Part shown: one piece after another, positions 1 through 64,000 of the stretch
Position numbering within the stretch: position 1 is the first letter of the stretch
Layout of the letters: every line of letters begins with the position of its first letter
Assembly: GCF_049075655.1 (NCBI RefSeq)
Contig: NZ_CP157522.1
Coordinates: 96,001 to 160,000 of the forward strand
Direction: 5' to 3'
Origin: Methanothermococcus sp. Ax23
GTDB taxonomy: Archaea; AGJL01; Methanococci; Methanococcales; Methanococcaceae
DNA length: 64,000 bases
Notes under the pieces: generated by a model
The model's database searches: none
What the model saw: only the letters and a program-made list of their open reading frames with translations
Told to the model about the DNA's origin: nothing
Translations under genes and position numbers: made by a program

Positions 1-2
1 AT

Positions 3-995
3 AAAGAACAGGCGGAAGAAAAAACCACTGAAAGTGTTGAAAAGAAAAAAATTGGATTCTTTGATAAGTTTAAAATAACAAAAACCATAAAAAAAGCCCT
101 TGGTAAGGACGTTGTATTAACTGAGGATGATATAGAAGATGTTTTGGAAGAATTGGAACTGGAATTATTGGAAGCCGATGTTGCCTACGATGTCGTCGAA
201 AAGCTTGTTGAATCATTAAAAAATCAGCTTGTAGGAACAAAAATAACAGCAAAAGATGACCCTGAGGAAGTTACAATAAATGCTCTAAAAAATGCCATAA
301 GAGAAATATTGTCCCAAAAAAATATAGATATATATCAGTTAATTGAGGAGAAGAAAAAATTAAATGAACCTGCTGTGATAGTATTTGTAGGTATAAATGG
401 AACGGGAAAAACCACATCAATATCCAAGCTAGCATATAAATTAAAAGAAAAAGGATATTCTGTGGTTTTAGCAGCAGGTGATACATTTAGAGCTGGGGCA
501 ATTGAACAGCTTGAAGAGCATGCTAAAAATATTGAAGTTAAAGTTATAAAACATCAAAAAGGTGCGGATAGTGCCGCTGTAATATATGATGCAATACAGC
601 ATGCAAAAGCCAGAGGGATAAATGTAGTTTTGGCAGATACTGCTGGAAGACAGGCCACAAATATTAATTTAATGGATGAGATTAGAAAAGTAATAAGAGT
701 AACAAAACCTGATTTGGTTGTATTTGTAGGGGATGCCCTTGCTGGAAACGATGCCATAACTCAGGCCGAAGAATTTAACAATGCTGTGAATATAGATGGT
801 GTAATATTAACAAAAGTAGATGCAGATGCAAAAGGTGGTGCGGCACTATCTATTGCCTATGCCATTGGAAAACCTATTTTATTCTTAGGAGTAGGTCAAA
901 GATATGGGGATTTAGAAGAATTTAATGTGGATTGGATGGTAAATAAATTATTTGGAGATGAAGAAGTTAAATACTCTACTGAGAGAGAGTTCTAA
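3..995 (+). CDS. ftsY: SRP receptor FtsY (5' end outside window)
   Basis: SRP-GTPase motifs [29 protein letters not shown]. The frame is open back to the window start. Confidence 0.95.
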
Positions 996-1057
996 TAGCA
1001 ATGATAAATAGCAATTAGATGAAAATCATTATATGTTCAATTTTTTAATTTTCGCCA

Positions 1058-1702
1058 TTATTTTTCAATATCCATTTTTAAAACACTATATCCAACATAT
1101 CCAATAGCACAAACTGCCAATGGCTCAAATATTCCAAATACTGCCAAAATCAGCGAAATCGCAAATATTGCCATTCCTATCTTATTTGGATACTTTGGAT
1201 ATTTAATATCGCTTATCATTAATAATCCAAATACTAATGTCAATATTGGAACAATTATATCGGTAAAATTATATCCTATAACATTGGAATATTTTAAAAA
1301 CAATTCACAGATAATGCTTAGAACCAGAGCTCCCGCAGGTATGGGAAGTCCAACAAAATATTTAACATCCAATATACCAAATCTTGCCAACCTCAGAGCT
1401 CCGCATATGAGAAATACCAATGAAGTAATTAAGCTAAATGTTCCTTCGAAATAGTAATAAACTAAATAAGCAGGAGCTACCCCAAAACTAACAACATCAC
1501 AGATACTGTCCAGTTCTGCCCCAAAATCTGACACAGTATTTGTTTTTCTTGCAACATAGCCATCCATAGCATCAAAAACTATTGCTATATATATAAATCT
1601 GAAATCATGAAACAATATGGCAAGCATACCAAAAACAATATTTAAAATAGTTACATAATCCGATATTGTAATAATATCCTTAATTTTAAACATTTTTATC
1701 AT
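1058..1702 (-). CDS. pssA: CDP-alcohol phosphatidyltransferase (archaetidylserine synthase)
   Basis: DAMDGYVAR...FGAELDSICDVVSFGVAP signature, RLARF, GLPIPAG. The start may be 1693. Confidence 0.9.
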   Translation of the reverse strand: MIKMFKIKDIITISDYVTILNIVFGMLAILFHDFRFIYIAIVFDAMDGYVARKTNTVSDFGAELDSICDVVSFGVAPAYLVYYYFEGTFSLITSLVFLICGALRLARFGILDVKYFVGLPIPAGALVLSIICELFLKYSNVIGYNFTDIIVPILTLVFGLLMISDIKYPKYPNKIGMAIFAISLILAVFGIFEPLAVCAIGYVGYSVLKMDIEK

Positions 1703-1818
1703 CTTTTTTTATTTTTATTTTCCTTTTTCTTTTTAGGTTTTAGTCTTACTTTTTTATTTTTATTTTATATTTTTCATATTAAATTTGTTAAAATATATAT
1801 AAAATTATATAAAAATAA

Positions 1819-2388
1819 CTATAACTTTTCATAAAGTCGATTGATACATTCTCTTGATTTTTCAAGCTTCTTATTTCCAATATTTAATAACATTTTTAAA
1901 TAATTATCATCCACTAGGAGCTCACCATTTATGCCTATTGGAACATCCATTTTATATGTGCTTAAAATTTCAACTATTATTCTCCTATCTGTTATGGATT
2001 TTATGGACGATGCCTTTAAACCGTTATGAATTGCAAGTTCGAGAAGTTTTTTGGCATGAAATATATCCTTTGAAGCAACATGTAAAATTGGAGAATTCAT
2101 TACAAAAACCATGGTTTCAAAATCTTCTGATTTTTTGTTAATCGCTTTAAATAATTCTTCTTCGTTGGCATAGTGGTGCCATTTTCCAAGCCATTTTGAA
2201 TATATCTTCGGATTTTTATTCTTTGGAAATTCCATAATTCCGCATCTTCCTATACAGGAGCTCGTTGTATAATAATTTTCCATTTCGTTTATTTTATCCA
2301 CTATGAACATTACCTCTTTATCTACAAAATTGTTTTTTATTGCCTCTTTTAGCTTTTCCATGGTTCTTTTTTTATCTTCTTGAAACAT
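1819..2388 (-). CDS. taw3: tRNA wyosine methyltransferase TYW3/Taw3
   Basis: YYTTSSCIGR, KWHH and PILHV motifs. ATG at 2388 follows a GTGA RBS. Confidence 0.88.
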   Translation of the reverse strand: MFQEDKKRTMEKLKEAIKNNFVDKEVMFIVDKINEMENYYTTSSCIGRCGIMEFPKNKNPKIYSKWLGKWHHYANEEELFKAINKKSEDFETMVFVMNSPILHVASKDIFHAKKLLELAIHNGLKASSIKSITDRRIIVEILSTYKMDVPIGINGELLVDDNYLKMLLNIGNKKLEKSRECINRLYEKL

Positions 2389-2672
2389 GATTTCACTGAT
2401 GTTATTTATCAATTATATTAAAAATTATGAAATTATAATAATAATTGTAATGATGCAATAGTGATATAAAAAATAGCGGTATAATAATGATATAATGCTA
2501 AAAATTGAATTTATAATTTATATTTAAACATACAGCTTATAAAAATTACGCCAGAAATAAATGCAACAATTCCCCCATATACAAGGGTTATTTAGGATGA
2601 TTTGCCATAATATCCCCATATAAAAAAACATTTTTATTTTAATCCCAACCCCATAAAATAAATAATATACAA

Positions 2673-3707
2673 TTAAATAATGATGTCAATAATTTCTCCG
2701 CACTCTGGACATTTTGGAGTTCCTAATGATATATCTAAATTGTTTGTTATTATTGAAAATCCAGTTCTATCAATTAGCAGAGCTCCGCAGTTTGGGCAGT
2801 ATGTATTTTCTCCCCCATGACCTGGGATATTTCCAACATATACATATTTTAAACCTTCTTCCAGTGCCAATTCCCTTGCTTTCACAAGTGTTTCCACAGA
2901 AGTTGGTGGAACATCGGTTAATTTATAATCTGGATAAAATCTCGTAAAATGAAGTGGGGTTTCTTTACCTAATTTGTCCTTCACAAATTCTATTATATAT
3001 CTTATATCTTCCATGTTGTCGTTGTATGATGGTATTATTAAATTGGTTATTTCTACATGGATGCCCAATTTCTTTGCAACGATGCATGTTCTTAATACAG
3101 GTTCCAACTTTGCAGAGCATATTTCCTTATAGAATTTTTCATTGCCTTTTATATCTATATTCATGGCGTCTATTTTCAAATGTTTAAGGGGCTCCTCTTC
3201 TATATACCCATTTGTTACCATTACATTATATAATCCCTTTTCCCTTGCAATATTTGTTGTATCATGCATAATTTCATAAAAAATCGTTGGTTCTGTGTAG
3301 GTATATGCTATTCCATCGCATTTATATTTTAAAGTAGTTTCTACAATATCTTTGGGGTATATTTCATTATATGGGAGTTCATCCGGTGGAAACTGGCTTA
3401 TCTGCCAATTTTGACAGTGTTTGCATCTAAAATTGCAACCTCCTGTGGCAATTGAAAACACGGATGAACCTGGGTAAAAATGAAATAGTGGTTTTTTCTC
3501 TATGGGGTCAATTGCAGCAGAACAAATCTTTCCATAGTTCATAGCATACAATATCCCCCGTATATTTTCTCTCCCCCTACAAAATCCTCTTTTCCCCTCA
3601 GGTATTATACAGTGCCTTGGGCACAGGTTACATTTAATTTTATTATCTCCCATGGACTCATAAAACATTGCCTCATGAAGTTTTGATTGCATAATTTTAG
3701 CCCCCAT
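2673..3707 (-). CDS. amrS: AmmeMemoRadiSam-system radical SAM enzyme (PflA-like)
   Basis: N-terminal CxxCPRxC, DPIEKKPLFHF, CNFRCKHCQNW radical SAM motif, C-terminal CPNC/CPEC. Confidence 0.88.
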   Translation of the reverse strand: MGAKIMQSKLHEAMFYESMGDNKIKCNLCPRHCIIPEGKRGFCRGRENIRGILYAMNYGKICSAAIDPIEKKPLFHFYPGSSVFSIATGGCNFRCKHCQNWQISQFPPDELPYNEIYPKDIVETTLKYKCDGIAYTYTEPTIFYEIMHDTTNIAREKGLYNVMVTNGYIEEEPLKHLKIDAMNIDIKGNEKFYKEICSAKLEPVLRTCIVAKKLGIHVEITNLIIPSYNDNMEDIRYIIEFVKDKLGKETPLHFTRFYPDYKLTDVPPTSVETLVKARELALEEGLKYVYVGNIPGHGGENTYCPNCGALLIDRTGFSIITNNLDISLGTPKCPECGEIIDIII

Positions 3708-4233
3708 TTTTTAAATAATCCGCTACATTAAATATTTCAGTGATTTCCATAAGAACCTTGTTGTTATATATTATATTATACGTTCTTTGAGGTAGTGCCT
3801 TTTTATCTGTTTTAAGGTATGATTTGACCGTATCATCTATTTCTTTATAGTCGATATTCCTAATCTCCCTTCGCGTTTCCAAATTATGGATTTTTAATAT
3901 CTTTCCGATAGGTATGTCCGCAGATAATAAGTCTTTTTTTATATTTTTTCTTACATTGTCATCATTGATATTTTTGAGGGGAATTTTTGAAGTTGCATAC
4001 ACCACAGGAATTTCCTTAATTTTAAGTATAACGCTTCTATAATTTACATTGTTTATTATCTCTTGATATATGGTTTTTACAACAACCTCATCATTGAATA
4101 ATATCTCTAAAATGTTTGTGATGCTTCCATCAGTTCCAAGAAGTATTTTTTCTTCATTTCTAAGGGGATATTTTTTTGAAAGTTCATTTATCACTTTATA
4201 TGGCTTTATTATCATGTCTGCCATTATTAACAC
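3697..4233 (-). CDS. DUF98 / chorismate lyase-like protein
   Basis: LLGTDGSIT and DIPIGKIL..HNLETRREI motifs. Confidence 0.75.
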   Translation of the reverse strand: MLIMADMIIKPYKVINELSKKYPLRNEEKILLGTDGSITNILEILFNDEVVVKTIYQEIINNVNYRSVILKIKEIPVVYATSKIPLKNINDDNVRKNIKKDLLSADIPIGKILKIHNLETRREIRNIDYKEIDDTVKSYLKTDKKALPQRTYNIIYNNKVLMEITEIFNVADYLKNGG

Positions 4234-4279
4234 TCTTATTAGTTATTTTAGGATTATGAAATTACTGATTTACTGCACA

Positions 4280-4939
4280 TTACTGGCTGGTGGTTTCTTC
4301 TGTTTTTTCTGCATCTTCTGTTTTACTTTCTTTTTCTTCTTTTTCCTTTCTTTTCTCTTTATTGGGCTCCTTTAATTTTCGATACAATTCCCTGGATTTT
4401 TCTTTTAATTTATTTATTTGAGAATATACTTCCATTAACTTTTGATGACTTTCTGCACTTATTTTCGCATGTTCAAGAACCTTCTCATGTTCTTCTGCTG
4501 ATTTTTTAACGAATTCTGAAATTTCCTCTGAAATCTCGGCTATTTTTTTGTTTAGTTGGTCAATAATATTGCTTTTTTCAAGAAGCTTTTTATAGGATTC
4601 AATCTCAGCTACGAGCTCCCTCTCTTTCTCCAAAGATGGACATTTAGTTTCAATTATTGTTTCCAGTTGCTGTATTTTTTGGTTTATTGAATCTTTATTT
4701 ACTTTCAATTCCTTAAATTCGGTTAATAATTCTCCCCTTTCTTTTTTTAGATTTCTTATAAGTTCTATTTTTTCTTTAACTATTTTATTAATGCTTTCTC
4801 TTTTTTCTTTATGTGATTTTACCGCTTCATTTGCATTATTTCTTTTTTCCTTTATTTCTTCTGCCTTTTCATAGAGCTCTTTTATTTTAGTATTTAGATT
4901 TTCTATTTCTTTTTTTATGTTGGTAGTTTCCATTTTCAC
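4280..4939 (-). CDS. Archaeal coiled-coil protein
   Basis: K/E-rich heptad pattern along the whole length, co-oriented downstream of serB. Confidence 0.75.
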   Translation of the reverse strand: MKMETTNIKKEIENLNTKIKELYEKAEEIKEKRNNANEAVKSHKEKRESINKIVKEKIELIRNLKKERGELLTEFKELKVNKDSINQKIQQLETIIETKCPSLEKERELVAEIESYKKLLEKSNIIDQLNKKIAEISEEISEFVKKSAEEHEKVLEHAKISAESHQKLMEVYSQINKLKEKSRELYRKLKEPNKEKRKEKEEKESKTEDAEKTEETTSQ

Positions 4940-5028
4940 ACCCTAAATTTGTGAATACGATATACTATATTCACATTAATATATAAATATTTTTAGATTT
5001 GAACCTAAGGTTAAAATATATCTTTATT

Positions 5029-5661
5029 TTATACATATTTTAGAATCTCCCTCAAATCCTTTTTTTCTACGCAAATATCTGCATTTTTCTTTAATATGTC
5101 CTTTGCACAAAATGCTATTTTAAAACCCGCTTTTTTAAACATGCTTATGTCATTTGCACCATCCCCAACAACTACGGTGTCTTTTAAATCGATGCCTTCT
5201 TTTTTTGCTATTTCTTCTAAGAGCTCCCCCTTTGCATGTGAGCTCATTATTGGACCTATCACTTCCCCAGTTAATTTTCCATCTTTTGTTATAAGTTCAT
5301 TTGAATAGGCATAGTCAAGACCAAGGATATCCTTTATTCGGTCTGTTGCCACGGTGAAACCCCCGCTTACAACTCCTGTTATATACCCTCTTTTTTTAAG
5401 TTCCTTAATTGTTTCTTCCGCTCCTTTTGTCAATTTTAAATTTGAAACTAAATCCATTATTTTTTCCATAGGAAGACCTTTTAAAAGTGATACTCTTTTT
5501 CTCAGAGATTCCTCAAAATTCAATTTTCCATTCATAGCATCCCTTGTTATTTTTTCTACTTCATCTCCAACACCTGCCAGCTTCGCTATTTCGTCGATTG
5601 TTTCACAGTCGATTAATGTGCTGTCCAAATCAAATAAAATAAGCTTCTTTTTATTATTCAT
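5029..5661 (-). CDS. serB: Phosphoserine phosphatase
   Basis: HAD motifs FDLDSTL, VSGGF, GDGAND. Confidence 0.93.
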   Translation of the reverse strand: MNNKKKLILFDLDSTLIDCETIDEIAKLAGVGDEVEKITRDAMNGKLNFEESLRKRVSLLKGLPMEKIMDLVSNLKLTKGAEETIKELKKRGYITGVVSGGFTVATDRIKDILGLDYAYSNELITKDGKLTGEVIGPIMSSHAKGELLEEIAKKEGIDLKDTVVVGDGANDISMFKKAGFKIAFCAKDILKKNADICVEKKDLREILKYV

Positions 5662-5721
5662 TTAATCACCGTATAATTATTATATTTATTAATATGGTTT
5701 AATTATACCAATCTATTTGGT

Positions 5722-6498
5722 TTAAATCTTAAAGATATTGTAAATTAGTTGTTTATATACCTCAATTATAGCCTGTATTATGTTTAAATTATTATATTTT
5801 GCATACTCATATATAAGCCAGTCCAATGGCTCCAAAGATGCCGCAATTCCAATGAATATAAATATCATTACAATTTTCAATATATCAACCAAGTTTATAA
5901 ATTGTTTTTTATTTTTTCCTTTTTTCTCATTTTTATGTTCTCCACTTATTATTGGTAGGATTTTATCTGCTATTGTGATGCCCATTACTGCTGAAAGTGC
6001 AAATCCTGCAAATTCAAAAATACCGTGGGGTAGTATTATCAGTATGTCCTTAATATTAATTCCATAACCTACAATGCCAGTTAATGGATTTATCACAACT
6101 ATGGTATAAAATAAAATCATGGCATTTAAATAATCTTCAAAGGAGCTCCTATTATTTGCTATGTCTTTTTTATATAAGTATGCCACAAGGGAGAACGCCA
6201 ATAATATTACCGTGCATGCCATAGAATTGTTTATAAAATATGACAAGGATATTGATAAATAATTATATCCCATATAAGATGAAACTGCACCTGATATAAC
6301 TTCAAATTTTTGAGAAGCAATATCTCCTGCGGCACTTACTGCATTTCCAACAAAAAGGAAATATAATATTTTAGAAAAAAGAATCATGGAAAAAAATCCG
6401 CACCAGCACCCGACATATGTTATAAAAAATTTCTTCAAAAAACTTAATTTTAAAAAATATTTAAATGTATTTTGTAAAAACTTAATTGCATTTTGCAT
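5722..6498 (-). CDS. SpoIIM/DUF95-family membrane protein
   Basis: Multiple hydrophobic segments and ILPHGIFE motif. ATG at 6498 follows GGAG. Confidence 0.75.
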   Translation of the reverse strand: MQNAIKFLQNTFKYFLKLSFLKKFFITYVGCWCGFFSMILFSKILYFLFVGNAVSAAGDIASQKFEVISGAVSSYMGYNYLSISLSYFINNSMACTVILLAFSLVAYLYKKDIANNRSSFEDYLNAMILFYTIVVINPLTGIVGYGINIKDILIILPHGIFEFAGFALSAVMGITIADKILPIISGEHKNEKKGKNKKQFINLVDILKIVMIFIFIGIAASLEPLDWLIYEYAKYNNLNIIQAIIEVYKQLIYNIFKI

Positions 6499-6499
6499 G

Positions 6500-8221
6500 T
6501 TAGCTCCCTTTAAAGAATTTATCATATTTTTCAATATCGTCCTTTTTAGGTTCCATATTTCCATAATATACCTTTTCGAAGATTTTTGTTATAGTTTTCA
6601 AACCTTTTATATTACTATACCTTCTACATATTTCTCTCGGAGTTAGGGATTTTTGAATATTTAACCTATGTATAAAAGAGGAATATGTTCTAATTATTCC
6701 TTCAACATATTTTTTATTAGATATATATTTTTCAAATTCCAAATAGATGCCTTTTATCTTCAATGCCTCAATTGCATCGTGGATAATTCCTTCATCCTCC
6801 TCAGCAGCCATGTCCTTCATGTCCCTACGTCTCTGTATTCTATATATTATTAAAACCAGCAATAAGACAACCGCCATAAAACTTAGAATATAACCATTAT
6901 TATTGCTATTGAATATGAGCATAATATTCTTATCTTTAATTAACTTCTTTGAGGATGGCTTATATTTAGAATCCCCTTTAAAAAATATATGACACTCATC
7001 ATGGGCATTATTTGACATATTAAATTCAAAACTACCATTTCTCGTCTTTGAAATATATGTTTTGTTATCCATTTCTAAATAAATATCTTTATTGTTTAAT
7101 AAATTATTGTCTTTATCAAATAACTTCCCAATTATTTTATTACCCTCATAATTTGCAGTTATATATGTTGGAATCCTTACAAAACTTATAGTAGCTGTTT
7201 TTTTGGATTTATTGTATATACTATTCCCTTTATATTCAATATTTACGGTAATATTTTTTTCCACGTTTGATTTGATATTTAGATTTAAAGGAGCTCTCAT
7301 GTTTTTATGGGTGTCTAGATAGTCAATATATACATTATCTTTTAGTTTATTTCCGTAATAATCGCATAACTCTATTTTTAAGTTTGCATCGTTGCCAACA
7401 TATTTTTTATTTTCATAAATTACATTGATATGCGTTGGAATCTTTAAACAAGATATTTTTAGCATGTTTGAAGTTCCTGATGGTGATGTTGCATAAAATA
7501 CATGATTTCCAAGTTTATCTATCAAAAATGTTTTTGAGAAACTATTATTTTCCAATTTAATATTATAGGATATGTTATTATGATAAAGAGTTATTGAATC
7601 TATCGGAGCTCCCCTATTTTTAATATATCCATATATTGTTATTTCAGAATTTATAAAAACAGTACTACTGTCCGAATATATAACAAATCCTTCTGGTGCA
7701 ATTTTGTTTAGCTTATTGGAGTATAATTCAGTATCTTTTAATAGTATGTTGATATCACTTCTAACCTTTGAAGTATCAAATTTTAAGATATTTCCGTCCC
7801 TGTCTTTTAAGGTTATTTTATCTATCTTATTTAATGAATCATTTAAAACTATTAAACTACTATGAACATTTTTTAAAGATGTTTTAAAAATTATATAATT
7901 GCTGGAATTTTCAACATCACTATATTCTACCATATCATTGTAATTTACCATAATATTATTGATAGAATTGTAAAATTGCTCAAAAACAGGTGCGATGTTT
8001 AAAAGTTTATGACTCACATTGTGCTTTTTTAAATCTTCTGAAACATTGAAAACATTGGCAGATAGGAGCTCTGCTTTATTATTGTCCATTAATGTATTTA
8101 AATTATCATGACCATTGTCGATAAGGTTTTGAAAATAATTATACATTATTTCATCCCCAACCCCGTCACCATATGCCACCGGACATAAAAACAGAATAAT
8201 TAAAAGTATGTAACTTTTCAT
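6500..8221 (-). CDS. Secreted, membrane-anchored Ig-like protein with C-terminal DUF4129-like domain
   Basis: Signal peptide, beta-rich repeats (YKGNSIY, FKGDSKY), TM helix, then SLTPREI...FEKVYYG. Confidence 0.65.
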   Translation of the reverse strand: MKSYILLIILFLCPVAYGDGVGDEIMYNYFQNLIDNGHDNLNTLMDNNKAELLSANVFNVSEDLKKHNVSHKLLNIAPVFEQFYNSINNIMVNYNDMVEYSDVENSSNYIIFKTSLKNVHSSLIVLNDSLNKIDKITLKDRDGNILKFDTSKVRSDINILLKDTELYSNKLNKIAPEGFVIYSDSSTVFINSEITIYGYIKNRGAPIDSITLYHNNISYNIKLENNSFSKTFLIDKLGNHVFYATSPSGTSNMLKISCLKIPTHINVIYENKKYVGNDANLKIELCDYYGNKLKDNVYIDYLDTHKNMRAPLNLNIKSNVEKNITVNIEYKGNSIYNKSKKTATISFVRIPTYITANYEGNKIIGKLFDKDNNLLNNKDIYLEMDNKTYISKTRNGSFEFNMSNNAHDECHIFFKGDSKYKPSSKKLIKDKNIMLIFNSNNNGYILSFMAVVLLLVLIIYRIQRRRDMKDMAAEEDEGIIHDAIEALKIKGIYLEFEKYISNKKYVEGIIRTYSSFIHRLNIQKSLTPREICRRYSNIKGLKTITKIFEKVYYGNMEPKKDDIEKYDKFFKGS

Positions 8222-8362
8222 TGCAACACCTGATATAAAGGGATATTCGTCATACTATGATATTTAAATAGTGATAAAGTTAATATATAATAAAATTATA
8301 TAAATACATTGTGTATATGCAATAGAATTTAACATATCAAATAAAAATGTGGGAGGATAATT

Positions 8363-11300
8363 ATGAAGGCCTATTCCATACTGCTATCTTTGATAATGAT
8401 TCTAGGGGCATTACCCCTAGGTTTTGCCTCAGAAACTACTGAAAATGTAGCAGTTGTAGTATCTACCCCAGCAGATGCCATTGTTGCAGCACCATACGCC
8501 AAAGCAATGGGATACAAGCTGGTATATACGCCAACAGATGAATTATCAGATGATGCAAAAAGAGAGCTCGAAAGAAATAATATTAACAAGGTAATAATTG
8601 TCGGTGGTCCAGTTGCAGTTAGCAACAGTGTGGAAAACCAGATAAATAAATTACATATAAATATTAAAAGAGTTTGGGGGGAGACTAGAATAGAAACTTC
8701 CCAAAAAATGTATGAATTGATTAAAGAAGAAAAGCCAGAGATGGTAAACAATATTGTAGTTGCAGAGGGGTTTAATGAAAAAATAATCCCTGTGGCAGTG
8801 AGCTTCGGAGCTCCTGTGGTGTACTATGGATTAGATAAAGATGATGAAGTAGCAAATTTATTAAAAACTGCAAAACCAGAAAATGCAGTAATTCTTGGTA
8901 GCAAAATTCCAAAAATAATAACAAACACTGTATCAGGATATGCAAAAAACACAATAATTGCATCAGGTAGTGACGATTCAGTTATAAAAACCGCATTAGC
9001 ATATGTTCCAAGAATAAATCCAAATGCTGAAAACAAAGATGTTGCAGTAGTTTATGCGGAAAAAACCAACAATCCAATATTGGATGCAGTAGTAAGCTTT
9101 GTTAATGGTTATGTTGGTGCAATAGCTCCAATTCCAGTATCAAAAGAAGATATGGTAAATAAAATAATTTCAAAACTTACATTTGCATCAGGGGTTTCAG
9201 TTTCAAGTGATAGCACATCAATGTCAAATATAATATCAAATATCGCAAGTAAAGCTGGGTTATCCTCTACTTCAATGATAAGCAGGCCATCAGGAGGAGG
9301 CGGAGGAACAACAACGACTCCAACAACACCAGTAGATAATAAACCAGTGATAAATAACTTTACAGTTTCAATTGATGGATTGGATACAACATTTACTATA
9401 AATGTAAGTGATGATAATGGATTAAAAAAGATTGTATTAAAATATGGTGATGGAACAGAGAAAGAAGAAACTATTTCAGGAACATCATATAATGAAACCA
9501 TTAAAACAAATTACCACATGCAAGGAAAATATACTGCAACATTGGTTGTATATGATGACAATGGACAGCAATCTACCAAATCCATAGTGGTAAATTTGAA
9601 ATACTTTGATGTAAATCCTGAATATATTTCAAAAATTAGAGGAAATGTGGATGAATACATTCCAATAATAATTACAAACTATCAAGATAATAACATAACA
9701 ATAACCACTACAAATACTACTACAAATGCAAATCTTACAGTTTCAACAAATGGAAGTCTAACAATCTATGCAAATTCACAAAATACGACCACTTGCATAA
9801 TTAAAAATACATCGGCATTAGCATCTGGAAAATCATACCAAGCAAAAATTACCTTTGCTTTAAATAGTCATCCAGAAATAAACAAGACCTTTGTATTTGA
9901 CATTGCAGTTCCAAAACAAGAAACCATAACCACTACGGGAAACAGTAGTGTTTCATTGCAAATTGTAAATACAACTGATGCAGGAACTACAAGTATCACA
10001 ATTGATGACAATGCTACAAACAATGCATTTATTGTAAATACAGCCGTAGGAAGTAAATCAATAGACATTATAATACCAACAAAAAATACCTCAGATACAT
10101 CTACAATAGAAAATACAACAATTCACTTAGAAAACATTAAAGATGCATTAGATAGAGCAGAAGAAATTCAAAATACTTCAACATTAACGGAAGAGCTCAT
10201 AAAACCAGTAGTAATTGCAAGTAAGGATGTGGAAAATGTATCAGTCTATGTTAAAAACATTACCATTGATGATGATACAAATGAAACAACAATAAACACA
10301 GAAATTAAATTCGAAAACACAACAGACACCTATGTTGTAATTGCCATACCTGTTGGTAATACCTCAGTAAGCGAAGTTTATAAAGAAGGATTGGGAACTA
10401 TTCCAGAATATGATAGCAATGCAGACCAGACCAACTACTTCAAATACGATGCAACAAATGGTATTTTAACATTATTCATGAAGGAAGACCCATTCGTGCA
10501 AATTAAATTAAAAGTAAATGCAGTAAATAACAGACCAGTTATATCAATGGATAACCCAGTTATAAACGGATTAAGTGTAGCAATAAATGCATCAAAATCA
10601 TACGACCCAGAAAATAAAACTTTAACATACAAATGGTTAGCACCAGGCAGTCAAAGCATTTACCCCGACAACAGTTGCGAATCAGTAGTTATTACATATC
10701 CAGCAGATGGAACTTACAACATCACATTAACTATATCAGATGGAGTATATGAAGTTTCAAAAGTAATAACAGTTAAACCAAAATTGGCAGTAAAAGTTGT
10801 AGCAAATGGAAAAACTGTTGGATTTGTAGGGCAGAATGATAGCACATTATCAATTACAGGAACAGAAACATTAAACCTACCAAACATAACAGCAAATGTA
10901 AATGTTGTAGATAAAAAAGATACTTCAAAAGGTGTAGAAATATACTTTAAAGATAATGAAAGTGTAGAATCAGTAATAGAAGCAATGAACAATTTCAATA
11001 CAGTATCCTATAATGGAGACACCATTACAATAAATTACAGCAATATTTACATGACTGGAAATAATGTTTCACTTTCAATAATAAGCAGTAGGAGCTCATT
11101 TAGAGATGCAGTTAATAAACTACTTAACGGAAATGCAACAGATTTAATAAATCTCTTGCATGAAAACTATGAAGGCACTGCAACAGTATTAAACGGTGTA
11201 GCAACCTTTAACATCACTGCAAATGACTCCAACGCAGATTACATTGTAGTAATTACAAACGGAAACATGATTACACCAGATAGCAACAATGTAAATGTCC

Positions 11301-11755
11301 TTGCAATAGGCGGATTTGAAGTAATGAAATACAACATGACATTGACTTACAATGGAACAGACATGTTTAATACTACAACATACATCATATCATTAAACGA
11401 CACGCCAACAAATAATACTGTAAGATATGGATTGGCAATGATCAATAAAAATGTAGGAATAACACTAAATGTAGTGGGAACAAATCCAAATAATAATTTA
11501 TTCAATGTCACAGTAGTTGGGAATAGTGGAAGCGAAATTGTTGTAGAAAACAATGATTTCATAACATTAAGTGCATCAAAAATAAATGACATAATAGGAA
11601 CGATATATACGCCAGATACTGCATCAGCAACATACAGTCCAGTTACAACCAACAGCACAGTTTCATTAGACCTCAATAATGTATCTGATAGCTATGTGAT
11701 AGGAATAGCCTACGATACAGTAGATAAAAAGATTGTTGCAGTAGAACAGCAATAA
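8363..11755 (+). CDS. Large surface protein with cell-wall-binding repeat 2 (CWB2)-like N-terminus and PKD/Ig-like domains
   Basis: Signal peptide; VIIVGGPVAVS..RVWGETRIETS (CWB2-like); GGGGGTTTTPTTP linker; YGDGT and SYDPEN..YKW PKD motifs; many N-x-S/T sequons. Confidence 0.75.
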   Translation: MKAYSILLSLIMILGALPLGFASETTENVAVVVSTPADAIVAAPYAKAMGYKLVYTPTDELSDDAKRELERNNINKVIIVGGPVAVSNSVENQINKLHINIKRVWGETRIETSQKMYELIKEEKPEMVNNIVVAEGFNEKIIPVAVSFGAPVVYYGLDKDDEVANLLKTAKPENAVILGSKIPKIITNTVSGYAKNTIIASGSDDSVIKTALAYVPRINPNAENKDVAVVYAEKTNNPILDAVVSFVNGYVGAIAPIPVSKEDMVNKIISKLTFASGVSVSSDSTSMSNIISNIASKAGLSSTSMISRPSGGGGGTTTTPTTPVDNKPVINNFTVSIDGLDTTFTINVSDDNGLKKIVLKYGDGTEKEETISGTSYNETIKTNYHMQGKYTATLVVYDDNGQQSTKSIVVNLKYFDVNPEYISKIRGNVDEYIPIIITNYQDNNITITTTNTTTNANLTVSTNGSLTIYANSQNTTTCIIKNTSALASGKSYQAKITFALNSHPEINKTFVFDIAVPKQETITTTGNSSVSLQIVNTTDAGTTSITIDDNATNNAFIVNTAVGSKSIDIIIPTKNTSDTSTIENTTIHLENIKDALDRAEEIQNTSTLTEELIKPVVIASKDVENVSVYVKNITIDDDTNETTINTEIKFENTTDTYVVIAIPVGNTSVSEVYKEGLGTIPEYDSNADQTNYFKYDATNGILTLFMKEDPFVQIKLKVNAVNNRPVISMDNPVINGLSVAINASKSYDPENKTLTYKWLAPGSQSIYPDNSCESVVITYPADGTYNITLTISDGVYEVSKVITVKPKLAVKVVANGKTVGFVGQNDSTLSITGTETLNLPNITANVNVVDKKDTSKGVEIYFKDNESVESVIEAMNNFNTVSYNGDTITINYSNIYMTGNNVSLSIISSRSSFRDAVNKLLNGNATDLINLLHENYEGTATVLNGVATFNITANDSNADYIVVITNGNMITPDSNNVNVLAIGGFEVMKYNMTLTYNGTDMFNTTTYIISLNDTPTNNTVRYGLAMINKNVGITLNVVGTNPNNNLFNVTVVGNSGSEIVVENNDFITLSASKINDIIGTIYTPDTASATYSPVTTNSTVSLDLNNVSDSYVIGIAYDTVDKKIVAVEQQ

Positions 11756-11878
11756 AATATACATCTATTTTTCTTTTTTATATTATTTTAAAAGGATATT
11801 TTCTAAAAAAATTTAAAAATAAAAAATTATAAATATACCAAATTTTTATGGTATAATAAATTCACACTTAATTAAGGG

Positions 11879-12904
11879 GTGGTTTATATTAAAAAAACAT
11901 TATTTATGATTATTATTTTCGGATTTTTAATTTCTCCAATTTACGCAGTTTCAGATGTTCAAATATATCCTTCAAATCCAAATATAATGGACACTCTAAC
12001 ATTAACAGGAAAAGCCAGTCCAAACGAAGATATAAACTGTCAGGCATGGTTTGAAGTAAATCCAATAATATCTCCACCGTACTATGGATATCTTATGAAT
12101 AGTGTTGAAATACCCTCATCCCCAAATAATTTTAAAGTTGTTGCTGAAAATGTAAATAAAGTATATGTAAGCGTAAAAATGGGCATATGGGTCACAAAAA
12201 GTGCAAATGCAGATAGCAATGGCGTGGCAACAGTTTCTCAGTCAAATGTTCCTGTGGGAACCTATGACATAAAAATAGGAGGGACAATAAAAGATTCATC
12301 AAAACCTGTGAAATTAAAAATCATTGCATCTACAACCATAAAGGCAGATGAGAATGGGAATTTTGAATATTCCTACAAAGTTATAGATGGCATTCCTAAA
12401 ACTACAATTTTACATTTAAAGATTGAAAACATCACCAAAAATATATCTATCGCAGGTCGTAAATTACATATTTACAAAGGATGGAATGCCATATCGGTTC
12501 CATATAATTCAAATATATCCTATAACAATAACTCCAATATAAAATTAATAATAACTTATTCCAATCAAAAATGGACTTTAAATAGAAATAACAATTTAAA
12601 TGCACTTTATGGATACTTTATATATGCTGAAAACGATACTGAAATGGATGTATATTATGATACCAATAAATCCAACTGTTCAAGAATTATCAATAAAGGA
12701 TACAATTTGATAGGAATTGCCCCAAATGACTATGATTGGAATTTTAGAAATGGAAATATTTTAGCTTATGAATTATTTAAAAATTCTAGTTCGTATTATA
12801 GGATAATATCTACTGAGGGTGAGCTCTACTCAAACAATTCCTACTTGGAACCTTTTAAAGCATATTGGTTATTTACCAGTGAAAATGCCACTATATCGAG
12901 GTGA
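11879..12904 (+). CDS. Secreted surface protein, paralog 1
   Basis: Signal peptide. About 145 aa N-terminal domain nearly identical to the next gene. C-terminal KGWNAISVP / KGYNLIG repeats. Confidence 0.7.
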   Translation: MVYIKKTLFMIIIFGFLISPIYAVSDVQIYPSNPNIMDTLTLTGKASPNEDINCQAWFEVNPIISPPYYGYLMNSVEIPSSPNNFKVVAENVNKVYVSVKMGIWVTKSANADSNGVATVSQSNVPVGTYDIKIGGTIKDSSKPVKLKIIASTTIKADENGNFEYSYKVIDGIPKTTILHLKIENITKNISIAGRKLHIYKGWNAISVPYNSNISYNNNSNIKLIITYSNQKWTLNRNNNLNALYGYFIYAENDTEMDVYYDTNKSNCSRIINKGYNLIGIAPNDYDWNFRNGNILAYELFKNSSSYYRIISTEGELYSNNSYLEPFKAYWLFTSENATISR

Positions 12905-13401
12905 TGATTATTATTAAAAAAATACTATTTTTAATTATTTTAGGATTATTTATTTCATCAGCATATGCAGTTTCAGATATTCAAATATCTCCTTCAAACC
13001 CAAAAGTGGGAGACACTCTAACATTAACAGGAAAAGCCAATCCAAACGAAGATATAAACTGTCAGGCATGGTTTGAAGTAAATCCAATAATATCTCCACC
13101 ATACTATGGATATCTTATGAATAGTGTTGAAATACCCTCATCCCCAAATAATTTTAAAGTTGTTGCTGAAAATGTAAATAAAGTATATGTAAGCGTAAAA
13201 ATGGGCATATGGGTCACAAAAAGTGCAAATGCAGACAGTAATGGCATAGCAATAGTTTCTCAGTCAAATGTTCCTGTGGGAACCTATGACATAAAAATAG
13301 GGGGGACAATAAAAGATTCATCAAAACCTGTGAAATTAAAAATCATTGCATCTACAACTATAAAGGCAGATGAGAATGGATATTTTGAATATTCCTACAA
13401 A
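11945..13401 (+). repeat. About 435 bp near-identical direct repeat (11945-12379 vs 12967-13401)
   Basis: gcagtttcagat...tcctacaaa occurs twice, offset 1022 bp, with scattered mismatches only. Confidence 0.9.
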
Positions 13402-14394
13402 ACAAACAACATTCCAGAAGGAACAACAGTATATTTGAATATTGGTGGCGTAAATAAAGAAATTATAATCGGGGGAGATACACCAGTTCCACCTGCTCCA
13501 CCAGTAGTTAATGATACAACTACTACAAATAATACCGACAACGAACCTCCAAAAATAACAATACTATCTCCATCAAAAAGGGATTATAATATTTCCAATG
13601 TGGATTTCGAAGTAATTGTTGAAGATGAATCAGATTATACAATAAAATTTTATTTGAATGGTAATGGATTGGGTTATAATGAATCAGGCAATCATTACGT
13701 GGGAACTCTCAATTTAAAAGAGGGGGAAAATATATTCAAGATAATTGCAAAGGACCAATATAACAATGAAAACAGTAAAATTATATATCTTAACTATTAC
13801 AAACCAAAGAATCTGGAAAATAAAACTATTGCGGATAACAAAAGTGATAATATTACACCCAGTCAAGATAACATAAATAAAAACATAGGAGACAATATCC
13901 AAAATAATAATTCTAAACCAAATAACAACAACCCAGAACAAGAAAATATAGTATATGGGACAATAATAAAACATGTTGGAAATGCCACCTTAATAATATC
14001 CGATGGAACAAAAATTAGCACAGTTGGAGACATACAGCTAAAAGAAGTAAGTCTTCCAAATATTACACTTGCTTATTATATATCACCAAATAATGCGGAA
14101 TTTAACAAGCCACTAACTCTTGAAATATCATTGGATGTTCCAGAAGGCAAGGAATTAAAAATATTATATTATGATGAGCAGATGAAATCTTGGAAAAGTA
14201 TTCCTTATGTTTATGATAAAAATAACAGCAAAATAACCATTGATGTAACAAAATCAGGATACTATGCCATAAAAGAAAAGGATATATCCGAAAATAAAAA
14301 TAACAACTCCATATTTAGCGAAATAATAATGGTTGTTAAAATTGTTATAGGAGGTCTTATACATCTGATAAAATCCAAATTGGGTATTGCATAA
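12901..14394 (+). CDS. Secreted surface protein, paralog 2, with Ig-like domain and C-terminal membrane anchor
   Basis: Signal peptide, shared N-terminal domain, PVPPAPP linker, DNEPPKITILSP Ig-like domain, hydrophobic C-terminus. Confidence 0.7.
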   Translation: MMIIIKKILFLIILGLFISSAYAVSDIQISPSNPKVGDTLTLTGKANPNEDINCQAWFEVNPIISPPYYGYLMNSVEIPSSPNNFKVVAENVNKVYVSVKMGIWVTKSANADSNGIAIVSQSNVPVGTYDIKIGGTIKDSSKPVKLKIIASTTIKADENGYFEYSYKTNNIPEGTTVYLNIGGVNKEIIIGGDTPVPPAPPVVNDTTTTNNTDNEPPKITILSPSKRDYNISNVDFEVIVEDESDYTIKFYLNGNGLGYNESGNHYVGTLNLKEGENIFKIIAKDQYNNENSKIIYLNYYKPKNLENKTIADNKSDNITPSQDNINKNIGDNIQNNNSKPNNNNPEQENIVYGTIIKHVGNATLIISDGTKISTVGDIQLKEVSLPNITLAYYISPNNAEFNKPLTLEISLDVPEGKELKILYYDEQMKSWKSIPYVYDKNNSKITIDVTKSGYYAIKEKDISENKNNNSIFSEIIMVVKIVIGGLIHLIKSKLGIA

Positions 14395-14603
14395 TACATA
14401 AATCCTGTCTAAAATTAAACAATAAAGCCAAAACTAAAAGAAAAAATCATTAAGGAAGAGGTGTCAATAATTTAGAAGGATATTAAATGAGAGGAGCTCC
14501 TCCTTATATATAATATATGGCGGAGCTCTGATAATGAAATTTATAAAATTAATCTTTTAACCATGATGGTGGTTAAGGCTAAGTTTAGAAAATAGGTGAT
14601 TTC

Positions 14604-15659
14604 ATGGAATTTTTTAATAGAAAAAAGGAATTAGAAGATTTAAAAAAACTACTGTTGTTTGAACCTAATTTGATATATTTTATATATGGCCCTATAAATA
14701 GTGGCAAAACCACTTTAATAAATGAAGTAATTAAAAATTTAGATGAGGAATATGTTGCTTTTTATATAGATTTAAGAGCTCACTTTATATCAAAATATGA
14801 TGAGTTCGTGAGGGTTTTATTTGATGTTTCATCTTATGACAGTAGGAATATTAAAAAATACTTTAAAGATTTGTTAATTGATATGCCACACAGTTTGGGG
14901 GGTATTCCAATACCTAAAACACTATTAAATGAAATATTGGATGAGAATAAATCAGAGGATGTATTTAATTATATACTAAATGTTTTTGAGAATTTAAAAA
15001 ATAATGGGAAAAAGCCAATATTGATAATCGATGAATTGCAGGTAATAGAAGATTTAAAAATAAATGGATATTTGATTTATAAGTTGTTTAATTTCTTTAT
15101 AAGTTTAACTAAACAAAGGCATCTTAGCCATGTGGTTGTTTTAACCTCCGACAGCTTGTTTATAAATAAAGTATATAATGAGGCAATGTTGCAAGACAGA
15201 TGCAAATACTACTTAGTGGATGATTTTGATTATAAAACTACGAGAGAGTTCCTAATAAAAAATAATTTTGGCTCAGAGGAAATAGAAACTGTATGGAATT
15301 ATTTTGGTGGAAAACCTATAAAATTAATAGATGTAATTCAGGAAAAATTACTTGGCAATGATGTTGAAGAATACTGTAAAAGTTCGTTAATATTCAGAGC
15401 TCGGCAGATAAAAGATGAATTGTATAAATTGAAAAGAGAGGACGAAAACTTATTTAAAAATGTTTTAGGTTTATTTGAGAGATATAAGCATGTTGATAGT
15501 TTTATCTATGAAGAATTAACAGATGATGTAATTTGGGCAGTTAAAAAGAATATATTATTCGTCAATATTAAAACTGGGGAGTTAAAACCACAGGGGAAGT
15601 TGGAGTTGTTGGCAATTAATGAAGTGTTGAAGGATTTTGTAGTGTCGGAGCTCCGATAA
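14604..15659 (+). CDS. Archaeal ATPase (MJ-type multicopy P-loop ATPase family)
   Basis: FFNRKKEL, Walker A GPINSGKT, Walker B IIDELQ, GGKP. Confidence 0.85.
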   Translation: MEFFNRKKELEDLKKLLLFEPNLIYFIYGPINSGKTTLINEVIKNLDEEYVAFYIDLRAHFISKYDEFVRVLFDVSSYDSRNIKKYFKDLLIDMPHSLGGIPIPKTLLNEILDENKSEDVFNYILNVFENLKNNGKKPILIIDELQVIEDLKINGYLIYKLFNFFISLTKQRHLSHVVVLTSDSLFINKVYNEAMLQDRCKYYLVDDFDYKTTREFLIKNNFGSEEIETVWNYFGGKPIKLIDVIQEKLLGNDVEEYCKSSLIFRARQIKDELYKLKREDENLFKNVLGLFERYKHVDSFIYEELTDDVIWAVKKNILFVNIKTGELKPQGKLELLAINEVLKDFVVSELR

Positions 15660-15863
15660 TACTATATCTCCGATAATAATATATATCTTCGAGCTCATAT
15701 TATTAAGATATATATTAAAAATTATGGTTTATATTAGATTACATCATTATGAAAAAATATTTATGTTAAAATAAGACAATAACCGAAAAAACTATAAAAG
15801 TAAGAAGAAAACATAATATTACATACATAAGTAATTACATAAATATTAAATGAAGGGGTATTT

Positions 15864-16781
15864 ATGAGAGCTCTTATAACAGGCGGTGCAGGATTTATTG
15901 GTTCTAATATTGCGTTGGAATTGCAGGACAAAGGATATGAAACAATTGTTTTAGACGATTTTTCAAGTGGTAATTTTAAAAATCTCCTTGGTTATGGAGG
16001 GGATGTTGTTTCTGAGAGTATTTTGGATGTTGATTTAAATAAATTTAAAGATGTTGATGCTATTTTTCATGAAGCTGCCATAACAGATACAACAGTTAGT
16101 GACCAGAAGTTAATGATGCAAATAAACACAGAAGGATTCAGAAGACTTTTAGATTTTGCTGTTGAAAATGATATAAAGTTTATTTATGCATCTTCTGCGG
16201 CAACTTATGGTGATGCTGAATCTCCACAAAAAGAAGAATATGCTGGAAGACCTAACAATGTGTATGGTTTTTCAAAATGGATTTGCGATTGCATAGCTAA
16301 AAAATACATGGAGAAGTATCCTGATAGTCACATTGTTGGTTTAAGATATTTTAATGTTTTTGGACCAAGGGAGCAGTATAAGGGAAAAATGGCTTCAATG
16401 GTTTGGCAGTTGGCAAAACAGATGGTTGATGGAAAAAATCCAAGAATCTTCAAATGGGGAGAGCAGAAGAGAGACCAAGTTTATGTTAAAAATATTGTTC
16501 AAATAAATTTGATGGCATTGGATGCTAAGGAAAGCTGTATTGTAAATGCAGGTAGTGGTAAGGCAGTTTCATTTAATCATATTATCGAAGTTTTAAATGA
16601 TGTTTTAGGCTTTGACTATGAACCTGAATATTTTGACAATCCTTATGAAGAGTTTTATCAAGATTTTACACAGGCAGATTTAACCAATGCTAAGAAATAT
16701 TTGGGATACGAACCCAAATGGACTTTTGAAGATGCTGTTAAAGATTATGTTGAATGGTTGAAAGAGAATAAATATATTTAA
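15864..16781 (+). CDS. gmhD: ADP-L-glycero-D-manno-heptose 6-epimerase-like NAD-dependent epimerase
   Basis: TGGAGFIGSN, YASSAATYG, PNNVYGFSK, GLRYFNVFGPREQYKGKMAS, YQDFTQAD match HldD/RfaD. Confidence 0.85.
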   Translation: MRALITGGAGFIGSNIALELQDKGYETIVLDDFSSGNFKNLLGYGGDVVSESILDVDLNKFKDVDAIFHEAAITDTTVSDQKLMMQINTEGFRRLLDFAVENDIKFIYASSAATYGDAESPQKEEYAGRPNNVYGFSKWICDCIAKKYMEKYPDSHIVGLRYFNVFGPREQYKGKMASMVWQLAKQMVDGKNPRIFKWGEQKRDQVYVKNIVQINLMALDAKESCIVNAGSGKAVSFNHIIEVLNDVLGFDYEPEYFDNPYEEFYQDFTQADLTNAKKYLGYEPKWTFEDAVKDYVEWLKENKYI

Positions 16782-16803
16782 CTATATTGGAGGAGGGTAT
16801 AAA

Positions 16804-17826
16804 ATGAAAAAAGCAATTATAACTGGAATAACAGGACAAGATGGATATTATTTAACAAAATTACTTTTGGAAAAAGGATACGAAGTTCATGGAATCGTAA
16901 GAAGAAACAGTCAAAACTCCTTAGGAAACTTGGAGCATTTATCACAGGAAGAAAAAGAACAGATAAATATCCACTGGGGGGATATTACAGATAATTTATT
17001 CATGGATAACGTTGTTAAAGCAGTACAGCCTGATGAAGTTTATCACTTAGCGGCACAGAGTTTTGTTGGATTCTCTTTTGAGAACCCGAGATTTACCTAC
17101 GATGTAAATATTGGGGGAACTTTGAATGTAGCTAATGCGGTAAAGGAATACGCACCATCTTCAAAACTCTATTTTGCTGCAACGTCTGAATTGTATGGAA
17201 AGGTTCAGGAAATTCCACAGAAAGAGACCACCCCATTTTATCCAAGAAGTCCTTATGGGGTTTCCAAATTAGCAGGATTTTGGACAATTAAAAATTATAG
17301 AGAGAGTTATGACTTATTTATGAGCAATGGAATTCTGTTCAATCACGAATCACCTATGCGTGGACCAGAATTCGTAACAAGAAAAATAACAATGGCGGTT
17401 GCTAGAATATATCGTGGATTACAGGATTTTGTTGAGTTGGGGAATTTAAGTGCTAAAAGGGATTGGGGTTATGCTGGAGATTACGTTTATGGTATGTGGA
17501 AAATATTGCAGCATGATAAACCAGATGACTTTGTTTTGGCAACAAACGAAACCCACACAGTTAGGGAATTTGTTGAAAATGCATTTAAGGTTGTAGGAAT
17601 CGACATAGAATGGGAAGGCGAAGGAGTTAATGAAGTTGGTAAAGATGCCAATACTGGAAAGGTTTTGGTAAAAGTCAATCCAGAGTTTTTCAGACCTGCG
17701 GAAGTTGATATATTAATTGGTGACTATTCAAAAGCTAAGAAGGAGCTCGGATGGGAACCGAAGGTTAAATTTAAAGAATTAGTTAAGATGATGGTTGAAA
17801 AGGATTTGGAAAGGATTGGAAATTAA
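16804..17826 (+). CDS. gmd: GDP-mannose 4,6-dehydratase
   Basis: TGITGQDG, LAAQSFV, YPRSPYGVSK, NHESP, FVTRKIT, RDWGYA. Confidence 0.95.
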   Translation: MKKAIITGITGQDGYYLTKLLLEKGYEVHGIVRRNSQNSLGNLEHLSQEEKEQINIHWGDITDNLFMDNVVKAVQPDEVYHLAAQSFVGFSFENPRFTYDVNIGGTLNVANAVKEYAPSSKLYFAATSELYGKVQEIPQKETTPFYPRSPYGVSKLAGFWTIKNYRESYDLFMSNGILFNHESPMRGPEFVTRKITMAVARIYRGLQDFVELGNLSAKRDWGYAGDYVYGMWKILQHDKPDDFVLATNETHTVREFVENAFKVVGIDIEWEGEGVNEVGKDANTGKVLVKVNPEFFRPAEVDILIGDYSKAKKELGWEPKVKFKELVKMMVEKDLERIGN

Positions 17827-17915
17827 GATTTTAATGTTCCTTTTACTGAGCTCAGATTTAAGATGAATTATGTGAGCTGTTTATTTTTTAATTTTTTAAT
17901 TTAAAGGATGATACC

Positions 17916-18605
17916 ATGGATAAAAAACTTTTAGCATTGATACCAGCGTACAACGAAGAGAAATCCATTAAAAAAGTAATTGAGAACATTAAAGATACTG
18001 TTGATGGAATTTTAGTTGTTGATGATGGTAGTGAAGATAACACCACGAAGTATGCAAAAGAATGTGGTGTTGAAGTAATCACATTTAGAGAAAATAGAGG
18101 TAAGGGGGTTGCAATTAGAGAAGGTTATAAATATTTTATAAATTCCCCCTATGACATATGCTTTATTTTTGATGCCGATGGGCAATATAGGAAAGACGAT
18201 ATTATGCCAGTTTGCTTCCCTATTATAAATGATGAGGCAGATATCGTTGTAGGTTCAAGATTCTTAGGAGAATATACCGAAGGAGCGAATATTAATTACA
18301 AAATTAGAATCGCATGTAATAATATATCCACAACAGTAACGAGGATTATGTCGGGAGTTCCAACAACCGATTCACAAAGTGGTTTAGTTGCAGTTAATAA
18401 ATATGCTGCTAAACAGCTTGATTTAAATGCTAATAGATGGGGGATTCATCAGGAAATCATAATAAGGGCAGGTAAAAAAGGTTTGAGATACAAAGAAGTC
18501 CCAATCATTTTTGAAAAAAGAATGCACGGAGTTTCTCGTTTAAAGGTCTTGAAATATCCTTTCACAGCATTTCCTGTTATGTTAAAGGCTTGGATGAGGA
18601 AATAA
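17916..18605 (+). CDS. GT2 glycosyltransferase (DPM1-like)
   Basis: IPAYNEE, VVDDGS, DADGQ, GSRF, TDSQSG. Confidence 0.88.
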   Translation: MDKKLLALIPAYNEEKSIKKVIENIKDTVDGILVVDDGSEDNTTKYAKECGVEVITFRENRGKGVAIREGYKYFINSPYDICFIFDADGQYRKDDIMPVCFPIINDEADIVVGSRFLGEYTEGANINYKIRIACNNISTTVTRIMSGVPTTDSQSGLVAVNKYAAKQLDLNANRWGIHQEIIIRAGKKGLRYKEVPIIFEKRMHGVSRLKVLKYPFTAFPVMLKAWMRK

Positions 18606-18658
18606 ATTTTGAGCAATTTACACATTAAAAACAAGATATTGGTTAATAGGGGAATATT

Positions 18659-19783
18659 ATGAAAATTGGAATTATAACAGATAGGTTAAACAGACCTTTA
18701 ACTGGTGTTGGGAACTATGTATATCACTTAACAAAAGAACTTTTAAAAATTGATAAAGATAAAATTTACTTAATAAATTACAATACTTTTGGAGATCCAC
18801 ATGTGGATAATAAAATAATGATTATAAAAAATTATTTTAGAAGTTTTCCAAAACCGTATTATTTTTGGAACTGGTATTTAAATTACAAATTGAACATAAC
18901 CAATATTGGACTTGATGTAATTCATAGTCCAGAAAGTAGCACGATTTATATGAAACTCAGATTTCAAAAGAAAATTATAACCGTTTATGACATTAGGCAG
19001 TATTTATATCCCGATATCTCAAACACAATGAACAAGTACGGATATAAGATATTTTTTCCAAAAACTCTAAAATCCGCCGATAAAATAATATCAATATCTC
19101 AACATACAAAAAATGATTTAATAAACCATTTTAAAATTCCAGAAGATAAAATAAAAGTAATACACTTGGCAGCAAATGAAAACTACAAACCATTAAGAGA
19201 AAATGAGATAAACGAAATAAAACAAAAATACAATCTAATTTATCCATTTATATTATATGTTGGAACATTAGAACAACACAAAAATATTCCAACATTATTA
19301 AAAGCACTTTACAAACTTAAAAAAATGGGGACGAAACATAAATTAGTAATCACTGGTAAAAAAGGATGGAAATACAAATCCATCTTTGAAACCATAGAAA
19401 AACTAAACCTACAAAAGGATGTAATATTCACTGGCTATGTTCCAGATGAAGATTTACCTGCTTTATATAACGCTGCTGATTTATTCGTTTATCCTTCTAT
19501 TTATGAAGGATTTGGATTGCCACCATTAGAGGCAATGGCATGTGGAACGCCAGTTGTAACTTCAAACACTTCCTCTCTACCCGAAGTGGTTGGAGATGCT
19601 GGAATAATGGTTAATCCTTATGATGTTAACGAGTTAGCTAAGGCAATGTATGAAGTTTTAACTAACAATGGATTAAGAGAAGAGCTATCTAAGAAAGGTT
19701 TAGAAAGAGCCAAACTATTCAGCTGGAAAAAATGTGCAGAAGAACATTTAAAAGTTTATGAAGAAGTTTATAATGTGAAATGA
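18659..19783 (+). CDS. GT4 glycosyltransferase, paralog 1
   Basis: [18 protein letters not shown] motif. Confidence 0.9.
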
Positions 19784-20900
19784 GGGGAAGAATGAAGATT
19801 GGAATTATTTCAGAAAAATTAAATCCTCCAAGAACAGGCGTTGGAAATTATTTATACAATACATTGAAGGCTACTGCTAAATTACAAAATAAGAATTATT
19901 GTCTAATTAACTATCAACATAATAATTTAATTCCAAGTGCGAATCTGATAGTTGTAAAAAAACCATTTAATAATAGATACTTATGGTATCAAATTTTGCC
20001 CATAAATAACAGTTTAGAAAATTTAGATATAATTCACAACCCTTTTCAAATTCCAACAATTCTTAATTTTAAACAAAAATATATAATGTCTGTTTTAGAT
20101 TTAATACAAATATTATTTCCAAAAGAAATTGAAAAAAGTGTTTATTTGTTTCAAAAAATTATACTTTCGAAATCCATAAAATCCGCCGATAAAATAATCT
20201 CAATTTCACACCATACAAAACAAGATATAATAAAATACTTTAAAATTCCAGAAGATAAAATAAAAGTAATTCACTTAGCAGCAAATGAAAACTACAAACC
20301 ATTGAGAGAAAATGAGATAAATGACATAAAACAAAAGTATAACTTAAACTATCCCTTTATATTATATGTCGGAACCTTGGAACCAAGAAAAAACATTCCA
20401 ACTCTATTAAAAGCACTTTACAAACTTAAAAAAATGGGGACGAAACATAAATTAGTAATCACTGGTAAAAAAGGATGGAAATACAAATCCATCTTTGAAA
20501 CCATAGAAAAACTAAACCTACAAAAGGATGTAATATTCACTGGCTATGTTCCAGATGAAGATTTACCTGCTTTATACAACGCTGCTGATTTATTCGTTTA
20601 TCCTTCTATTTATGAAGGATTTGGATTGCCACCATTAGAGGCAATGGCATGTGGAACGCCAGTTGTAACTTCAAACACTTCCTCTCTACCCGAAGTGGTT
20701 GGAGATGCTGGAATAATGGTTAATCCTTATGATGTTAACGAGTTAGCTAAGGCAATGTATGAAGTTTTAACTAACGATGGATTAAGAGAAGAGCTATCTA
20801 AGAAAGGTTTAGAAAGAGCCAAACTATTCAGCTGGAAAAAATGTGCAGAAGAACATTTAAAAGTTTATGAAGAAGTTTATAATGTGAAATGAGGGGAAGA
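19070..20900 (+). repeat. About 720 bp direct repeat between the GT4 3' halves (19070-19791 vs 20179-20900)
   Basis: Offset 1109 bp. The last ~490 bp are identical apart from about 2 substitutions seen, and include the stop codon and downstream RBS (aatgtgaaatgaggggaaga). Confidence 0.92.
19792..20892 (+). CDS. GT4 glycosyltransferase, paralog 2
   Basis: Same GT4 C-terminal motifs. ATG at 19792 follows GAGGGG. Confidence 0.9.
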
Positions 20901-20902
20901 GG

Positions 20903-22057
20903 ATGAAAAATAAAAAACTTATTCTTAAATTTATTAAACATATCTTTGATATATTATTTTTTTGGAAGAAATTTAAAAAATTTAAAAAGGAAAAAGTGAA
21001 AAAAATATTAGTAATTTCTGAATATTTGGGTGATGTTGTAGTTACATCTTCTTTTCTAAAAAATTTGAGATATAATTTTCCAGAAGTAGAGATTACACTC
21101 CAATGTAGAAAAGAAGCAAAAGATGTTGCTGAATGTATTCCATTTGTTGATAAAATAATTGTAGTGAATTTTCCATTTGGTTTGAAATTTAGAGAAAGTG
21201 ACGGATATTTGGCGATACTAAAGTATATAATAAGAAATCTTAATAAATATGATGTAGTGTTTAGTTTAAGTGGAACTATTTACAATCCAATTTTAATTTT
21301 TTGTGGGCGTTATTTAGTTGGATCTGAAGGAAAATTCTCTTTTTCATTCGATTTTTTATTGGATAAAAAAGTAAAAAGAGATAAGAATAAACATGTAGTT
21401 GAGAGATATTTAGATTTACTAAAAGCTTTAAATCTAAAAATATATGATAAAAGATTAGAACTAAAAATAGATGAACAATATTACAAATCATTAAAGAATA
21501 AACTGAATTTTATAGATTTTGATAAAGATTTTGTTATAGTATGTCATCCTCGTGGAGGTCATGTTTATAAAGACTGGCCTTTTGAATACTGGAATAAATT
21601 AAATAATAAAATTCTCAAGGATTTTCCAGATGTTAAAATATTGTATGGTGGTTCTAAAAACGAATATAACGATTTAAATAAAAACATTAAGTTCGATAAC
21701 AAAAATATTTATAACATTGCTGGTGAATTATCATTAAAAGAATACTTCGCATTAATTGATTTATGTGATTTATTAATAAGCGTAGATACATCAGCAGTTC
21801 ATGCACGAGCAGCATTTAATAAATATTTAATTGGATTATATTCTGGAAACAACGCCAACGAATGGGATCCCTACACAGATAAAAAAACTGTATTTAAAGA
21901 TGTAAGTTGCGATAAATACCCTTGCTATCTATTACAAGCACAACTAATGGGATTAAAACCATGTCCTTATGGTTATCCCGCACCATGCATGAAAAATATA
22001 AAACCTGATGAAATTTATAAAAAGGTTAAGGAATATATTTTAAGAAATAAAAAATAA
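20903..22057 (+). CDS. GT9 (heptosyltransferase-family) glycosyltransferase
   Basis: LGDVV, HVVERY, KDWP, LAG-like IAGELSL, ISVDTSAVH, C-terminal CxxC..CM. Confidence 0.82.
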   Translation: MKNKKLILKFIKHIFDILFFWKKFKKFKKEKVKKILVISEYLGDVVVTSSFLKNLRYNFPEVEITLQCRKEAKDVAECIPFVDKIIVVNFPFGLKFRESDGYLAILKYIIRNLNKYDVVFSLSGTIYNPILIFCGRYLVGSEGKFSFSFDFLLDKKVKRDKNKHVVERYLDLLKALNLKIYDKRLELKIDEQYYKSLKNKLNFIDFDKDFVIVCHPRGGHVYKDWPFEYWNKLNNKILKDFPDVKILYGGSKNEYNDLNKNIKFDNKNIYNIAGELSLKEYFALIDLCDLLISVDTSAVHARAAFNKYLIGLYSGNNANEWDPYTDKKTVFKDVSCDKYPCYLLQAQLMGLKPCPYGYPAPCMKNIKPDEIYKKVKEYILRNKK

Positions 22058-22067
22058 TTGTGAGAAT

Positions 22068-24260
22068 ATGAAGCTACAAAATCCATTTAAATTACAAAAT
22101 TGGAAATTTAAAAAATTTTTATTAATAATTTTGGGCATTCAATTATCTTTATTAGGGTTATTTACATTAAATAATTTAGGAATAGACATAACAATTTTAA
22201 GACCATTGATAGGATTTATATATATATCCTTCATCCCAGGATATTTGCTTCTAAGGATTTTAAGATTGCACAATTTAAGCAGTATTGAGAGTTTTTTATA
22301 TGCCCTTGGACTGAGTTTATTTATGGGTATGTTTGTTGGATTTTTGATGAATATGTTTTATCCAATTTTAGGCATTACAAATAAACCTATTGCAGAAATT
22401 CCAATAGTTTTAACTATGGCTGGAGTTGTGTTTTTATTGTGTATTATTGCTTATTTTAGAGATAAAAAATATAATAGTCCTGACTATATCAATTTAAAAG
22501 ATATTATAAATCCACAGGTTTTATTTTTAAGTTTAATTCCATTCATGGCAATATTTGGAACCTATTTAGTAAATTATTACCATAATAATATTTTATTAAT
22601 GATAATGATTGTTATAATTGCATTGATTGCATTAATTGTTGGATTTACAGATTGGATTGATAAGAAATATTATCCTTATGCTATTTGGGCAATTGCTATT
22701 GCATTAGTATGGCATATAATGCTAATAACTCCTTATGTAAATAACCATGATGGGGAAATGGTAGGTGCTAAATCAACAATAGAAAATGGATTTTGGAATT
22801 ATAATATATATGGGAACTATAATTCAATTTTAAGCAATAATGTATTTACCCCAATGGTTTATTTTATTTTGGGAATTAATCTAACTTGGGTTTATAAATT
22901 AATATTTCCACTATGGATATCAATATTTCCAGTTGTGATTTATGTTATTGTTAGGAAGTATTTAGATTGCAAAATGTCATTTTTATCTGCATTAGTTGTT
23001 ATTATCTCAGGTGGAATGGCATACATTAATACATTTACAGTAATTACTAAACAATTTATGGCGGAATTTTTTATGTCATTAATAATAGTTGCTATGTATG
23101 GTGATATAAATAGACTTAAAAAAATGATAATCACATTAATGTTTGGAATGGGCGTAATTTGGTCCCATTATGGAACATCTTATTTGTTTATGGCAGGATT
23201 ATTATTCACAGTAATATTTTTAAAAATTTATAAATTAATCGATAACAAACCAAATAATTACAATAACTCAAAAGAATTTTTATCATTTGCGTTAATATAT
23301 TTATTGTTGATATTATCATGGTATATGTATGTTTCAAGTTCTTCATTATTTAAATCAATTGTAGGTATCGGAAGTAGTGTCTTTGGCTCAATTTGGACAT
23401 CATTTTTAAGCCCTGATGCATCAAGAGGAGCATATATGATAGCTAAAAAATATTCTGAAGGATTATTATTGCTAATTAAATATATGAACCTGGGAATAGC
23501 GTTTTTTATGGTTTTGGGAATGTGTAAAACATTGTGGAACTATAAAAAATCAAAATTTGATGCTACCTATTTAGGGCTGTCATTGTATTTTTTAGGAATA
23601 CTTGTTGCCGCAGTAGTTTTACCATTTTTTGCAGTAATGGGTCCCGATAGACTATATATTTTAGCATTAATTATAACTTCCCCATTTTGTATAATTGGAG
23701 GAATACTCTTCTTTAAAATAATTTCAAAAATTTTTAGAAAGGATATTAAAACAAATAATCTTCTAAAAATAGTATGTGTTTATGTAATAATTTTAATGTT
23801 ATTTAATGTTGGATTTATTCAAGAACTTACAAAAGATCATCCGACTTCAATAGCATTAAGTCAGAATTCGGTGGATAAATATGGAACATTAGAAGACCGT
23901 GCAAGGTTATATAATCGATTAATTACTGAGTATGATATGCATGCAGTGAAATGGATGTCCCAATACGATAAGAAAAATAGTAATATTTATTATAATAGGG
24001 GGCGATCATCAGTAGGTATTATGCTTGATAATTATGGAGACATGTCTTTAAAAATAAAGGGGTTGAACGAACATACAAAATATATTGAAGAAAAATCATA
24101 CATTTGGCTAATGTATGTCAATCTCAAAAAAAATGTTGGGTTTGGAGTCATCCCTGGTGTAGCTGTATCATATTATTTTGATTTCTCAGAAGTTAAACCA
24201 TTATTAAAAAATAAAAACAAAATATACGATAACGGGGGAAGTCAAATATTATTATCTTAA
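22068..24260 (+). CDS. DUF2206-like multi-pass membrane protein
   Basis: Many TM helices, FIPGYLLLRIL, SHYGTSY, C-terminal KNKIYDNG. Confidence 0.75.
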   Translation: MKLQNPFKLQNWKFKKFLLIILGIQLSLLGLFTLNNLGIDITILRPLIGFIYISFIPGYLLLRILRLHNLSSIESFLYALGLSLFMGMFVGFLMNMFYPILGITNKPIAEIPIVLTMAGVVFLLCIIAYFRDKKYNSPDYINLKDIINPQVLFLSLIPFMAIFGTYLVNYYHNNILLMIMIVIIALIALIVGFTDWIDKKYYPYAIWAIAIALVWHIMLITPYVNNHDGEMVGAKSTIENGFWNYNIYGNYNSILSNNVFTPMVYFILGINLTWVYKLIFPLWISIFPVVIYVIVRKYLDCKMSFLSALVVIISGGMAYINTFTVITKQFMAEFFMSLIIVAMYGDINRLKKMIITLMFGMGVIWSHYGTSYLFMAGLLFTVIFLKIYKLIDNKPNNYNNSKEFLSFALIYLLLILSWYMYVSSSSLFKSIVGIGSSVFGSIWTSFLSPDASRGAYMIAKKYSEGLLLLIKYMNLGIAFFMVLGMCKTLWNYKKSKFDATYLGLSLYFLGILVAAVVLPFFAVMGPDRLYILALIITSPFCIIGGILFFKIISKIFRKDIKTNNLLKIVCVYVIILMLFNVGFIQELTKDHPTSIALSQNSVDKYGTLEDRARLYNRLITEYDMHAVKWMSQYDKKNSNIYYNRGRSSVGIMLDNYGDMSLKIKGLNEHTKYIEEKSYIWLMYVNLKKNVGFGVIPGVAVSYYFDFSEVKPLLKNKNKIYDNGGSQILLS

Positions 24261-25312
24261 ATTCCTTTTCCGCCCCTTCCTTTAATTCCATCAAAAACTG
24301 CTTTACAATAGGCTTTAAATAACTGGAAATTTTTCTTTAAAAAAATGAAATATATAAACTTTTTAACAGAGTCATAACTCAAAAACCAAATTAAAAATAA
24401 AATATAATCAATAAACGCATTATGTTTTCTTACAAATAATATTCTATTCCTTGTTTGATAATACACTGATGCAGGGGAACCATTTCCACTAACCCCAAGT
24501 TTATGCCACAAAATAGATTTAGGAATATAAACACATTTATAACCCAATTTTTTAGCTCTGATCGATAAATCACTATCTTCGTAACATGCAAAATACAATT
24601 CATCTAATCCTTTTAATTTTTCTAAAATTTCTTTTTTAAGTAACATCGAGCATCCAGTTATAAAATCAAATTCTTTTATTTTATTATATGCTCTATTATC
24701 TATTGTGTGGTCTCCCTCATGCCAACCGTATCCCGTTTTTGTATTGATTCCCCCTCCAGCAAACCAAACCACATCACTTCTTCCGTCATAATCATAATAA
24801 TAAATCTTACTTCCAACAATTCCAATCTTTTCATCACTTTCTGCAACTTTTACCATTTCAATTAAAAAATCTTTATCTACAACCGTATCATTATTTAACA
24901 ATAGAACATACTTAGAATTTAAAACATCCAAAGCAAATTTTATCCCAACATTATTCCCCCCAGCAAAACCATAATTATCTTTATTTTTAATTAAAATCAT
25001 TCTTTTATTTGGATTTAGTTTTTCATATTCTTCTTTTTCTAAAAATTTATTACTTCTTGCTTTATCTTCTGAAATTTCAAAAACTTTAATGGGTTTGTTA
25101 TCTTCCGAATATTTGAAAAATTTAGAATTTACTTCAATTGTTCCATTGCAATATTCTTTTATTTTTTCAATAGATTCATCCTTAGAATCATTATCTACAA
25201 CTATCATATCATAATTTGGATAGTTAATTCTATAAAGAGATTCTAAGCATTCTATTGTATCTCTCCAACCATTCCAGTTTAATATGATTATTGAAACTCT
25301 CGGATAGTCCAT
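24257..25312 (-). CDS. GT2 glycosyltransferase (rhamnosyltransferase-like)
   Basis: IIILNWNG, VVDN, NYGFAGGNN, LLNNDT, YEDSDL. Confidence 0.87.
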   Translation of the reverse strand: MDYPRVSIIILNWNGWRDTIECLESLYRINYPNYDMIVVDNDSKDESIEKIKEYCNGTIEVNSKFFKYSEDNKPIKVFEISEDKARSNKFLEKEEYEKLNPNKRMILIKNKDNYGFAGGNNVGIKFALDVLNSKYVLLLNNDTVVDKDFLIEMVKVAESDEKIGIVGSKIYYYDYDGRSDVVWFAGGGINTKTGYGWHEGDHTIDNRAYNKIKEFDFITGCSMLLKKEILEKLKGLDELYFACYEDSDLSIRAKKLGYKCVYIPKSILWHKLGVSGNGSPASVYYQTRNRILFVRKHNAFIDYILFLIWFLSYDSVKKFIYFIFLKKNFQLFKAYCKAVFDGIKGRGGKGI

Positions 25313-25325
25313 AATTTCACCAAAA

Positions 25326-26366
25326 TTAGTCATATAAAATTCTTCTGGGTTTTTCATTATCAAAATTTCCTTTCAATCCGTCCAAATAAGCATTTGTAAT
25401 AAATTTTATTCGTTTAATTTTGTTATCATTAAATAACAATATTCCTAAAATAGACTTAAGATACGATGTTGTTAGTTTAGTATAAAACTTTAGCTTATTA
25501 GTTGAGTATTTTTTACCTAACCAAGTAAGATTTCTACACCCATAGTAACTTAACCATAATTTTTCATAAGGAATACTATTAACAATTTTCCATAAGAATT
25601 TTTTTTTCTTCACATTTTTTTGGGACATCTCTTTATGGAATATTATACTATCTGTTATTAATAAAATCTTACTAACTTTTCTTAATCTAATGCAATATTC
25701 GACATCGTCATGATGTATAAAAAATTCCTTTTTTGGATAACCCATCTTTGATATCGCTTTTTTACTAACTAAAATACCAACAAAAGAAGCAAAATCTATG
25801 TTTAAAACTTTATTATTAAAATATTTTTCTAATGGTATGGGTTTTTGAATGAGAGGAAATATGTTATCAAAATCGAAATAGCCCCTATGGAATATTGAGA
25901 CTTCTTCTTTAACATCATTTACAACACATGCTAAAGCACTAACATCTTTTTCATTGAAATATTCACTTAACTTTTCTAAAGCATCCTCTTTTGGTTCTGC
26001 ATCATCGTCCATTAACCATAACCAGTCATATCCCTTTTCATAAGCCCTTTTAACTCCTTCATAAAACCCTCCAGCTCCTCCAGTATTTTCATGCATTCTG
26101 ACATAGTGGAGTTTTATATTTTCCCCATTTACTAAATTTTTAATCGTAAATGTTTTTTCCCAAGGTTCATTTAAATTCTCTGGTGGTAATTCCTTTATAT
26201 GCTCTTTTTCTAAAAGTAGTTGTGAAGTTCCGTCTGTTGAAGCATTGTCAATAAGATAGATAGCATCTATTGGTTTTGTTTGCTTTCTCAATGCATCTAA
26301 ACATTCAATAAGCAAATCTTTCCTATTGTATGTAACTACAACTGCACATGTGGTTTCTTTTTTCAT
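25326..26366 (-). CDS. GT2 glycosyltransferase (galactofuranosyltransferase GlfT1-like)
   Basis: VVTYNR, NTGGAGGF, WLMDDD, DDVEY; adjacent to glf. Confidence 0.8.
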   Translation of the reverse strand: MKKETTCAVVVTYNRKDLLIECLDALRKQTKPIDAIYLIDNASTDGTSQLLLEKEHIKELPPENLNEPWEKTFTIKNLVNGENIKLHYVRMHENTGGAGGFYEGVKRAYEKGYDWLWLMDDDAEPKEDALEKLSEYFNEKDVSALACVVNDVKEEVSIFHRGYFDFDNIFPLIQKPIPLEKYFNNKVLNIDFASFVGILVSKKAISKMGYPKKEFFIHHDDVEYCIRLRKVSKILLITDSIIFHKEMSQKNVKKKKFLWKIVNSIPYEKLWLSYYGCRNLTWLGKKYSTNKLKFYTKLTTSYLKSILGILLFNDNKIKRIKFITNAYLDGLKGNFDNEKPRRILYD

Positions 26367-26376
26367 AAGTAATCCC

Positions 26377-27483
26377 TTATTCACCTTTTAACTTATAATA
26401 CAACTCCAAAGCTTTCTTAACAGTTTCATCCATATTATAATATTTATATCCTGCCAACCTTCCAATAAAATATATTCTTTCATCTTTCAACTTATTAACT
26501 TCTTCCATATATTTACTAAGAATTCGTTTATTCTCTTCATTTAAAATTGGGTATGCTACAACACCAACATTGGAAGGATATTCCATACAAATGGTAGTTT
26601 TTTTATGTTCTTGGAATGTCATCTTTTTAAATTCTGTTATTCTTGTGAAATCATAGTTATTATTATAATTAACAACTGCAACTGGTTGATAATCTCCATC
26701 AAAAGTTTTAAATTCAAAGTTTAAACATCTATAAGGTAATTTACCATATTTATAATTAAAGAAATAATCAATTTCTCCAGTATAAATCATTAAATCATAA
26801 TCAATCCAATCAATAATTTCTTTATAGTCAGTATTTAACAAAATTTTGATATTCCTATTATTAAGCATCTTTTCAAACATTTTTGTATATCCTTCCTTTG
26901 GCATACCCTGGTATTTATCATTAAAATATCTATCATCCCTACTTATTACAATTGGCACCCTTGCAGTTACTGATTTATCAATTTCTTCTGGTTTTAAACC
27001 CCACTGTTTCATTGTATAATTTAAAAACACTTTTTCATAAATAAAATCTGCCAAATATTTCAAATCTTCATCATCAACATTTTTTAAATCTAAAATTGGA
27101 ATTCTCTTTCCATATCCAAACTGTTTTATTAATTTTTTTTCTAATTTTTCAGCATATTTTTTTGGAAATAATTTATATACTGTATTTAAATTAAATGGTA
27201 TTGGAACTAATTTTCCATCAATGTTTCCTAAAACTTTATGTTGATAATAAATCCAATCTGTGAAGTTAGATAAATAATTCCAAACATCTTCATAATTTGT
27301 ATGAAATATATGAGGACCATATTTATGCACTAAAATACCATGTTCATTATAATAATCGTAGCAATTTCCTCCAATATGGTTTCTTTTTTCTATTATCAGA
27401 ACATTTTTTCCTTCTGATGCAAATCTTTCTGCTAATGTTATTCCAGTAATTCCTGCTCCTATAATTATAATATCAGTTTTCAT
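26377..27483 (-). CDS. glf: UDP-galactopyranose mutase
   Basis: GAGITG, HIGGNCYD, HKYGPHIFHT, YTMKQWG, TRITEFK, GRLAGYKYYNM. Confidence 0.93.
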   Translation of the reverse strand: MKTDIIIIGAGITGITLAERFASEGKNVLIIEKRNHIGGNCYDYYNEHGILVHKYGPHIFHTNYEDVWNYLSNFTDWIYYQHKVLGNIDGKLVPIPFNLNTVYKLFPKKYAEKLEKKLIKQFGYGKRIPILDLKNVDDEDLKYLADFIYEKVFLNYTMKQWGLKPEEIDKSVTARVPIVISRDDRYFNDKYQGMPKEGYTKMFEKMLNNRNIKILLNTDYKEIIDWIDYDLMIYTGEIDYFFNYKYGKLPYRCLNFEFKTFDGDYQPVAVVNYNNNYDFTRITEFKKMTFQEHKKTTICMEYPSNVGVVAYPILNEENKRILSKYMEEVNKLKDERIYFIGRLAGYKYYNMDETVKKALELYYKLKGE

Positions 27484-27493
27484 ATTTCATACC

Positions 27494-28789
27494 TCATTTA
27501 GTTAATATTTTCTTCCATTTGATATACACATACATTGATAATGTAATAAATATTTCCGTAATTACTATGGATGTAGAAATACCAATATGCTTCCAAAATG
27601 GAACTAACACCAATGCTAAAATTATGTTAATAATACTACCTGCAACTATAATTTTTGTAAATGCTCTTTTATAACCAAATGTTAGCATTGTTTGAATACC
27701 CAATATATTGCTTAAACCAATAATAAACGGCAAAAATGCCAAAATTCTAATAACTATTATTGAATTGTAATATTGCTCCCCTAAAACTATTTTCACTATC
27801 AAATCTGCAAATATGAATATTAACAAAGAAAGAATAAATGTGAATGCCCCCACTCCTCTTATTAATTTTTTAATAACAGATACTGCTTTTTCTTTTGATT
27901 CTGATGCCAATCTACTAATGTAAGGATAAAATGTTTGAGATATTGGATTTAACATGCCCAAAAACGCCTGAATTAATGTATATCCTGCAGAGAAATATCC
28001 TACAATAGTATTATTCGTAAATATACCCAGTATGAATGTATTTGATGTGGTATATAAATTTATTGAAACCGTAGAAACAAATATATGCCATCCTTCCTTT
28101 AATTGATTAATGACCTCTATTTTAGATGGTATTTTAAAAACTACATCAAATTTTTTGAATATAAAAATTAAACTTAAAACTCCAGCCAATATATAACCCA
28201 AGGAGCTTATAAGTGGAACATAAATATAATCCGAAGCATCCCTTATAAAAACAAATATCGAAATTGTAAATACCGTTTTAGAAATTATATTTAAGAAGGT
28301 AATATATTTCATTCGTTCCATACCTTGAAAAAACCATACTGGAAACAAAACATTTCCTAAAACCACTCCAAAAGCAAATATATAAATAATCCAATTATGG
28401 CTAAATTTTTCAAATGAAAATACCACAATACATAATATTATAAAACTTAAAACCATAAAAACAATTTTTATAATCATTACAGAACTAAAAATTTCTGATA
28501 ATTTTTCTTTATTATCCCTATGTACTGCTACATCTCTTGTTGCGGATAAATTAAATCCATAATCAGTAATAATATTAAAATATCCGATAAACGCACTAGC
28601 AAAAGCTATAAGACCATATTTATCAGGACCCAAAACCCTAACTAAATAAGGAAATGTAATTAATGGTAAAATGTAATTTAGTCCCTGCAATGTAAAAAGA
28701 GATGCAAAATTTTCAAATAATCTTTTAACATCATCATTTTTCAGTTTTTCTTTTAATTTTTTAATAGTTAAATCCATTACTATCCCCAT
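27494..28789 (-). CDS. wzx: Wzx/MOP oligosaccharide flippase
   Basis: [25 protein letters not shown], about 12 TM helices. Confidence 0.88.
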
Positions 28790-28953
28790 TTAATTAAGTA
28801 TTGATAAATATGATCAAAAGATAAAATACCAAACCCCTCAGCTCCTAAATATCTCGCCATGTAAATTGTATAAATAAAACCAAATAATTTGGATATAATA
28901 TTAGATACAAACAAAATCCCCGTGTTTTTAGCAATTCTTTTAACCGAGCTCAT
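28780..28953 (-). pseudogene. N-terminal stub of a second, different Wzx flippase
   Basis: My translation is [46 protein letters not shown], followed by unrelated residues and a stop. This is a typical flippase N-terminus. Confidence 0.8.
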
Positions 28954-29190
28954 CTTAACCCCTATATATTAAAATTAAAACTTACAATTATATCATCTCC
29001 CCTTTTATTTAAATGTTTTCTGGTTTTTAACCTATAAAATAAATAATCCTTCGGAGCTCCCATATTTATATGGCTAAAAAATTAAACCTGAGTTCAGAAA
29101 ATATAAAATTGTCGGAGCTCCCAATTCCAAGATAATTGAAATATTTAAATAATAATTATGATATACTTGATATAATATTATGAGCTCACC

Positions 29191-29620
29191 ATGGTTGAAA
29201 TTATGGAATTATTTAAACAATTAAAGGAAGACTTCAAAGAATATAAAAATTCTTGCATGGGGATAATTCTATTTGGTTCTTACGCAACAGGAAATTCCAC
29301 TAAAAAAAAGCGATATTGATATATGTATTGTAAATCCAAAAGATAATAATGTCTATTTTGGAATATTAAAAAAGTTGGGAGGGAAATACGATGTAAAAAT
29401 TTTCGAGGAGCTCCCATTATATATTCAAATTAACATAATCAAAAACTTCAAGGGCAATGTGATATATGGGGAGGAGATAGAGCTCTCGGAGTATTTCTAT
29501 AAGTTTAGAAAACTTTGGAAAGATATGGAACATAGGATTAAGGAAAATACTTTTTCAAGCGTTAGGGAAAAAATTCTTTTAAGGAGGAAATTCAATGAAC
29601 GAATCAAAGAATTCCAGTAG
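29191..29620 (+). pseudogene. Minimal nucleotidyltransferase (MNT antitoxin), frameshifted
   Basis: IILFGSYATGNSTKK in one frame continues as SDIDICIV in another. There is one extra A in the A8 run at 29302-29309. Confidence 0.82.
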
Positions 29621-29741
29621 ATTGAACCGATACTTTAAAAAACTTGAAAAGTTCGAAGAAGAATATGAAATAATCCAAAATAATGATATTATCGATGAGA
29701 TAGAACTAAATATATCAGAGCTCCCATATTTATATGGCTAA
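29595..29741 (+). pseudogene. Truncated partner of MNT (HEPN/DUF86 toxin N-terminus)
   Basis: Overlapping ORF MNESKNSSRLNRYFKKLEKFEEEY...DEI runs into the GAGCTC repeat and stops. The identity is inferred from its position after MNT. Confidence 0.6.
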
Positions 29742-29873
29742 AAAATTAAACCTGAGCTCAGGAAAATAAACATGTCGGAGCTCCAACATCCTTAAAATTA
29801 ACTTAAAAAAATAAAATATATTAATTTTAATTTTGCATCTCTGAGCTCAGGGCATCCTATAAATAAAAAAATC

Positions 29874-30387
29874 TTAATTTTTGTTTTTTAATTCATCCCT
29901 AATCTCTTTTAAAATTTCTTTCATTTCGTTCTGTCCTTTTATTATAGTTTCTTGCCCTTTTTTAACTTCTTCCAAAATTCCAAATATCATTTTAATATAT
30001 TTAACTCCTTCATCAAGTTTTTTATTCAATCGGAGTGAGCGAAGCGAACGGAGAGCTACGAAAACATTGGTTTTCGTTCAATTCCATTAAATCATCCGCT
30101 GATATTCTATTGATTCCTTTTGGAAATTCAATATATGAATTTAGTTCTTTTTCCTCAATCTCTTCTATTTTGATTAACTCATCCTTTTTTGCCAATGTCT
30201 TAATATTTCTTTTGAATAAATCTTTTATTTCTTCATCATCAAAGTTTGCCAAAATCCTAACTGTTCCATCCTCATAATTATAAACTACTCCATCAATACC
30301 TAAACCTCTCCCAATGTCTTCTATCCTATCTCTAAATCCAACATGCTGGACTTTACCATATATTTTTAACTCGTAAGTTGTCGCCAT
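29874..30387 (-). pseudogene. Acylphosphatase-domain/coiled-coil protein disrupted by a micro-insertion
   Basis: [20 protein letters not shown] fold motif. Removing 52 bp restores a 153 aa ORF ending ..[21 protein letters not shown]. Confidence 0.85.
30031..30076 (-). mobile_element. Double-hairpin micro-insertion with TTCAAT duplication
   Basis: ttcaat at 30025-30030 and 30077-30082 flanks a GC-rich insert containing gagcgaagcga and acgaaaac-attg-gttttcgt. Confidence 0.85.
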
Positions 30388-30544
30388 ATTCTCACCTTTG
30401 ATATTATATTATCGAGCTCATCCTAACCACTTAAAATTAAATCAATATTATCATATATTTTCCCACTATTTTAATATTTCCAAATCTAAAAACCTGAGCT
30501 CATAAAAAATTATCGGAGATCCGATAAAAAAATAAAAATATTAT

Positions 30545-31102
30545 TTAAAACAACTCATCCATTTCATCCAATTCCTTCAAAGTATGCCATTGCTTATCCT
30601 TATCGGATAGATTTGGTTTATCAACAGGCCATTCAATGCCAATGTCTTCATCATTCCAAATTACTCCGCATTCACATTCAGGAGCATATTTATTATCGAC
30701 CTTATAAACTACTTCAGCAGTATCACTTAAAACACAAAAACCATGGGCAAATCCTCGCGGTATGTAGAGCTCATGCTTATTAAACTCAGACAGCACAACC
30801 CCCACCCACTTTCCAAATGTTGGGGAATCTCTCCTTAAATCCACAGCAACATCGTAAATAACTCCCCTAATACACCTAACAATCTTTGCCTGTGCATAAG
30901 GTTCTTTTTGGAAATGCAATCCCCTTAATACCCCATAAGAAGATTTAGAGTGGTTATCCTGAACAAATTCCCCTTTTATGCCAGCATTTTCAAAATCTTC
31001 CTTTTTATAAGTTTCCATAAAAAATCCTCTTTCATCCCCAAAAACCTTAGGTTTTATTAAAATTACTTCTGGAATTTTAGTTTTTATGAATTCAAATGGC
31101 AT
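30545..31102 (-). CDS. rfbC: dTDP-4-dehydrorhamnose 3,5-epimerase
   Basis: DERGFF, QDNHS, LRGLHFQ, GFAHGF. Confidence 0.95.
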   Translation of the reverse strand: MPFEFIKTKIPEVILIKPKVFGDERGFFMETYKKEDFENAGIKGEFVQDNHSKSSYGVLRGLHFQKEPYAQAKIVRCIRGVIYDVAVDLRRDSPTFGKWVGVVLSEFNKHELYIPRGFAHGFCVLSDTAEVVYKVDNKYAPECECGVIWNDEDIGIEWPVDKPNLSDKDKQWHTLKELDEMDELF

Positions 31103-31281
31103 AATATCCCTCCACTTTTATCAATTACCTTTTAAATATTGTTTTTTGTTTATCATATTTGACACTCTGTTGTTTTTATGTCAAATATGTTGGACATGCT
31201 ATATAATACCAATGTTAGAGCTCCAACATTTAAAAAAATTTTTATGATAGGTTTTTTAAATACCCTATTTGGTGATACAGT

Positions 31282-31519
31282 ATGGCACTAATAAAAATTA
31301 CAAGAAACTGTCAAATAACCATCCCTTCTGAGATTAGAAAAAAAATGGGCGTCAAAGAAAGGGATTATCTTGATATAGAAATAGAAAATGGAAAAATAGT
31401 TCTAAAAAAAAATAGAAAAAATAGAAAAAAGAAGGAAAACGATTAAACTTGGTAAAAAAATTACCACTGATGAAATTGGGAAACTCATAGAAGAGGGGAT
31501 AGATGAATGTATGCAGTAA
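31282..31519 (+). pseudogene. AbrB/VapB antitoxin, frameshifted
   Basis: MALIKITRNCQITIPSEIRKKMGVKERD.. AbrB motif. A tandem aaaaaataga duplication near 31405-31430 shifts the frame. Confidence 0.75.
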
Positions 31520-31560
31520 TAGATACAAATGTGTTAATAAATGTAGGAATTCAATATTGA
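31507..31560 (+). pseudogene. VapC/PIN toxin N-terminal stub
   Basis: MYAVIDTNVLI (PIN DTN motif) overlaps the AbrB stop and ends after 17 codons. Confidence 0.7.
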
Positions 31561-31568
31561 AACATTAC

Positions 31569-32462
31569 TTAAATAATCTTTTTTAACTCATTTAAACATT
31601 CATTAACATTTTTCAGTTTAATGCCTAACAATTTTTCAACTTTCCCACTATTTAGTGAAGTGTCTTTTGGTCTATTTGCCTTCCATCCTAATTCGGAGCT
31701 CCGTATAGGTTTTATCAAATCCTTATTTAAATCAAATATTTCAGCGACTTTTAACGCAAACTCATACCTACTTACCTTTTCACCGCCCCCAAAGTGCAAT
31801 AAATCATTAACATCTTTTTCATAAATCTTAATAATTCCATCGGTGAGCTCAGGCACATAGGTTGGGGTGTTCCACTGGTCAGTTACTGCATTTACTTCAT
31901 TTCCCTCTTTTAAGGTATTTAAAACCCACATGAAAAAATTGACTTTAACAGGACTTATAAAGTAAGGGACAGAAATCCTTACAATAGATGTCAAATCATA
32001 ATTTAATTCATTTAAAACCTTTTCCCCTTCTGCTTTTGTCCATCCATAGTAGTTTATGGGATTTACCTCATCATCTTCAACATAATTGCCCTTTTCCCCA
32101 TCAAAAACATAATCTGTGGATATATGGCATAATGGAATATTTAGTTTTTTACATGCTTCACCGATATATCCAACAGCAAGAGCATTTGTTTTATATGCCA
32201 ATTCTCTCTCAGTTTCGCATAAATCCACATTGGTAATAGCCGCAGTATTTATAACAAAATCCGGATTTATACCCATAATAGTTTCTTTTATTTTGTTTTC
32301 ATTGGCAATATCCACAAAATGTTTAGTTATACCGCTATCACTATCAAAAAGCCCTTTATCGCTCCTTGTAATTACATGAACCTTAAAGCCCAAATCATCA
32401 TATTTTTTAACGAGCTCATACCCTATCATACCCAAGCCAATAATTGCTATTTTTTCCCCCAC
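31569..32462 (-). CDS. rfbD: dTDP-4-dehydrorhamnose reductase
   Basis: HISTDYVFDG, PINYYGWTK, RPKDTSL. Confidence 0.92.
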   Translation of the reverse strand: MGEKIAIIGLGMIGYELVKKYDDLGFKVHVITRSDKGLFDSDSGITKHFVDIANENKIKETIMGINPDFVINTAAITNVDLCETERELAYKTNALAVGYIGEACKKLNIPLCHISTDYVFDGEKGNYVEDDEVNPINYYGWTKAEGEKVLNELNYDLTSIVRISVPYFISPVKVNFFMWVLNTLKEGNEVNAVTDQWNTPTYVPELTDGIIKIYEKDVNDLLHFGGGEKVSRYEFALKVAEIFDLNKDLIKPIRSSELGWKANRPKDTSLNSGKVEKLLGIKLKNVNECLNELKKII

Positions 32463-32466
32463 ATTA

Positions 32467-33462
32467 TCACCATTTCAATTTCCAAGGAGTTGGATGGAGA
32501 ACCTTATCATTAATCAGCGGTTTCCACCACCATTCATTATTGAGATACCAATTAACAGTTTCTTTTAACCCCTCTTCAAAATCATACTTTGGCTTCCAGC
32601 CGAGCTCCTTCAATTTTGAAGAATCTAAACTATATCTAACATCATGACCTGGTCTATCTTCCACAAATTCTATCAAATCTGATGGTTTATGCATGAGCTC
32701 CAATATCATTTTAACAATTTCAATGTTCATTTTTTCATGATTTGAAGAGATATTATAAACCTCTCTTTTTTCCCCTTTTTCTAAAACCGTTTCAATCCCA
32801 CTACAATGGTCTAACACATACAGCCAATCCCTAATATTGTCTCCTTTTCCATATATTGGGATTTTTAAATCAGAGTTTGCCCTAATTATTGTTTTTGGAA
32901 TTAATTTTTCTGGAAATTGATATGGGCCGTAATTATTTGTGCATCTCGTTATCTTTGCATTTAAATTATATGTTCTCGCATACCCTAAAACAAGCATATC
33001 ACCGCCTGCTTTACCTGCTGAATAAGGAGAAGATGGCATTAGCCTATCCTTTTCTGTAAATGAACCCTCTTCAATATCTCCATACACTTCATCTGTACTG
33101 ACACCAATAATATTAACATCTGGATTATACTTCCTAATGGCCTCTAAAATTGTATAAACTCCTATAATATTACTTTCTAAAAATGAATAGGGGTCGGATA
33201 TACTTCTATCCACATGAGTTTCAGCGGCAAAATTAACAACGGCATCCACATCCTTAATCAATCCAGAAACTAATTCAAAATCGTTTATATCTCCCTTAAC
33301 GAATGAATATCTTGAATTATCAATGTCTTTTAAATTTTCTAAGTTTGAACCATAACCAAGTTTATCAAGGTTTATAACCTCCCAATCCTTATGTTTGTTT
33401 AAAATATATCTTATGAAATTACTTCCAATAAATCCTGCTCCGCCTGTAACCAACATTTTCAT
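32467..33462 (-). CDS. rfbB: dTDP-glucose 4,6-dehydratase
   Basis: TGGAGFIG, AAETHVDRS, STDEVYG, NNYGPYQFPEK, DRPGHD. Confidence 0.95.
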   Translation of the reverse strand: MKMLVTGGAGFIGSNFIRYILNKHKDWEVINLDKLGYGSNLENLKDIDNSRYSFVKGDINDFELVSGLIKDVDAVVNFAAETHVDRSISDPYSFLESNIIGVYTILEAIRKYNPDVNIIGVSTDEVYGDIEEGSFTEKDRLMPSSPYSAGKAGGDMLVLGYARTYNLNAKITRCTNNYGPYQFPEKLIPKTIIRANSDLKIPIYGKGDNIRDWLYVLDHCSGIETVLEKGEKREVYNISSNHEKMNIEIVKMILELMHKPSDLIEFVEDRPGHDVRYSLDSSKLKELGWKPKYDFEEGLKETVNWYLNNEWWWKPLINDKVLHPTPWKLKW

Positions 33463-33561
33463 TATTCCACCAATTTAATATTTATATATCGTTCTTTCTT
33501 CGTTTTTCTTTTTTTCTTTTTTTCTTTCGTTCTATTGGATTAGCTCGGAAAGGAGTGGGAC

Positions 33562-34434
33562 TTATTTAACGAGCTTTTCCAAATATTTTCCATAATCAGT
33601 TTTTAATAATGGCTCGGCAAGTTTTAGGAGCTCATCCTTTGTTATCCATCCATTATGATAGGCAATCTCTTCCAAACATCCAACCATCAATCCCATTCTT
33701 TTTTCCACTGCTGCAATAAAATTACTTGCTTCCAAAAAACTCTCATGGGTTCCAGCATCAAACCATGCCGTCCCCCTTGGTAAAAGTTTTACCTTTAATT
33801 TATTTCTTTTTAAATACTCATTATTTACATCAGTTATTTCCAACTCTCCTCTCCATGAAGGTTTTATATTTTTCGCAATATCAATAACATTATTATCGTA
33901 AAAGTAAAGACCGATTACTGCATAATTTGAAGGCGGATTTTTCGGTTTTTCAATTATTTCCTTTACATTTCCATTTTCATCAAATTCAACAACCCCATAT
34001 CTTTCAGGGTCTTTTACATACTGACCAAACACCACACCCCCTCCATCTTTTAGGAGCTCCTCTTTTGCATCAAGTAAAAATCCTGTCAATCCACTTCCAT
34101 ATACAATATTATCTCCAAGTATGAGACATACGCTGTCATCCCCTATAAACTCTTCCCCAATAATAAATGCCTCTGCAAGCCCTCTCGGTTCCAGCTGTTC
34201 TTTATATTGTATATTTATTCCCAAATGCCCACCATTTCCTAAAAGTTTTTTATATCTCGGCAAATCCTCAGGTGTTGTTATTATCAATATATCCTTAATT
34301 TTAGACAGCATTAAAACAGATAGTGAGTAATATATCATAGGTTTGTTATATATTGGCATCAGATGTTTATTTCCAGCATAGGTAATGGGATATAACCTAG
34401 TTCCAGAACCTCCCGCTAAAATTATACCTTTCAT
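33562..34434 (-). CDS. rfbA: Glucose-1-phosphate thymidylyltransferase
   Basis: [32 protein letters not shown]. Confidence 0.95.
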
Positions 34435-34512
34435 TATTTCACCATTTTAATATATTTAATGTAATTTATATATTACGATAAACCGCCGGGAAAGCCAACG
34501 ACTTCAGTCGTT

Positions 34513-34547
34513 ATACAAAACATAGTTTTGTAAAATCTCTTACGAGA
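34513..34547 (+). mobile_element. Double-hairpin micro-insertion splitting the IS left-end hairpin
   Basis: tt|atacaaaac-ata-gttttgta-aaatctc-ttac-gaga|tt. Removing it restores ccaacgacttcagtcgttgg. Confidence 0.75.
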
Positions 34548-34644
34548 TTGGATGAGAGGCGGACATTCTATATTCCACACAATCAAAAATTATATGTAAT
34601 TAAATAATATGTAATTAAATATATAAACTATATTTATAAGAACT

Positions 34645-35918
34645 ATGGTGAATTCCATGCAAGTAACCAGAGTGCTGACAATAAACCTAACAAGAAAACT
34701 AACCAATGAACAATTAATAATCATAAACCATTTAACCTATTCAGCATCAAAACTCTGGAATACATCCAACTACGAAGTAATACAGCGAAATATTAAACCA
34801 AATAAAATAGATGTTCAAATGAAGAACAACTTCTGGTTTAAAAATCTTCATTCACAGTCAGCACAGGCAGTATGTCAAAAACTTCAAATTAGACGAAAAC
34901 CTTCGGTTTTCGTTGCTCGCTTGCTACGCAAGCGATTGCATGGCAAAACTACTTCAAACAGCACACTAAAAGACCACGATACCAACCAAAAGATGGACAC
35001 TTTCCCGTAAAATGGAAGAAGCAAGGTTTCAAAATCATAGGCAATAAGTTAAGGTTATCATTATCTAAACAAACTAAAAACTATCTCAAAGAGAAGCATG
35101 GTATCAAGTCCAAGTACTTATGGGTAGATTTATCGAAAACTCTACCGCTTGATACCATGCAGGTTAAAGAAGTTGAGATAGTTCCGCAGACCATCTATGG
35201 GATAACCTACTACATACTTCACTTAATCCATAAGAAACCAGTAATTCAAGAACCTATCAAAGAAGGTAATATACTAAGTATTGATTTAGGAATTAAGAAT
35301 TTAGCAACAGTAGTAACCAATACGGGCAGTGCAGTAATCTACGATGGAAGAAGGTTAATTTCTAAATTCCGATGGTTTGCTAAAAGTAAAGGAAAAATCC
35401 AATCTACCCTAACAAAGCAAGAGTTAAAATATAATAAACGATTATCCCGCTTAACAGTAAGGGAAAAGAATTATACTAAGGATTATCTACATAAAATAAG
35501 TAAAATGATTATCGATTTTGCAGTGGATAACAAAGTTTCAAGGATTGTAATCGGCGAGTTAAACAAAGGCATTTCAAGTATTGACATTGGAGATAGGGTT
35601 AATCAGCAATTGCATAGAATACCTTTTGGTAGGTTAGTAAGTATGATAACATATAAGGCAGAGGAAAAGGGATTAACAGTAGAACAGGTTAATGAAGCTT
35701 ATACTTCTCAAACTTGCAGTAATTGTGGTGTAGTTAAAAAGAGTAATAGGAAGTATAGGGGTTTGTATGTGTGTAGTGAGTGTGGCATGGTTTTGAATGC
35801 AGACATTAACGGGGCTTTGAATATTTTAAAAAAAGTATCGCATAAGGTAGCCCTGAATCTCCTAAACGGAGATAGGGGTAGTGGGCTTGGCAACCCATGT
35901 AGGGTTAGACCCTGCTAA
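34645..35918 (+). pseudogene. tnpB: TnpB RNA-guided nuclease frameshifted by a 47 bp insertion
   Basis: N-terminal SKLWN..LHSQSAQ; RuvC SIDLG / IVIGEL / NADINGA; Zn finger CSNC..CSEC. Removing 47 bp joins both ORFs into 408 aa with no stops. Confidence 0.9.
34891..34934 (+). mobile_element. Double-hairpin micro-insertion with ATT duplication inside tnpB
   Basis: att|ag-acgaaaacc-ttc-ggttttcgt-tgc-tcgcttgc-tac-gcaagcg|att. Confidence 0.88.
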
Positions 35919-36030
35919 AGAACCCCACGACTTTAGTCGTGGGAGTAGGTCAGTTAATGCTAAAATCAAAGGTTTTTTAATCACCTTGAAGGAATTTTTA
36001 ATCCTCCACTACACATAGGATGGTGCCATT

Positions 36031-36774
36031 ATGTTTCTATTCAATGAAAAAATTTCAATAAAGGAAACCAATATAACTTTAAAAACAGAGGCAGAAAAAT
36101 TTATAAAACTTGCAAAAAAAACCATTTTAAGGGAAAGAATAAATCTTGAAAATTATATTTTAAAACATCCTGAATTCCTAACAAGCTATGTCCCAGTAAG
36201 GGTTAGTGTTGATGCACCGAAAATAGTTAAGATAATGGCAAGAGCAGGAGAAAATGCAGATGTTGGACCTATGGCATCTGTTGCAGGAACCATAAGTCAG
36301 ATGGTAGTTGAAAATGCTGTAAAATATGGATGTAAAAATATAATATCGGAGAACGGTGGAGATATAGCACTAAGGGCTGAGAAAGATATTGTGGTTGGGC
36401 TATATGCTGGAACATCTTCATTATCTGGTCAGATTGGATTTAAAATAGAAAAAGAGAAAACTTCAAAAGGATATGGTGTATGCACATCTTCGGGGACTGT
36501 TGGGCATTCTGTAAGCCTTGGAAATGCTGATGCAGTTGTGGTTTTTGCAAAAGAAAGTAGTATAGCAGATGCCGCAGCCACGAGTATAGGAAACTTTGCC
36601 ACCGGAGCTCCTGATGAAGCCATTAATAAATGTTTGGAAAAGGCAGAAGATATTGATTATTTAGACGGCGTTTTTGTCGTTGTTGGAGAATATGCCGGTA
36701 AAATCGGAAAAATACCACAATTGGTTAAAACCGATAAAAAAGTTGCACTTGGAGAGTTTTTTGAGATGATATAA
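36031..36774 (+). CDS. UPF0280 (ApbE-superfamily) protein
   Basis: VGPMASVAG, ENGGDI, CTSSGTVGHSVSLG, ADAAAT. Confidence 0.88.
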   Translation: MFLFNEKISIKETNITLKTEAEKFIKLAKKTILRERINLENYILKHPEFLTSYVPVRVSVDAPKIVKIMARAGENADVGPMASVAGTISQMVVENAVKYGCKNIISENGGDIALRAEKDIVVGLYAGTSSLSGQIGFKIEKEKTSKGYGVCTSSGTVGHSVSLGNADAVVVFAKESSIADAAATSIGNFATGAPDEAINKCLEKAEDIDYLDGVFVVVGEYAGKIGKIPQLVKTDKKVALGEFFEMI

Positions 36775-36803
36775 CAATTATTAATATAATTACAAAATGT
36801 TTT

Positions 36804-37436
36804 TTAGAATATATTTTTTTCCCGGAGCTCCCCTATTATCTCATCATGCACTTCTTCAATGGTCTTTCCAGTGGTATCTATTTGAATATATCCATATTTT
36901 GGTTCAAACAATCTTCTTTCAATGATTTCATGATATTTTTTTCTTACCTTCTCCAACATTTCCTTATTTTCAAATATTTCTTTACTTCTTCCACCCATTC
37001 TTTTAAATGATTCTTCAATATCCACATCTAAAAATATTAAAACATCGGGTTTTTTGGCAAATTTATTGATATTCATGATAAAATCCAATTCAATCCCCTG
37101 AATAGACTGATAAACCATTGAAGAATAAATATATCTATCGCAAACAATGTGGGATTTTTTTAAATTTTGTTCTATATCCACTACATGCTCCACCCTATCT
37201 GCTGCAAACAGCAGTGCAAGTGTTTCTTTTTCGCATTTCGAGCGTAGCGAGGAATGAGCAAGTCCGCAGGATTTGCGTAATTTTTTACCGCTTAATACCT
37301 TTCGTATAAGTTTTCCAATCTCTCCATTTGTAGGTTCGCAGGTGTATTTTCCCTTTATTTTTTCAGAAAGTAGTTTCGACTGGGTAGTTTTTCCGCTTCC
37401 ATCTATTCCTTCAAACACTATGAATTTATTATTCAT
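36804..37436 (-). CDS. tmk: Thymidylate kinase carrying a 15 aa in-frame insertion
   Basis: [31 protein letters not shown]; extra segment [15 protein letters not shown]. Confidence 0.93.
37239..37279 (-). mobile_element. Double-hairpin micro-insertion (AAAT duplication, net 45 bp) inside tmk
   Basis: Minus strand reads aaat|tac-gcaaatcc-tgc-ggacttgc-tcattc-ctcgctacgctcg|aaat. Confidence 0.85.
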
Positions 37437-37569
37437 TTCTTCCACCAAATGCTAAATACTGCTATACACTATACTGTTTATAACTAAAAAGAGAATATAA
37501 TAAAATATATGATATAACAAATCCGCATAATAATATCCATTATAATAATACAGGTTTACAATTATAGAT

Positions 37570-39495
37570 TTATAAATTCTTTAATAATTCAATTTCTTTA
37601 TCCAAATCTGGTTTTCTTATGCTTTTTACTGAAAATTCAAGGTCTTCAAACCTTCTATCTGCTGAACCATGGAATATAAATTCTTCACCAAGTAATGCAT
37701 CCAGGAGCTCCAAATTAGCATCTTTCAATTTATCCATTGGAGTTTCAGTAATTCTTTCCACAGTTCTACCGTATAATCTGCAAGTAATGTTGCCTGTGCC
37801 ATCATCCACGGTTAATGTAGCTACTGCAACTTCCCTAGGTTCAACTTCTCCGCATTCATCACAATTATAACTACCTTCGCTTAAAACTGCTTTTTTACCA
37901 CAATTTGGGCACAAATGCAATATTAAATCCTGTTTTCTGTAATCTACAATTGCCCCTCTAATTTCAGCAGTTTCTCCTTCTTCAAGCTCTTTTATAAACT
38001 TCCTATTTACTTTTATATCTATACCTTCGGGATTGACAACAATTCTTCCAAATCTACCTATGTTTAAATCAACAAATTCCCCGCTATCCTTCACATATCC
38101 ATGAATTATTTTTACAATATCTCCCTCTTTTATGTCGAGCTCCGCATCCTTGTCCCATAACACCAATCTGATTTTTCCAGTTTCATCTTCTATCATCATG
38201 TTTCTTACTTTTCCTGTGGTTCCGTCGCCTCTTTCAAATTCATTAATATCATATATAACTGATACCCTTCCAACTGTTGTAATGTCATTTTTTGATTCTT
38301 CATCTAATTTATAAATATCATTTATTTTAATTATGTTTTCAGCGTATTCAGGAGCTCCGATGGATTCATCCTTTATTACTTTTGAATCAGATTGTGCAGA
38401 TAATGATATTATTTCATTCCCTTCAAAATCGGTGTAGGATTTAACCTTACAGTTTGTGATTTTTACGGCGTCTCCTTCTTTTATATCATTTAACGCATTG
38501 GTATTTCTTCCCCAAAATGATATTCTAACATTTCCGCTGTTGTCCATTAAATTAATTTCCTGAACATCCACCTCCCTATCATCAAATTTAACCGTTCTTG
38601 GATTTGAAATATGGGTAATTCTACCCTTTACAATTACAACATCATCCTTGTAGTTTGGGAGCTCCGATATATCCACCTCTGGAACCTCTGCAACTTCTCC
38701 TTTATTTAATATATTTATGGTATTGACATTTATATCAAGTCCTCTTAATCCTTCCTTCACATAACCTTTTACCTCAACAACGTCCCCCTTATTTACCTCA
38801 ATTTCTGCCAAATCATCCCAGAGAGTGCCCCTTATTGTTCCCGTATCATCTTTTAGTATGAAGGATTTTACCCTTCCAACTGACCCATCTTTTCTTGGGA
38901 ATTCTCTCTTATCATAGGATGCTGTAATTTCTCCCTTTATTGTGGCAGGCATATTTGGGGTGAGCTCTGAAATACTATAATATTCCTTCACTATGGGATA
39001 CTTAGATTCATCGTAATCTTCAAGTTTTTCAATGTTTAAATCAGAACCGCTGTTTAATTCGATTCTATTATTCCATTTTCTTGAAAATGCGTTTGTTATT
39101 TCAATAACATCCCCTTTTTTTAAATTATCAACCAGTTGCACCTTATCATTCCAAAGTGTTAATCTAATGGAACCTGTATTATCTGCAATAATTATGCTCC
39201 TTACTTTTCCCTTTGTTCCATCTTTTCTGCTAAATTCCTTTACGTCAGAAATATCCATAATTTTTCCAGTGACTTCTACATTTCTCTGACCTTCGGCTAT
39301 ATCTTTAATAGAAAAGCCATATTCTTCATCATCGTCATATTCTAAATCTAAGCCTAAATCACTGGCAATTATTGAAATTGCAGCTTTTTCATCCATTAAT
39401 CCAGAGTGTTCATTTATTACTTCATTAATTTTAGTTTCAAGTTCTTTTTCAGACATTTTTGTCAATATTTTTTGTTTTAATTTTTCAATATCCAT
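37570..39495 (-). CDS. rpa: Replication protein A (multi-OB-fold ssDNA-binding protein with Zn finger)
   Basis: Four DxTG.IR.TLW OB-fold repeats plus CPNC..CDEC. Confidence 0.92.
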   Translation of the reverse strand: MDIEKLKQKILTKMSEKELETKINEVINEHSGLMDEKAAISIIASDLGLDLEYDDDEEYGFSIKDIAEGQRNVEVTGKIMDISDVKEFSRKDGTKGKVRSIIIADNTGSIRLTLWNDKVQLVDNLKKGDVIEITNAFSRKWNNRIELNSGSDLNIEKLEDYDESKYPIVKEYYSISELTPNMPATIKGEITASYDKREFPRKDGSVGRVKSFILKDDTGTIRGTLWDDLAEIEVNKGDVVEVKGYVKEGLRGLDINVNTINILNKGEVAEVPEVDISELPNYKDDVVIVKGRITHISNPRTVKFDDREVDVQEINLMDNSGNVRISFWGRNTNALNDIKEGDAVKITNCKVKSYTDFEGNEIISLSAQSDSKVIKDESIGAPEYAENIIKINDIYKLDEESKNDITTVGRVSVIYDINEFERGDGTTGKVRNMMIEDETGKIRLVLWDKDAELDIKEGDIVKIIHGYVKDSGEFVDLNIGRFGRIVVNPEGIDIKVNRKFIKELEEGETAEIRGAIVDYRKQDLILHLCPNCGKKAVLSEGSYNCDECGEVEPREVAVATLTVDDGTGNITCRLYGRTVERITETPMDKLKDANLELLDALLGEEFIFHGSADRRFEDLEFSVKSIRKPDLDKEIELLKNL

Positions 39496-39608
39496 AATTT
39501 CACCATATTAAACGTAGTGAGAGATTACGAAACCTTGTTTCGTTGTTTTATTTTTTAATGCAATTTAAAATCTCTGATTTTTATTATTCTGAGTATTAGT
39601 GAGAGATT

Positions 39609-39645
39609 GGACAAAAATCAGAAGATTTTTGTAGCACCTTTCGTG
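39609..39645 (+). mobile_element. Double-hairpin micro-insertion with ATT duplication upstream of rpa
   Basis: att|gg-acaaaaatc-agaa-gatttttgt-ag-cac-ctttc-gtg|att. Confidence 0.65.
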
Positions 39646-39964
39646 ATTAAACTCTCTCTTTGAGATTTAGATTATATCGAAGATAATTAGAAAATCCCTA
39701 TTTCTTAAAATCAATATTAATAATCATTAAATAATATATACTATGAAATCATAATAAAACTATTAAATAAATTTATAAATATTGGACCTATGACTATATT
39801 AAGTTAATCATAATATTATAAAATAAAGACTATAAAATATTTTATATATGATAAAATTAATTATTTCTTAGTTTCTTAGCAGCGATAAATATAAGTAAAA
39901 AGAGATATATCATAATCCAAAATATTAATCAACAAAAATAAGTCAAAAAAAGGATAGTGAGAAA

Positions 39965-41179
39965 ATGATTCAAAAATGTATAGTATGTGGAAAAGAATAC
40001 GGCATTGATGATATGATATATACCTGCGAATGTGGAGGATTACTGGAAATTAAATATGACTACGAATCTTTAAAGGAAAATGTATCCAAAGAAAGTCTCA
40101 GAAAAAGAGAAATTGGAGTTTGGAGATATTTAGACTACCTTCCAGTAAAAGACCCAAAAAAGATAATCTCACTTCATGAGGGAGGAACTCCATTATATAA
40201 ATGTGATAACCTTGCCAAGGAGCTCGGTTTGAAGGAGCTCTATGTGAAAAATGAAGGGGCAAATCCAACAGGTAGCTTCAAAGATAGAGGAATGACCATG
40301 GGAGTTACCAGAGCAAATGAATTAGGTGTGGATGTTGTTGGATGTGCTTCTACTGGAAATACCTCTGCATCACTTGCAGCATACTCTGCAAGAGCTAACA
40401 AAAAATGTATTGTATTATTGCCAAGTGGAAATGTTGCACTTGGAAAACTTGCACAGGCAATGTTTTATGGTGCAAAAGTTATCCAAATAGGCGGAAACTT
40501 TGATGATGCTCTTTTAATGGTAAGAAAACTTGCAGAAGAAGGTAGATTATATTTATTAAACTCAGTGAATCCATTTAGATTAGAAGGTCAAAAAACCATA
40601 GGATTTGAGATTTGTGACCAGCTTGATTGGGAAGTTCCTGACAGGGTAATTCTCCCAGTAGGAAACGCAGGAAACATAAGTGCAATATGGAAAGGATTTA
40701 AAGAATTTAAGGAAACTGGTATAACTGACAAACTTCCAAAAATGACGGGTATTCAAGCGGAAGGTGCGAGCCCTATTGTTGAAGCATTTAAAAAAGGATT
40801 AAAAACCATAGTTCCAGAAGAACATCCTGAAACAATAGCAACTGCTATAAGAATAGGAAATCCTGTAAATTATCCAAAAGCACTTGATGCAATATATTCA
40901 TCAGGCGGTCTTGCAGAAAGTGTGAGCGATGAAGAGATAACAGCAGCTCAGAAACTTCTTGCAGGAAAAGAAGGAATATTTGTTGAGCCAGCATCAGCAG
41001 CATCAATAGCAGGACTTATAAAATTAATTGAAATGGATGCTATTGATAGGGATGAAAAAATCGTATGTATTACAACAGGAAATGGATTGAAAGACCCTGA
41101 CGCTGCAATAAGGGCTAGTGAAAGACCTATCGAAATTGAATGCGATATGGATATACTCCACAGCGTAATAACTGAATAA
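39965..41179 (+). CDS. thrC: Threonine synthase
   Basis: NPTGSFKDRG, CASTGNTS, PVGNAGN, EPASA, TGNGLKD. Confidence 0.95.
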   Translation: MIQKCIVCGKEYGIDDMIYTCECGGLLEIKYDYESLKENVSKESLRKREIGVWRYLDYLPVKDPKKIISLHEGGTPLYKCDNLAKELGLKELYVKNEGANPTGSFKDRGMTMGVTRANELGVDVVGCASTGNTSASLAAYSARANKKCIVLLPSGNVALGKLAQAMFYGAKVIQIGGNFDDALLMVRKLAEEGRLYLLNSVNPFRLEGQKTIGFEICDQLDWEVPDRVILPVGNAGNISAIWKGFKEFKETGITDKLPKMTGIQAEGASPIVEAFKKGLKTIVPEEHPETIATAIRIGNPVNYPKALDAIYSSGGLAESVSDEEITAAQKLLAGKEGIFVEPASAASIAGLIKLIEMDAIDRDEKIVCITTGNGLKDPDAAIRASERPIEIECDMDILHSVITE

Positions 41180-41233
41180 ATAATAAGAAATAGAAATTAA
41201 AAATAAATAAAATTTTAAAATGGTGGTGAAATT

Positions 41234-41740
41234 ATGGAAAAAACAATAGAAGGCAAAGCATGGGTTTTTGGGGATAATGTCGATACTGATGCTATACTTC
41301 CTGCAAGATATTTAGTATATACCACAGAAGAAGAACTAGCAAGATACGCTATGACTGGAATAGACCCAGAATTTCCAGAAAAAGCAAATAAAGGAGACAT
41401 TATCGTAGGTGGAAAAAACTTTGGTTCTGGAAGTTCAAGAGAACATGCGCCGATGGGATTAAAAGGATTAGGCATATCTTTGGTAATTGCTGAAAGTTTC
41501 GCAAGAATATTTTACAGAAATTCCATAAATATCGGGCTTCCATTATTGGAATGTAAGGAAATTACAAAACATGTTAAAGAAGGAGATATTTTAAGGGTAG
41601 ATTTAGATAAGGGAACAATAACAAACCTCACAACAGGGGAAGAATTAAAAGGTCAAAAACTTCCAGATTTCATGATGGACATTTTAAATGACGGTGGATT
41701 AATGCCTCATTTAAAAAAGAAATTATCTGCTAATGAATAA
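41234..41740 (+). CDS. leuD: Isopropylmalate/citramalate isomerase small subunit
   Basis: DNVDTDAILP, YLVY specificity loop, GSSREHAP, FARIFYRN. Confidence 0.88.
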   Translation: MEKTIEGKAWVFGDNVDTDAILPARYLVYTTEEELARYAMTGIDPEFPEKANKGDIIVGGKNFGSGSSREHAPMGLKGLGISLVIAESFARIFYRNSINIGLPLLECKEITKHVKEGDILRVDLDKGTITNLTTGEELKGQKLPDFMMDILNDGGLMPHLKKKLSANE

Positions 41741-41805
41741 AGAGACGTAGAAATTAATATTAGTTTTTCATCATCATTTTTTCATTTTTTTTACATGGTG
41801 ATTAT

Positions 41806-42447
41806 ATGGGCACTAAAAAAATTAAAACCTATCAAAAGCTTTTTGCTGTTGGAATATGTTCAGTTTTGTTATTTACTGTTTATTTTTACAGAGACCCAGA
41901 CCGGACTATACCTAATGGGAATAACTTATGTGTTTCCCCAGCAGATGGAAACATATTATATATAGAAGAATATAATGGACTTCCAGAAGTCTATAAGGAT
42001 GGAAATAACTATATCTTGAAGGGCATCGATAAATACTACAAAAACGGCTCCTATGTTATTGGTATATTTATGTCTCCATTTGATGTCCATGTTAATAGAG
42101 CTCCGGTTGGAGGGGAAGTAGTATATACAAAACATATAGATGGTGGATTTTATCCTGCGTTTATGGGGGATTTGTCCAAAAAAAATGAGCGAAATATAAT
42201 CATTATCAAAAATGGGAGTGATTATATCGGCGTTGTTCAGATTGCAGGCATTGTGGCAAGGAGAACAGTTTGCAATGTTAATGACGGGGATTATGTTGCC
42301 ATGGGTCAGAGAATAGGTCTTATAAAGTTAGGCTCTCAAACTGCGGTTATACTCCCAAAGGACAGATATGTTTTAAAAGTAAAGAAAAATGACAAGGTAT
42401 ATGCCGGAGAAACCATAATCGCAGAGAAAATAAATAGAAATAACTAA
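41806..42447 (+). CDS. psd: Phosphatidylserine/archaetidylserine decarboxylase proenzyme
   Basis: FYRDPDR, SPADG, FMSPFDVHVNRAP, LGS autocleavage site. Confidence 0.9.
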   Translation: MGTKKIKTYQKLFAVGICSVLLFTVYFYRDPDRTIPNGNNLCVSPADGNILYIEEYNGLPEVYKDGNNYILKGIDKYYKNGSYVIGIFMSPFDVHVNRAPVGGEVVYTKHIDGGFYPAFMGDLSKKNERNIIIIKNGSDYIGVVQIAGIVARRTVCNVNDGDYVAMGQRIGLIKLGSQTAVILPKDRYVLKVKKNDKVYAGETIIAEKINRNN

Positions 42448-42581
42448 TTCTTTTTTCTTTTTTGTCGAGTGTTTATAAACCTATGTCATTAAAACATAAT
42501 ACTTAACCATTTTAGTTAATAGTTATCTTTATATATTATAATCCATCCAATAATATATTAAAGTTTTTCAAATTGGGTGGC

Positions 42582-45185
42582 ATGATGGTGAAAATAAAAT
42601 CAAATCAAATGTTCGAATCAAAAGTTTTCAGGACGGAAGTAAAATTTTATTTTAATAACACATTTATCAAAATATTTAAAAAATATAGGTTAAATCCTGC
42701 AAAAGGAGGAAAACTTTTTGAGGATAAAATTAGAAAAGGGGAAATAAATGGAGTGGATTTACCTGACATGAGTTATCCTATGCATATATTAAATGGAATA
42801 GTTCCTTCTTTAAAAGTTTTAGAAAATAAATGGTTGGATAGGGGTTTAATAAATAAAAATGATGAAAACAACGATATAAAAATGCTCATAAGGTGTTTAT
42901 GCATTGCATACACATTTCATGATATCAACAAATTGCACAATGAAATTGACCTAAAAAAATCAATTGAAGAATATCTTGAAGATGATTTAAACGATTTGAA
43001 ACTTGAATTAAATGAAGAAGAAAGAGAAATCATAAAATATCTTGTATTGGCAACAGAGGAGAGAACGAGATTCACAATTTCAGATGAAAAGTTACCTTCA
43101 AGATTGGGCATTGATAGATTGATAAAAGATGATTTAATTGAGATTATTCATTTGGCAGATGGCATTTCTATTCCAATAAACGAATATGGGGAGTTGTTGA
43201 GAATTTGGAAAAAATTAAAGGAACATGTAGATGTAAATATAGTTTATTTTGATGAAACACCATATGAGCTCTTAACAAGATTTGTTGTTGAAAGGTTGAG
43301 GGAAGAAGTAAATTGTTGTTATATTATATCACCAAGAGGGTTTATTTATGAGGGGGATTCAAATTTGGATGATATTGGAAACCATACTACTTATTTAAAA
43401 AGAACTTTTGAAGATTTTTTACTTAGAAATGTTGAAAAACTTATTACAGTAGATAGACAAAAAGCTCAGCTTGATGTGTTTAGATTTATTGACATAAATA
43501 TGGAAAACATGCGAAAGTTTATGGATAAAATCCTTAAAAAATACGAGTTTGATTATTTTTATAGGGGAATTACAAAAAACGAGGAAATAAATGAGTTATT
43601 TGTTAAAGAATTCGAAGGATTTAATGATGATGAAAAACGGCAATTTATACTTTTAAAATTTTTACTGCAATTAACACCGACTGAAAGCAATAAAAAGGAT
43701 GTTAAGTTGTTGAAAGATAAATTAAGTAAAAAATATTTTGAAGTTAATAATTCCTTCAATATGAATGAAAAAATTGTTGATGATATTAAAAATAGTAAAG
43801 ATACAGGTTTGAAAAACTATTTGAAATTGTATCTTGCTACAAAAGTTGGATTTAGTGAAGAAGATATATTAAACGATTTAAAATATCTATTAAATGAAAA
43901 TTACAAGGGTTCCGAAAAAGTTGATTTAAACATAGTAATTAACGAGATTATGAATTATATATATTTAAATGGCGTAAAACTAAAAAATATAGATGTAAAG
44001 GACATAGGGTCAAAAAAGAAAATTTGTTCATTATGTGGATGCGAATCCGAGATTGTTGCAAACCAAAATTTATGTTTTGGGTTTAAACCAAGAGGATTTA
44101 CTAACAGAACCGTAGTATCCTTGAATAACACTGCTAAAAATATATGTCCGTTATGTTTAACCGAAGTTATATTCAGAAAAATAGTTTTCGGCAATAAGGA
44201 AAATGTTCAATCAGTATATATCGATGCCTACGATTACTTTGTTCCAATACTCGATGAAGAATTAACAAAATATGTGGAAGAAATGTCTGAAAACTTAGGG
44301 AATTTCTTAAAAAACGATATTGAGGATTATAAAAATTCCATAGTATATGGATTTAGGGTTAAAAGTGGGGAGGAACTAACTCCATTTTTAATGAGTTTTG
44401 TGGATATATCAAATCAGGTTGATTTCATAAGATTTTATAGAAATATATTGAATTTTGTATATAACACAGGTTTTAAAGTTTATCTAACTTATCCGTTTAA
44501 TCCAGACAAAATAAAGAAAGAGACTACATTATTTGATTATTCCCCTAAATCATTTAAAAAATTAAAATGGGAACGGGTGAGGATTGATGAAATTGAAAAT
44601 GTAAAAAAAGAGTTTGATTTATTATGGAAGTTAGGGTATACAATAAAAGGAGGGTCTAAATCCGCAAACATTGTAGTTTCTCTGTTTAACGACTATGCAG
44701 ACAATCCAATGGCATTTTTTTACTATTTATCTAAATTAGATAACCCATCATCTTTTGTGAATAAAGATGAGGTTGAATTAAATCCCATTGTAAAAAGAAT
44801 TGGTGGTGAGAAAATGAATATTTTAGAAAAACTTGCAGATGTGGCTTCTGATATAGAGTGGTCAAGTAAAAGTGCTTCATCCAAAACATCCATGATTAGG
44901 GAAAGTTTGGATGTATTAAAAACTGGGGTTAAAAAGGGGTATGATGAAGAGAATATAAAGGCATTAATGGCAGGTATGCTTTATCGAAAGTATCCTTATC
45001 AAAGTAAAAAAGAACGGATAGAAGAATTTTGTAATATATTATATAATGAATTATTTAAAGGCGTATGGAAGGGGAAGATTCCATCTAAAAAAGAGCAGAG
45101 GTATTGGACATACGGGTTTGGCCTATATTACTCAATAAAATCCGATGAAAAAAGAAAAGAGTATTTTTCTAAAAAAGAAAATTAA
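42582..45185 (+). CDS. cas10d: Type I-D large subunit Cas10d with N-terminal HD nuclease
   Basis: H..HD..H.AD pattern (MHILNG, FHDINK, HLAD), Zn finger CSLC..CPLC. It precedes csc2, csc1 and an HD-less cas3'. Confidence 0.82.
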   Translation: MMVKIKSNQMFESKVFRTEVKFYFNNTFIKIFKKYRLNPAKGGKLFEDKIRKGEINGVDLPDMSYPMHILNGIVPSLKVLENKWLDRGLINKNDENNDIKMLIRCLCIAYTFHDINKLHNEIDLKKSIEEYLEDDLNDLKLELNEEEREIIKYLVLATEERTRFTISDEKLPSRLGIDRLIKDDLIEIIHLADGISIPINEYGELLRIWKKLKEHVDVNIVYFDETPYELLTRFVVERLREEVNCCYIISPRGFIYEGDSNLDDIGNHTTYLKRTFEDFLLRNVEKLITVDRQKAQLDVFRFIDINMENMRKFMDKILKKYEFDYFYRGITKNEEINELFVKEFEGFNDDEKRQFILLKFLLQLTPTESNKKDVKLLKDKLSKKYFEVNNSFNMNEKIVDDIKNSKDTGLKNYLKLYLATKVGFSEEDILNDLKYLLNENYKGSEKVDLNIVINEIMNYIYLNGVKLKNIDVKDIGSKKKICSLCGCESEIVANQNLCFGFKPRGFTNRTVVSLNNTAKNICPLCLTEVIFRKIVFGNKENVQSVYIDAYDYFVPILDEELTKYVEEMSENLGNFLKNDIEDYKNSIVYGFRVKSGEELTPFLMSFVDISNQVDFIRFYRNILNFVYNTGFKVYLTYPFNPDKIKKETTLFDYSPKSFKKLKWERVRIDEIENVKKEFDLLWKLGYTIKGGSKSANIVVSLFNDYADNPMAFFYYLSKLDNPSSFVNKDEVELNPIVKRIGGEKMNILEKLADVASDIEWSSKSASSKTSMIRESLDVLKTGVKKGYDEENIKALMAGMLYRKYPYQSKKERIEEFCNILYNELFKGVWKGKIPSKKEQRYWTYGFGLYYSIKSDEKRKEYFSKKEN
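44814..45185 (+). CDS. cas11d: Putative internally translated Cas11d small subunit (123 aa)
   Basis: In-frame ATG at 44814 is preceded by a strong RBS (GGTGGTGAG, 44802-44810). The downstream domain looks helical. Confidence 0.7.
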   Translation: MNILEKLADVASDIEWSSKSASSKTSMIRESLDVLKTGVKKGYDEENIKALMAGMLYRKYPYQSKKERIEEFCNILYNELFKGVWKGKIPSKKEQRYWTYGFGLYYSIKSDEKRKEYFSKKEN

Positions 45186-45227
45186 TTAACTTATATAAAT
45201 ATAAATAAAGGTAAATGGTGATATAAA

Positions 45228-46256
45228 ATGGCAAAACAAAAAATAGAACCTGTTGAGATACAATATGATAAAGAAGTTGTTAATGAGTTTAGAGAAAAAA
45301 TTTACTCCATAATACCGAGTGAATACTTCCAAGATGAATTTGACAAGAGAACACCAAATGTAATAAAAGTGGCAACTATTAGGGAAACTACAGGATATTT
45401 AATAAACCGTTCAACTGAATCAGACGAAGTGATAAGCACATCAATTGATAACAAAGAACCTGTTGTAATTCCATCAAGAAAATTAAAATCAAAGGAAAAA
45501 TTAACTGGTTTAATATTGTGCAGAAAATACCATGTTGTTCATCCAAAATTGGAGTATAATTTTATAAAAGAATCAAAACAATTGGCAAATCCAAATTCCA
45601 TAATATTCGGTGATTCAGTAACTCAATCCAACGATTCCACAGGTCTCCCAGCAAGGGCGATATATGAATGGGCGTATTCAATAAGAGATAAAGACGAAAT
45701 AACCGAAGAATTTACCCATAACGCACTAAGTGAAGAGGGGACAATGTGGGACAAAGACAAGGGTTCTCAAAGGCAGAGTTTGTATGAAATTCAATATATT
45801 AAACCAGGAGTTTATTTCCCACAGTTTTTAACATTCTATGATATTACACCAGAGGGTTTTCTGCATACAATAATTTCCCATGTAAAAACCATACGGTATG
45901 GAGCTCAGCAAAATGTAATGGATGCAAACATGAAAAACAATATAATTGCCATTGCATTGGATACCTTTGAACCACCTGTATCTTCCTATTCAATATCCAA
46001 AGAATTTACGGGAGAGGTTAATTTTGAGAACATTCGGAAATTTATTACAGATAAATTAAATAACAATTCATCTGTTGTTATTAAAGACAAAGAATTGGAA
46101 GAGTTTAATTCATTAGTAGATGAATATTTGAATGATGATGAAAAACTAAAGCAGTTGTATTTAAAAATGCTCAATGATAGCATAAATTATATGATAAAAT
46201 GTAACATATTAAAAAATAAAGAAGTGGATAATTTATTGAAAGAATTGGGTGTCTAA
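45228..46256 (+). CDS. csc2: Type I-D Cas7 (Csc2)
   Basis: IRET.GY, IPSRKLK..EK, IFGDS, THNA.SE.GTM, PGVYFP, RYGAQ. Confidence 0.82.
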   Translation: MAKQKIEPVEIQYDKEVVNEFREKIYSIIPSEYFQDEFDKRTPNVIKVATIRETTGYLINRSTESDEVISTSIDNKEPVVIPSRKLKSKEKLTGLILCRKYHVVHPKLEYNFIKESKQLANPNSIIFGDSVTQSNDSTGLPARAIYEWAYSIRDKDEITEEFTHNALSEEGTMWDKDKGSQRQSLYEIQYIKPGVYFPQFLTFYDITPEGFLHTIISHVKTIRYGAQQNVMDANMKNNIIAIALDTFEPPVSSYSISKEFTGEVNFENIRKFITDKLNNNSSVVIKDKELEEFNSLVDEYLNDDEKLKQLYLKMLNDSINYMIKCNILKNKEVDNLLKELGV

Positions 46257-46257
46257 T

Positions 46258-46899
46258 ATGCTTAAACATTACAAAATAACCCTTCTTTCTCCATTATTTT
46301 CTTATAACAAAACAGAAGGGGGAGTAGCTTCAACTGAGCCGTTTATTGGAGATATTGCCTTAGACTATGCATTAAATTTTAATTTAGCTAAAAAAAGAGA
46401 ATACACATATCAGGTGAAAAATAAGCCTAATTACGAAGAAATAAAAGAATTTGGTTTCTTCTGGACGGTTGGAAGACCCATTGATGTTGAAAAAACAAGA
46501 ATATATGCAAAAAAAACTTCTGAAATCTCTGATTATATGGTTAGAAAGAATATTATTGAACAGATGGGGAAGGGATTATTTAAAAATTATTTCCACATAC
46601 AGGGAATCAAGGAGGGTTCTACTTTTGAAGCATCCCTATGGATGGATGATAAATCCATTAATCTTCCAGAGCGATTTACATTAAGGGTAGGCACAGGTCG
46701 AGAATGTTTGTTACTGTTGGAGGAAAAAGATACTAATGACAATAACAATTCAGAGCTCTGGTTAAATCTCTATACTATTAAAAAAATATTTGGAAAGGAT
46801 ATAAAATTGAGGGAGAATCAAAATATAAAATTTGTTTTATCTAACTACATATTGATTACCAATTGTAAGGATGATGATGTTTTAAAATTATTTGCTTAA
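46258..46899 (+). CDS. csc1: Type I-D Cas5 (Csc1)
   Basis: SPLF, IGDIAL.YA, C-terminal RVGTGR; lies between csc2 and cas3'. Confidence 0.72.
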   Translation: MLKHYKITLLSPLFSYNKTEGGVASTEPFIGDIALDYALNFNLAKKREYTYQVKNKPNYEEIKEFGFFWTVGRPIDVEKTRIYAKKTSEISDYMVRKNIIEQMGKGLFKNYFHIQGIKEGSTFEASLWMDDKSINLPERFTLRVGTGRECLLLLEEKDTNDNNNSELWLNLYTIKKIFGKDIKLRENQNIKFVLSNYILITNCKDDDVLKLFA

Positions 46900-46929
46900 T
46901 TTTTTTATTTAATTGAATTGAGGGGTATT

Positions 46930-48909
46930 ATGGAATGCTTAAATATTATTGTTTCTAAAAAATGTCTTCCTTTTGGAAATAAAATAATAGATAAATATAA
47001 TATAACCCTTCACAGGTTTCAAGAGATTTTTTATTCAGATATTGCTGAATTAAATAATATAAATTTTATCGTAGCTCCTACTGGGGCAGGTAAAACTTTT
47101 TCTTTTTCATTTCCAATTATTTATGCGGAGGATAATGGCTTTTTTACAAAACCAAGGGGTTTGATTGTAGTTCCCACAAATGCATTGGTAATGGATATTG
47201 AAAAAACCCTTAAAAATTTGGGAATAAAAACATCAGTATTAACAGGGAGCTCACTTACAGAAAAGGGTAGAAAAAGAGGGGAAGAATTAATTGAAATTAC
47301 AAAAAATAGCGAAATTGTTATAACAAATCCAGATATAATAAATTACTTGTTGCATGGTGGATATCACAGATTTGGGCACGTAAAAAATTTCCCGGATTGG
47401 AGCGAATTTTTTAGTAAATTTGATTACATTATTTTTGATGAATATCATCTATATGATGAGGAACAGCTTGGGACAATCTTAGTTTTATTTTTATCTACAT
47501 GGAACTATTTTAAAAAAATAAGGTGGTTTTTTGTTTCAGCTACCCCTGAAGAAAATTTAATGGAGCTCTTCAAAGAACATGGTATTATGTCAAATATAAT
47601 TACACAGCCATTGGACAACAATGGCAGTGGAAGAACAATCCAGGGGGAGATGGATATTGAATTTATTAAAATCTCAAAAAATATTGAAAGAAGTTTGTTT
47701 GGATATTTAATAACCGATGGAAAGCTAAACTACAATGTAAAAATGGAAATAATGTCATCATTATCAAAAAATGAAAAGGTTTTGATAATATTTAATTCAT
47801 TAAGGGATGCTATGAACTTTAAATATATACTTAAACAGGAATTGAAGGAAGAAGGCGTTAATATATGGATAGATACAGGATTGCAAACAAAAGAAAAAAA
47901 GGAAAATAACGACCTTAACCAAATGGAAAATGCCGATATTATAATTACAACTTCAAAGTCAGAAGTCGGAGTAAATTATCCAGTATCATTGTGCTATATG
48001 GATTCTGGGAGGTATTTAAGAAATTTTATGCAGAGGATTGGAAGGGTTGGAAGAGGCAGGGAAAAATGCAAGATATACTGCACTATCAATCCAAAAATAT
48101 ACAATAGACTAGCAGAAAATATCAATAATCAAATAGATTATTATGATTTTGTGGATTTAATGAAAAACGCCTTTGAAGATAAGGAATTTAAAAAAGATAA
48201 AATTCCTAAATTCTGCGGTGCGATTCTGTGGAGTCTTATAAACTCAATGGAAGAATGCCTATACAAGCAATCATACAATAGAAGAAAAATTTTAATGGAT
48301 TTAGCCGATAAATTTCAATACTATTGGGCATTCCATCACTTAAATAAAAAGATAAAGGCGATTGAAGACGATATTGACGAGGATATTGTTGATGAGGATG
48401 TGAGGCATAATCTATTGAAATGGTGGAAGACTATAAAAAATTCATTTAAGAGATTTAGAAATGACAGCATTATTTGGAAAGTAATATATGAGGATGGAAA
48501 AGAAACAGAATATGATTTAATATGGCTCTTAAATAATGCGTTTGTCAGAGTAGATAGAGAAAATAAAATTATTTTTATTGAAGATTTTAGGGATAAAAGG
48601 GAAAATGTAGTTGTAGGCATTGATACATATTCATTATTGGAGAATATCATGTCTGCCACAACTATCGGTGGAAACAATAAAGCTGAATGGTTTAAATTTA
48701 TATATTCTGACTATATTGGAGATATATTCATAGAAAAATTTGAGCAATGGAAACTTCATGCAAGAAAATATTTTGAAGATAAGGAATTTTTTGAAAATCT
48801 GACAAATGATATTGAAACGCTTTCCCCCATATACTCAAAAAAAAGAATTAAAATTTATGATTTAAAAGTTAATTTGGGGGAGATATTTAATGATGATGAC
48901 ATTCTTTAA
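46930..48909 (+). CDS. cas3: Cas3' helicase lacking an HD domain
   Basis: APTGAGKT, PTNAL, DEYH, SAT, QRIGRVGR. Confidence 0.88.
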   Translation: MECLNIIVSKKCLPFGNKIIDKYNITLHRFQEIFYSDIAELNNINFIVAPTGAGKTFSFSFPIIYAEDNGFFTKPRGLIVVPTNALVMDIEKTLKNLGIKTSVLTGSSLTEKGRKRGEELIEITKNSEIVITNPDIINYLLHGGYHRFGHVKNFPDWSEFFSKFDYIIFDEYHLYDEEQLGTILVLFLSTWNYFKKIRWFFVSATPEENLMELFKEHGIMSNIITQPLDNNGSGRTIQGEMDIEFIKISKNIERSLFGYLITDGKLNYNVKMEIMSSLSKNEKVLIIFNSLRDAMNFKYILKQELKEEGVNIWIDTGLQTKEKKENNDLNQMENADIIITTSKSEVGVNYPVSLCYMDSGRYLRNFMQRIGRVGRGREKCKIYCTINPKIYNRLAENINNQIDYYDFVDLMKNAFEDKEFKKDKIPKFCGAILWSLINSMEECLYKQSYNRRKILMDLADKFQYYWAFHHLNKKIKAIEDDIDEDIVDEDVRHNLLKWWKTIKNSFKRFRNDSIIWKVIYEDGKETEYDLIWLLNNAFVRVDRENKIIFIEDFRDKRENVVVGIDTYSLLENIMSATTIGGNNKAEWFKFIYSDYIGDIFIEKFEQWKLHARKYFEDKEFFENLTNDIETLSPIYSKKRIKIYDLKVNLGEIFNDDDIL

Positions 48910-48917
48910 GGGATATT

Positions 48918-49436
48918 ATGGATTTAACAAAGTCATTCAGGGACTTAAAAATCAGAGGAACACAGATAAACTACTACTTCATCTGTAAAACAAAACTTTA
49001 TCTTTTTTCGAAAAATATCCAAATGGAAAAAGAGAGCGATATTGTAGAGCTCGGCAATATAATTCATAGGAGGTCCTACAAAAACGAAAAAAGGGATGTG
49101 ATTATTGACAGTATAGCCATAGATTTTATAAAGAATAATGACGGAGCTCTGGAAATTCACGAGGTCAAAAAATCCGATAAAATGAAAACAGCAGATAGAT
49201 ATCAACTTCTCTATTATTTGTTTTATCTAAAAAAATTAGGCATAGAGGCTATTGGAATTATAAATTATCCTTCAAAACATAAGGTAGAAAAAATAACATT
49301 AACTGAAAAAGGCGAAAAAGAATTGATGAAAATTATTGAAGATATTGAAAACATAATAAATCGTGATGAACCGATAAAACCCGAAAGAAAGAGCTATTGC
49401 AAAAAATGTGCATATTATGAATTTTGCTTTTCATAA
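48918..49436 (+). CDS. cas4: Cas4
   Basis: YYFICK, ID, EVKK, QL.YY, CKKCAYYEFC. Confidence 0.93.
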   Translation: MDLTKSFRDLKIRGTQINYYFICKTKLYLFSKNIQMEKESDIVELGNIIHRRSYKNEKRDVIIDSIAIDFIKNNDGALEIHEVKKSDKMKTADRYQLLYYLFYLKKLGIEAIGIINYPSKHKVEKITLTEKGEKELMKIIEDIENIINRDEPIKPERKSYCKKCAYYEFCFS

Positions 49437-49451
49437 TACGCGGGGGAAAAT

Positions 49452-50417
49452 ATGAAATCGAATAAATACATTACAACCGATGGAAAACTTGTAAGAAAAG
49501 AAAATACCATATATTTTATAGATAAAAATGGGAAAAGAACTCCAATTCCAGTTGAAAAAATATATGCAATATATAGCTATGGTAGTTTGTCATATACTTC
49601 AAAGGTCGTTGAATTATTGGCAAAATATAATGTTCCGATTCATTATTTTAATAGAAATGGTTGGTATGTGGGGAGCTTCTATCCAAAGGGGGAGCGATTT
49701 TCTGGAAATGTTGTGGTGCATCAATCCAGTCATTATTTAGATAAATACAAAAGGAACCACCTTGCAAAGAAATTCGTTGAAGGTAGTGCTAAAAATATCC
49801 ATCGGAATCTAAGTAGATATAAGGTTGATTTTCCAATCGACGACATAATGAAGAGGTTGGATAATTCAAGCAACATAACGGATATAATGTCTGTTGAGGC
49901 ATTGATGAGGAATGAATACTACGGAAATTTTGATAAGATAATAAATAACTTTCAATTTGAAAAAAGAAGCAGAAGACCGCCACACAACGAGATAAATGCT
50001 TTAATCAGTTTTGGGAACTCGCTTTTATATGCCACAGTAATTACTGAAATATTCAACACATACCTTCATCCAACAATATCCTACCTGCACGAGCCGTCGG
50101 ATAGAAGATTTTCACTTGCCCTTGATATTGCCGATGTTTTTAAGCCGTTATTGGTGGATAGGGTAATATTTAATCTAATAAATAGGAAAATAATAAGGGA
50201 AGACCATTTTGAGAAGGATTTGAATTTCTGTCTGTTAAATGACGAAGGGAGAAAATTATTTTTAAGTTATTATAAAAAACAGCTTGAAAATACTATAAAA
50301 CATAGAAAATTAGGTAGAAATGTCTCATATCAGAGATTAATAAGATTGGAGTGCTACAAACTCCAAAAACATATTTTAGGGATGGAAAAATACGAACCTT
50401 TTATAATTTGGTGGTGA
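49452..50417 (+). CDS. cas1: Cas1
   Basis: NALISFGNSLLY, SYLHEP, LALDIADVFKP. Confidence 0.95.
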   Translation: MKSNKYITTDGKLVRKENTIYFIDKNGKRTPIPVEKIYAIYSYGSLSYTSKVVELLAKYNVPIHYFNRNGWYVGSFYPKGERFSGNVVVHQSSHYLDKYKRNHLAKKFVEGSAKNIHRNLSRYKVDFPIDDIMKRLDNSSNITDIMSVEALMRNEYYGNFDKIINNFQFEKRSRRPPHNEINALISFGNSLLYATVITEIFNTYLHPTISYLHEPSDRRFSLALDIADVFKPLLVDRVIFNLINRKIIREDHFEKDLNFCLLNDEGRKLFLSYYKKQLENTIKHRKLGRNVSYQRLIRLECYKLQKHILGMEKYEPFIIWW

Positions 50418-50425
50418 TGATTTAT

Positions 50426-50689
50426 ATGTATGTGATAATCGTTTATGACGTAGGGGTTGAGAGAGTAAATAAAATAAAGAAATTTTTAAGAACTTGGTTA
50501 AATTGGGTCCAAAACAGTGTGTTCGAAGGAGAATTAACTGAGTCCGAATTTTTAAAAGTGGAAGATGGGCTTAAAAATATAATTGATAAAGAATTAGATA
50601 GCATAATAATATTCAAATTAAGAGATAGAAAGTATATAGATAGAAAGGTATTAGGTATAGAAAAAAATATTCAATCAGATATATTATAG
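50426..50689 (+). CDS. cas2: Cas2
   Basis: YVIIVYDV, VQNSVFEG, DSI. Confidence 0.95.
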   Translation: MYVIIVYDVGVERVNKIKKFLRTWLNWVQNSVFEGELTESEFLKVEDGLKNIIDKELDSIIIFKLRDRKYIDRKVLGIEKNIQSDIL

Positions 50690-50702
50690 AGGGGAGGAGA
50701 TT

Positions 50703-51414
50703 ATGAGGGCAAAATTAGAGTTTAAAACTGAAAAAGGAACTTTAATCCCATTTAATCATCAGTATCATCTGGCATCTGCCATATACAATGTGCTTAACAA
50801 TGCCGATGGGGAGTATTCAAAAAAGCTTCATGACTACAAAAAATATAAATTTTTCACTTTTTCTTTGTTGAATATTCCTAAACGAAAAATGGACAAAAAT
50901 GGGATAATTACAAGAGACGGTAAGGTTTATCTATACTTATCTTCGCCAAATAACGAATTTTTAGGCAATTTTGTAAGTGGGATACTGGACTGTTATGGAA
51001 GTATTACAATTAATGGTGTAGAGCTCCTGCCAAATACTCTCACCATTGAAAAAATTCCAGAAGAATTTGATATATTGAAGACGATTTCTCCCGTTTATTT
51101 AAAAACTCTTGTTGATAACGAAAACGGTGCTAAAAAAATATATGATTTGCTTCCAGATGATGCCAAATTTTACGAGAACTTTAAAAATAACTTAAAAAGA
51201 AAGTATGAAGAGTTTTTATGGCAAAAAATGCGATTTGGATTTTAATTTTGAAATCTTAAAGTCAAAACAAAAAAGAATGAAAATAAAAAATACTTTTTGT
51301 AGATGTTCTGAATTGGTCTTTAAGGTTGAAGGAGATTATGATTTAATTAGATTTGGTTATGAGTGTGGATTTGGTGAAAAGAATTCTATGGGTTTTGGAA
51401 TGTGTAGGTTTTAA
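50703..51414 (+). pseudogene. cas6: Cas6 with a single-base frameshift
   Basis: IPFNHQY..LH..FFTFS in ORF1 and the G-loop GFGEKNSMGFG in ORF2. Deleting one T from 51213-51217 gives KYEEFYGKKCD. Confidence 0.85.
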
Positions 51415-51787
51415 ATCCTTACTATTAACTATTATTTTTTTATAATATTGGTTATTCTTTTTCTATTTTTGAAAATATCCCCTCTACTTTCGTCGTAAAT
51501 GTCTATTATTTTTGATATAATTAATAAATTTAAATAAATGAAATTATGGGGATTTTTAAAATATCTATACTATATTTAGTTATTTTATGGTTTTCCTTGC
51601 TAATTTTTTAAATTTTTAAAAAATACTTATAAAATATCGTTTATTTCTTTAAATATTTGTAAATTATCTGTCGTAGACGAACCCTAATACTATATATACT
51701 CTAAAAATCAATGTGATTCGAGATTCGAAAGTTTTAAATAGAAGAAATGCAAAGGTATTTAGTGTAAAATAAGGAATATTTTAAACT
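51415..51787 (+). promoter_or_regulatory. CRISPR leader with BRE/TATA-like element
   Basis: AT-rich, ORF-free segment. gaaagTTTTAAATA at 51727-51740 lies about 48 bp before the first repeat. Confidence 0.7.
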
Positions 51788-54700
51788 GTTAAAATCAGAC
51801 CATAGTGGGATGGAAATTCAAAGAAGGATGCAATAGGTAGGAAAATAGAAAGGGGTTAAAATCAGACCATAGTGGGATGGAAATCGTGAAAAGGATAATA
51901 TATATATATTAGCTCTATGGCGTTAAAATCAGACCATAGTGGGATGGAAATATATCAGTTGGATTCAGTATCAATTTTGGCGTTTGAAGTTAAAATCAGA
52001 CCATAGTGGGATGGAAATATCCAGCCTTTATCATCATTATATGTAATTCTCGGACGTTAAAATCAGACCATAGTGGGATGGAAATATTTAACATATGTAT
52101 AGGTACGCAATATACCAAATCCGTTAAAATCAGACCATAGTGGGATGGAAATGTTTTTCTTATGCTTTTGTTTTCCCAAAGCTTTGCTTTGTTAAAATCA
52201 GACCATAGTGGGATGGAAATATTCTTTTATATTTACTTCGTATATGTCTTTTTCAATGTTAAAATCAGACCATAGTGGGATGGAAATTTCTCTCTATTGT
52301 ATTACTATGGTAATACTAATATATAGTTAAAATCAGACCATAGTGGGATGGAAATCAAAATGTAAATGATGCCCTTAAATCCGTTTTAAAGGGTTAAAAT
52401 CAGACCATAGTGGGATGGAAATGCGTCATAGTCACACTTACATATAGTGTCTATATTTTGGTTAAAATCAGACCATAGTGGGATGGAAATAATGAAAGTG
52501 CGTCAAAATCAATTATTTCAATTTCGTTAAAATCAGACCATAGTGGGATGGAAATAAAAAGCGTATTAGACGATATTAATCTCAACATGTTAAAATCAGA
52601 CCATAGTGGGATGGAAATTTTTTTTCCAAAGTTAATTATAAATATTGTTTTTTTTAGTTAAAATCAGACCATAGTGGGATGGAAATTCGTCAGTTGGTTC
52701 AAGTGTTCCGTCCTCTATGGTTAAAATCAGACCATAGTGGGATGGAAATCAATAACTGCTTCATTAATTGTAATTGTAACATCTAGTTAAAATCAGACCA
52801 TAGTGGGGTGGAAATTTAAATCAAATACGATTATTGTATTGTTCTTTTGTAAAGTTAAAATCAGACCATAGTGGGATGGAAATTTTATAGGAGAGGGGTT
52901 TGTTTTTTCCCACACTCCCACGTTAAAATCAGACCATAGTGGGGTGGAAATTTAATTCGTCTAAGTTCATAATATCACCTTTCATTCATTCGTTAAAATC
53001 AGACCATAGTGGGATGGAAATTTTGATTCTTGGTTTATTATTCCAACATGTCCAGATTGTTAAAATCAGACCATAGTGGGGTGGAAATTTCATTATCCAA
53101 CAATAGCGTAATTGATGACGATTTAGTTAAAATCAGACCATAGTGGGATGGAAATAATATTGAGATTGTAGGGATGAGTAGTAGCATATCCCCGTTAAAA
53201 TCAGACCATAATGGAAATATAAAAACTGCAGAAGAAATATATAAACACTTGAAAAAGGTTAAAATCAGACCATAGTGGGATGGAAATTTTTATGACTGAA
53301 ACATATTCTTTTATGGTATATTTGTTAAAATCAGACCATAGTGGGATGGAAATAATATATTTTCATACTATTTAAACCTTACTAAAAAATAGTTAAAATC
53401 AGACCATAGTGGGATGGAAATTTTCATGAAGAAGAACTAAAAAATGATGAGGATTTAAGTTAAAATCAGACCATAGTGGGATGGAAATATTTATTGGCTC
53501 GCTTCGCTCGCCAATCAATAGGAACCTGTTAAAATCAGACCATAGTGGGATGGAAATTCTCTTGCGTATTTGTGGGGTGGTGGGGGTTCTCTTCCGTTAA
53601 AATCAGACCATAGTGGGATGGAAATCTATCTTATGGGGGTATTCTGGAATTACGAGAGTTTGTTAAAATCAGACCATAGTGGGATGGAAATTCAAAACAA
53701 GGTTGGGCTTTTGCCCTGACAATATATGAAGTTAAAATCAGACCATAGTGGGATGGAAATTAGGAAGTTTATTCGTTCTATTCTGATCGATAAACTCGTT
53801 AAAATCAGACCATAGTGGGATGGAAATTTTGGATGTTTAATTGAAAGTGGATTTATTAAAGTTAAAATCAGACCATAGTGGGATGGAAATATGGGAATGA
53901 GTTAAAATACTGCGTATTTGTTCTGAACGTTAAAATCAGACCATAGTGGGATGGAAATCATATAAAAAAAGCGGCAGAGATGAGGCTCACAGGTTTGTTA
54001 AAATCAGACCATAGTGGGATGGAAATTCATTAATTCAATAATGATGTTAGACTTTGTTTTTACCGTTAAAATCAGACCATAGTGGGATGGAAATGTTTGG
54101 ATCGTTGCCAGGATGAAAACAACAGTAGGTTAAAATCAGACCATAGTGGGATGGAAATGATGGTCCTGTTGAGTTTATTGGGTGATTGGGTGATTGTTAA
54201 AATCAGACCATAGTGGGATGGAAATACTGCATATCTTCGTCCTTGTTTTGCATTATCAATATAGTTAAAATCAGACCATAGTGGGATGGAAATATCTGTA
54301 ATTACGTAATCGATTAAATAGAAATCGTTAAAATCAGACCATAGTGGGATGGAAATCTAACAACGTTGTTGGTAAAATCATGGGATAATCCAAAGTTAAA
54401 ATCAGACCATAGTGGGATGGAAATTTTCTTTTAAAAATTCATGGTAGAGCCTGTGTGGTTAAAATCAGACCATAGTGGGATGGAAATTTTCTTTTAAAAA
54501 TTCATGGTAGAGCCTGTGTGGTTAAAATCAGACCATAGTGGGATGGAAAGTATTTTCAGATATTGGCGTTATTGTCAAATATTGAGAGGTTAAAATCAGA
54601 CCATAGTGGGATGGAAAGCGATTTGGGTATTGGCGGATTACTTGAGGGGGTGGTAGTTAAAATCAGACCATAGTGGGATGGAAATTCCTGCTGGTGCAAG

Positions 54701-55266
54701 GACAGTCATCAGGGGCTGTTGTGTTAAAATCAGACCATAGTGGGATGGAAATGGTGAAATGATACTAAACGCATTTAATTTTATATGGTTAAAATCAGAC
54801 CATAGTGGGATGGAAATATCGTCTGGCAATCTAGATAATATTTCTGCTGGGCAGTTAAAATCAGACCATAGTGGGATGGAAATTTGTCGTTCTTTATATT
54901 GTTAAAATCAGACCATAGTGGGATGGAAATTGATGTTGAACCAAGTAGCATTGAAGAATTCAAAGAGTTAAAATCAGACCATAGTGGGATGGAAATTATT
55001 TTGTTGAATACATTTTTATTTTTCGAGATAATTGTTAAAATCAGACCAAGTGGGATGGAAATAACTCAATAATTAACTTAACGGATAATGAATATAGAAA
55101 GTTAAAATCAGACCATAGTGGGATGGAAATAGAAATTATAGAGCGTATGGCAGATATACTTTTAGAGGAGTTAAAATCAGACCATAGTGGGATGGAAATA
55201 CGATATTGAATGCACAAGTAAGTTATGGAAGTTGGTGTTAAAATCAGACCATAGTGGGATGGAAAT
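51788..55266 (+). CRISPR. CRISPR array, about 53 repeats / 52 spacers
   Basis: 30 bp repeat GTTAAAATCAGACCATAGTGGGATGGAAAT. Spacers are mostly 33-40 nt. Count is manual. Confidence 0.98.
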
Positions 55267-55586
55267 AAAATCAAAGGATGGCAAGATAAATATTTACATT
55301 ACAGTTATAAATCATCTCTATGGAGTTTATTCAAATGAGCTCAGGACATATGGAAAAATACAAAATGTATAAAAAGGACTATAACAACCTAAGGCATACA
55401 ACAATAGTAGCTCACGGGTTTAAAGGGATAAAAAATTATTAAATAAAATGCTAACAGATAATCCAAATTAATAAAGATATTGATAAGTATTTCAAAACTA
55501 TTAAATCAGAATTCTTCAATATTGCAGACAAAGATGAATCGAATATATTTGACAAACTAAATGATGAGATAATATATAATCTATAA
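55267..55586 (+). pseudogene. Possible decayed C-terminus of a CARF-HEPN (Csx1/Csm6-like) ribonuclease
   Basis: 55374-55430 translates to KDYNNLRHTTIVAHGFKGI (HEPN R-x6-H-like, AHGF). Another frame ends ..NIFDKLNDEIIYNL*. Broken by stops and frameshifts. Confidence 0.45.
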
Positions 55587-55771
55587 TATTTTTTTATTTT
55601 ATAGTTAAATAAACTAAAAAATCCCAATTTAATAAAAACCTTAAATTTTTACCTATTGGAATAGAAATTTTTTTATTGGCTATTCAAAATATTTTATATT
55701 TATGTTGAATATATGGAAAATCATAACCGAACCATCTCTAAGGTATAATTATAGTTTATTCAAGTGATAGC

Positions 55772-56683
55772 ATGCAATTTAAAGAAAAAGAAAAATTATT
55801 GGCAGAAATAATTAAAAAAATAAATAAAATAAGGAAGGATTTAAACCTAAAAAATACGAATTTTGAAATAGTGGATATAGATATAAAAACAAATAAAGAA
55901 AATGAATCTATATTTTTAATAATCTACGCTTTAACCCGTTCTGATAAATCCACAATCATAGGACCCGGAGGGTGGGTCGTTGGAAAATTAAGAGAAGATT
56001 TAAAACACCAATTTGACAAAAATTTAATAATAAGAGTAGAAAACTATATTGATAAAATTATATTAAAAGAAAAAAAGGAAGAAGCAATTTTATTTTTAAA
56101 CAAAATCGGATTAAAAAAAGGTCAAAAAATAATGGTTTTAGTTCAATGCGATTATGATTTATCCATTTTGGATTTCTTGAAAAGATATTTTAATGTATAT
56201 GCCGTATCTTTGGATATTGGAACTGTTGTATTACCCCCAAATAATAAAAAGATAATTGAAGATTATTTCATAAGCAATAACATACCTTATAATTTTATAA
56301 AACCTGTTGAATTAAGTAGAAAAGACATACTGGACGCATTAAATGATTATCCCTGTGATATCATCTGTGGTAATATGAACAAATACCTTATAAAGGAATG
56401 TGTGGATAAAAATATAAAATACATTATAAATAATCACATATCCGAGAATTACAAAAAAGATGAATCCACTGGAACACATATTTTAAATTTTTTAAATTTA
56501 TTTCCATTGAAAAGAAACTCTTTAAGAAACCCTTACCTAAACTGTCCTTTAATGATACAATCCTGCAAAAAAAATAATAATATAAAAATAAAATTGATAA
56601 ACAAAATAGTGTCAAATACATACGATGGATTAATCGAGCCAACAGAAGGTTCTGAAAAAATTATGAAAATAATAAATTCATAA
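55772..56683 (+). CDS. Conserved methanogen protein with KH-like N-terminus and degenerate PP-loop-like domain
   Basis: DKSTIIGPGGWVVGKL (KH GxxG) and C-terminal GLIEPTEG. Confidence 0.6.
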   Translation: MQFKEKEKLLAEIIKKINKIRKDLNLKNTNFEIVDIDIKTNKENESIFLIIYALTRSDKSTIIGPGGWVVGKLREDLKHQFDKNLIIRVENYIDKIILKEKKEEAILFLNKIGLKKGQKIMVLVQCDYDLSILDFLKRYFNVYAVSLDIGTVVLPPNNKKIIEDYFISNNIPYNFIKPVELSRKDILDALNDYPCDIICGNMNKYLIKECVDKNIKYIINNHISENYKKDESTGTHILNFLNLFPLKRNSLRNPYLNCPLMIQSCKKNNNIKIKLINKIVSNTYDGLIEPTEGSEKIMKIINS

Positions 56684-56772
56684 AATTTAACCATATTATT
56701 TATCATAAAACTAATTATAATTCATATTATAATTATATTTATATAATTTATTCCAAACATACTGGTGATTTC

Positions 56773-57561
56773 ATGATTATTACCATAGCCTCTGGAAAGG
56801 GTGGCGTAGGAAAAACTACAACTTCTGCAAACTTAGGGGTTGCACTATCAAAAATTGGAAAAAAAACCCTTATTGTAGATGGGGACATTTCAATGGCTAA
56901 TTTAGGTTTAATATTTAATTTTGAAAAAAAGAGACCTTCATTACATGATGTTCTTTCGGGAGAATGTGATGTAAAGGATGCAATATATAAACATAAAACC
57001 GGAGCTCACATACTACCTACAAGTTTATCAATAGAAGGATATAAAAAATCTGATTTGGATTTATTTCCCGAAGTTATATCCGATGTTGCCGATGACTACG
57101 ACTATGTAATAATAGATGCACCGGCTGGATTAAACAGGGACATGGCCATCCATTTGGCAATAGCAGATAAGGTTTTAATTGTTCTAACACCTGAGCTCTT
57201 TTCAATAGCCGATGGAATTAAAATAAAACAAAGTAGTGAAATGGCAGGAACTTCAATATTGGGTGCTGTTTTAAATAGAACTGGAAGAGATTTTGGAGAA
57301 ATGGGGATTGATGAAATTGAAATGATTGTTAATGAAAAAGTTATTAGCACCATACCTGAGGATGAGAATATAAGAAATGCCACATTGAAAAGAATGAGTG
57401 TAATTGAGTATTCTCCAAAATCCCCGTCATCAAAGGCATATATGGAGCTAGCACTTAAAATTATTGGCTCTTATGTAGATATGAATAAAATTGAAGAAGT
57501 TTATAATAAAAGTTTTATTGATAAAGTAAAAAGGATTTTTTTAAGATTTAAAAATAAATAA
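56773..57561 (+). CDS. minD: MinD-family ATPase
   Basis: ASGKGGVGKTT, DGDISMANL, IDAPAG, IPED. Confidence 0.9.
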   Translation: MIITIASGKGGVGKTTTSANLGVALSKIGKKTLIVDGDISMANLGLIFNFEKKRPSLHDVLSGECDVKDAIYKHKTGAHILPTSLSIEGYKKSDLDLFPEVISDVADDYDYVIIDAPAGLNRDMAIHLAIADKVLIVLTPELFSIADGIKIKQSSEMAGTSILGAVLNRTGRDFGEMGIDEIEMIVNEKVISTIPEDENIRNATLKRMSVIEYSPKSPSSKAYMELALKIIGSYVDMNKIEEVYNKSFIDKVKRIFLRFKNK

Positions 57562-57601
57562 TAATAATATTTATATATTATTATTTAAAAAAAGGTGTAG
57601 C

Positions 57602-58171
57602 ATGATTAATAATACCCCATATAAAGAAGAATTTAAAATAGTTTTGATAGGTCCAGAAAATTCTGGAAAATCGGCACTCTTGAATGCTATTTTTGGAAGG
57701 TATATCTCAAATGTTTCGGAAGTTGGAGGAACTACGAAGAGACCAGTAAAAAAGTTTTGGGGAAAATTAAAATACGGTAAGTCAAAAAAGGAGCCGAAAA
57801 TTGCAAATATATCCTTCGTAGATTTAGGCGGGCTTTATGCAGGTGAAAAAAAATCTCCAATAATGGTTGGAAAAATTCTCGAAGAGACTTATAAGGAGAT
57901 GGAAAAGGCAGATATAATCATCCATGTTGTCGATGGAGAAAAAGGTCTATCAAAAAGCTTTGAAAAACTTCATCATTTACTTAAATATCGATACCAAAAG
58001 CCCATTATAGTTGTTATCAATAAATGTGATTTACTTGATAACAATAAAAGAGATTATTTAAAAAATCATATTGAAGAAAGACTGGAAAATAAGGTTATTT
58101 TTACATCAACAATAACCTATGAAGGCATTACAAATCTAATTGATACCATTATAAAATTCCTAAAAAAGTGA
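57602..58171 (+). CDS. Small Era-like GTPase
   Basis: G1 GPENSGKS, G2 GTT, G3 DLGG, G4 NKCD. Confidence 0.85.
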   Translation: MINNTPYKEEFKIVLIGPENSGKSALLNAIFGRYISNVSEVGGTTKRPVKKFWGKLKYGKSKKEPKIANISFVDLGGLYAGEKKSPIMVGKILEETYKEMEKADIIIHVVDGEKGLSKSFEKLHHLLKYRYQKPIIVVINKCDLLDNNKRDYLKNHIEERLENKVIFTSTITYEGITNLIDTIIKFLKK

Positions 58172-58217
58172 ATTAAATAATTATTATATATGATAAAAGT
58201 AGTTATATGGTGAAAAT

Positions 58218-58646
58218 ATGGTATTTGAATCAATAAAGGAGTTAATTAAAGGAGGAACAAATAATAAACCAAAATTAGAAACTAGCCCAGTAGCAATTGA
58301 GGATTATGTCGAAGTTCCTGTTAAGATTCATGATGACAGCAATATTATAAAAATAAAGGTTTGCGAGCTCGATGATTATAGGGATGCCACAGACATATCT
58401 GTAATGATTGATGCAGGATATATTGTTATTGCAAATACCATAAATTTAGAAAGAGATATGGACGAGGATTACGCAAAATTGCTGGCATATTTGAAGAATA
58501 AAGTTTCAGAATGTGATGGAACAGTAATTAAAGTATGTGAAAGTAAAATAATGGCAGTTCCCAACAATGTGGTAATTGAAAAATTAATTAAAGAACCTGA
58601 GGAAGCATCTGAAATAGAAGGTAGCGAGGAATGGGAGATAAAATAA
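58218..58646 (+). CDS. sepF: Archaeal SepF
   Basis: EDYVE, IKVCEL, GYIVI, P.NV.I pattern; lies in a minD operon. Confidence 0.75.
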   Translation: MVFESIKELIKGGTNNKPKLETSPVAIEDYVEVPVKIHDDSNIIKIKVCELDDYRDATDISVMIDAGYIVIANTINLERDMDEDYAKLLAYLKNKVSECDGTVIKVCESKIMAVPNNVVIEKLIKEPEEASEIEGSEEWEIK

Positions 58647-58661
58647 AAAAGAGAGGAAAAA

Positions 58662-59525
58662 ATGGAAGATATTCACATAATGGAGGCTCTTGGGAAATCT
58701 AAGGTGGTTGTAAAAAATGGGAAAGTTGTTGAAGTTGGAGAACCTTTGATAAGGTATTGTCCATTGTTTGCAAAACATAGGGGCATGGATGAATTAAATA
58801 AAGAAACCATTAAAAAGAATATAGAATTTAGAATAAAAGATTTTGGATTATTTACAGAAAATAGGGTTGTTGAATCCAGGGAATGCATAGTTGGATTTGG
58901 AACGTCAGAGATATTCATGACTGCATTGAAAAATAAATTGCTTGATGCCGTGGTGATTGTTAGCGACTGTGCTGGAACAGTAATAACAAATAATCCATAT
59001 CTAGTTCAGGGGTTGTGTGGGCGAATATCTGGAATAATAAAAACTACGCCAATTCCAAAAGTTATTGAAAAAATAGAAAATGCTGGCGGCGTTGTGTTAA
59101 ATAAGGATAATGCAGAAATCAACCAATATAAGGGAGTTGAACGGGCATTGGAATTAGGTTATAAAAAAATAGGAGTAAGCATTGCCAATTTGGAAGATGC
59201 TAAAAAAATTAAAGAATTGGAAAAAACATTTGCTGAAAAATCTGTAAAAATTATAACCTTTGGCGTTCATACAACAGGGTATAATAAACCAGATGTTGAA
59301 AAATATTTGAAATACCTTGATTTAACCACGTGCTGTGCTTCAAAAGGTGTTTTGGAAGCAGTAAAAGGACATGTGAAGGTTCAAGTGGGAAAATCTGTTC
59401 CAATATTTGCACTTACTCAGTATGGGAAAGAATTAATATTGGAAAGAATGGAGGAATTGGAAAGACCGATATTGATTACACCTCATGATGAGCTCCCAGA
59501 TGTTAAAGGTAATTTTTATATCTAA
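58662..59525 (+). CDS. Methanogenesis marker protein 8 (DUF2099)
   Basis: HIMEALGK, YCPLF, FGTSEI, DCAGT, VQGLCGRISG, VHTTG, CASK. Confidence 0.85.
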   Translation: MEDIHIMEALGKSKVVVKNGKVVEVGEPLIRYCPLFAKHRGMDELNKETIKKNIEFRIKDFGLFTENRVVESRECIVGFGTSEIFMTALKNKLLDAVVIVSDCAGTVITNNPYLVQGLCGRISGIIKTTPIPKVIEKIENAGGVVLNKDNAEINQYKGVERALELGYKKIGVSIANLEDAKKIKELEKTFAEKSVKIITFGVHTTGYNKPDVEKYLKYLDLTTCCASKGVLEAVKGHVKVQVGKSVPIFALTQYGKELILERMEELERPILITPHDELPDVKGNFYI

Positions 59526-59589
59526 GTGAATTACTCTTTTACTTTTATTTTCAATTGTATTAAATTTAATAATTATTTATTTTTCATTA

Positions 59590-59779
59590 TTTTTATCAAA
59601 TATATACTTGAATACAGCTTTTTGAGCGTGTAATATAATTTCCAGCGCAACCTTTAAAAAAGGTTGCATCCAAAGTCCAATACTCACTATCGCTCGTATT
59701 GGAACCTAAAATTGAACATTTACTTTTTATCAAATATATACTTAAACACAGCCTTTTGAGCGTGTAATCTATTTTCAGC
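59590..59779 (-). repeat. Diverged ~57 bp duplicate of the argF 3' end (59590-59646 vs 59724-59779) with a hairpin pair in between
   Basis: The two copies align directly. Hairpins gcaaccttt/aaaggttgc (59647-59667) and tccaatac/gtattgga (59676-59703) lie between them. Confidence 0.85.
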
Positions 59780-60637
59780 TTCATCATAAACAACAGATTG
59801 TTCTCCATCAATTACATCATCAGTTATTTCCATTCCCCTATTTGCAGGAAGGCAGTGCATTACAATAGCATCATTTTTTGCATAACTTAATAGTTTTTCA
59901 TTTATTTGGTAAGGTGGGAATGTTCTTTTGACTTCTTCCAAATCTTTGTTTTTATCACTCATACTTATCCATACATCTGTGTATAATACATCAGCATCTT
60001 CTGCCCCTTCTTTTGGGTCATTTGTTAGTGTTATGCTACCTTCTCCGTATTTATCCACTATTTCCAATGCCTTTTTTACAAACATTGCATTTGGTTCATA
60101 ACCTTCTGGTGTGGCAGCATACACATCCATTCCAAGCAGAGCTCCGCCAATCAATAGGGAATTACACACATTGTTTCCATCACCAAAATAAGATAATTTA
60201 AGACCCTTTAATTTGTTTTTATGTTCCTTTATTGTTAAGAGGTCTGCCAATATCTGACATGGATGTGCCAAATTACTCAATGCATTAATTACAGGAACAT
60301 CGCCGTATTTTGCCAGTTCTTCAAGTGTTTTATGATTCTTAACTCTTGCAACAATTCCATCCACATATCTGCTCATTACCTTTGCAGTGTCTTTTATACT
60401 CTCTTTTTTTCCCAGGTGGGTTTCTCCGGTATTGAGCATTAAAGAATGTCCCCCCAACTCATTTACTGCAATATCAAAACTTATTCTCGTCCTTGTTGAG
60501 GGACTTTCAAATATTAATGCTATATTTTTATCTTTTAATATATCCTCGGTTTTTCTATTCTCTTTAAAATAAATGGCGTCTTTAATAATATTTTCAACAT
60601 CATTTCTCTCTAAATCTCCCAAAGTTAATAAATGCAT
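59720..60637 (-). CDS. argF: Ornithine carbamoyltransferase
   Basis: STRTR, HPCQ, DVWISM, HCLP, AENRLH. Confidence 0.96.
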
Positions 60638-60790
60638 AATATCACCCTCATGAACATGAAAAACATAATCTAAACATATTTGAGATTATTTTATTTAACT
60701 ATCATTATATTTAAAACTTGTTAATATAAAAGCATTCGATTTTCAAAACCACGAAGATTTTTAAGACCTCACTTAAAAATAAAATAAATA

Positions 60791-62719
60791 TTAGTTTATT
60801 GGAATAATTATATGGAATATACTTCCATTACCCAAGTTACTTTCTACCCAGATAGTTCCACCATGGGCTTCTATGATACTTTTGCACACTGCCAAACCCA
60901 ATCCAGAACCGCCTTTTATCCGTTTTGCAGGGGAATCCACCTGGTAGAATCTATCAAATATCCTATCTAAATCTCTCTTAGGTATGCCCGGACCGTTGTC
61001 TATAACCTTCATATGGATAGAATTGCCCTCTTTTAATACTTGAATTTCCACTTTTTCATTTATGGGTGAAAATTTTATGGCATTTTCAATTAAATTGGTT
61101 AAAACCTGAGTTATTCGGTCTTTATCACCATTTAGAACCATATCATTTATTTTATATATTATTTTAATATTTTTTTCATCTGCAAGTGGTTTTAAGGTAT
61201 CAACAACATCTTCCACGAGCTCCTTTAAATTTATCTTTTCCATTTGCATTTCTAATTCTCCACGCTCTATTTTGGATAAATCAAGCATGTTATCTATTAA
61301 TCTTTTTAATCTATCGATGTTTTCATTTGCAATTTCAAGGCATTTTCTCTGGGTTTCAGTAATCGCCCCCATTGTTCCATCCAACACGAGCTCTACATAT
61401 CCCTTTATTGAAGTTAATGGTGTTCTCAACTCATGAGATACTATTGCTACGATGTCTGATTTTAATTTATCCAATTCTTTCAATTCATTGTAGGATTTTT
61501 CCAATTCTTCCGCCTGTTTTTTGAGTTTCTCATTGGATTTTCTTATCTCATCAGCCATTTTATTAAATGCTTTGGCAAGTTCTCCAAATTCATCGTTTGT
61601 ATCTACATGAACTCTAAAATCATAGTTTCCGTTACCTATCATCTCTGCTCCTTTTTTTAGCTCTTCAAGAGGTTTTGTAATCTTTCCATTTATTACAAAA
61701 GACACCATTAGAGCTATTAGAAGCCCTAATATTCCAACTCCAAGTATAAGATTTTTTATACTGTTTTGAAGAACTATAAATGGCTTTTTAGGCATTCCCA
61801 CATACAACATCCCTATAATTTCATCATTGCTATTTTTTATTGGCTTATATGCAGTTAAATACCAGTCATTAACAACAAAAGCCATCCCATAATAAGTTTC
61901 TCCATTTTTTATAACTTTATCATACACTTCCTTTGAAACAAAGGTTCCAATAGCTCTTTTATTATCGTCCTGAACATTTGTGGATATTCTAAGACCATCC
62001 AAAAATATCGTTGCAGTATCTTTTGTAGCCTCCTTTATCTTATCTACAAAAGAGTTGTCTTTGTTCAGAATTTTTGATACCATTATTGCTCCAATAATAT
62101 TTCCATCTTCATCTCTAATAGGTTTAATGGATACCAGTGCGAGAGCTCTTGTTTCCACAGATTTATTTATAATTGGGTGTCCTGAAATTGATTCATAATC
62201 CACACCTGTTTTAATAATATCTATTTTTGTTTTATTTTCAATATTCTCCTTTTTTACAGTATTTTCATCTAATATTTCAATAGATGATATACTTTTCCCA
62301 TCAAGTGCTTTTTTTACAAGTGGCAAGAGCTCAGTATCATTTGTTATATCGCTGTTTGACCTTACCACAACATGCCCATTACTGTTGAATATTGTTGCAA
62401 AATCAGCATCTCCTGATTTTTTTGTTAGTATGGCGATTTCTTTTAATTTTGAAATATTATTATTTTTAAGTGCAGTTATTGTATCTTTTGAATTGGCAGA
62501 ATACTGACATACCGTAGATAATTTATCAATCTGGTCTGCCATAAAACCTTCGGCAGTATGTAAATCAGTGTTTATTTTTTCCTGAGCCTGTTCATTCATA
62601 GTTTTTGTTATAATATCTGTTGATACCATCCCCAAAATCAATATGGGTATTAATGCAACAACTATTGAATAAATTGTTAATTTTGTTCCAAATTTTTTTA
62701 TGGCAGGTAATTTGCCCAT
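60791..62719 (-). CDS. Sensor histidine kinase (TM-Cache-TM-HAMP-HisKA-HATPase)
   Basis: TATIF..RISTN..RAIGT Cache domain; DEFGELAKAFN HAMP; SHELRTPL; NAIKF, DNGPG, GSGLGL. Confidence 0.92.
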   Translation of the reverse strand: MGKLPAIKKFGTKLTIYSIVVALIPILILGMVSTDIITKTMNEQAQEKINTDLHTAEGFMADQIDKLSTVCQYSANSKDTITALKNNNISKLKEIAILTKKSGDADFATIFNSNGHVVVRSNSDITNDTELLPLVKKALDGKSISSIEILDENTVKKENIENKTKIDIIKTGVDYESISGHPIINKSVETRALALVSIKPIRDEDGNIIGAIMVSKILNKDNSFVDKIKEATKDTATIFLDGLRISTNVQDDNKRAIGTFVSKEVYDKVIKNGETYYGMAFVVNDWYLTAYKPIKNSNDEIIGMLYVGMPKKPFIVLQNSIKNLILGVGILGLLIALMVSFVINGKITKPLEELKKGAEMIGNGNYDFRVHVDTNDEFGELAKAFNKMADEIRKSNEKLKKQAEELEKSYNELKELDKLKSDIVAIVSHELRTPLTSIKGYVELVLDGTMGAITETQRKCLEIANENIDRLKRLIDNMLDLSKIERGELEMQMEKINLKELVEDVVDTLKPLADEKNIKIIYKINDMVLNGDKDRITQVLTNLIENAIKFSPINEKVEIQVLKEGNSIHMKVIDNGPGIPKRDLDRIFDRFYQVDSPAKRIKGGSGLGLAVCKSIIEAHGGTIWVESNLGNGSIFHIIIPIN

Positions 62720-62752
62720 ATTTACACCTGATATATATCTATCTTATTTCAG

Positions 62753-63133
62753 TTATTGTTCATTTAATTTATATTCTTCTAAAACACGGTTTATTTTATC
62801 AAGCAATTCCTTTTTTTCAAAGGGTTTTATGATGTAATCATCCACATGTTTTTTAACGCCTATTTCAATATCTTTTTCCTGAGCAAGGGCTGTTAAAGCT
62901 ATTACAGGCGTATTTTTCCACTCTTTTTTTGACCTTATAATATCTAAAACTTCCCAGCCACTCATTCCTGGCATCATTATATCTAGCAATACTAAATCAG
63001 GCATACATTCCATTAATTTTATAGCCTCATACCCATCAGGTGCTGATAAAACCTCGTAATTATTTACTTCAAGTATTATTTTCACAAGATTTAATATATC
63101 CTCGTTATCTTCAACCACAAGAATTTTAGCCAT
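62753..63133 (-). CDS. Single-domain response regulator
   Basis: ILVVED, LLDIMMPGMSG, LTA, KPF. Confidence 0.92.
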   Translation of the reverse strand: MAKILVVEDNEDILNLVKIILEVNNYEVLSAPDGYEAIKLMECMPDLVLLDIMMPGMSGWEVLDIIRSKKEWKNTPVIALTALAQEKDIEIGVKKHVDDYIIKPFEKKELLDKINRVLEEYKLNEQ

Positions 63134-63495
63134 TTTATCTCCCTTGATTGTATAATTATATAGTAAAAAATTATAGTTGCATTGATGGTAAATAGTCAAT
63201 TATAATTTAATAAAATCATCTGGGAAATATTTGCACCGAATATATAAATAAATTCTTACATATGGATTATTCTCCAAAATTTATAAAATAATATTTTTTT
63301 ATAGTTTATTTACCTTAATATATTATGTTTATGAAAATTTAAATAAATATACATTTATTTGAAAAATTCAGAATTTATAAGTATAACTTAATAGATTGAC
63401 CATATTTAATTAACAATATAGTATTAATTACAGCTATTATAGTTTTATTAAAGTGTTGGTTATTTTATCAAACAAGTATATATGGCGGTGTTAAT

Positions 63496-64000
63496 GTGAG
63501 ATTCATAGAGTTCGGACAGGGATTTTCAGACGACGACAACCCACTAAAAGCAGGAGCTCATGCCACATCAAATGCATTAAAACAATTAAACAAATATTCG
63601 GAACACCCAAACATCGTATTTTTATTTTCCTCTCCTGATTATGACCCAGAGGAGATATTAAACGGGGTAAAACTTATAATGAATACCAAAACACCAGTTG
63701 TGGGGGGAAGTTCCAAATTTCAAATTGTGAATAATAAGCTACTAAAAAAAGGAGTGGGCGTTGGAATCCTGTCTTCAAAGTATATACATATAGGTGTTGG
63801 AGTGGGTTTGGGAGTATCTATAAATCCAAGAGAATCTGGGAAAAAAGCCATTCAAGATGCCGTGGAAAATCTTGGCATGATTCCAAAATTCGTCATGGTA
63901 TTTATGGACTTCTGTAAATTTGAAGAAGAGGTTTTAAAAGGCATAATCGATATCTTAGGTATTACAATCCCCATATTTGGCGGAACTACTACCGACGACT
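63496..64000 (+). CDS. FIST-domain sensor protein (3' end outside window)
   Basis: GTG at 63496 after GGCGGTG. The frame is open to the window end: VRFIEFGQG..FLFSSPDYD..PVVGGSS..PIFGGTTTDD. Confidence 0.7.
   Translation, partial: MRFIEFGQGFSDDDNPLKAGAHATSNALKQLNKYSEHPNIVFLFSSPDYDPEEILNGVKLIMNTKTPVVGGSSKFQIVNNKLLKKGVGVGILSSKYIHIGVGVGLGVSINPRESGKKAIQDAVENLGMIPKFVMVFMDFCKFEEEVLKGIIDILGITIPIFGGTTTDD

Follow-up and report, generated by a model that had tools for sequence, protein, structure and literature searches.

The window considered here, a stretch of 64,000 nt whose GC content runs from 27 to 34% per 4 kb, carries exactly 77 copies of the palindrome GAGCTC, which extend from 1327-1332 at one end to 63554-63559 at the other. 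They start at positions 1327, 1396, 1918, 2258, 2780, 4613, 4874, 5221, 5240, 6143, 7291, 7606, 8066, 8564, 8808, 10193, 11092, 12821, 14494, 14523, 14776, 15397, 15648, 15691, 15868, 17743, 17848, 28946, 29054, 29115, 29182, 29408, 29480, 29718, 29754, 29778, 29843, 30414, 30496, 30767, 31218, 31696, 31845, 32412, 32602, 32695, 33628, 34054, 36605, 36825, 37705, 38137, 38352, 38659, 38962, 40220, 40235, 42098, 43266, 45901, 46753, 47247, 47563, 49047, 49144, 51021, 55337, 57002, 57193, 58365, 59490, 60139, 61217, 61388, 62143, 62327 and 63554. A sequence-only reading of the same DNA had counted about 77 by eye, and rightly so, but had placed them between 1327 and 63549, a span that starts correctly and ends short of the last site.

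Twelve of the sites crowd into a 1.56-kb region (28946..30501) that is largely non-coding apart from small nucleotidyltransferase-like ORFs, where an intergenic element of ~73 nt stands in two forward-strand copies. The first (29050..29122) carries, in this order, GGAGCTCC, CCTGAGTTCAG and a second GGAGCTCC, its middle palindrome being one base off GAGCTC; in the other (29714..29786) all three palindromes are intact, as the sites at 29718, 29754 and 29778. The replication protein A gene (37570..39495, reverse strand; Pfam) holds five sites and served as a marker and as the test locus for site conservation in relatives. The CRISPR array (51788..55330), whose spacers are foreign DNA, has none in 3543 nt. 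The longest GAGCTC-free island of the whole genome (17854..28945, GC 27%, with 11,098 nt between sites) encodes glycosyltransferases, a polysaccharide flippase-like protein and UDP-galactopyranose mutase (Pfam), and uses none of its 22 synonymous opportunities where 5.0 uses are expected (P = 0.0026, for an island picked after the fact because its gap is the largest). In a block that encodes a RAMP protein there are 4 sites against 18.8 expected and a cassette block 0 against 8.7, so that variable or foreign DNA is site-poor in each of these forms: glycosylation island, RAMP block, cassette block and CRISPR spacers.

Sites fall in all three reading frames, as the sequence-only reading had claimed. 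By a simple ORF caller, 37 in the window are read as GAG-CTC, 18 as xGA-GCT-Cxx and 6 as xxG-AGC-TCx, the other 16 being intergenic or at ORF edges; on contig C1 of the genome under study (G000) the corresponding numbers are 1100, 629, 225 and 131 of 2085. ORFs contain 94% of the sites, and intergenic DNA has 0.59 per kb. Many intergenic sites lie just upstream of TATA-like runs.

Excess at the level of DNA

In 100 dinucleotide-preserving shuffles of the window GAGCTC occurred 3.00 ± 1.32 times (maximum 6), and no shuffle reached 77. Genome-wide there are 2089 copies against ~125 expected from composition, a 16.8-fold excess that makes GAGCTC by far the most over-represented hexamer of the genome, with a density of 1.25 sites per kb and a mean spacing of 797 nt. 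Even the small contig C2 (7.7 kb) has 4 sites against 0.35 by composition; 1 of its 21 synonymous opportunities is used where 6.1 would be expected. The sequence-only reading had seen here a force on DNA of the HIP1 kind and had named a codon- and dipeptide-preserving or a 4-mer Markov null as the place where the excess might vanish; it vanishes under neither. Synonymous codons were shuffled 30 times within each gene, which keeps protein and codon usage and hence dipeptides, and ORFs then held 194 ± 11 sites (maximum 217) against the 1956 observed, a ~10-fold excess seen in all three frames, while a 4-mer (order-3) Markov model of contig C1 expects 429 against 2085, a 4.9-fold excess. The contexts are unique for 2076 of those 2085 sites at a length of 22 nt, so GAGCTC is not a dispersed repeat. 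In the literature searched no description of a GAGCTC excess in methanogens was found, and to that extent the impression that it is uncharacterised there holds.

What is favoured is the exact word. GAGCTC alone stands out among the 16 NAGCTN words, with 2089 copies where the others have 140-325, and its one-off neighbours stand at 0.03-1.18 of the synonymous-shuffle expectation, GAGCTT at 0.59 and the deamination-type (C-to-T) neighbours GAGTTC/GAACTC, which are not depleted, at 0.83. Flanking positions carry at most 0.22 bit each, with GGAGCTCC favoured (333 of 2089 sites). The suggestion that sites are often extended into longer palindromes fares less well: 47 of the 77 in the window have no extension at all, 21 extend by one base each side, 6 by two and 3 by three, and these last are the very examples that had been quoted, namely GAGGAGCTCCTC at 14491..14502, TCGGAGCTCCGA at 15645..15656 (13 copies genome-wide) and the one at 29751-29762. 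Across the genome 31.1%, 11.0% and 3.3% of sites extend by at least one, two and three bases, barely above the 28.3%, 8.0% and 2.3% that composition gives.

Where a site can be had cheaply by synonymous choice, almost every chance is taken. All but 3 of 133 Gly-Ala-Pro tripeptides (130) are written as a site, as are 70 of 71 Gly-Ala-His; Glu-Leu is written GAG-CTC in 1101 of 3982, with the proportions among non-site codon pairs unchanged; and GCTC fills the ribosome-site spacer of GGTGA-N4-ATG in 14 of 415. The odds boost for the site is ~20-45-fold in G000, of the same order across classes. The remark that sites recruit otherwise rare GC-rich codons stands for CTC, which makes up 6.6% of leucine codons and lies inside sites in 1100 of 2874 cases, and much less for GAG, GCT and AGC, of which 12, 10 and 7% do so. 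The pressure extends to protein sequence: in 474 orthologue pairs, G000 has twice as many site-compatible [GR]-A-[PHQ] tripeptides as G005, a relative poor in GAGCTC (118 against 58), with control [GR]-A-other tripeptides at 681 against 704, and Glu-Leu has the sixth highest normalised ratio among 272 dipeptides. Such distortion of the proteome has also been reported for USS. Within these limits the sites are spread as opportunity alone predicts (near-binomial per-gene counts, variance 1.08), and their spacing is no more even than random (gap CV 1.09).

Rich and poor relatives

The trait occurs in 5 of 36 related genomes, belonging to one Methanothermococcus subclade and one other lineage (G013), and in the sister clade GAGCTC is ordinary or its AGCT core is avoided (AGCT O/E 0.11 in G005). 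The coding DNA of G013 has 1373 sites where shuffles give 165 ± 15, with a class pattern like that of G000, Gly-Ala-Pro being a site in 98 of 108 cases and the odds boost 10-30-fold. The sites of the two rich lineages are mostly not homologous, and accumulation seems to be ongoing in both: of 1665 aligned sites the two have 402 in common (390 where independence would give 276.5). Among closer relatives, G012 keeps 8 of 9 sites at one 5-kb locus at 84% nucleotide identity and another keeps 6 of 9. The two rich lineages also share 29 non-rRNA segments (42 kb) whose nucleotide identity, 88-94%, exceeds the median identity of their proteins, 76%, whereas only rRNA matched in poor G005 of the same genus, in a comparison covering 680 kb, or 45%, of its genome; the contrast points to gene flow between the rich lineages.

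Possible causes of the accumulation

The best reading appears to be a molecular drive, like that of HIP1 or uptake sequences, by a putative protein of restriction-enzyme-grade specificity. Such a factor would read the exact 6-bp palindrome in double-stranded DNA, presumably as a symmetric dimer, and would lend GAGCTC-bearing alleles a transmission advantage, felt as a uniform push wherever the hexamer is harmless, in any frame and also in ribosome-site spacers and intergenic DNA. GAGCTC fragments would be preferentially captured or recombined when DNA moves between cells of these populations, and sites would build up by molecular drive, the mechanism put forward for Haemophilus USS, Neisseria DUS and now HIP1. 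That GAGCTC is a genome-wide word driven by uptake or recombination, with no conserved methyltransferase involved, we put forward tentatively, as quite possible though short of probable. Its specificity, the DNA-level excess, the selection-like equilibrium, the proteome distortion, the occurrence in two lineages and maintenance among kin all count for a driven word, as do site-poor foreign DNA, gene flow between rich lineages and a density of 1.25 per kb; densities of USS, DUS and HIP1 are similar. A bolder version, which we regard as doubtful, would make GAGCTC the first archaeal DNA uptake or self-recognition sequence, through which a methylation-independent putative receptor or recombination factor would channel gene flow among the rich Methanococcaceae (the Methanothermococcus subclade and the G013 lineage), leaving synonymous sites near-saturated and the proteome shifted. 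To our knowledge no archaeon has yet been shown to take up DNA selectively by its sequence. Against uptake stand the lack of any receptor or other gene found to track the rich genomes, all five (of three candidates examined, none passed), the lack of a match to the DNA-import channel ComEC (PF03772) in 31 genomes (the control matched in 10 of 14), the uneven spacing, since the intervals between uptake sequences are more regular than random ones, and the brevity of a 6-bp word, which gives only ~17-fold discrimination of self DNA. Archaeal DNA import may use parts other than ComEC.

Accumulation driven by uptake, driven by repair or weakly selected predicts the same equilibrium, and sequence evidence separates none of the three; the low usage on contig C2 fits uptake or repair. 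Intracellular repair or gene conversion, in which a sequence-specific enzyme (a nickase, a glycosylase or one that acts on mismatches) settles heteroduplexes of two genome copies in favour of GAGCTC, in the manner of VSP repair and with no exchange between cells, lies on the doubtful side of possible. The Methanococcales are polyploid. Besides leaving the same equilibrium signature and accommodating restriction-enzyme-grade specificity, such repair needs no uptake machinery, reaches contig C2, and would leave variable islands site-poor if accumulation were slow. It has to contend with the lack of any match in G000 to Vsr (PF03852) or a C5-cytosine methylase (m5C; PF00145), with the undepleted GAGTTC/GAACTC, with an effect far exceeding the CCWGG excess of E. 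coli VSP repair, and with candidates that do not track the trait; an Mrr-like nuclease of 110 aa, which G000 and G013 share at 96% identity, was rejected, being present in poor genomes and missing from G003 and G010.

A cellular function under weak selection, whether a Chi-like mark of self DNA for a nuclease, a nucleoid-protein site or chromosome organisation as proposed for HIP1, is unlikely. Retention at the 5-kb locus in close relatives speaks for it, as does the position of many intergenic sites just upstream of TATA-like runs, and at Glu-Leu a site in G000 raises the frequency of one in G013 (194 of 604 with, 175 of 1329 without). Positional conservation between these two genomes nevertheless looks ordinary, at 20-32% against 14-17% for pooled control words of the same composition, 13 of 41 of which equal it in frame 0. 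A 53.6-kb periodic component in the site occupancy of G000 (reached by 1/400, 3/400 and 0/400 redraws) also counts for a function but is absent from G013, where 269/400 redraws reach the peak. Sites are spread as opportunity alone predicts, and close relatives manage without GAGCTC or avoid its core.

Marking of GAGCTC or AGCT by an orphan methyltransferase, with the mark driving conversion or uptake as in a HIP1-type link, had been offered by the sequence-only reading and now looks improbable. Two methylases recognise HIP1 (PMC4390886, PMC13756078), several archaea are credited with m4C methylases specific for AGCT (PMC11033074), and avoidance of AGCT in the sister clade implies that enzymes with this target pass around within the genus. 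G000 itself has a Type II-like N4/N6 methylase, M1, its only one. M1 was rejected as a tracker: its orthologues occur in one other rich genome and in five GAGCTC-ordinary Methanocaldococcus and are absent from the rich G010, G012 and G013. So was M10, a Type IIG enzyme that is full-length in only one other rich genome. No m5C methylase scored above cut-off in G000, G003, G010 or G012, and G000 has no RE_SacI match; G012 has no Type II-like match in PF00145, PF01555 or PF02384, only Type I-like and Type IIG ones, and the single N4/N6 methylase of G010 is unrelated to any in G000. No methylase among the profiled families (informative profiles PF00145, PF01555, PF02384 and PF02086; the control PF05063 matched nowhere) thus correlates with the enrichment. 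The motifs in the accessible part of the Methanococcus aeolicus methylome (CTAG, GTNAC, ACGT, GCACY, CGAG; PMC10113651) do not include GAGCTC, in a species that may or may not be GAGCTC-rich.

A role in RNA, with self-complementary GAGCUC pairing between transcripts or serving an RNA enzyme as target, is very improbable: most sites are in ORFs and a palindrome is present in the transcript of either strand, but enrichment is also intergenic, including upstream of TATA-like sequences, and palindromy is strict, the G-U-compatible GAGCTT being scarce, which better fits a protein reading duplex DNA. A by-product of composition, codons, dipeptides, restriction avoidance or assembly artefact is virtually impossible. 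Very many palindromes are avoided in this genome, distorting word usage, and under an order-4 Markov model little of the excess is left (O/E 1.6), but that model is built from GAGCT and AGCTC counts that themselves come from the sites. Codon shuffles in each frame, tripeptide saturation and the order-3 model refute such an origin, and the same excess recurs in five independent assemblies.

Comparison with known systems

The cause of HIP1 (GCGATCGC, in cyanobacteria) is still debated after thirty years, and the methylation link dominates thinking. GAGCTC resembles it as an exact short palindrome at about one per kb, in all frames and between genes, with a clade-wide distribution that has exceptions, and in standing far above codon-aware expectation, its 10-17-fold excess being somewhat below the 15-300-fold given for HIP1 in PMC5861425. 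It differs in having 6 bp rather than 8, an archaeal host, 5 of 36 genomes rather than a phylum, and no cognate methylase conserved among rich genomes in the profiled families, which sets the phenomenon apart from the methylation link. The 53.6-kb periodicity of G000 is of HIP1 type (10-90 kb) but was not replicated in G013, and cross-lineage conservation is equalled in frame 0 by 13 of 41 controls.

USS and DUS, non-palindromic words of 9-12 nt with known receptors or machinery, are thought to accumulate by molecular drive. GAGCTC shares with them a density of about one per kb, placement by protein tolerance, an effect on peptide content and site-poor strain-specific islands; it departs from them as a 6-bp palindrome with a putative uptake role, uneven spacing and ComEC found in none of 31 genomes. 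VSP repair in E. coli, which requires an m5C methylase and Vsr, produces a CCWGG excess and depletes the T-variant. It illustrates how repair biased toward a particular sequence can make a single word more frequent throughout a genome, though its effect is much smaller, and here neither enzyme is found and the T-variant stands at 0.83. Campylobacter marks self DNA in transformation by methylated RAATTY, likewise a 6-bp palindromic word, but depends on an orphan methylase, and none was found to track GAGCTC. Type II restriction-modification of the SacI or AluI type offers the same all-or-none reading of an exact 6-bp palindrome, and AGCT is avoided in the sister clade; yet restriction sites are avoided and GAGCTC is piled up, with no RE_SacI match.

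For practical purposes SacI has no use as a cloning or mapping enzyme here, the density of GAGCTC conveniently tells long-resident from recently acquired DNA in these genomes, and recoded or foreign genes without GAGCTC might behave differently in thermophilic methanogen genetic systems. One clade amasses the word while its sister clade is ordinary or AGCT-avoiding, a natural contrast inside one genus with cultured, complete-genome members on both sides, so that the cause is directly testable. Among bacteria a few groups have hyper-iterated short words (HIP1, USS, DUS, Chi); to these GAGCTC adds an independent archaeal example with a very clean signature, in which one exact hexamer nearly saturates its cheap positions and measurably affects the amino acids of the proteins that carry it.

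The GAGCTC excess and how genes carry it

The excess of GAGCTC in Methanothermococcus sp. Ax23 is real and strong. The sequence-only reading had counted about 77 sites by eye in the window, which is the exact number, compared with 3.0 ± 1.3 (maximum 6) in 100 dinucleotide-preserving shuffles; the span it gave, 1327-63549, begins correctly and ends too early, the last GAGCTC lying just past it at 63554-63559. Across the whole genome (G000; 1,670,680 bases in two contigs, GC 31.9%), in which the window is C1:96001-160000, the hexamer occurs 2089 times where base composition predicts 125, a ratio of 16.75 that tops all hexamers, and the words ranked next are those that overlap it. Among the 16 NAGCTN words GAGCTC alone is raised (2089 copies, the others 140-325), and AGCT as a whole matches expectation solely through GAGCTC, to which 41% of its copies belong.

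Open reading frames (ORFs) were called crudely (longest, at least 80 codons, greedy, non-overlapping), giving 1609 on the main contig, C1, and covering 87% of it. As claimed from the sequence, sites occupy all three frames: the 2085 on C1 comprise 1100 GAG-CTC, 629 xGA-GCT-Cxx and 225 xxG-AGC-TCx, with 131 outside ORFs or at an ORF edge, where density is 0.59 per kb vs 1.36 per kb in ORFs. The excess withstands a gene-by-gene shuffle of synonymous codons, which leaves proteins and per-gene codon usage unchanged: 30 shuffles gave 194 ± 11 sites (maximum 217) against 1956 observed, and in each frame the observed number is 7- to 13-fold higher. Markov models of orders 0 to 4 predict 124, 106, 160, 429 and 1303 copies, the order-4 model being nearly circular for this word because most copies of GAGCT and AGCTC are GAGCTC sites themselves; under the 4-mer Markov null, set beforehand as the refutation test, a 4.9-fold excess remains. 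Membership of a dispersed repeat is ruled out by the 2076 different 22-mer contexts among the 2085 sites. Flanks carry at most 0.22 bit of information per position, with a slight preference for G before and C after, and the frequent extension into longer palindromes reported earlier proves to be near chance (31.1%, 11.0% and 3.3% for one, two and three bases vs 28.3%, 8.0% and 2.3%), 47 of the 77 window sites having no palindromic extension at all.

Wherever the protein permits, use of the hexamer is set by the number of synonymous choices that must coincide. GAGCTC is used at 130 of 133 Gly-Ala-Pro, 70 of 71 Gly-Ala-His, 46 of 50 Gly-Ala-Gln and 180 of 275 Gly-Ala-Leu, falling to 1101 of 3982 for Glu-Leu and 225 of 1176 for x-Ser-Ser. 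The remaining eleven Glu-Leu codon pairs hold their relative proportions, as predicted if changes are reversible and one state is given a bonus. Relative to codon usage outside site-compatible contexts, the odds of a site are raised ~20-45-fold in most classes (range 7-365, highest where just two choices are needed). No special depletion is seen among one-off neighbours of GAGCTC, save where they include a word that is avoided independently, GATC for example; GAGCAC, which in the Gly-Ala class is the synonymous alternative used most often, stands at 0.37. These neighbours give no sign of conversion of the very-short-patch type, with no depletion beyond what the null itself yields. The pressure extends to protein sequence: in 474 orthologue pairs, [GR]-A-[PHQ] tripeptides number 118 in Ax23 vs 58 in G005, a GAGCTC-poor relative of the same genus, with controls at 681 vs 704 ([GR]-A-other) and 433 vs 402 (other-A-[PHQ]), and in G000-G005 orthologues the composition-normalised ratio of Glu-Leu ranks sixth of 272 dipeptides.

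Outside genes, GGTGAGCTCATG fills the spacer of 14 of 415 GGTGA-N4-ATG arrangements (ribosome-binding site to start codon), and GAGCTC is also found preceding TATA-like runs. Two copies of an intergenic element of ~73 nt (window 29050-29122 and 29714-29786), each with three positions for GAGCTC-centred palindromes, lie on either side of a nucleotidyltransferase ORF that is truncated (29273-29620); in copy 1 (29050-29122) the middle palindrome is GAGTTC. Elsewhere, two nucleotidyltransferase genes of 100 aa, at G000:C1:191124 and 1233660, are preceded by similar 'CCCCCTTCGGAGCTCC' leaders.

Placement along the chromosome

Gaps between sites (mean 797, median 532, CV 1.09) and per-gene counts given opportunities (variance 1.08) indicate that sites fall roughly where opportunity permits, and the deviations are variable regions. 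The two most depleted blocks of the genome are G000:C1:804269-814566, which holds a CRISPR-type RAMP-family protein and large ATPase-like genes (4 sites vs 18.8 expected), and G000:C1:750066-755907, a run of repeated cassette-like genes that have modules in common and are possibly of toxin/immunity type (0 vs 8.7 expected). Nowhere in the genome do sites lie further apart than around a glycosyltransferase island at window 17916-28789, which looks like a variable surface-glycan locus. It has a GC content of 27% and six glycosyltransferase ORFs (families 1, 2 and 9), and also encodes a DUF2206 membrane protein, UDP-galactopyranose mutase and a polysaccharide-biosynthesis (flippase-type) protein. 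Its 11-kb gap (0 sites vs 5.0, P = 0.0026, picked post hoc) lends modest support to a foreign origin and was rejected as proof of one. The CRISPR array at window 51788-55330 (~53 repeats of 30 nt, ~37-nt spacers) has no GAGCTC in its 3.5 kb; the ORFs upstream (42573-50417), probably cas genes and including a DEAD/ResIII helicase (46918-48909), do bear sites. The second contig, C2, probably a plasmid (7732 nt, GC 27%, four ORFs of at least 80 codons), carries 4 GAGCTC vs 0.35 by composition, three of them occurring as GGAGCTCC or GAGCTCC, and uses 1 of 21 synonymous opportunities vs 6.1 at chromosomal rates. The opportunity-corrected occupancy residual of C1 has a spectral peak at 53.6 kb, which 1, 3 and 0 of 400 redraws attained in the three settings used; it is left unexplained because G013, a GAGCTC-rich genome from another genus, shows nothing comparable.

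Phyletic range, conservation and gene flow

Among 31 genomes, five are rich in GAGCTC (G000, G003, G010, G012 and G013, with 1321-2089 copies) and the other 26 carry 4-229; sampling across the phylum, with 36 genomes of 85% completeness or more, brought no further rich case. In a replication-protein-A tree of 30 genomes (G024, which returned no locus, being omitted), G000, G003, G012 and G010 form a clade with an SH-aLRT support of 93, whose sister group is nine congeneric genomes that are ordinary or poor in GAGCTC; G013 is placed elsewhere, so that at least two changes of state are required. The excess in G013 has the same anatomy as that in Ax23, with 1515 copies genome-wide, 98 of 108 Gly-Ala-Pro written with the hexamer and 1373 coding sites vs 165 ± 15 in shuffles. 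In the first 680 kb of G005, AGCT stands at 0.11 of expectation, and AAGCTT has only 12-33 copies in G001, G002, G005, G007 and G008; the sister clade's very low GAGCTC counts therefore reflect avoidance of AGCT itself, of the kind seen with a restriction system. Within one genus the AGCT core has met opposite fates, being avoided in the sister clade while GAGCTC accumulated in the rich one. Ax23 itself avoids many palindromes to an extreme degree (GATC at 0.03, GTAC 0.07, ACGT 0.10, CGCG and GCGC 0.13 and CTAG 0.14 of composition), and all four CTNNAG and all four GTNNAC words lie at 0.05-0.12 of synonymous-shuffle expectation (CTACAG at 0.05), which suggests that its lineage has long been exposed to many restriction systems.

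G000 and G013 were compared over 1231 orthologue pairs with a median identity of 76%, and of the 1665 aligned G000 sites 402 carry the hexamer in G013 as well; where the peptide is compatible in both, 390 sites are common vs 276.5 expected under independent filling. Conservation is 20-32% for GAGCTC vs 14-17% pooled for control hexamers of the same composition, 13 of 41 of which equal GAGCTC in frame 0. Of the 9 sites that G000 has at one locus of 5 kb, G012 (84% nucleotide identity) retains 8, G003 6 and G010 3, whereas G013, G002 and G008 retain none. The pattern therefore points to a force active in each lineage, with sites held over moderate distances; the positions themselves do not appear to be ancient.

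Twenty-nine non-rRNA segments (42 kb) join G000 and G013 at 88-94% nucleotide identity, one of them G000:C1:1550420-1562854; in the contrast with G005 (680 kb, 45% of one poor genome) rRNA alone reaches that identity with G000. They include the methyl-coenzyme M reductase (mcr) operon, at a protein identity of 97-99% that is far above the genomic median, together with nif-like genes, transporters, glycosyltransferases, surface proteins and an integrase-like pair (99.5%), with no obvious hexamer reader among their genes. Such identity indicates that the two lineages exchanged DNA fairly recently, in what looks like gene transfer between two GAGCTC-rich lineages. This exchange could explain the presence of the trait in both, and exchange among carriers would be expected if GAGCTC favours it.

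Candidate mechanisms and known parallels

Restriction-modification enzymes were sought because an all-or-none specificity for a 6-bp palindrome is theirs and not that of transcription factors. Family scans of G000 gave no match to the C5 methylase family, Vsr or RE_SacI and nothing relevant for the D12 methylase family; the MT-A70 scan was uninformative, its control having matched nowhere. The DNA methylase candidates of G000 are a Type II-like N4/N6 enzyme (M1), a Type III Mod, a Type I HsdM and three Eco57I/MmeI-like proteins. M1 was rejected as the cause: its orthologues occur in G003 and in five Methanocaldococcus genomes with ordinary GAGCTC counts, and are absent from G010, G012 and G013. 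So was M10, a Type IIG Eco57I/MmeI-like enzyme of 1069 aa with a 216-aa gene downstream (G000:C1:353653-357512), M10 being shared in full only with G013 and in part with a plasmid-like contig of G012. The C-terminal half of M10 and its neighbour share 90.5% DNA identity with G013, and the G012 version has the same N-terminal half with a different C-terminal part. A 110-aa Mrr-like nuclease, 96% identical between G000 and G013, does not track the five rich genomes. Methylase scans matched only Type I-like and Type IIG enzymes in G012 and a single unrelated N4/N6 methylase in G010, and ComEC occurs in 0 of 31 genomes. Subtracting genes common to G000 and G013 and missing between conserved G005 neighbours did not discriminate, because gene order is poorly conserved and just 45% of G005 was compared; the few clean cases were small genes of nucleotidyltransferase type, a ribosomal-type protein and transporters. 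A published methylome of Methanococcus aeolicus (PMC10113651) gives five motifs, GAGCTC not among them, for a species that may or may not be GAGCTC-rich.

We tentatively favour a drive in which biased uptake or recombination of incoming DNA would spread GAGCTC, because its density, magnitude and proteome effects resemble those of the bacterial uptake sequences USS and DUS, because no methylase or Vsr-type partner was found and because the rich lineages show mutual gene flow. It also matches the current proposal for HIP1, the cyanobacterial iterated palindrome (PMC13756078). Against it stand the random rather than even spacing of sites, the shortness of the word and the lack of any candidate receptor. 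Uptake specificity is also not known in archaea, which counts against such a drive. Next comes biased repair between genome copies, which we consider unlikely, followed by weak selection for a function of each site, which is more doubtful still; both would arrive at the same equilibrium as uptake or recombination, and the three are inseparable by sequence alone. A methylation-coupled process, the link to a methyltransferase first proposed, is improbable, as no candidate methylase tracks the five rich genomes.

HIP1 is the closest known thing to this excess, which is of the same kind and scale; the sequence-only reading had called it HIP1-like. That reading was not aware of any characterisation in methanogens, and a literature search over the main texts of papers found none describing the excess there; the words GAGCTC, archaea and Methano are all absent from the main text of the Elhai 2015 HIP survey (PMC4390886). 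Unlike HIP1, the GAGCTC case is archaeal, has a different word length and lacks a conserved methylase, and its positional conservation across lineages is weak and its phyletic range narrow. With USS and DUS it shares a similar density, magnitude and effect on the proteome.

Follow-up and report, generated by a model that had tools for sequence, protein, structure and literature searches.

A tagged double hairpin of about 45 nt as a probable non-autonomous mobile element of Methanococcales

The mode of spread is a standing question for very short palindromic repeats, among them REPs without RAYTs, RPEs, MJREs and mitochondrial GC clusters. RPEs are bacterial, about 100-150 bp long and of a sequence unrelated to the repeats considered here, and the MJREs of Suyama, Lathe and Bork (FEBS Lett, 2005) reportedly average ~100 bp and come from one genome. 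In the available passages of two articles, MJRE1-3 are palindromic repetitive elements of Methanocaldococcus jannaschii, some copies of which lie in coding regions with the frame kept (PMC2229807, PMC2996958); RPEs are mentioned in excerpts of one of these and of a survey that also covers REPs (PMC2996958, PMC3733652). According to that survey in its available part, REPs associated with RAYTs are 20-40 nt palindromes, one end of which bears an unpaired tag of four nucleotides (GTAG), often paired or clustered, sometimes located inside genes and thought to act as single-stranded hairpins (PMC3733652). Yeast mitochondrial GC clusters (e.g. GC42) are described, in the accessible text of one article, as GC-rich hairpins of ~40 nt in an AT-rich genome, with the hairpin constrained, units that merge and shuffle, a sporadic presence or absence and no settled mechanism (PMC4478555).

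We consider here a family of repeats with copies in a 64-kb window (the whole stretch of DNA analysed) and elsewhere in the genome that holds it, G000. Compared by description only, the MJREs share with it the archaeal order, the palindromic form and some copies in ORFs that are left open, and dispersed palindromic repeats, some in open ORFs, are found here too in Methanocaldococcus-type genomes; the present family differs in its length of 42-57 nt, its tag, its mapped empty sites and its occurrence in two families of the order. By analogy, MJREs may be chains containing such modules, and the likeness to MJREs and RPEs drawn in the preliminary description appears reasonable; RPEs too are selfish palindromic repeats found in frame in genes for conserved proteins and kept as extra peptide segments. 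The family shares the REP characters listed above, with TTAG in the place of GTAG, but REPs are bacterial, the available part of the survey naming no archaeal case (PMC3733652), and here each unit has two different hairpins. Neither GTAG nor CGTC is the tag of this family, which has ATTAG and its variants, TTAG resembling GTAG without equalling it, and the REP transposase domain (PF01797) has no match in G000 and is matched in only 6/21 other element-bearing genomes. GC clusters, similar in all the features cited, differ in belonging to a eukaryotic organelle and in sequence, and the suspects named there in the accessible text, intron-encoded endonucleases and reverse transcriptases (PMC4478555), were not found here. 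With PATE-type derivatives of IS200/IS605 the family shares hairpins, the lack of inverted terminal repeats and of a regular duplication, and co-occurrence with the IS200/IS605 family; unlike them, it does not derive from the ends of a resident IS, carries its tag in and is much smaller than any known left plus right end. The resident IS has end hairpins of its own, to which double hairpins are an optional addition, and, contrary to a rule of insertion 3' of a fixed motif, a tag already present in the target was seen at a single site, c66266. Classical MITEs of the DDE type were also considered as a class and set aside, given the lack of terminal inverted repeats and the irregular repeats at the junctions, as were SINE- or retron-like retroelements, PF00078 having no match in G000.

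Table 1. Features in the window (positions in the window; z, folding relative to shuffles)
Feature	Position	Strand	Content	Fold
Double-hairpin copy	30031..30082	-	tag ATTGA, hairpin B ACGAAAAC/GTTTTCGT, linker AG, GCTTCGC-type second module	hairpin B alone folds well, z -2.2
TnpB-only IS200/IS605-family copy	34477..35953	+	OrfB_IS605 and Cas12f1-like TNB domain matches	
Divergent double hairpin	34511..34549	+	TAT-ACAAAAC/GTTTTGT, then AATCTC/GAGATT	z -6.1
Canonical copy	34888..34934	+	ATTAG, ACGAAAACC-TTC-GGTTTTCGT, TG, CTCGCTTGC-TAC-GCAAGCG	-16.9 kcal/mol, z -6.6
Degenerate copy (tag ATTAC)	37235..37283	-	45-nt insertion in thymidylate kinase (Thymidylate_kin 4.4e-42)	no better than shuffles, z -0.38
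Candidate degenerate copy in spacer	39605..39648	+	ATTGG, ACAAAAATC/GATTTTTGT, AG, 3-bp second stem	like a weak family member, z -4.1
Hairpin pair of different repeat family	59645..59705	+	about 20 other copies	z -6.0

The family is largely real, and consists of tiny GC-rich double hairpins, copies of which have entered spacers, genes and insertion sequences in an AT-rich genome and in its relatives. Each unit runs from a 5-nt tag (ATTAG in 44/77 distinct copies, otherwise ATCAG, ATTAA, ATTGA and others) through hairpin B and a 2-nt linker to hairpin A, with a usual length of ~45-50 nt, and the slot of hairpin A is alternatively occupied by a mini-module of the GCTTCGC type. The preliminary description had claimed an ultra-small, non-coding unit that keeps its structure while its sequence varies and has no terminal inverted repeats; the alignment of the family contains none, the claim is upheld, and the family behaves as inserted DNA, with empty sites in paralogues, orthologues and near-identical environmental contigs. 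In this alignment 97.1% of the stem cells are paired (82.8% in shuffles) and two-sided changes are found at 14/17 stem pairs, values reached by 0/500 shuffles in each case, and pair-keeping one-sided changes, G-U wobbles included, affect only 10/1289 stem cells. Three-base loops read C-TNC-G on the tag strand in 73/101 cases, which is C-GNA-G on the opposite strand, and C-GNA-G on the tag strand in a further 9; triloops of the d(GNA) type have exceptional stability. Some copies have hairpin B with its loop flipped (GAA 5, TTC 59), chains of at least three hairpins are frequent, and base 5 of the tag is perfectly coupled to base 1 of the linker, on the other side of the foot of hairpin B (G/T 59 times, A/A 13 times, without exception). 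The scarcity of G-U pairs, the C-GNA-G type of the loops and the presence of copies in both directions relative to genes favour folded DNA over RNA; strong stem covariation with almost no G-T pairs, together with the loop type, points to the same form. The loop bias and the tag-linker coupling could have been inherited from a few founder subfamilies and not selected. No part of the 64-kb window matches Rfam at the gathering score.

Using a covariance model, the scan that the preliminary description had envisaged did find further copies: 58 at E<0.001 in G000, the highest copy number observed, and matches in 22/41 Methanococcales-level genomes representing both families of the order, with near-identical 47-nt units in the two. 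As many as 36 of the 58 trace to four events multiplied by IS or MITE copying (7+3+23+3), and the other loci number 22. The Methanocaldococcus-type genus g5 has matches in 13/17 genomes, with only 1-10 model hits each, and genus g3 in 0/7 at E 1e-5, so that genomes with dozens of copies stand beside related complete genomes with none. Copies have no fixed position or direction relative to genes (inside ORFs, 4 sense and 3 antisense); many are just upstream or downstream of genes, others within transposase genes of four unrelated IS types or within conserved coding sequence from which they are missing in 3 to 6 orthologues, and they often adjoin pre-existing hairpins, including end hairpins of the IS200/IS605 type. 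Four g5 genomes have, between similar flanks, a copy that keeps the frame of an ATPase_2 gene. The family behaves as one that lands and persists in spacers, IS-end hairpins, transposase genes and ordinary genes, where in-frame copies form extra peptide loops in conserved proteins (thymidylate kinase, an IF-2B-family protein, a thiamine-pyrophosphate enzyme and an archaeal ATPase), and copies in transposase genes are multiplied by the IS and probably carried between genomes. For annotation, copies that split genes, such as tnpB or an acylphosphatase-domain gene, are easily misread as frameshift errors. The element is found in 16/19 TnpB-bearing genomes, TnpB in all 15 genomes with at least 5 copies, and the element in each of the 6 genomes for which Y1_Tnp is matched within the order, counts in which kin are not independent.

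Twelve filled/empty events were collected, nine from other comparisons and three against metagenome contigs 96-100% identical to G000; since these three differ from such close contigs, insertion (or loss) is recent there. Empty orthologous sites, looked for as suggested in the preliminary description, were thus found both in relatives and in near-identical contigs. A reading with constant ends, tag first and G last, fits at least 9/12 events, and in at least four the tag is absent from the empty site (CAAT/AGC, CTAT/ATT, CTAA/AGAACC and GGGC/AGTG, the slash marking the insertion point) and hence arrives with the element; site c66266, with a pre-existing ATTAG, is the exception. Junction repeats measure 0-6 nt, and downstream of the final G of the stem 46/77 distinct copies repeat only one base, A, an A closing hairpin A in 76/77; there is no fixed-length target duplication. 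The earlier argument from variable duplications against a DDE transposase therefore stands in part: the lengths do vary, which disfavours a DDE enzyme with a fixed stagger, but duplication is not a regular feature. At L132 there are three substitutions within 6 nt of the junction, with the adjoining flank 395/395 identical, at L138 the 3' junction is untidy, and at an L133-type site G000 carries a different short palindrome; untidy junctions of this kind look more like repair than like the work of a transposase. One orthologous site has hairpin B common to G000 and G003 and different second modules. In view of its ~45-nt unit with exact ends, its many filled/empty pairs, including those between near-identical natural genomes, and its folded-DNA signature, the family is an unusually clean case among such repeats.

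Four of the six window sites reported initially as discrete inserts are confirmed by empty homologues, and one, 59647-59703, is of a different repeat family. The insertion reported at 30031-30076 with an ATTGAA duplication is upheld as a gain of 52 nt, including one ATTGAA (repeat at 30025-30030), that breaks the C-terminal part of an acylphosphatase-domain gene (Pfam Acylphosphatase); the filled state is shared by the window and a G012 homologue, the site is empty in 4/6 aligned homologues (G010, G003 and two G000 paralogues), and nhmmer finds it at 30029-30082 (E 4.6e-7; covariance model only E 0.23). The IS of Table 1, with a broken tnpB and two micro-insertions inside, is inserted after TTAC, as are all aligned left ends of this IS and of the MITE with about 25 copies of which it is the parent. 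Directly after its left-end hairpin lies the first micro-insertion, 37 nt including the repeated TT, in agreement with the duplication first given for 34513-34547; of 19 aligned IS/MITE left ends 6 are empty and 13 filled, 10 of the latter belonging to this IS/MITE family and 3 to a second IS family. That two IS families have this left-end insert at one and the same position, among interspersed empty copies, is in keeping with either a precise loss or a site-specific gain. The canonical copy, a 47-nt gain that breaks the tnpB frame, is filled in 7 IS copies and empty in 2, as well as in a diverged copy, with an empty site reading CAAT/AGCATGG; the insertion proposed at 34891-34934 is thereby retained, but the empty copies give the repeat as AT and not ATT. 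This is the sole strong covariance-model hit among the six sites (34888-34936, 77.3 bits, E 1.4e-14). In the thymidylate kinase gene the insert adds 15 codons in frame and ORF 36804-37448 stays open; the minus-strand AAAT is repeated and counted in the 45 nt, as had been described for 37239-37279, and the orthologues of G003, G012 and G010 lack the insert. The spacers orthologous to that of the candidate copy at 39605-39648 are too diverged to reveal an empty site. Both nhmmer and the covariance model missed 34511-34549, 37235-37283, 39605-39648 and 59645-59705, and no movement was seen, contigs from three runs of the same strain having no polymorphism at the window sites.

We consider the family to be, on balance, a non-autonomous mobile element of Methanococcales, of the kind of REPs, RPEs, MJREs and mitochondrial GC clusters, the copies of which would be moved by a candidate structure-specific enzyme. 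Each copy comes in as a single unit with constant ends, starting with the tag and ending with the last stem G, and lands in A/T-rich DNA directly before an A, often within AT, ATT or a tag-like pentamer, leaving a 0-6 nt repeat and sometimes a few changed bases. The active form would be folded single-stranded DNA, cut and joined in trans by the putative enzyme in the manner of the Y1 HUH enzymes that serve IS200/IS605 and REP elements. Constant ends, tag-linker coupling and the same-spot insert in two IS families suggest an enzyme that recognises the ends; against this model are the lack of any Y1_Tnp (PF01797) or RVT_1 (PF00078) match in the copy-richest genome, G000 (98.9% complete), and the unclean state of some junctions. 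The HUH or reverse-transcriptase-like insertion originally proposed thus finds no matching gene in G000, and the co-distributed gene expected with it did not emerge, Y1_Tnp being matched in only 6/21 other element-bearing genomes (16/22 element-bearing genomes have none) with only three intact-looking Y1 genes; no candidate enzyme for the element was found. The IS200/IS605 rule of insertion after a fixed flanking motif outside the element fails at the empty sites without tag. A bolder proposal, to which we give rather little credence, is that the double hairpin is the substrate of a new kind of DNA-structure-specific transposition, in which a ~45-nt folded single strand with C-GNA-G mini-hairpins, recognised by its 5-nt tag in combination with the base that adjoins the foot of hairpin B, would be excised and pasted before an A by an enzyme unrelated to the Y1 HUH, DDE and RT families, or by host replication and repair proteins only. 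If true, this would make the double hairpin the smallest mobile DNA unit to be defined, and it could serve as a model for the spread of REPs, RPEs and organelle GC clusters.

The empty search for an enzyme also suits an origin without any dedicated one, by errors of replication or repair, through template switching between hairpin repeats at stalled forks or through microhomology-mediated end joining, which would capture hairpin fragments that resist nucleases at breaks. The irregular junction repeats, absent beyond one A in 46/77 copies, the changed bases, the shuffled modules (differing second modules in G000 and G003, loop flips in hairpin B, chains of at least 3 hairpins) and the frequent proximity to pre-existing hairpins agree with it, but the same two ends recur in independent events at unrelated targets, where copy-choice should drag variable donor flanks, two families of the order have 47-nt units that are almost the same, and an unaided event would hardly recur so often on 2-6 nt of homology; we hold this to be unlikely, though still a serious competitor. 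Less probable again is that the units are PATE-like miniatures of IS200/IS605 ends, moved by Y1 TnpA where present and mostly fossils now. All six Y1_Tnp-bearing genomes carry the element, its hairpins without inverted terminal repeats or regular duplication are of the expected type, and both a complete tnpA-tnpB IS of G015, a homologue of the window IS, and a tnpA remnant in G010 have a neighbouring double hairpin (directly after the left-end hairpin and ~130 nt upstream, respectively); yet empty IS copies make the IS-end double hairpins secondary insertions, no element lies close to the two intact tnpA loci of the other family (L074 and L075, with a best E of 0.74 and 1.2), the tag is missing from empty sites and hence is no flanking target motif, the population polymorphism is recent in a genome without tnpA, and the window IS inserts after TTAC, not ATTAG. 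Copying through RNA, with a small structured RNA reverse-transcribed into nicked targets, would account for variable short duplications, which are typical of target-primed reverse transcription, and the same idea has been proposed for yeast mitochondrial GC clusters in the accessible text of one article (PMC4478555); it appears very improbable in view of the lack of an RVT_1 match in G000, the near absence of G-U pairs, three-base C-GNA-G loops in place of RNA tetraloops, copies in both directions relative to genes and the lack of an A-tail. We give equally little weight to an immobile, conserved signal acting in cis, be it a terminator, a site bound by a protein or an element of RNA stability, of which the filled sites would be ancestral and the others deletions: high sequence conservation across two families of the order and the many copies bordering genes speak for it, but copies sit inside conserved coding sequence and are missing in 3 to 6 orthologues, occur in transposase genes of four unrelated IS types, keep no fixed position or direction relative to genes and, in the window, match no Rfam family.

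The hairpin pair at 59645-59705, initially taken for a related copy (59647-59703), belongs to a family of its own with about 20 copies and, in addition, a tandem array with a 112-nt period at C1:869101-869863. On its two sides lies an imperfect direct duplication of 60 nt (59587-59646 and 59720-59779; internal repeat 88.5%), which takes in the 3' end of a gene for a carbamoyltransferase (OTCace).

The genome of Methanothermococcus sp. Ax23 (G000; 1.66 Mb, 31.9% G+C) is accompanied by a 7.7-kb second contig, and the sequences listed in the preliminary description are present at their places in the window. The clearest copy of the repeat, composed of a 5-nt tag, hairpin B, a 2-nt linker and hairpin A, folds as single-stranded DNA at -16.9 kcal/mol (z -6.6), a value equalled by none of 200 shuffles. 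A simple search of the chromosome for hairpin B, in which each arm could differ by one base at most, returned 60 places; short G+C-containing hairpins are in general enriched (1982 versus 1133 and 1164 in two Markov shuffles). Using a covariance model (R1) derived from an alignment of eight clear copies (A2), we obtained at least 58 full-length matches at E<0.001 in G000, 150 of the 457 first-look candidates having been scored. Among these, 36 represent four insertion events amplified through IS and MITE copying (two tnpB sites with 7 and 3 copies, the region near the right end of an IS and its MITE with 23, and the 3' end of a second TnpB family with 3), so that 22 other loci remain. The top match, at 77.3 bits, is 34888-34936, and 30029-30082 was recovered by nhmmer (E 4.6e-7) and by R1 only at E 0.23; the four further sites of the preliminary description (34513, 37239, 39609 and 59647) were matched by neither. 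A 25-nt pattern scan gave 0 matches in viral contigs and a single match in the genome-contig collection, a scan that clearly leaves out near relatives, in which the genome search finds many.

The element is a discrete, structure-conserving, non-coding unit for which gain or loss is documented at many sites unrelated to one another, in some cases recently. Twelve events have both filled and empty homologous sequences, nine of them (a to i) within the genome or its relatives and three (j to l) in comparison with metagenome contigs. The preliminary description had named a lack of empty sites, or of copies above background, as speaking against a mobile element; these twelve events and the 58 R1 matches show the opposite. 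Of its five inserts and one related hairpin pair, those at 30031, 34511, 34888 and 37235 have empty homologues and are insertions, and the pair at 59645 belongs to another family; for 39605-39648 no empty site was found, the G003 and G012 spacers failing to align. At event b, 13 of 19 aligned IS ends are filled and 6 are empty, and three of the filled ends belong to a second, diverged IS family with a nearly identical insert. The site of event c, where the repeat is AT because the empty site reads CAAT|AGCATGG, is also uninterrupted in a full tnpA-tnpB relative found in G015. All six relatives carry ATTAG at the site of event h, so that ATTAG is repeated there.

Clearest copy of the element and events with filled and empty homologous sequences (positions without prefix are those of the window; C1, the contig that contains it; L numbers in this table, metagenome contigs)
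Feature	Position	Size	Context and homologues	Junction repeat
Clearest copy	34888-34934		ATTAG, ACGAAAACC-TTC-GGTTTTCGT, TG, CTCGCTTGC-TAC-GCAAGCG	
a	30031-30082	gain 52 nt	acylphosphatase-domain gene; filled in window and G012 homologue, empty in G010, G003 and two G000 paralogues; empty reading GAATTGAATAAA restored	6 nt, ATTGAA
b	34511-34549	gain 37 nt	directly after left-end hairpin of TnpB-only IS	2 nt, TT
c	34888-34934	gain 47 nt	7 IS copies filled, 2 empty	2 nt, AT
d	second tnpB site	gain 48 nt	3 filled, 3 empty	0-1 nt
e	right end of IS/MITE	gain 51 nt	5 filled, 9 empty of 14 aligned	1 nt, A
f	37235-37283	gain 45 nt	in frame in thymidylate kinase; G003, G012 and G010 orthologues without insert	4 nt, AAAT
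g	G010 IF-2B-family gene	48-nt in-frame copy	none in G000	2 nt, AT
h	C1:66266	gain 50 nt	interdomain linker of thiamine-pyrophosphate enzyme; empty in 6/6 relatives	5 nt, ATTAG
i	C1:281381	gain 57 nt	in another IS; 4 paralogues without insert; two changed bases at junction	0-1 nt
j	C1:1591073-1591075	48-nt copy	in a gene, L132 versus G000	
k	L138	net gain 45 nt	3' junction untidy	
l	L131, L133, L145		copy where G000 has a different short palindrome	

Events j to l come from metagenome contigs that are 96-100% identical to G000 and carry copies absent from it, and such near-identical pairs record gain or loss within a natural population. The L132 junction contains three substitutions within 6 nt, although one flank is identical over 395/395 positions, and these substitutions look like a short co-converted or mutagenic repair tract. 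In contigs from three runs of evidently the same strain the window sites are unchanged, the skips at 30030-30089 and 34883-34938 stemming from paralogues. One metatranscriptome contig has a 47-nt skip (34887-34935), which is explicable by empty IS copies existing as DNA and is thus no evidence of removal from RNA. A reading of the frame-breaking copies as spliced-out bulge-helix-bulge introns was rejected, since by inspection the flanks of 34888-34934 have no complementarity that would form this motif.

When the tag is read as the first part of the element, the inserted piece runs from AT(T/C)(A/G)(G/A) to the final G of hairpin A; in 76 of 77 distinct copies an A comes next and pairs with the T that precedes the stem. 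The tag does not stem from the target flank, as the empty sites of events c, d, e and g lack it. We then compared the bases after the last G with the tag in these 77 copies, which come from at least 20 genomes. Only one base of the tag is repeated in 46 copies, three or more bases in 17 (22%, compared with 4.5% at control offsets, the first A being forced) and five or six bases in 3. Duplication therefore exists in a minority of copies and without fixed length, which retains from the preliminary description the variable length of the target duplications (here 0-6 nt) and not their generality. On these alignments we read the junction repeats as probable microhomology, or as a preference for A/T-rich targets resembling the tag, rather than as the product of a staggered cut.

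The folded structure was assessed on a model-fitted alignment of 85 matches (81 distinct), a fitting that somewhat favours structure. Stem positions pair in 97.1% of 1289 cells versus 82.8% in shuffles, the covariation score is 0.366 versus 0.129, and neither measure was reached by any of 500 shuffles; pairing falls to 33-48% once the stem partners are slid. Changes occur on both sides in 14 of 17 stem pairs, a count that the shuffles likewise never reached, and one-sided changes that keep the pair, G-U wobbles included, are so rare (10 cells) that the arms must be regarded as true Watson-Crick palindromes. Three-base loops are found in 101 of 135 hairpins (77 copies), 73 of them having the form C-TNC-G when the tag strand is read (C-GNA-G on its complement) and 9 being C-GNA-G on the tag strand itself. 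The complement of the alternative second module, CTCTTCGCTTCGCTCCG, is GCGAAGC; both d(GCGAAGC) and triloops of the C-GNA-G type form DNA mini-hairpins of exceptional stability. Copies run in either direction relative to genes, following no rule with respect to their neighbours, and no Rfam family is matched in the 64-kb window. Taken together, the Watson-Crick arms, the loop type, the occurrence in both gene directions and this lack of an Rfam match favour an element that acts as folded DNA rather than as structured RNA. The GC skew of G000 follows gene direction and yields no replichore map; we observed post hoc that 15 of the 16 model matches listed for C1:560000-1270000 lie on the minus strand, those outside this stretch being 14 plus and 13 minus.

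Tag and linker are coupled across the foot of hairpin B. The two bases that border this foot, base 5 of the tag and base 1 of the linker, are G-T in 59 copies and A-A in 13, with 0 exceptions; for base 3 of the tag with base 2 of the linker, the combinations are T-G (55 copies), T-A (9) and C-A (10), and never C-G. Such coupling could be inherited from few founders; the classes differ in their stems, so that it has outlasted much divergence. It is also of the kind that would be expected if a protein read the tag together with the hairpin foot, and the guide and cleavage sequences of IS608 show coupling of this sort.

We propose that the element would act as folded single-stranded DNA and that a trans-acting enzyme would define its constant ends; among known chemistries, that of the Y1 HUH enzymes comes closest. 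The main rival is spread through errors of replication or repair without any dedicated enzyme, which is favoured by the variable microhomology at junctions, the untidy junctions and the shuffling of modules, whereas the constant ends of the element argue against it. The HUH or reverse-transcriptase-like enzyme suggested by the preliminary description has no counterpart in G000, where neither Y1_Tnp (PF01797) nor RVT_1 (PF00078) is matched; among the 41 genomes Y1_Tnp matches occur in 7, and only three of the genes look intact. The 7.7-kb contig encodes no HUH Rep, carries no copy of the element and was rejected as the source of a nicking enzyme, its largest reading frames giving only weak, below-cut-off helicase-type matches. 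Its frame 5713-7731, joined with 2-1711, runs off both ends and would give a protein of ~1240 aa if the contig is circular; DEAD/ResIII helicase families are its sole Pfam matches, at weak scores under the cut-off.

The TnpB signature domain is found above cut-off in 19 of the 41 genomes, and the element in 16 of these 19, in 6 of the 22 genomes without TnpB (1-3 copies each) and, where at least five copies are present, always together with TnpB (15/15 genomes). As these genomes are related to one another and copies are carried by IS elements, this link is an association and not a cause. A double hairpin stands just after the left-end hairpin of a full tnpA-tnpB IS in G015 and another near a tnpA remnant in G010; in G024 and G032, the intact tnpA loci have no element close by. 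Membership of the REP/RAYT system or among IS200/IS605 derivatives was rejected on the tests for such membership.

The kind of element described here is already known from REPs, Rickettsia palindromic elements (RPEs), the MJREs of Methanocaldococcus jannaschii and yeast mitochondrial GC clusters. REPs are treated in PMC3733652, and yeast mitochondrial GC clusters (PMC4478555) share size, short flanking repeats, constrained hairpins and the merging of units. The literature searched contains no description of this tagged two-hairpin unit in Methanococcales, and an earlier description is possible since the MJREs are known via citations only. The element is not a new category; its value is as a clean, tractable system in which to study a long-standing question.

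The search covered 40 genomes of the order's range, one outgroup genome included, in addition to G000. At E<=0.001 the element is matched in 22 of the 41 genomes, with 1 to 57 copies each: besides G000, 8 of 22 in one family and 13 of 17 in the other, the single outgroup genome having none. At E<=1e-5, 20 of the 40 match and one genus (g3) has 0/7. Both families hold near-identical 47-nt units, partly inside an rve-type IS common to G017 and G034, and copies occur in the transposase genes of four IS types. IS copying multiplies the element and probably also exports it, transposase genes being dispensable. One copy lies in frame within an archaeal gene for an MJ1010-like ATPase_2. Its flanks are similar in four genomes of the family to which G000 does not belong (L031, L032, L119 and L122) and in three metagenome contigs (L135, L140 and L143), a fourth contig, L130, sharing the left flank only; this marks it as an old insertion that the protein has retained.

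In G000 itself, a TnpB-only IS200/IS605-family element occupies window 34477-35953 and ~35 other places, inserted after TTAC, as ~10 long copies and ~25 MITE derivatives; the 47-nt insert breaks tnpB in most of the long copies. A second TnpB family (418-455 aa; C1:199623-200975, 336414-337759 and 1308500-1309806) is bordered at both ends by a double hairpin, the two facing opposite ways; that on the right lies inside the 3' end of tnpB.

Many copies have further hairpins on their 3' side, making chains. At C1:560180-560400, 605300-605420, 1524230-1524300 and 776900-777020 three to six different short hairpins follow one another, several of these chains having ACGAAA/ACAAAA stems and TCGA-type joints; these chains may be composite elements built of the same modules. 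At C1:1276528-1276576 and the orthologous G003 site (L057, contig C52), tag and hairpin B are the same and the second module differs: G000 has the GCTTCGC type, G003 a hairpin of CTCGCTTAC. This suggests that modules were swapped or that insertion happened more than once at this place. A lone hairpin-B-like unit (ATT-ACGAAAC-CTT-GTTTCGT) lies at window 39525-39545, just downstream of a replication-protein-A-like gene and ~80 nt before the candidate copy at 39605. The repeat at 59645-59705 represents a separate hairpin-pair family (GCGCAACCTTT..AAAGGTTGC followed by CCAATAC..GTATTGG) with ~20 dispersed copies and a tandem array (period 112 nt, at least 7 units) at C1:869101-869863. The copy in the window stands between the two halves of an imperfect direct duplication of 60 nt (88.5%; window 59587-59779) that takes in the 3' end of a carbamoyltransferase gene.

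What the first reader, a model, noticed from the sequence alone, without database searches (positions are those of the whole stretch)
34482..35952. A TnpB transposon disabled twice by micro-insertions
Seen: one insert splits the left-end hairpin (34513-34547) and another frameshifts tnpB (34891-34934). The RuvC D-E-D triad, Zn finger and right-end hairpin are otherwise intact. Established: TnpA needs the subterminal hairpins, and TnpB promotes element retention. Two of the five clear inserts fall in this 1.5 kb. Inference: the micro-elements prefer IS605 DNA (hyper-parasitism, perhaps using TnpA or ssDNA intermediates), or hits there are favoured because they silence the IS.
Basis: partly seen in the sequence, partly recalled or inferred. 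Interest (0 to 1): 0.72.

Follow-up and report, generated by a model that had tools for sequence, protein, structure and literature searches.

The report
Hairpin micro-inserts nested in IS605 ends
One copy of a small archaeal jumping gene carries two tiny hairpin-shaped inserts that it inherited from its family, not acquired itself, and across the genome such inserts gather at the folded ends of this kind of jumping gene, as if a smaller parasite rides on a larger one.

Summary
The window holds one tnpB-only IS200/IS605 copy (34477-35953, directly after a TTAC). Compared with paralogues it carries two extra double-hairpin segments. One is 37 nt in the 3' arm of the left-end hairpin. The other is 47 nt in tnpB and causes a frameshift. 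The RuvC and Zn motifs and the right-end hairpin are intact.

These are not two hits on this copy. The left-end insert occurs in 33 IS/MITE copies of this genome and in 0 of 39 other Methanococcales genomes. The tnpB insert is in 7 of 10 full copies. The copies are recombinant mosaics, and all 26 MITEs examined sit after TTAC. The subfamily with inserts at both ends is the largest (15 of 26). The genome has no Y1 TnpA, so every copy is non-autonomous anyway.

Short hairpin modules (152 loci versus 8 in shuffled DNA) insert without target duplication. They lie in or beside the subterminal hairpins of at least four IS200/IS605 families, often at different positions in different copies. 20 of 79 independent sites are affected against 9.8% expected (p about 6e-5). 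A tnpB-anchored test is weaker (p = 0.023). The mechanism, hairpin- or ssDNA-targeted integration, is inferred, not shown.

The parts
34473..34476 (+). TTAC target tetranucleotide directly 5' of the IS left end
   Evidence: All 9 close full copies and 26 of 26 MITE copies are preceded by TTAC; read directly.
34477..35953 (+). tnpB-only IS200/IS605-family element (family 1 of this genome), non-autonomous
   Evidence: blastn finds 10 full-length and 27 MITE-like copies in the genome. Similarity among copies ends at these borders. No Y1 TnpA is found in the genome.
34495..34512 (+). Left-end subterminal hairpin (5' arm, loop, first 6 nt of the 3' arm). The last 2 nt of the arm are displaced to 34550-34551
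   Evidence: The uninserted paralogue shows the uninterrupted 8-bp hairpin. The DNA fold keeps a 6-bp stem.
34513..34549 (+). 37-nt two-hairpin micro-insert in the 3' arm of the left-end hairpin (family allele, not private to this copy)
   Evidence: Present in 8 of 9 close full copies and 21 of 27 MITEs. 33 pattern matches in G000 and none in 39 other genomes of the order. The same insert sits at the same place in 3 copies of IS family 2.
34645..34887 (+). tnpB N-terminal part (81 codons) before the insert
   Evidence: ORF list, translation, alignment with intact paralogues.
34889..34935 (+). 47-nt two-hairpin micro-element (5' hairpin plus 3' hairpin of a ~95-nt four-hairpin long form); shifts the tnpB frame
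   Evidence: Absent from paralogues at C1:1300980 and C1:431440 and present in 7 of 10 full copies. nhmmer family. Long form. RNA fold z = -3.8.
34938..35918 (+). tnpB C-terminal part, open for 326 codons. RuvC motifs at 35277-35291, 35550-35564 and 35796-35813; CxxC pairs at 35715-35729 and 35772-35786
   Evidence: Pfam, PDB homologues, motif coordinates.
35327..35328 (+). Empty site where 3 other copies carry a 48-nt in-frame micro-element
   Evidence: Alignment; 3 of 10 copies inserted.
35919..35920 (+). Empty site, 4 nt 5' of the right-end hairpin, where 3 full copies and 18 of 27 MITEs carry a 49-51-nt micro-element
35924..35943 (+). Right-end subterminal hairpin (8-bp stem, 4-nt loop), intact
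   Evidence: Perfect-hairpin scan. A sub-threshold Rfam HgcC match covers 35855-35966.
30030..30082 (-). Another micro-element of the same superfamily, forming the 3' end of an acylphosphatase-like ORF

Best explanation
The locus is an ordinary non-autonomous, tnpB-only copy of a 37-member IS200/IS605 family, in a Methanococcales genome that has no Y1 transposase. Its two micro-inserts are alleles of the IS family. Each arose once in an ancestral copy within this lineage and was then carried to many TTAC sites by transposition and shuffled among copies by recombination. The left-end insert therefore did not stop propagation. The 47-nt insert does break the tnpB frame in this copy.

The inserts belong to a genome-wide population of 27-100-nt modular hairpin elements that integrate without target-site duplication. 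These elements are concentrated in and next to the subterminal hairpins of several IS200/IS605 families.

Shown: the anatomy, the inheritance, the mosaicism, the absence of TnpA, the lack of target duplication, and the statistical association with IS ends. Inferred: that integration is directed to hairpin-forming or single-stranded DNA, most likely by an HUH/Y1-type enzyme acting in trans that this genome has since lost. On that reading the micro-elements are hyper-parasites that also hitch-hike on IS amplification.
For: Inheritance:
- The left-end insert is in 8 of 9 close full copies and 21 of 27 MITEs. It gives 33 matches in G000 and 0 in 39 other genomes.
- The tnpB insert is in 7 of 10 full copies.
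- 26 of 26 MITEs follow TTAC, and the subfamily with inserts at both ends has 15 members at a median 93% identity.
- Mosaicism: neighbouring 120-nt windows of one pair of copies differ by 0-1 and by 19-24 positions.
- No PF01797 match in the genome, which is 98.9% complete. 6 of 40 genomes of the order have a match, and it is intact in 3.
- An autonomous relative has a simple left-end hairpin.

Element family:
- nhmmer gives 108 hits, and there is a four-hairpin long form.
- 152 hairpin-module loci against 8 in shuffled DNA.
- The 5' module is present in 14 of 40 genomes of the order, with 0-2 control hits per strand in any genome.

No target duplication:
- Orthologous empty sites exist for C1:475887 and C1:1536607.
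- Four paralogous empty/filled pairs agree.

Preference for IS ends:
- Family 3 has three different insertion points around one left-end hairpin, plus one at the right end.
- Family 2 has inserts in the loop and an arm of the left end and 8 nt before the right-end hairpin.
- Family 5/7 has inserts in the loop, in an arm and at both feet.
- 58 of 152 loci, and 20 of 79 independent site clusters, lie within 60 nt of an IS-type arm, against 9.8% of random non-coding 20-mers (binomial 5.7e-5).
- 6 independent clusters fall in 10.8 kb of tnpB flanks against 2.15 expected (p = 0.023).
- 34 of 65 profile hits lie in family-1 IS DNA, which shows the hitch-hiking.
Against: - The hairpin-arm patterns used were written after I had seen elements at IS ends, so that test is partly circular. 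They are also loose: 662 sites against 416 in shuffled DNA.
- The a-priori tnpB-anchored test is only modestly significant (p = 0.023).
- My first estimate, using family 1 alone, was not significant: 4 events in 23-28 kb against 17 in 222 kb of intergenic DNA (counts, collapsed by hand; hand Poisson about 0.10-0.18).
- IS ends may simply be the most dispensable DNA in a compact genome.
- Insertion points vary (foot, arm, loop) and no target motif emerged, unlike the precise site choice known for IS200/IS605 TnpA.
- No candidate enzyme is present in this genome. The plasmid encodes a helicase-like protein and no HUH Rep.
- Because the copies recombine freely, spread of the insert alleles by gene conversion, without transposition, cannot be excluded.
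- All four combinations of left-end and right-end insert states exist among the MITEs.
Confidence: 0.6

Rival explanations
1. No targeting. Micro-elements insert anywhere and survive only where DNA is dispensable. IS and MITE ends are the largest pool of truly neutral DNA in a compact genome, and IS amplification then multiplies whatever they carry.
For: 34 of 65 profile hits are in IS DNA but reduce to 4 events (and my collapse of it), and the family-1-only estimate is not significant. Coding DNA holds 23 of 79 independent clusters in 86% of the genome, which shows strong filtering by selection.
Against: Within IS/MITE DNA the events cluster within about 30 nt of the subterminal hairpins: 18 of 79 clusters lie within 30 nt. 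Family 3 has 4 of 4 events at the hairpins. None was seen in the roughly 110-nt untranslated leader or in MITE bodies of family 1. Several inserts lie inside loops or arms.
Confidence: 0.2
2. The modules are not transposons. They are patches copied from other loci when breaks or stalled forks at hairpin-forming DNA are repaired by template switching. Hairpins, including IS ends and earlier patches, therefore attract further patches.
For: - No target duplication.
- Modular and variable composition: the same 5' hairpin occurs with at least three different 3' modules, and an orthologous site has different 3' modules in G000 and G003.
- Arrays of nested hairpins.
- Elements are present in genomes without a Y1 gene.
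- 1-4-nt sequence overlaps at junctions.
Against: The termini are conserved: a fixed 5' lead before the first hairpin, and an end exactly at the foot of the last hairpin. The same three stem variants recur in two families of the order. Both features fit a defined mobile unit better than ad hoc patches.
Confidence: 0.15
3. One reading: this IS copy was struck twice, independently and recently, and is thereby disabled at both its left end and its tnpB. Such hits are favoured because they silence the IS.
For: Both segments are extra relative to uninserted paralogues and to an autonomous relative. The 47-nt insert shifts the frame.
Against: Both inserts have identical junctions in most paralogues at other loci. 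Copies carrying the left-end insert are the majority. There is no TnpA left to silence.
Confidence: 0.04
4. The 47-nt insert is not a null mutation. It is tolerated by recoding (a ribosomal frameshift or hop across the hairpins) or by removal from the RNA, so insert-bearing tnpB copies still make TnpB.
For: - All 7 insert-bearing copies keep both frame halves free of further stops or indels.
- dN/dS among them is 0.11-0.34, with dS up to 0.34.
- The insert is identical at 46 of 46 positions in all 7 copies, while 4 positions within 5 nt of its junctions differ between two haplotypes.
- In the window copy and two others, an ATT codon in the N frame (34888-34890) and an ATT in the C frame (34935-34937) lie exactly 47 nt apart (sequence).
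Against: The mosaic recombination among copies explains the low dN/dS and the open frames without any selection on the broken genes. 4 of 7 copies have ATT and ATA, not a matched pair. No stop or other stalling signal follows the first ATT: the N frame runs on for 40 codons. No bulge-helix-bulge motif appears in the fold. No in-frame start exists between 34893 and 35157.
Confidence: 0.05

Closest known systems
IS200/IS605-family tnpB-only elements (IS1341 type) and their MITE-like derivatives (palindrome-associated transposable elements, PATEs)
   Same: TnpB with RuvC and a Zn ribbon. Subterminal hairpins at both ends, no inverted repeats and no target duplication. Insertion directly 3' of a fixed tetranucleotide (TTAC here). 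Short derivatives keeping only the two ends.
   Different: No TnpA anywhere in the genome. The ends of most copies carry extra hairpin modules that an autonomous relative lacks. For PATEs I saw only a search listing (PMC3119063). The IS608-type mechanism is recalled, not read here.
[quoted passage not shown]
   Same: Short palindromic repeats in an AT-rich Methanococcales genome, mostly intergenic, some inside protein-coding genes without destroying them. The 5' module found here also occurs in genomes of the sister family.
   Different: The paper is not held. I know it only from a citation in PMC2229807 and from recall, so identity with MJRE could not be tested. As far as I recall it reports no association with IS200/IS605 ends. 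Its text and supplements may bear on this.
REP/BIME elements and their RAYT (REP-associated Y1) transposases in bacteria
   Same: Hairpins of 20-40 nt with a conserved short lead next to the stem. Clustered arrays, no target duplication, and a presumed HUH/Y1 enzyme acting in trans.
   Different: No Y1 gene in this genome. These elements are archaeal, enter coding regions, and are aimed at IS ends. In bacteria it is ISs that are known to target REPs, which is the reverse direction (recalled). For the RAYT papers I saw only listings and abstract starts.
Rickettsia palindromic elements, mitochondrial GC clusters and 'byps', sponge mitochondrial repetitive hairpin-forming elements, and the mobile T4 gene 60 bypass cassette
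   Same: Small hairpin-forming mobile inserts, richer in G+C than their AT-rich host genomes, that invade coding regions. Some are read through in frame and some are bypassed by ribosomes.
   Different: Those cases have no link to IS200/IS605, and bypassing is not shown here. I saw listings only and passages of PMC2229807. The rest is recalled.

Membership tests
IS200/IS605 (tnpB-only, IS1341 type) | TnpB with a split RuvC (D, E, D) and a Zn ribbon | tested here: met
   Pfam OrfB_IS605 (3.3e-22) and Cas12f1-like TNB (3.1e-25). PDB TnpB/Cas12f homologues down to 1e-17. Motifs located. Assigning the catalytic residues rests on that alignment and on recalled motif knowledge.
IS200/IS605 (tnpB-only, IS1341 type) | Subterminal hairpins at both ends, no terminal inverted repeats, no target duplication, insertion 3' of a fixed tetranucleotide | tested here: met
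   Left-end and right-end hairpins. TTAC precedes 9 of 9 close full copies and 26 of 26 MITEs. The flanks of the copies are unrelated.
IS200/IS605 (tnpB-only, IS1341 type) | A Y1 (HUH) TnpA available in cis or in trans | tested here: not met
   0 matches to PF01797 in the 98.9%-complete genome, while the control rings in 6 of 14 named genomes. The element is therefore a non-autonomous and currently immobile member. Relatives with tnpA exist in G014, G023 and G038.
IS200/IS605 (tnpB-only, IS1341 type) | Guide (omega/right-end) RNA scaffold at the 3' end | tested here: inconclusive
   Only a sub-threshold Rfam HgcC match: 21.6 bits against a gathering score of 50, at 35855-35966. A right end carrying the insert gives no match.
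MJRE palindromic elements of Methanocaldococcus jannaschii | Sequence membership in MJRE1, 2 or 3 | not testable with these tools
   The paper and its sequences are not held. Only a citation was seen.
DDE-type MITEs | Terminal inverted repeats and a target-site duplication of 2 nt or more | tested here: not met
   Two orthologous and four paralogous empty/filled pairs show 0-2 nt of junction ambiguity and no fixed duplication. The two ends are different hairpins.
REP/RAYT systems | A RAYT (Y1) gene in the genome, typically flanked by its REPs | tested here: not met
   No PF01797 match in the genome.
Programmed translational bypass or frameshift cassette | Matched take-off and landing codons with a stalling signal, and a full-length protein product | tested here: inconclusive
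   A matched ATT/ATT pair 47 nt apart occurs in 3 of 7 copies and ATT/ATA in the other 4. No stop follows the take-off codon. The product is not testable here.
Archaeal bulge-helix-bulge intron | Splice sites in two 3-nt bulges around a 4-bp helix | tested here: inconclusive
   The minimum-energy and centroid folds show only the two hairpins and a weak long-range helix. No dedicated motif search was run.

The most novel reading that the evidence does not exclude
The 27-100-nt hairpin modules are obligate hyper-parasites of IS200/IS605 elements. A Y1 transposase supplied by such ISs excises them as single strands and integrates them into folded single-stranded hairpins, above all the transposon's own left and right ends. 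They thereby remodel the ends and the guide-RNA scaffold, and spread mainly by riding on the IS and its MITEs. The left-end allele seen in the window would then be a tolerated, perhaps even advantageous, three-hairpin end.
Probability: 0.3. Interest if true: 0.75.

Novelty: new variant of a known kind. Interest (0 to 1): 0.55.

Why it matters
If the preference is real, it is a case of nested parasitism at the smallest scale known in prokaryotes: non-coding hairpin modules of a few dozen bases that colonise the recognition hairpins of single-strand transposons. It would offer natural variants for asking three questions.
- How much a Y1 transposase tolerates changes in its hairpin substrates.
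- How insertions in the right end affect the TnpB guide RNA.
- How hairpin repeats like those reported in Methanocaldococcus move, which is still unknown.

It is also a caution for annotation. Here a frameshifted tnpB and an interrupted end are inherited family alleles, not signs that a given copy decayed in place.

Tried and rejected
Analyses that led nowhere or were set aside:
- Enrichment with family 1 alone. 65 profile hits were collapsed by hand to 4 IS events and about 17 intergenic events. This was not significant and was superseded once other IS families were found.
- Empty site of the window IS in relatives. The orthologues of the flanking genes in G003 and G012 have no IS next to them, but the two flanks are not contiguous there, so there is no clean empty site.
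- dN/dS as evidence that the broken tnpB is still functional. Rejected as decisive because the copies are recombinant mosaics.
- Bulge-helix-bulge intron: not seen in the fold.
- Orientation against replication direction: the cumulative GC skew is noisy and gives no usable origin or terminus. Dropped.
- Orientation of left-end inserts relative to the host IS: by eye about 9 of 11 modules are in the IS's sense. Not tested statistically and not used.
- Several orthologous loci were too AT-rich or too diverged to give clean junctions: C1:478408, 1043319, 1048248 and 1550327.
- Rfam on a right end carrying the insert: no match.
- Plasmid C2 as a source of an HUH enzyme: Pfam finds only a weak DEAD/ResIII helicase signal.
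- The regex found nothing. It was replaced by direct reading.
- Literature searches found no paper describing hairpin micro-elements nested in IS200/IS605 ends of Methanococcales. The library lacks most subscription journals.
- Supplementary files of papers were not requested.
- Not used: structure prediction, complex prediction and the large protein searches.
Full report
**Anatomy.** The window is C1:96001-160000 of a 1.67-Mb, 32% G+C archaeal genome with a 7.7-kb second contig.
- Between a nucleotidyl-transferase gene (33562-34434, minus strand) and an unassigned ORF (36031-36774) lies a 1477-nt element, 34477-35953, directly after a TTAC.
- Its long frame carries Pfam OrfB_IS605 and Cas12f1-like TNB. 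It matches solved TnpB and Cas12f chains, best 1.1e-17.
- The motifs SIDLG, IGELN and NADING and two CxxC pairs are present.
- The right end has a perfect 8-bp hairpin at 35924-35943.
- This is a tnpB-only member of the IS200/IS605 family.

**The two inserts are real.** blastn against the genome finds 10 full-length copies (nine at 86-100% identity, one at 72%) and 27 MITE-like derivatives of about 290-370 nt that keep only the two ends and a short internal piece.
- In the MAFFT alignment of the full copies, a 37-nt segment made of two short hairpins (34513-34549) is missing from copy C1:431440. There the left-end hairpin is an uninterrupted 8-bp stem.
- A 47-nt segment, also two hairpins (34889-34935), is missing from C1:431440 and C1:1300980.
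- 47 nt shifts the frame. The N part ends at 34887 and the C part resumes at 34938.
- An autonomous relative in G023 (tnpA followed by a tnpB whose N-terminus resembles this one) has a simple left-end hairpin, so the three-hairpin end is derived.
- Both regions fold more stably than all 200 shuffles (z -3.8 and -4.9).
- The left-end insert lies 2-3 nt from the foot of the 3' arm and leaves a 6-bp stem inside a closing helix. It does not cut the hairpin through its middle.

**They were inherited, not acquired here.**
- The left-end insert is in 8 of 9 close full copies and 21 of 27 MITEs (5 empty, 1 unclear).
- A junction pattern finds it 33 times in this genome and in none of 39 other genomes of the order.
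- The tnpB insert is in 7 of 10 full copies, with 2 empty. The divergent tenth copy has a similar element about 25 nt downstream, in frame.
- Two further events exist in the family, and the window copy lacks both. One is a 48-nt in-frame element in 3 of 10 copies. The other is a 49-51-nt element 4 nt before the right-end hairpin in 3 full copies and 18 of 27 MITEs.
- All 26 MITEs examined follow TTAC. The subfamily with both end-inserts is the largest, with 15 members at a median 93% identity.
- The copies are recombinant mosaics. For one pair of copies, adjacent 120-nt windows differ by 0-1 and by 19-24 positions, including exchanges between inserted and uninserted copies.
- The genome has no Y1 transposase. 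In the order, 6 of 40 genomes have a match and it is intact in three.
- The simplest history is one insertion per site in this lineage, followed by transposition of the insert-bearing forms while a TnpA was still available, plus gene conversion.
- Conversion alone cannot be excluded, because all four combinations of end states occur among the MITEs.

**State of tnpB.** All seven insert-bearing copies keep both halves free of further stops or indels. Two paralogues and the divergent copy have single open frames of 415-426 codons.
- dN/dS among the seven is 0.11-0.34, with dS up to 0.34.
- Taken alone this would suggest that the broken genes are still under selection. The mosaicism explains it without that: the differences are old haplotype blocks shuffled among copies.
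- One observation remains unexplained. The insert is identical at 46 of 46 positions in all seven copies. Yet two junction haplotypes differ at 4 positions within 5 nt of it, and inserted and uninserted copies differ at 5-6 positions in the 20 nt downstream.
- In three copies, including this one, an ATT in the N frame and an ATT in the C frame lie 47 nt apart. In the other four the pair is ATT and ATA.
- I rate recoding as unlikely. No stalling signal follows, the N frame runs on for 40 codons, and no bulge-helix-bulge motif is seen.

**What the micro-elements are.** An iterated nhmmer search seeded with the 47-nt insert gives 108 hits.
- The unit has a short conserved 5' lead, then a 9-10-bp hairpin, a 3-nt spacer, and a second 8-bp hairpin at whose foot the element ends.
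- A form of about 95 nt has two more hairpins between these, so the 47-nt form looks like an internal-deletion derivative.
- The first hairpin also occurs with other 3' modules.
- A purely structural scan for the first-hairpin type finds 152 loci, against 8 in a block-shuffled genome.
- The 5' module occurs in 14 of 40 genomes of the order, in both families, at 1-10 copies elsewhere against 43 here, with the same three stem variants recurring.
- Orthologous empty sites in G003 and G012 for C1:475887, and in G003 for C1:1536607 (45 nt, in frame), together with the four paralogous pairs, show insertion without a target duplication. At most 1-2 nt are ambiguous.
- There are no inverted terminal repeats.
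- Some insertions are shared with G003 and others are specific to this genome, so activity continued after the two lineages split.

**Preference for IS ends.** Counting only family 1, the raw excess (34 of 65 hits in 1.7% of the genome) collapses to four events and is not significant (and hand arithmetic). Other tnpB families then changed the picture.
- Family 2 (tnpB at C1:372391-373482) has the same 36-37-nt insert at the same place in its left-end hairpin in 3 copies. It has a simple hairpin in 3 others and a long composite element inside the hairpin in 2. Two of its copies also carry elements 8 nt before the right-end hairpin.
- Each of the three copies of family 3 has an element of about 50 nt at a different position: just 5' of the left-end hairpin, inside its 3' arm, or 5 nt 3' of it. 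They share a single hairpin module just before the right-end hairpin.
- Family 5/7 shows inserts in the loop, in the 3' arm and at either foot of its left-end hairpin, in different copies and MITEs.
- Two orphan right ends have an element in the hairpin loop.
- Objectively, 58 of 152 loci lie within 60 nt of an IS-type hairpin arm. After merging neighbours and collapsing paralogues, 20 of 79 independent clusters do so (18 within 30 nt). Random non-coding 20-mers do so at 9.8% and random genomic 20-mers at 5.3% (binomial 5.7e-5).
- Caveat: the arm patterns were written after I had seen the association, and they are loose.
- A test anchored only on tblastn-defined tnpB genes gives 6 independent clusters in 10.8 kb of flanks against 2.15 expected from other non-coding DNA (p = 0.023). 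That background itself contains MITE ends, and the 37-nt left-end insert is not counted by the scan, so this test is conservative.

**Mechanism.** Shown: defined ends, no target duplication, hairpins at both ends, concentration at hairpin-forming IS ends and next to earlier elements, multiplication by hitch-hiking, and no transposase in the present genome.
- Inferred: integration into folded or single-stranded DNA, most plausibly by an HUH/Y1 enzyme in trans.
- Against a classical IS200/IS605 reaction: the insertion points vary and no target motif emerged.
- Two rivals remain open: simple tolerance of insertions in dispensable DNA, and template-switch repair at hairpins.

**Comparison and novelty.** The IS is an ordinary non-autonomous family member.
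- The micro-elements are closest to the palindromic repeats reported in Methanocaldococcus jannaschii. I know that paper only through a citation and recall, because it is not held.
- They are more loosely like REP/RAYT elements, Rickettsia palindromic elements and mitochondrial hairpin elements (listings only).
- What appears new is their nesting in the recognition hairpins of several IS200/IS605 families, and the consequence that most of their copies in this genome are passengers of IS amplification.
- Searches found no description of this.

**Limits.** Gene calls for the density tests are a crude longest-ORF set. Several counts of independent events rest on my reading of alignments.

Noticed in passing
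window 35855-35966: Sub-threshold Rfam match to HgcC family RNA (21.6 bits, gathering score 50) over the 3' end of tnpB and the right end of the IS. This suggests that this old 'high-GC' RNA family corresponds to the right-end (guide-RNA) region of such ISs. A right end carrying the 49-nt insert gave no match.
   Followed up: partly
window 37228-37297 (thymidylate-kinase-like ORF 36804-37448, minus strand): About 42-70 nt extra relative to the orthologues in G005, G001 and G006, but shared with G003 and G012. It is probably an old, degenerate in-frame micro-element.
   Followed up: partly
window 30030-30082 (minus strand) and 39527-39543: Two more hairpin modules. One supplies the last codons and the stop of an acylphosphatase-like ORF (30022-30387). 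The other lies just upstream of the start of an RPA-like gene (37570-39495).
   Followed up: partly
G000 C1:313976, 385553, 776910, 1121801, 1134574, 1232406, 1296063: A second micro-element family with two different hairpins joined by a conserved spacer, found mostly inside crude ORF calls. It was not characterised.
   Followed up: no
G000 C1:560144-560430, 232376-232481, 550725-550815, 1587506-1587872: Arrays of three to eight adjacent hairpin modules, some starting at a remnant of an IS left end. They look like repeated insertion into earlier inserts.
   Followed up: partly
G000 C1:1141807-1141855 and following: The 49-nt right-end element followed by a family-1 right-end hairpin and terminus, but with unrelated sequence on its 5' side. 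It is either a truncated IS or a mini-unit made of a micro-element plus the right end.
   Followed up: no
G000 C1:1276530 against G003 (L037): At one orthologous site, the element has the same first hairpin but a different 3' module in the two genomes.
   Followed up: no
L067 (G000 C2, 7732 nt): The small second contig encodes one very long ORF that runs across the contig ends (about 1240 codons) with weak DEAD/ResIII helicase signals, plus a few small ORFs. No HUH replication protein was found by Pfam, and there were no nhmmer hits on C2.
   Followed up: partly
window 34883-34940 and paralogues: Substitutions are concentrated at the junctions of the 47-nt insert (4 differing positions within 5 nt), while the insert itself is invariant in seven copies. 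In addition, 5-6 fixed differences in the next 20 nt separate inserted from uninserted copies. This is unexplained.
   Followed up: partly

Follow-up and report, generated by a model that had tools for sequence, protein, structure and literature searches.

The window analysed here is a stretch of 64,000 nucleotides from the genome of Methanothermococcus sp. Ax23 (NZ_CP157522.1:96001-160000), and positions are counted from its first letter unless chromosomal coordinates are given. The genome to which it belongs, called G000 where genomes have to be told apart, is 98.9% complete. On the minus strand the window carries the gene for thymidylate kinase, tmk, which is split in frame by a short segment in which the remains of a repeated, hairpin-forming element can be recognised. 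The features concerned are:

36804..37436, minus strand: tmk, thymidylate kinase, 210 codons and a stop, single-copy (open reading frame list, PF02223, PDB matches, Foldseek)
37236..37280, minus strand: in-frame insert coding for 15 residues, given in codon-aligned register (45-base gap in relatives, profile of the repeat family)
37258..37276, minus strand: remnant of hairpin 1, an 8-pair stem with one A-C mismatch and a 3-base loop (alignment to hairpin 1 of the family)
37240..37250, minus strand: conserved loop motif of hairpin 2, TCGCTACGCTC (family alignment), with the stem weakened in the tmk copy

The Pfam profile Thymidylate_kin (PF02223) matches the product over all of its positions (1-185 of 185) with an E-value of 4.4e-42 and 144.3 bits, against a cut-off of 27, and sequence matches of the protein in the PDB are to thymidylate kinases without exception. 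A P-loop and a DR(Y/H) motif are defining marks of the thymidylate kinase family, and the corresponding GIDGSGKT and CDRY are invariant in our alignment with relatives. We found tmk in 40 of the 41 Methanococcales genomes searched, with exactly one match in G000. If a TTG start were used the open reading frame would extend over 36804-37448; the ATG at 37436, giving a protein that begins MNNKF..., was preferred and is more plausibly the true start, judging from the relatives and from a stop that lies just upstream in one of them (G012).

A preliminary description of this DNA had placed an in-frame insertion of net 45 bp in thymidylate kinase at 37235..37283. This is exactly the range of its register ambiguity, there being five possible placements because AAAT flanks the insert on both sides, and the DNA alignment shows a single clean 45-base gap opposite it in G003, G012 and G010. 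In the protein the insert splits GKK-CEKE between the EPT and LLFAADR motifs, with the reading frame remaining open, and the closest relatives, G003 (90% identity) and G012 (84%), have an uninterrupted SGKK-CEKE. Alignment with other Methanococcales Tmk sequences, which the same description had put forward as a check, was carried out on the tmk loci of 29 relatives and, at the protein level, on 21 relatives. When the Tmk protein was searched by tblastn, 14-25 gap positions were opened in each of the 29 loci, exactly 15 in each of the two closest, and the columns of the insert are empty in 21 of 21 aligned proteins. The segment, being absent from every one of the 29 loci, is not conserved across the order; it is a lineage-specific insertion of a repeated element and no conserved part of Tmk. 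That it is ancestral and was lost from all other Methanococcales tmk genes is a formal possibility only and has next to no probability, since many independent and exact 45-base losses would be needed to leave it absent from 29 of 29 loci in five genera.

Metagenome contigs from three studies (runs X2, X6 and X8) span the insert without a gap, differing by one substitution elsewhere, which shows that the insertion is real and no artefact of assembly and that it is fixed in natural populations. In a further run of isolate type, X4, two contigs meet at 37226-37236, at the edge of the insert, with an overlap of 11 bases, an observation that proves nothing either way. We also considered an intein and rejected it, as 15 residues are too short for one and tmk holds no Pfam domain beyond those of the kinase families.

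Direct searches with the insert brought back little apart from itself. Near-exact searches of the window with a 39-mer and a 22-mer, each allowing up to three mismatches, matched only the tmk copy; blastn-short of the insert against the genome returned only fragments of 13-18 bases, two of which lie in 23S rRNA; and the output of a repeat search of the whole window consisted mostly of the CRISPR array and of AT-rich chance pairs. The family was first reached through 9-mers taken from the loop motif, in the GC-rich 3' half of the insert, and then through profiles.

A typical copy of the element is 45-55 bases long and is built from a short leader (often ATTAGAY), hairpin 1, a short spacer and hairpin 2. 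Hairpin 1 has an AT-rich stem of 6-9 pairs and mostly a CTTCG loop, and hairpin 2 has a stem of 5-6 pairs that encloses the conserved loop TCGCT(A/T)(T/C)CGCTC, so that it is the loop of hairpin 2 that is conserved whereas the stems vary. With nhmmer we count 40 copies in G000 at E<=0.05. A covariance model, R1, which was made from ten copies with the tmk copy left out, gives 78 matches at E<=1 and, at the stricter limit of E<=0.001, 35. The loop motif, written as TCGCT-N1-2-CGCTC, is present 35 times in G000 and absent from a first-order shuffle of its genome. No terminal inverted repeats were seen in the alignments of the family, and a search of Rfam 15 with 20 loci that hold copies produced one chance-level match (E 0.37).

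The two-hairpin structure was assigned by hand on a 10-copy alignment, after RNAalifold had predicted no pairs on a plain MAFFT alignment of 25 copies, a null result that arises because stems of unequal length are misaligned. On a MAFFT alignment, which is fitted to no structure, 87.8% of the cells pair, compared with 26-51% for slid partners, 6 of 15 pairs change on both sides, and the covariation score was reached by none of 500 shuffles. The alignment fitted to the model, which is biased in favour of the structure, gives 90% of cells paired and 11 of 15 pairs covarying. Folded singly, 29 of 32 copies form the two hairpins.

Across the order, the family is present in 19 of 41 Methanococcales genomes (R1, E<=0.001). 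It occurs in five of the 12 other genomes of the own genus, in 1/1 of group g2, 2/2 of g4 and 10/17 of g5, a genus of the second family of the order, and in 0/7 of g3 and 0/1 of the outgroup; the architecture of the copies in other genera is identical. In G000 at least five copies lie head to tail in about 270 bases of intergenic DNA (G000:C1:364960-365300). A spacer of the window's CRISPR array, at 53489-53527, contains a perfect hairpin-2 module, with a 6-bp stem (ATTGGC/GCCAAT) and the conserved loop, and matches no chromosomal copy of the element, from which it follows that some foreign DNA met by the cell carries a member of the family.

The tmk insert is a real but degenerate member of this family, in which the hairpins have been eroded. 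A profile built without the tmk copy finds the insert with an E-value of 9.4e-6 and 26.5 bits, at rank 18 of 112, and in a shuffled genome the best match to the same leave-one-out profile reaches 8.8 bits. The match covers both modules of the family in the correct order and includes the 11-base loop motif. R1 gives the tmk copy 23.6 bits, which corresponds to an E-value of 0.0074 in the window and 0.19 genome-wide, and by our own count on the alignment the nearest family copy is about 80% identical to it. It is one of three copies in 32 that do not adopt the two-hairpin fold; its minimum-energy fold is a different one, and its folding does not differ significantly from that of shuffled sequence (z -0.42 as RNA and -0.83 as DNA). 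It might be argued that the 45 bases are an ordinary lineage-specific indel, produced by replication slippage or local duplication, and that the likeness to the repeat is coincidental, given that the covariance model taken alone is marginal at the scale of the genome and that no close source copy was found. The separation between the leave-one-out match and the shuffled genome, the presence of both modules in order and the count of the loop motif, 35 against zero, all speak against coincidence. Moreover, the first 11 bases of the insert agree with those of two other copies, in a QueC-like gene and a radical-SAM gene, save for one C/T difference, and neither the repeat search of the window nor blastn-short detected a local duplication at the insert. 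We therefore regard a coincidental indel as extremely improbable and take the insert as a family member in what follows.

The family reaches other genes as well. Ten of 32 good copies lie inside crude open reading frames and 22 outside, in a genome of which about 85% is open reading frame, a low share that fits the loss of most insertions into genes. Six copies are in conserved genes, namely tmk and five others, and all six are in frame, have lengths that are multiples of three, hold no stop and are absent from some orthologues. The five others, with names assigned from Pfam, are:

QueC-like PP-loop gene: in-frame copy, in G000 only
ATP-grasp gene: in-frame copy with the element antisense, in G000 only
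trpD-like gene: in-frame copy, complete in G000, with a 30-base internal deletion in G003 and G012, absent from G010, G008 and G005
radical-SAM gene: in-frame copy in G000, G003 and G012, shortened by 3 bases in G012; not present in G008, G005 or G010
nnr (YjeF_N plus Carb_kinase): in-frame copy in G000, G003, G010 and G012; not present in G005 or G008

In the three shared inserts (nnr, trpD-like and radical-SAM) the hairpin-forming bases drift, the frame is open in every carrier, and the only changes in length are those of 30 and 3 bases. The remaining four copies in reading frames are in a truncated-looking DDE transposase gene, in two probable 5' extensions of reading frames and in a doubtful frame of 125 codons. 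With regard to the nnr orthologue of G012 (G012:C1:21263-22879), we note that it is in two pieces with one internal TGA, for which a frameshift, pseudogene formation or an error in the sequence could each account.

Two further copies lie in coding sequence within the window:

34888-34939, plus strand: sister copy in a gene of a TnpB-type insertion sequence (IS), R1 34 bits, E 4.3e-5, of a sub-family with a different second hairpin; frameshift
30032-30082, minus strand: sister copy at the 3' end of an acylphosphatase-family reading frame (30022-30387; Pfam Acylphosphatase), R1 23.3 bits, E 0.0084

The preliminary description held that these two insertions are frameshifting and lie in dispensable genes, and this agrees with what we find: the first splits the TnpB frame and the second truncates a protein of a multi-copy family. 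The reading frame downstream of the first copy matches OrfB_IS605 and a Cas12f1-like TNB domain, and all seven near-identical copies of this IS, at 34645-35918 of the window and at six other places in G000, carry the element of about 52 bases with the N-terminal part of TnpB out of frame with the rest. Either tnpB was already broken as this IS spread, or the frameshift is in some way bypassed. The acylphosphatase-family protein is about 40 residues longer in G003 and G010, and in G000 it continues into element-encoded residues and then a stop; the gene has several paralogues and pseudogenes in the relatives. The idea that selection filters these insertions, also raised in that description, is consistent with the deficit of copies in reading frames, with the six in-frame copies in conserved genes and with the confinement of frame-breaking copies to the TnpB gene, the truncated DDE transposase gene and the multi-copy acylphosphatase-family gene.

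These copies also bear on whether the insert reaches the protein at all. The 45 bases could in principle be excised at the RNA level, whether as an archaeal bulge-helix-bulge intron or in some other way, in which case the enzyme would be unchanged and the frame irrelevant. By eye, the beginning of the insert can be paired with the bases that directly follow its end in a helix of 4 base pairs (CGCA with UGCG), and the frame-shifting element in all seven copies of the TnpB IS would be harmless if it were removed from RNA. However, inspection by eye indicates that the A-rich flanks at tmk permit neither an outer nor an inner helix and that the nnr copy has no comparable helix, and the minimum-energy fold does not contain the helix of a bulge-helix-bulge motif. 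The frame of spliced inserts would be unprotected, yet those in nnr, the trpD-like gene and the radical-SAM gene are open in all their carriers, and the verified copies in conserved genes are without exception multiples of three without stops. The frame kept in shared, older insertions thus argues for translation and against removal from RNA, and excision at tmk seems to us highly unlikely. Very probably, then, the tmk insert stays in the mRNA and is read into the protein as a surface loop that the enzyme tolerates.

To place that loop on the enzyme, an AlphaFold2 model of Tmk was made from a 22-row alignment. The model has a mean pLDDT of 88 and a pTM of 0.85, and the top 50 Foldseek matches to it are Tmk structures (TM 0.72-0.81). 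The pLDDT falls below 50 only at residues 52-66, and the insert occupies residues 53-67 counted from the ATG, between a helix at 39-49 (helix 2) and a helix at 70-92 (helix 3). Modelling had been suggested in the preliminary description as a way of seeing whether the insert is a surface loop, and in the result the insert forms a loop of low confidence that joins helices 2 and 3, the rest of the Tmk fold being predicted with confidence; low pLDDT is expected where no relative has the residues and may reflect only that. The insert is probably a disordered surface loop of 15 residues, and the element may, as the preliminary description proposed, generate new protein loops. An argument that solved Tmk structures have a longer loop at the same position was dropped, as the phmmer alignment to the Tmk of Plasmodium falciparum, which sets part of the insert against the region of helix 2, is by eye misaligned.

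We take the helices that flank the insert to be those that line the dTMP site in solved Tmk structures, and an effect on substrate affinity is thus possible by analogy. It could be proposed from this that the insert is useful, either as a loop that tunes Tmk (substrate affinity, stability or a partner) or as a regulatory hairpin in the mRNA. It is fixed in the populations of three studies, and it adjoins helices that line the nucleotide site in solved Tmk structures, whose fold Foldseek matches to the model. A precedent is RPE, a palindromic repeat of Rickettsia: in the portions of the source consulted, the copy within the guanylate kinase gene gmk is translated and the protein is active with altered substrate affinity (PMC2229807). 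Against usefulness, the insert is limited to the lineage of one species, its hairpins have been eroded and not maintained, comparable insertions in other genes have degenerated and become shorter in the relatives, and the model gives it no defined structure. A useful insert is in our view unlikely, and the effect of the tolerated loop on the enzyme would be neutral or mildly harmful.

How the element moves can be approached through the IS copies with which it is associated. Three diverged copies (87-89% identical) of a 1.45-kb TnpB-only IS carry it at three different positions of the left-end hairpin. In a relative, G015, an IS with an intact tnpA (Y1) has an element of 49 bases where the copies in G024 and G032 are empty, with a junction ambiguity of 1 base. 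These two sets of sites indicate that the element moves independently. Filled and empty sites differ by an ambiguity of 4 bases at tmk and 3 at the QueC-like gene, so that insertion involves no genuine duplication of the target. To the left of the element the flanking sequence ends in ...GATGAAT, ...GAAAT, ...AAAAT, ...ACGAT or ...GAAGT, a bias that we judged by eye. The 1.45-kb copies are of IS200/IS605 type and lie at G000:C1:336250-337900, 199470-201120 and 1308320-1309950; in the counterpart in G010 fragments of tnpA remain between the left end and tnpB. A reversed module resembling hairpin 1, seen by eye at the right end of this IS, was discarded, as R1 does not find it.

One route would be movement as single-stranded hairpin DNA by means of an IS200/IS605-type Y1 (HUH) transposase acting in trans. 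The hairpins, the lack of target duplication, the bias in the flanks and the tight link with IS200/IS605 left ends are in its favour. The Y1 transposase profile PF01797 gave no match in G000, with positive results in control genomes, and it was found in only six of 40 relatives, some of these matches being fragments (intact in G015, G024, G032 and G040); this speaks against the route, and elements are also present in genomes where the search found no Y1 transposase. Overall we consider Y1-mediated movement a tenable candidate, somewhat short of probable. A more far-reaching proposal is that of an order-wide, self-contained double hairpin that inserts without target duplication, would home preferentially to ...GATGAAT in the left-end hairpin of IS200/IS605 elements, as a parasite of transposons, and would have been made repeatedly into loops of housekeeping enzymes as the genus diversified. 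We regard this as conjectural and rather doubtful, and as a bolder extension of it the frame-shifting copy in the seven-copy TnpB IS might be removed or bypassed at the RNA level. If the homing parasite were real, it would rank among the smallest protein-coding mobile elements known and would offer a dated series of loop births in Archaea.

Palindromic repeats that stand in frame in housekeeping genes are described, in the portions of the literature consulted, from Rickettsia (RPE; Ogata 2000), Wolbachia and Methanocaldococcus jannaschii (PMC2229807, PMC10969869, PMC2996958). As far as those portions go, RPEs resemble the present element in forming a family of hairpins found both between genes and in frame in conserved housekeeping genes, to whose products they add a peptide, and gmk is, like tmk, the gene of a nucleoside-monophosphate kinase. 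They differ, again going by the portions at hand, in being 105-150 bases long, bacterial and bounded by terminal inverted repeats, whereas the present element is of 45-55 bases and archaeal, with two separate small hairpins and no visible terminal inverted repeat. Compared with protein-coding palindromic repeats as a class, it likewise has a multi-copy intergenic family and a place in frame in a conserved gene from whose orthologues it is absent, and the hairpins are evident for the family and eroded in the tmk copy.

MJRE1-3 of M. jannaschii are, according to the sections consulted, palindromic repeats, and some of them lie in frame within protein-coding genes (Suyama, Lathe and Bork 2005; PMC2229807, PMC2996958). 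Both they and the present element have hosts in the order Methanococcales, and the latter occurs with the same architecture in ten of 17 g5 genomes. The MJRE set reportedly numbers 141 elements, with three copies of MJRE2 inside genes. The present element is found in another host genus, in at least six conserved genes including tmk, and with insertions that can be ordered along the species tree. The two, which we compared by description only, may form one super-family.

A further comparison is with REP/BIME and other IS200/IS605-derived elements, which in the excerpts consulted share with the present element small hairpins, the lack of target duplication, what looks by eye like a preference for insertion beside a short motif, clustered mosaics in both orientations and a physical link to IS200/IS605 left ends (PMC3333891, PMC8266576). 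They differ in that G000 has no Y1 transposase and the element no conserved GTAG or CGTC tag, and in that the element is a double hairpin whose loop, not stem, is conserved; REPs are moreover extragenic by definition, whereas the present element is also found inside genes. PATEs are IS200/IS605-derived miniature elements of haloarchaea. Classical MITEs are similarly short, non-autonomous and multi-copy; they differ from the present element, which is without terminal inverted repeats and leaves 1-4 ambiguous bases at filled and empty sites, 1 in the cleanest. Neither Rfam nor the papers searched gave an account of the family in Methanothermococcus.

Our analysis establishes that a mobile double-hairpin repeat has inserted in frame into a single-copy essential gene, that this insertion is fixed and specific to the lineage, and that five further conserved genes have received such insertions in the course of the history of the genus. 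The most satisfactory explanation overall, and one that we think very probable, is that of a decayed copy of a small non-autonomous mobile element that inserted into tmk and is read as a tolerated loop. The element would have entered tmk in the lineage of the present species, after the split from its closest sampled relatives, landing beside an A-rich ...AAAT without a real target duplication. Its length is a multiple of three, it holds no stop in the tmk frame, and its site lies in the connection between helices 2 and 3, so that the enzyme would have survived and the insertion become fixed. The mRNA would keep the 45 bases and the ribosome read them as a 15-residue loop, and the insert would persist because its length and frame happened to fit, with most genic insertions purged.

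The case illustrates how an essential enzyme can gain residues from selfish DNA of only about 45 bases and survive. The insertions in conserved genes form a natural time series, in which those in tmk, the QueC-like gene and the ATP-grasp gene are one species old, those in the trpD-like and radical-SAM genes are a few species old and that in nnr is older. The afterlife of insertions can be followed in this series: the hairpins erode, and the loop is shortened by deletions that leave the reading frame intact. In-frame repeats are a kind already known, and the small size, tmk as the target and a series of insertions that can be dated make this a useful case and not a surprise. The birth of loops from mobile DNA becomes testable in a cultivable thermophilic archaeon, with Rickettsia Gmk as the parallel and the one experimentally studied case. 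For annotation, the element explains odd species-specific insertions in Methanococcales proteins.

Some other features of the window may be recorded. Its CRISPR array, at 51788-55318, has 51 repeats of 30 bases by pattern, from which 48 spacers were extracted. Two neighbouring spacers, 54425-54457 and 54488-54520, are identical, and another, 54931-54966, matches the cell's own chromosome at G000:C1:296238-296273 with 94% identity over 36 bases, a near self-target that is perhaps a provirus or an integrated element. Finally, direct repeats of 300 bases stand in two pairs, at 11878-13199 and 19056-20464; the members of a pair share 88-89% identity and are separated by about 1.0-1.1 kb, which probably reflects tandem paralogous genes.
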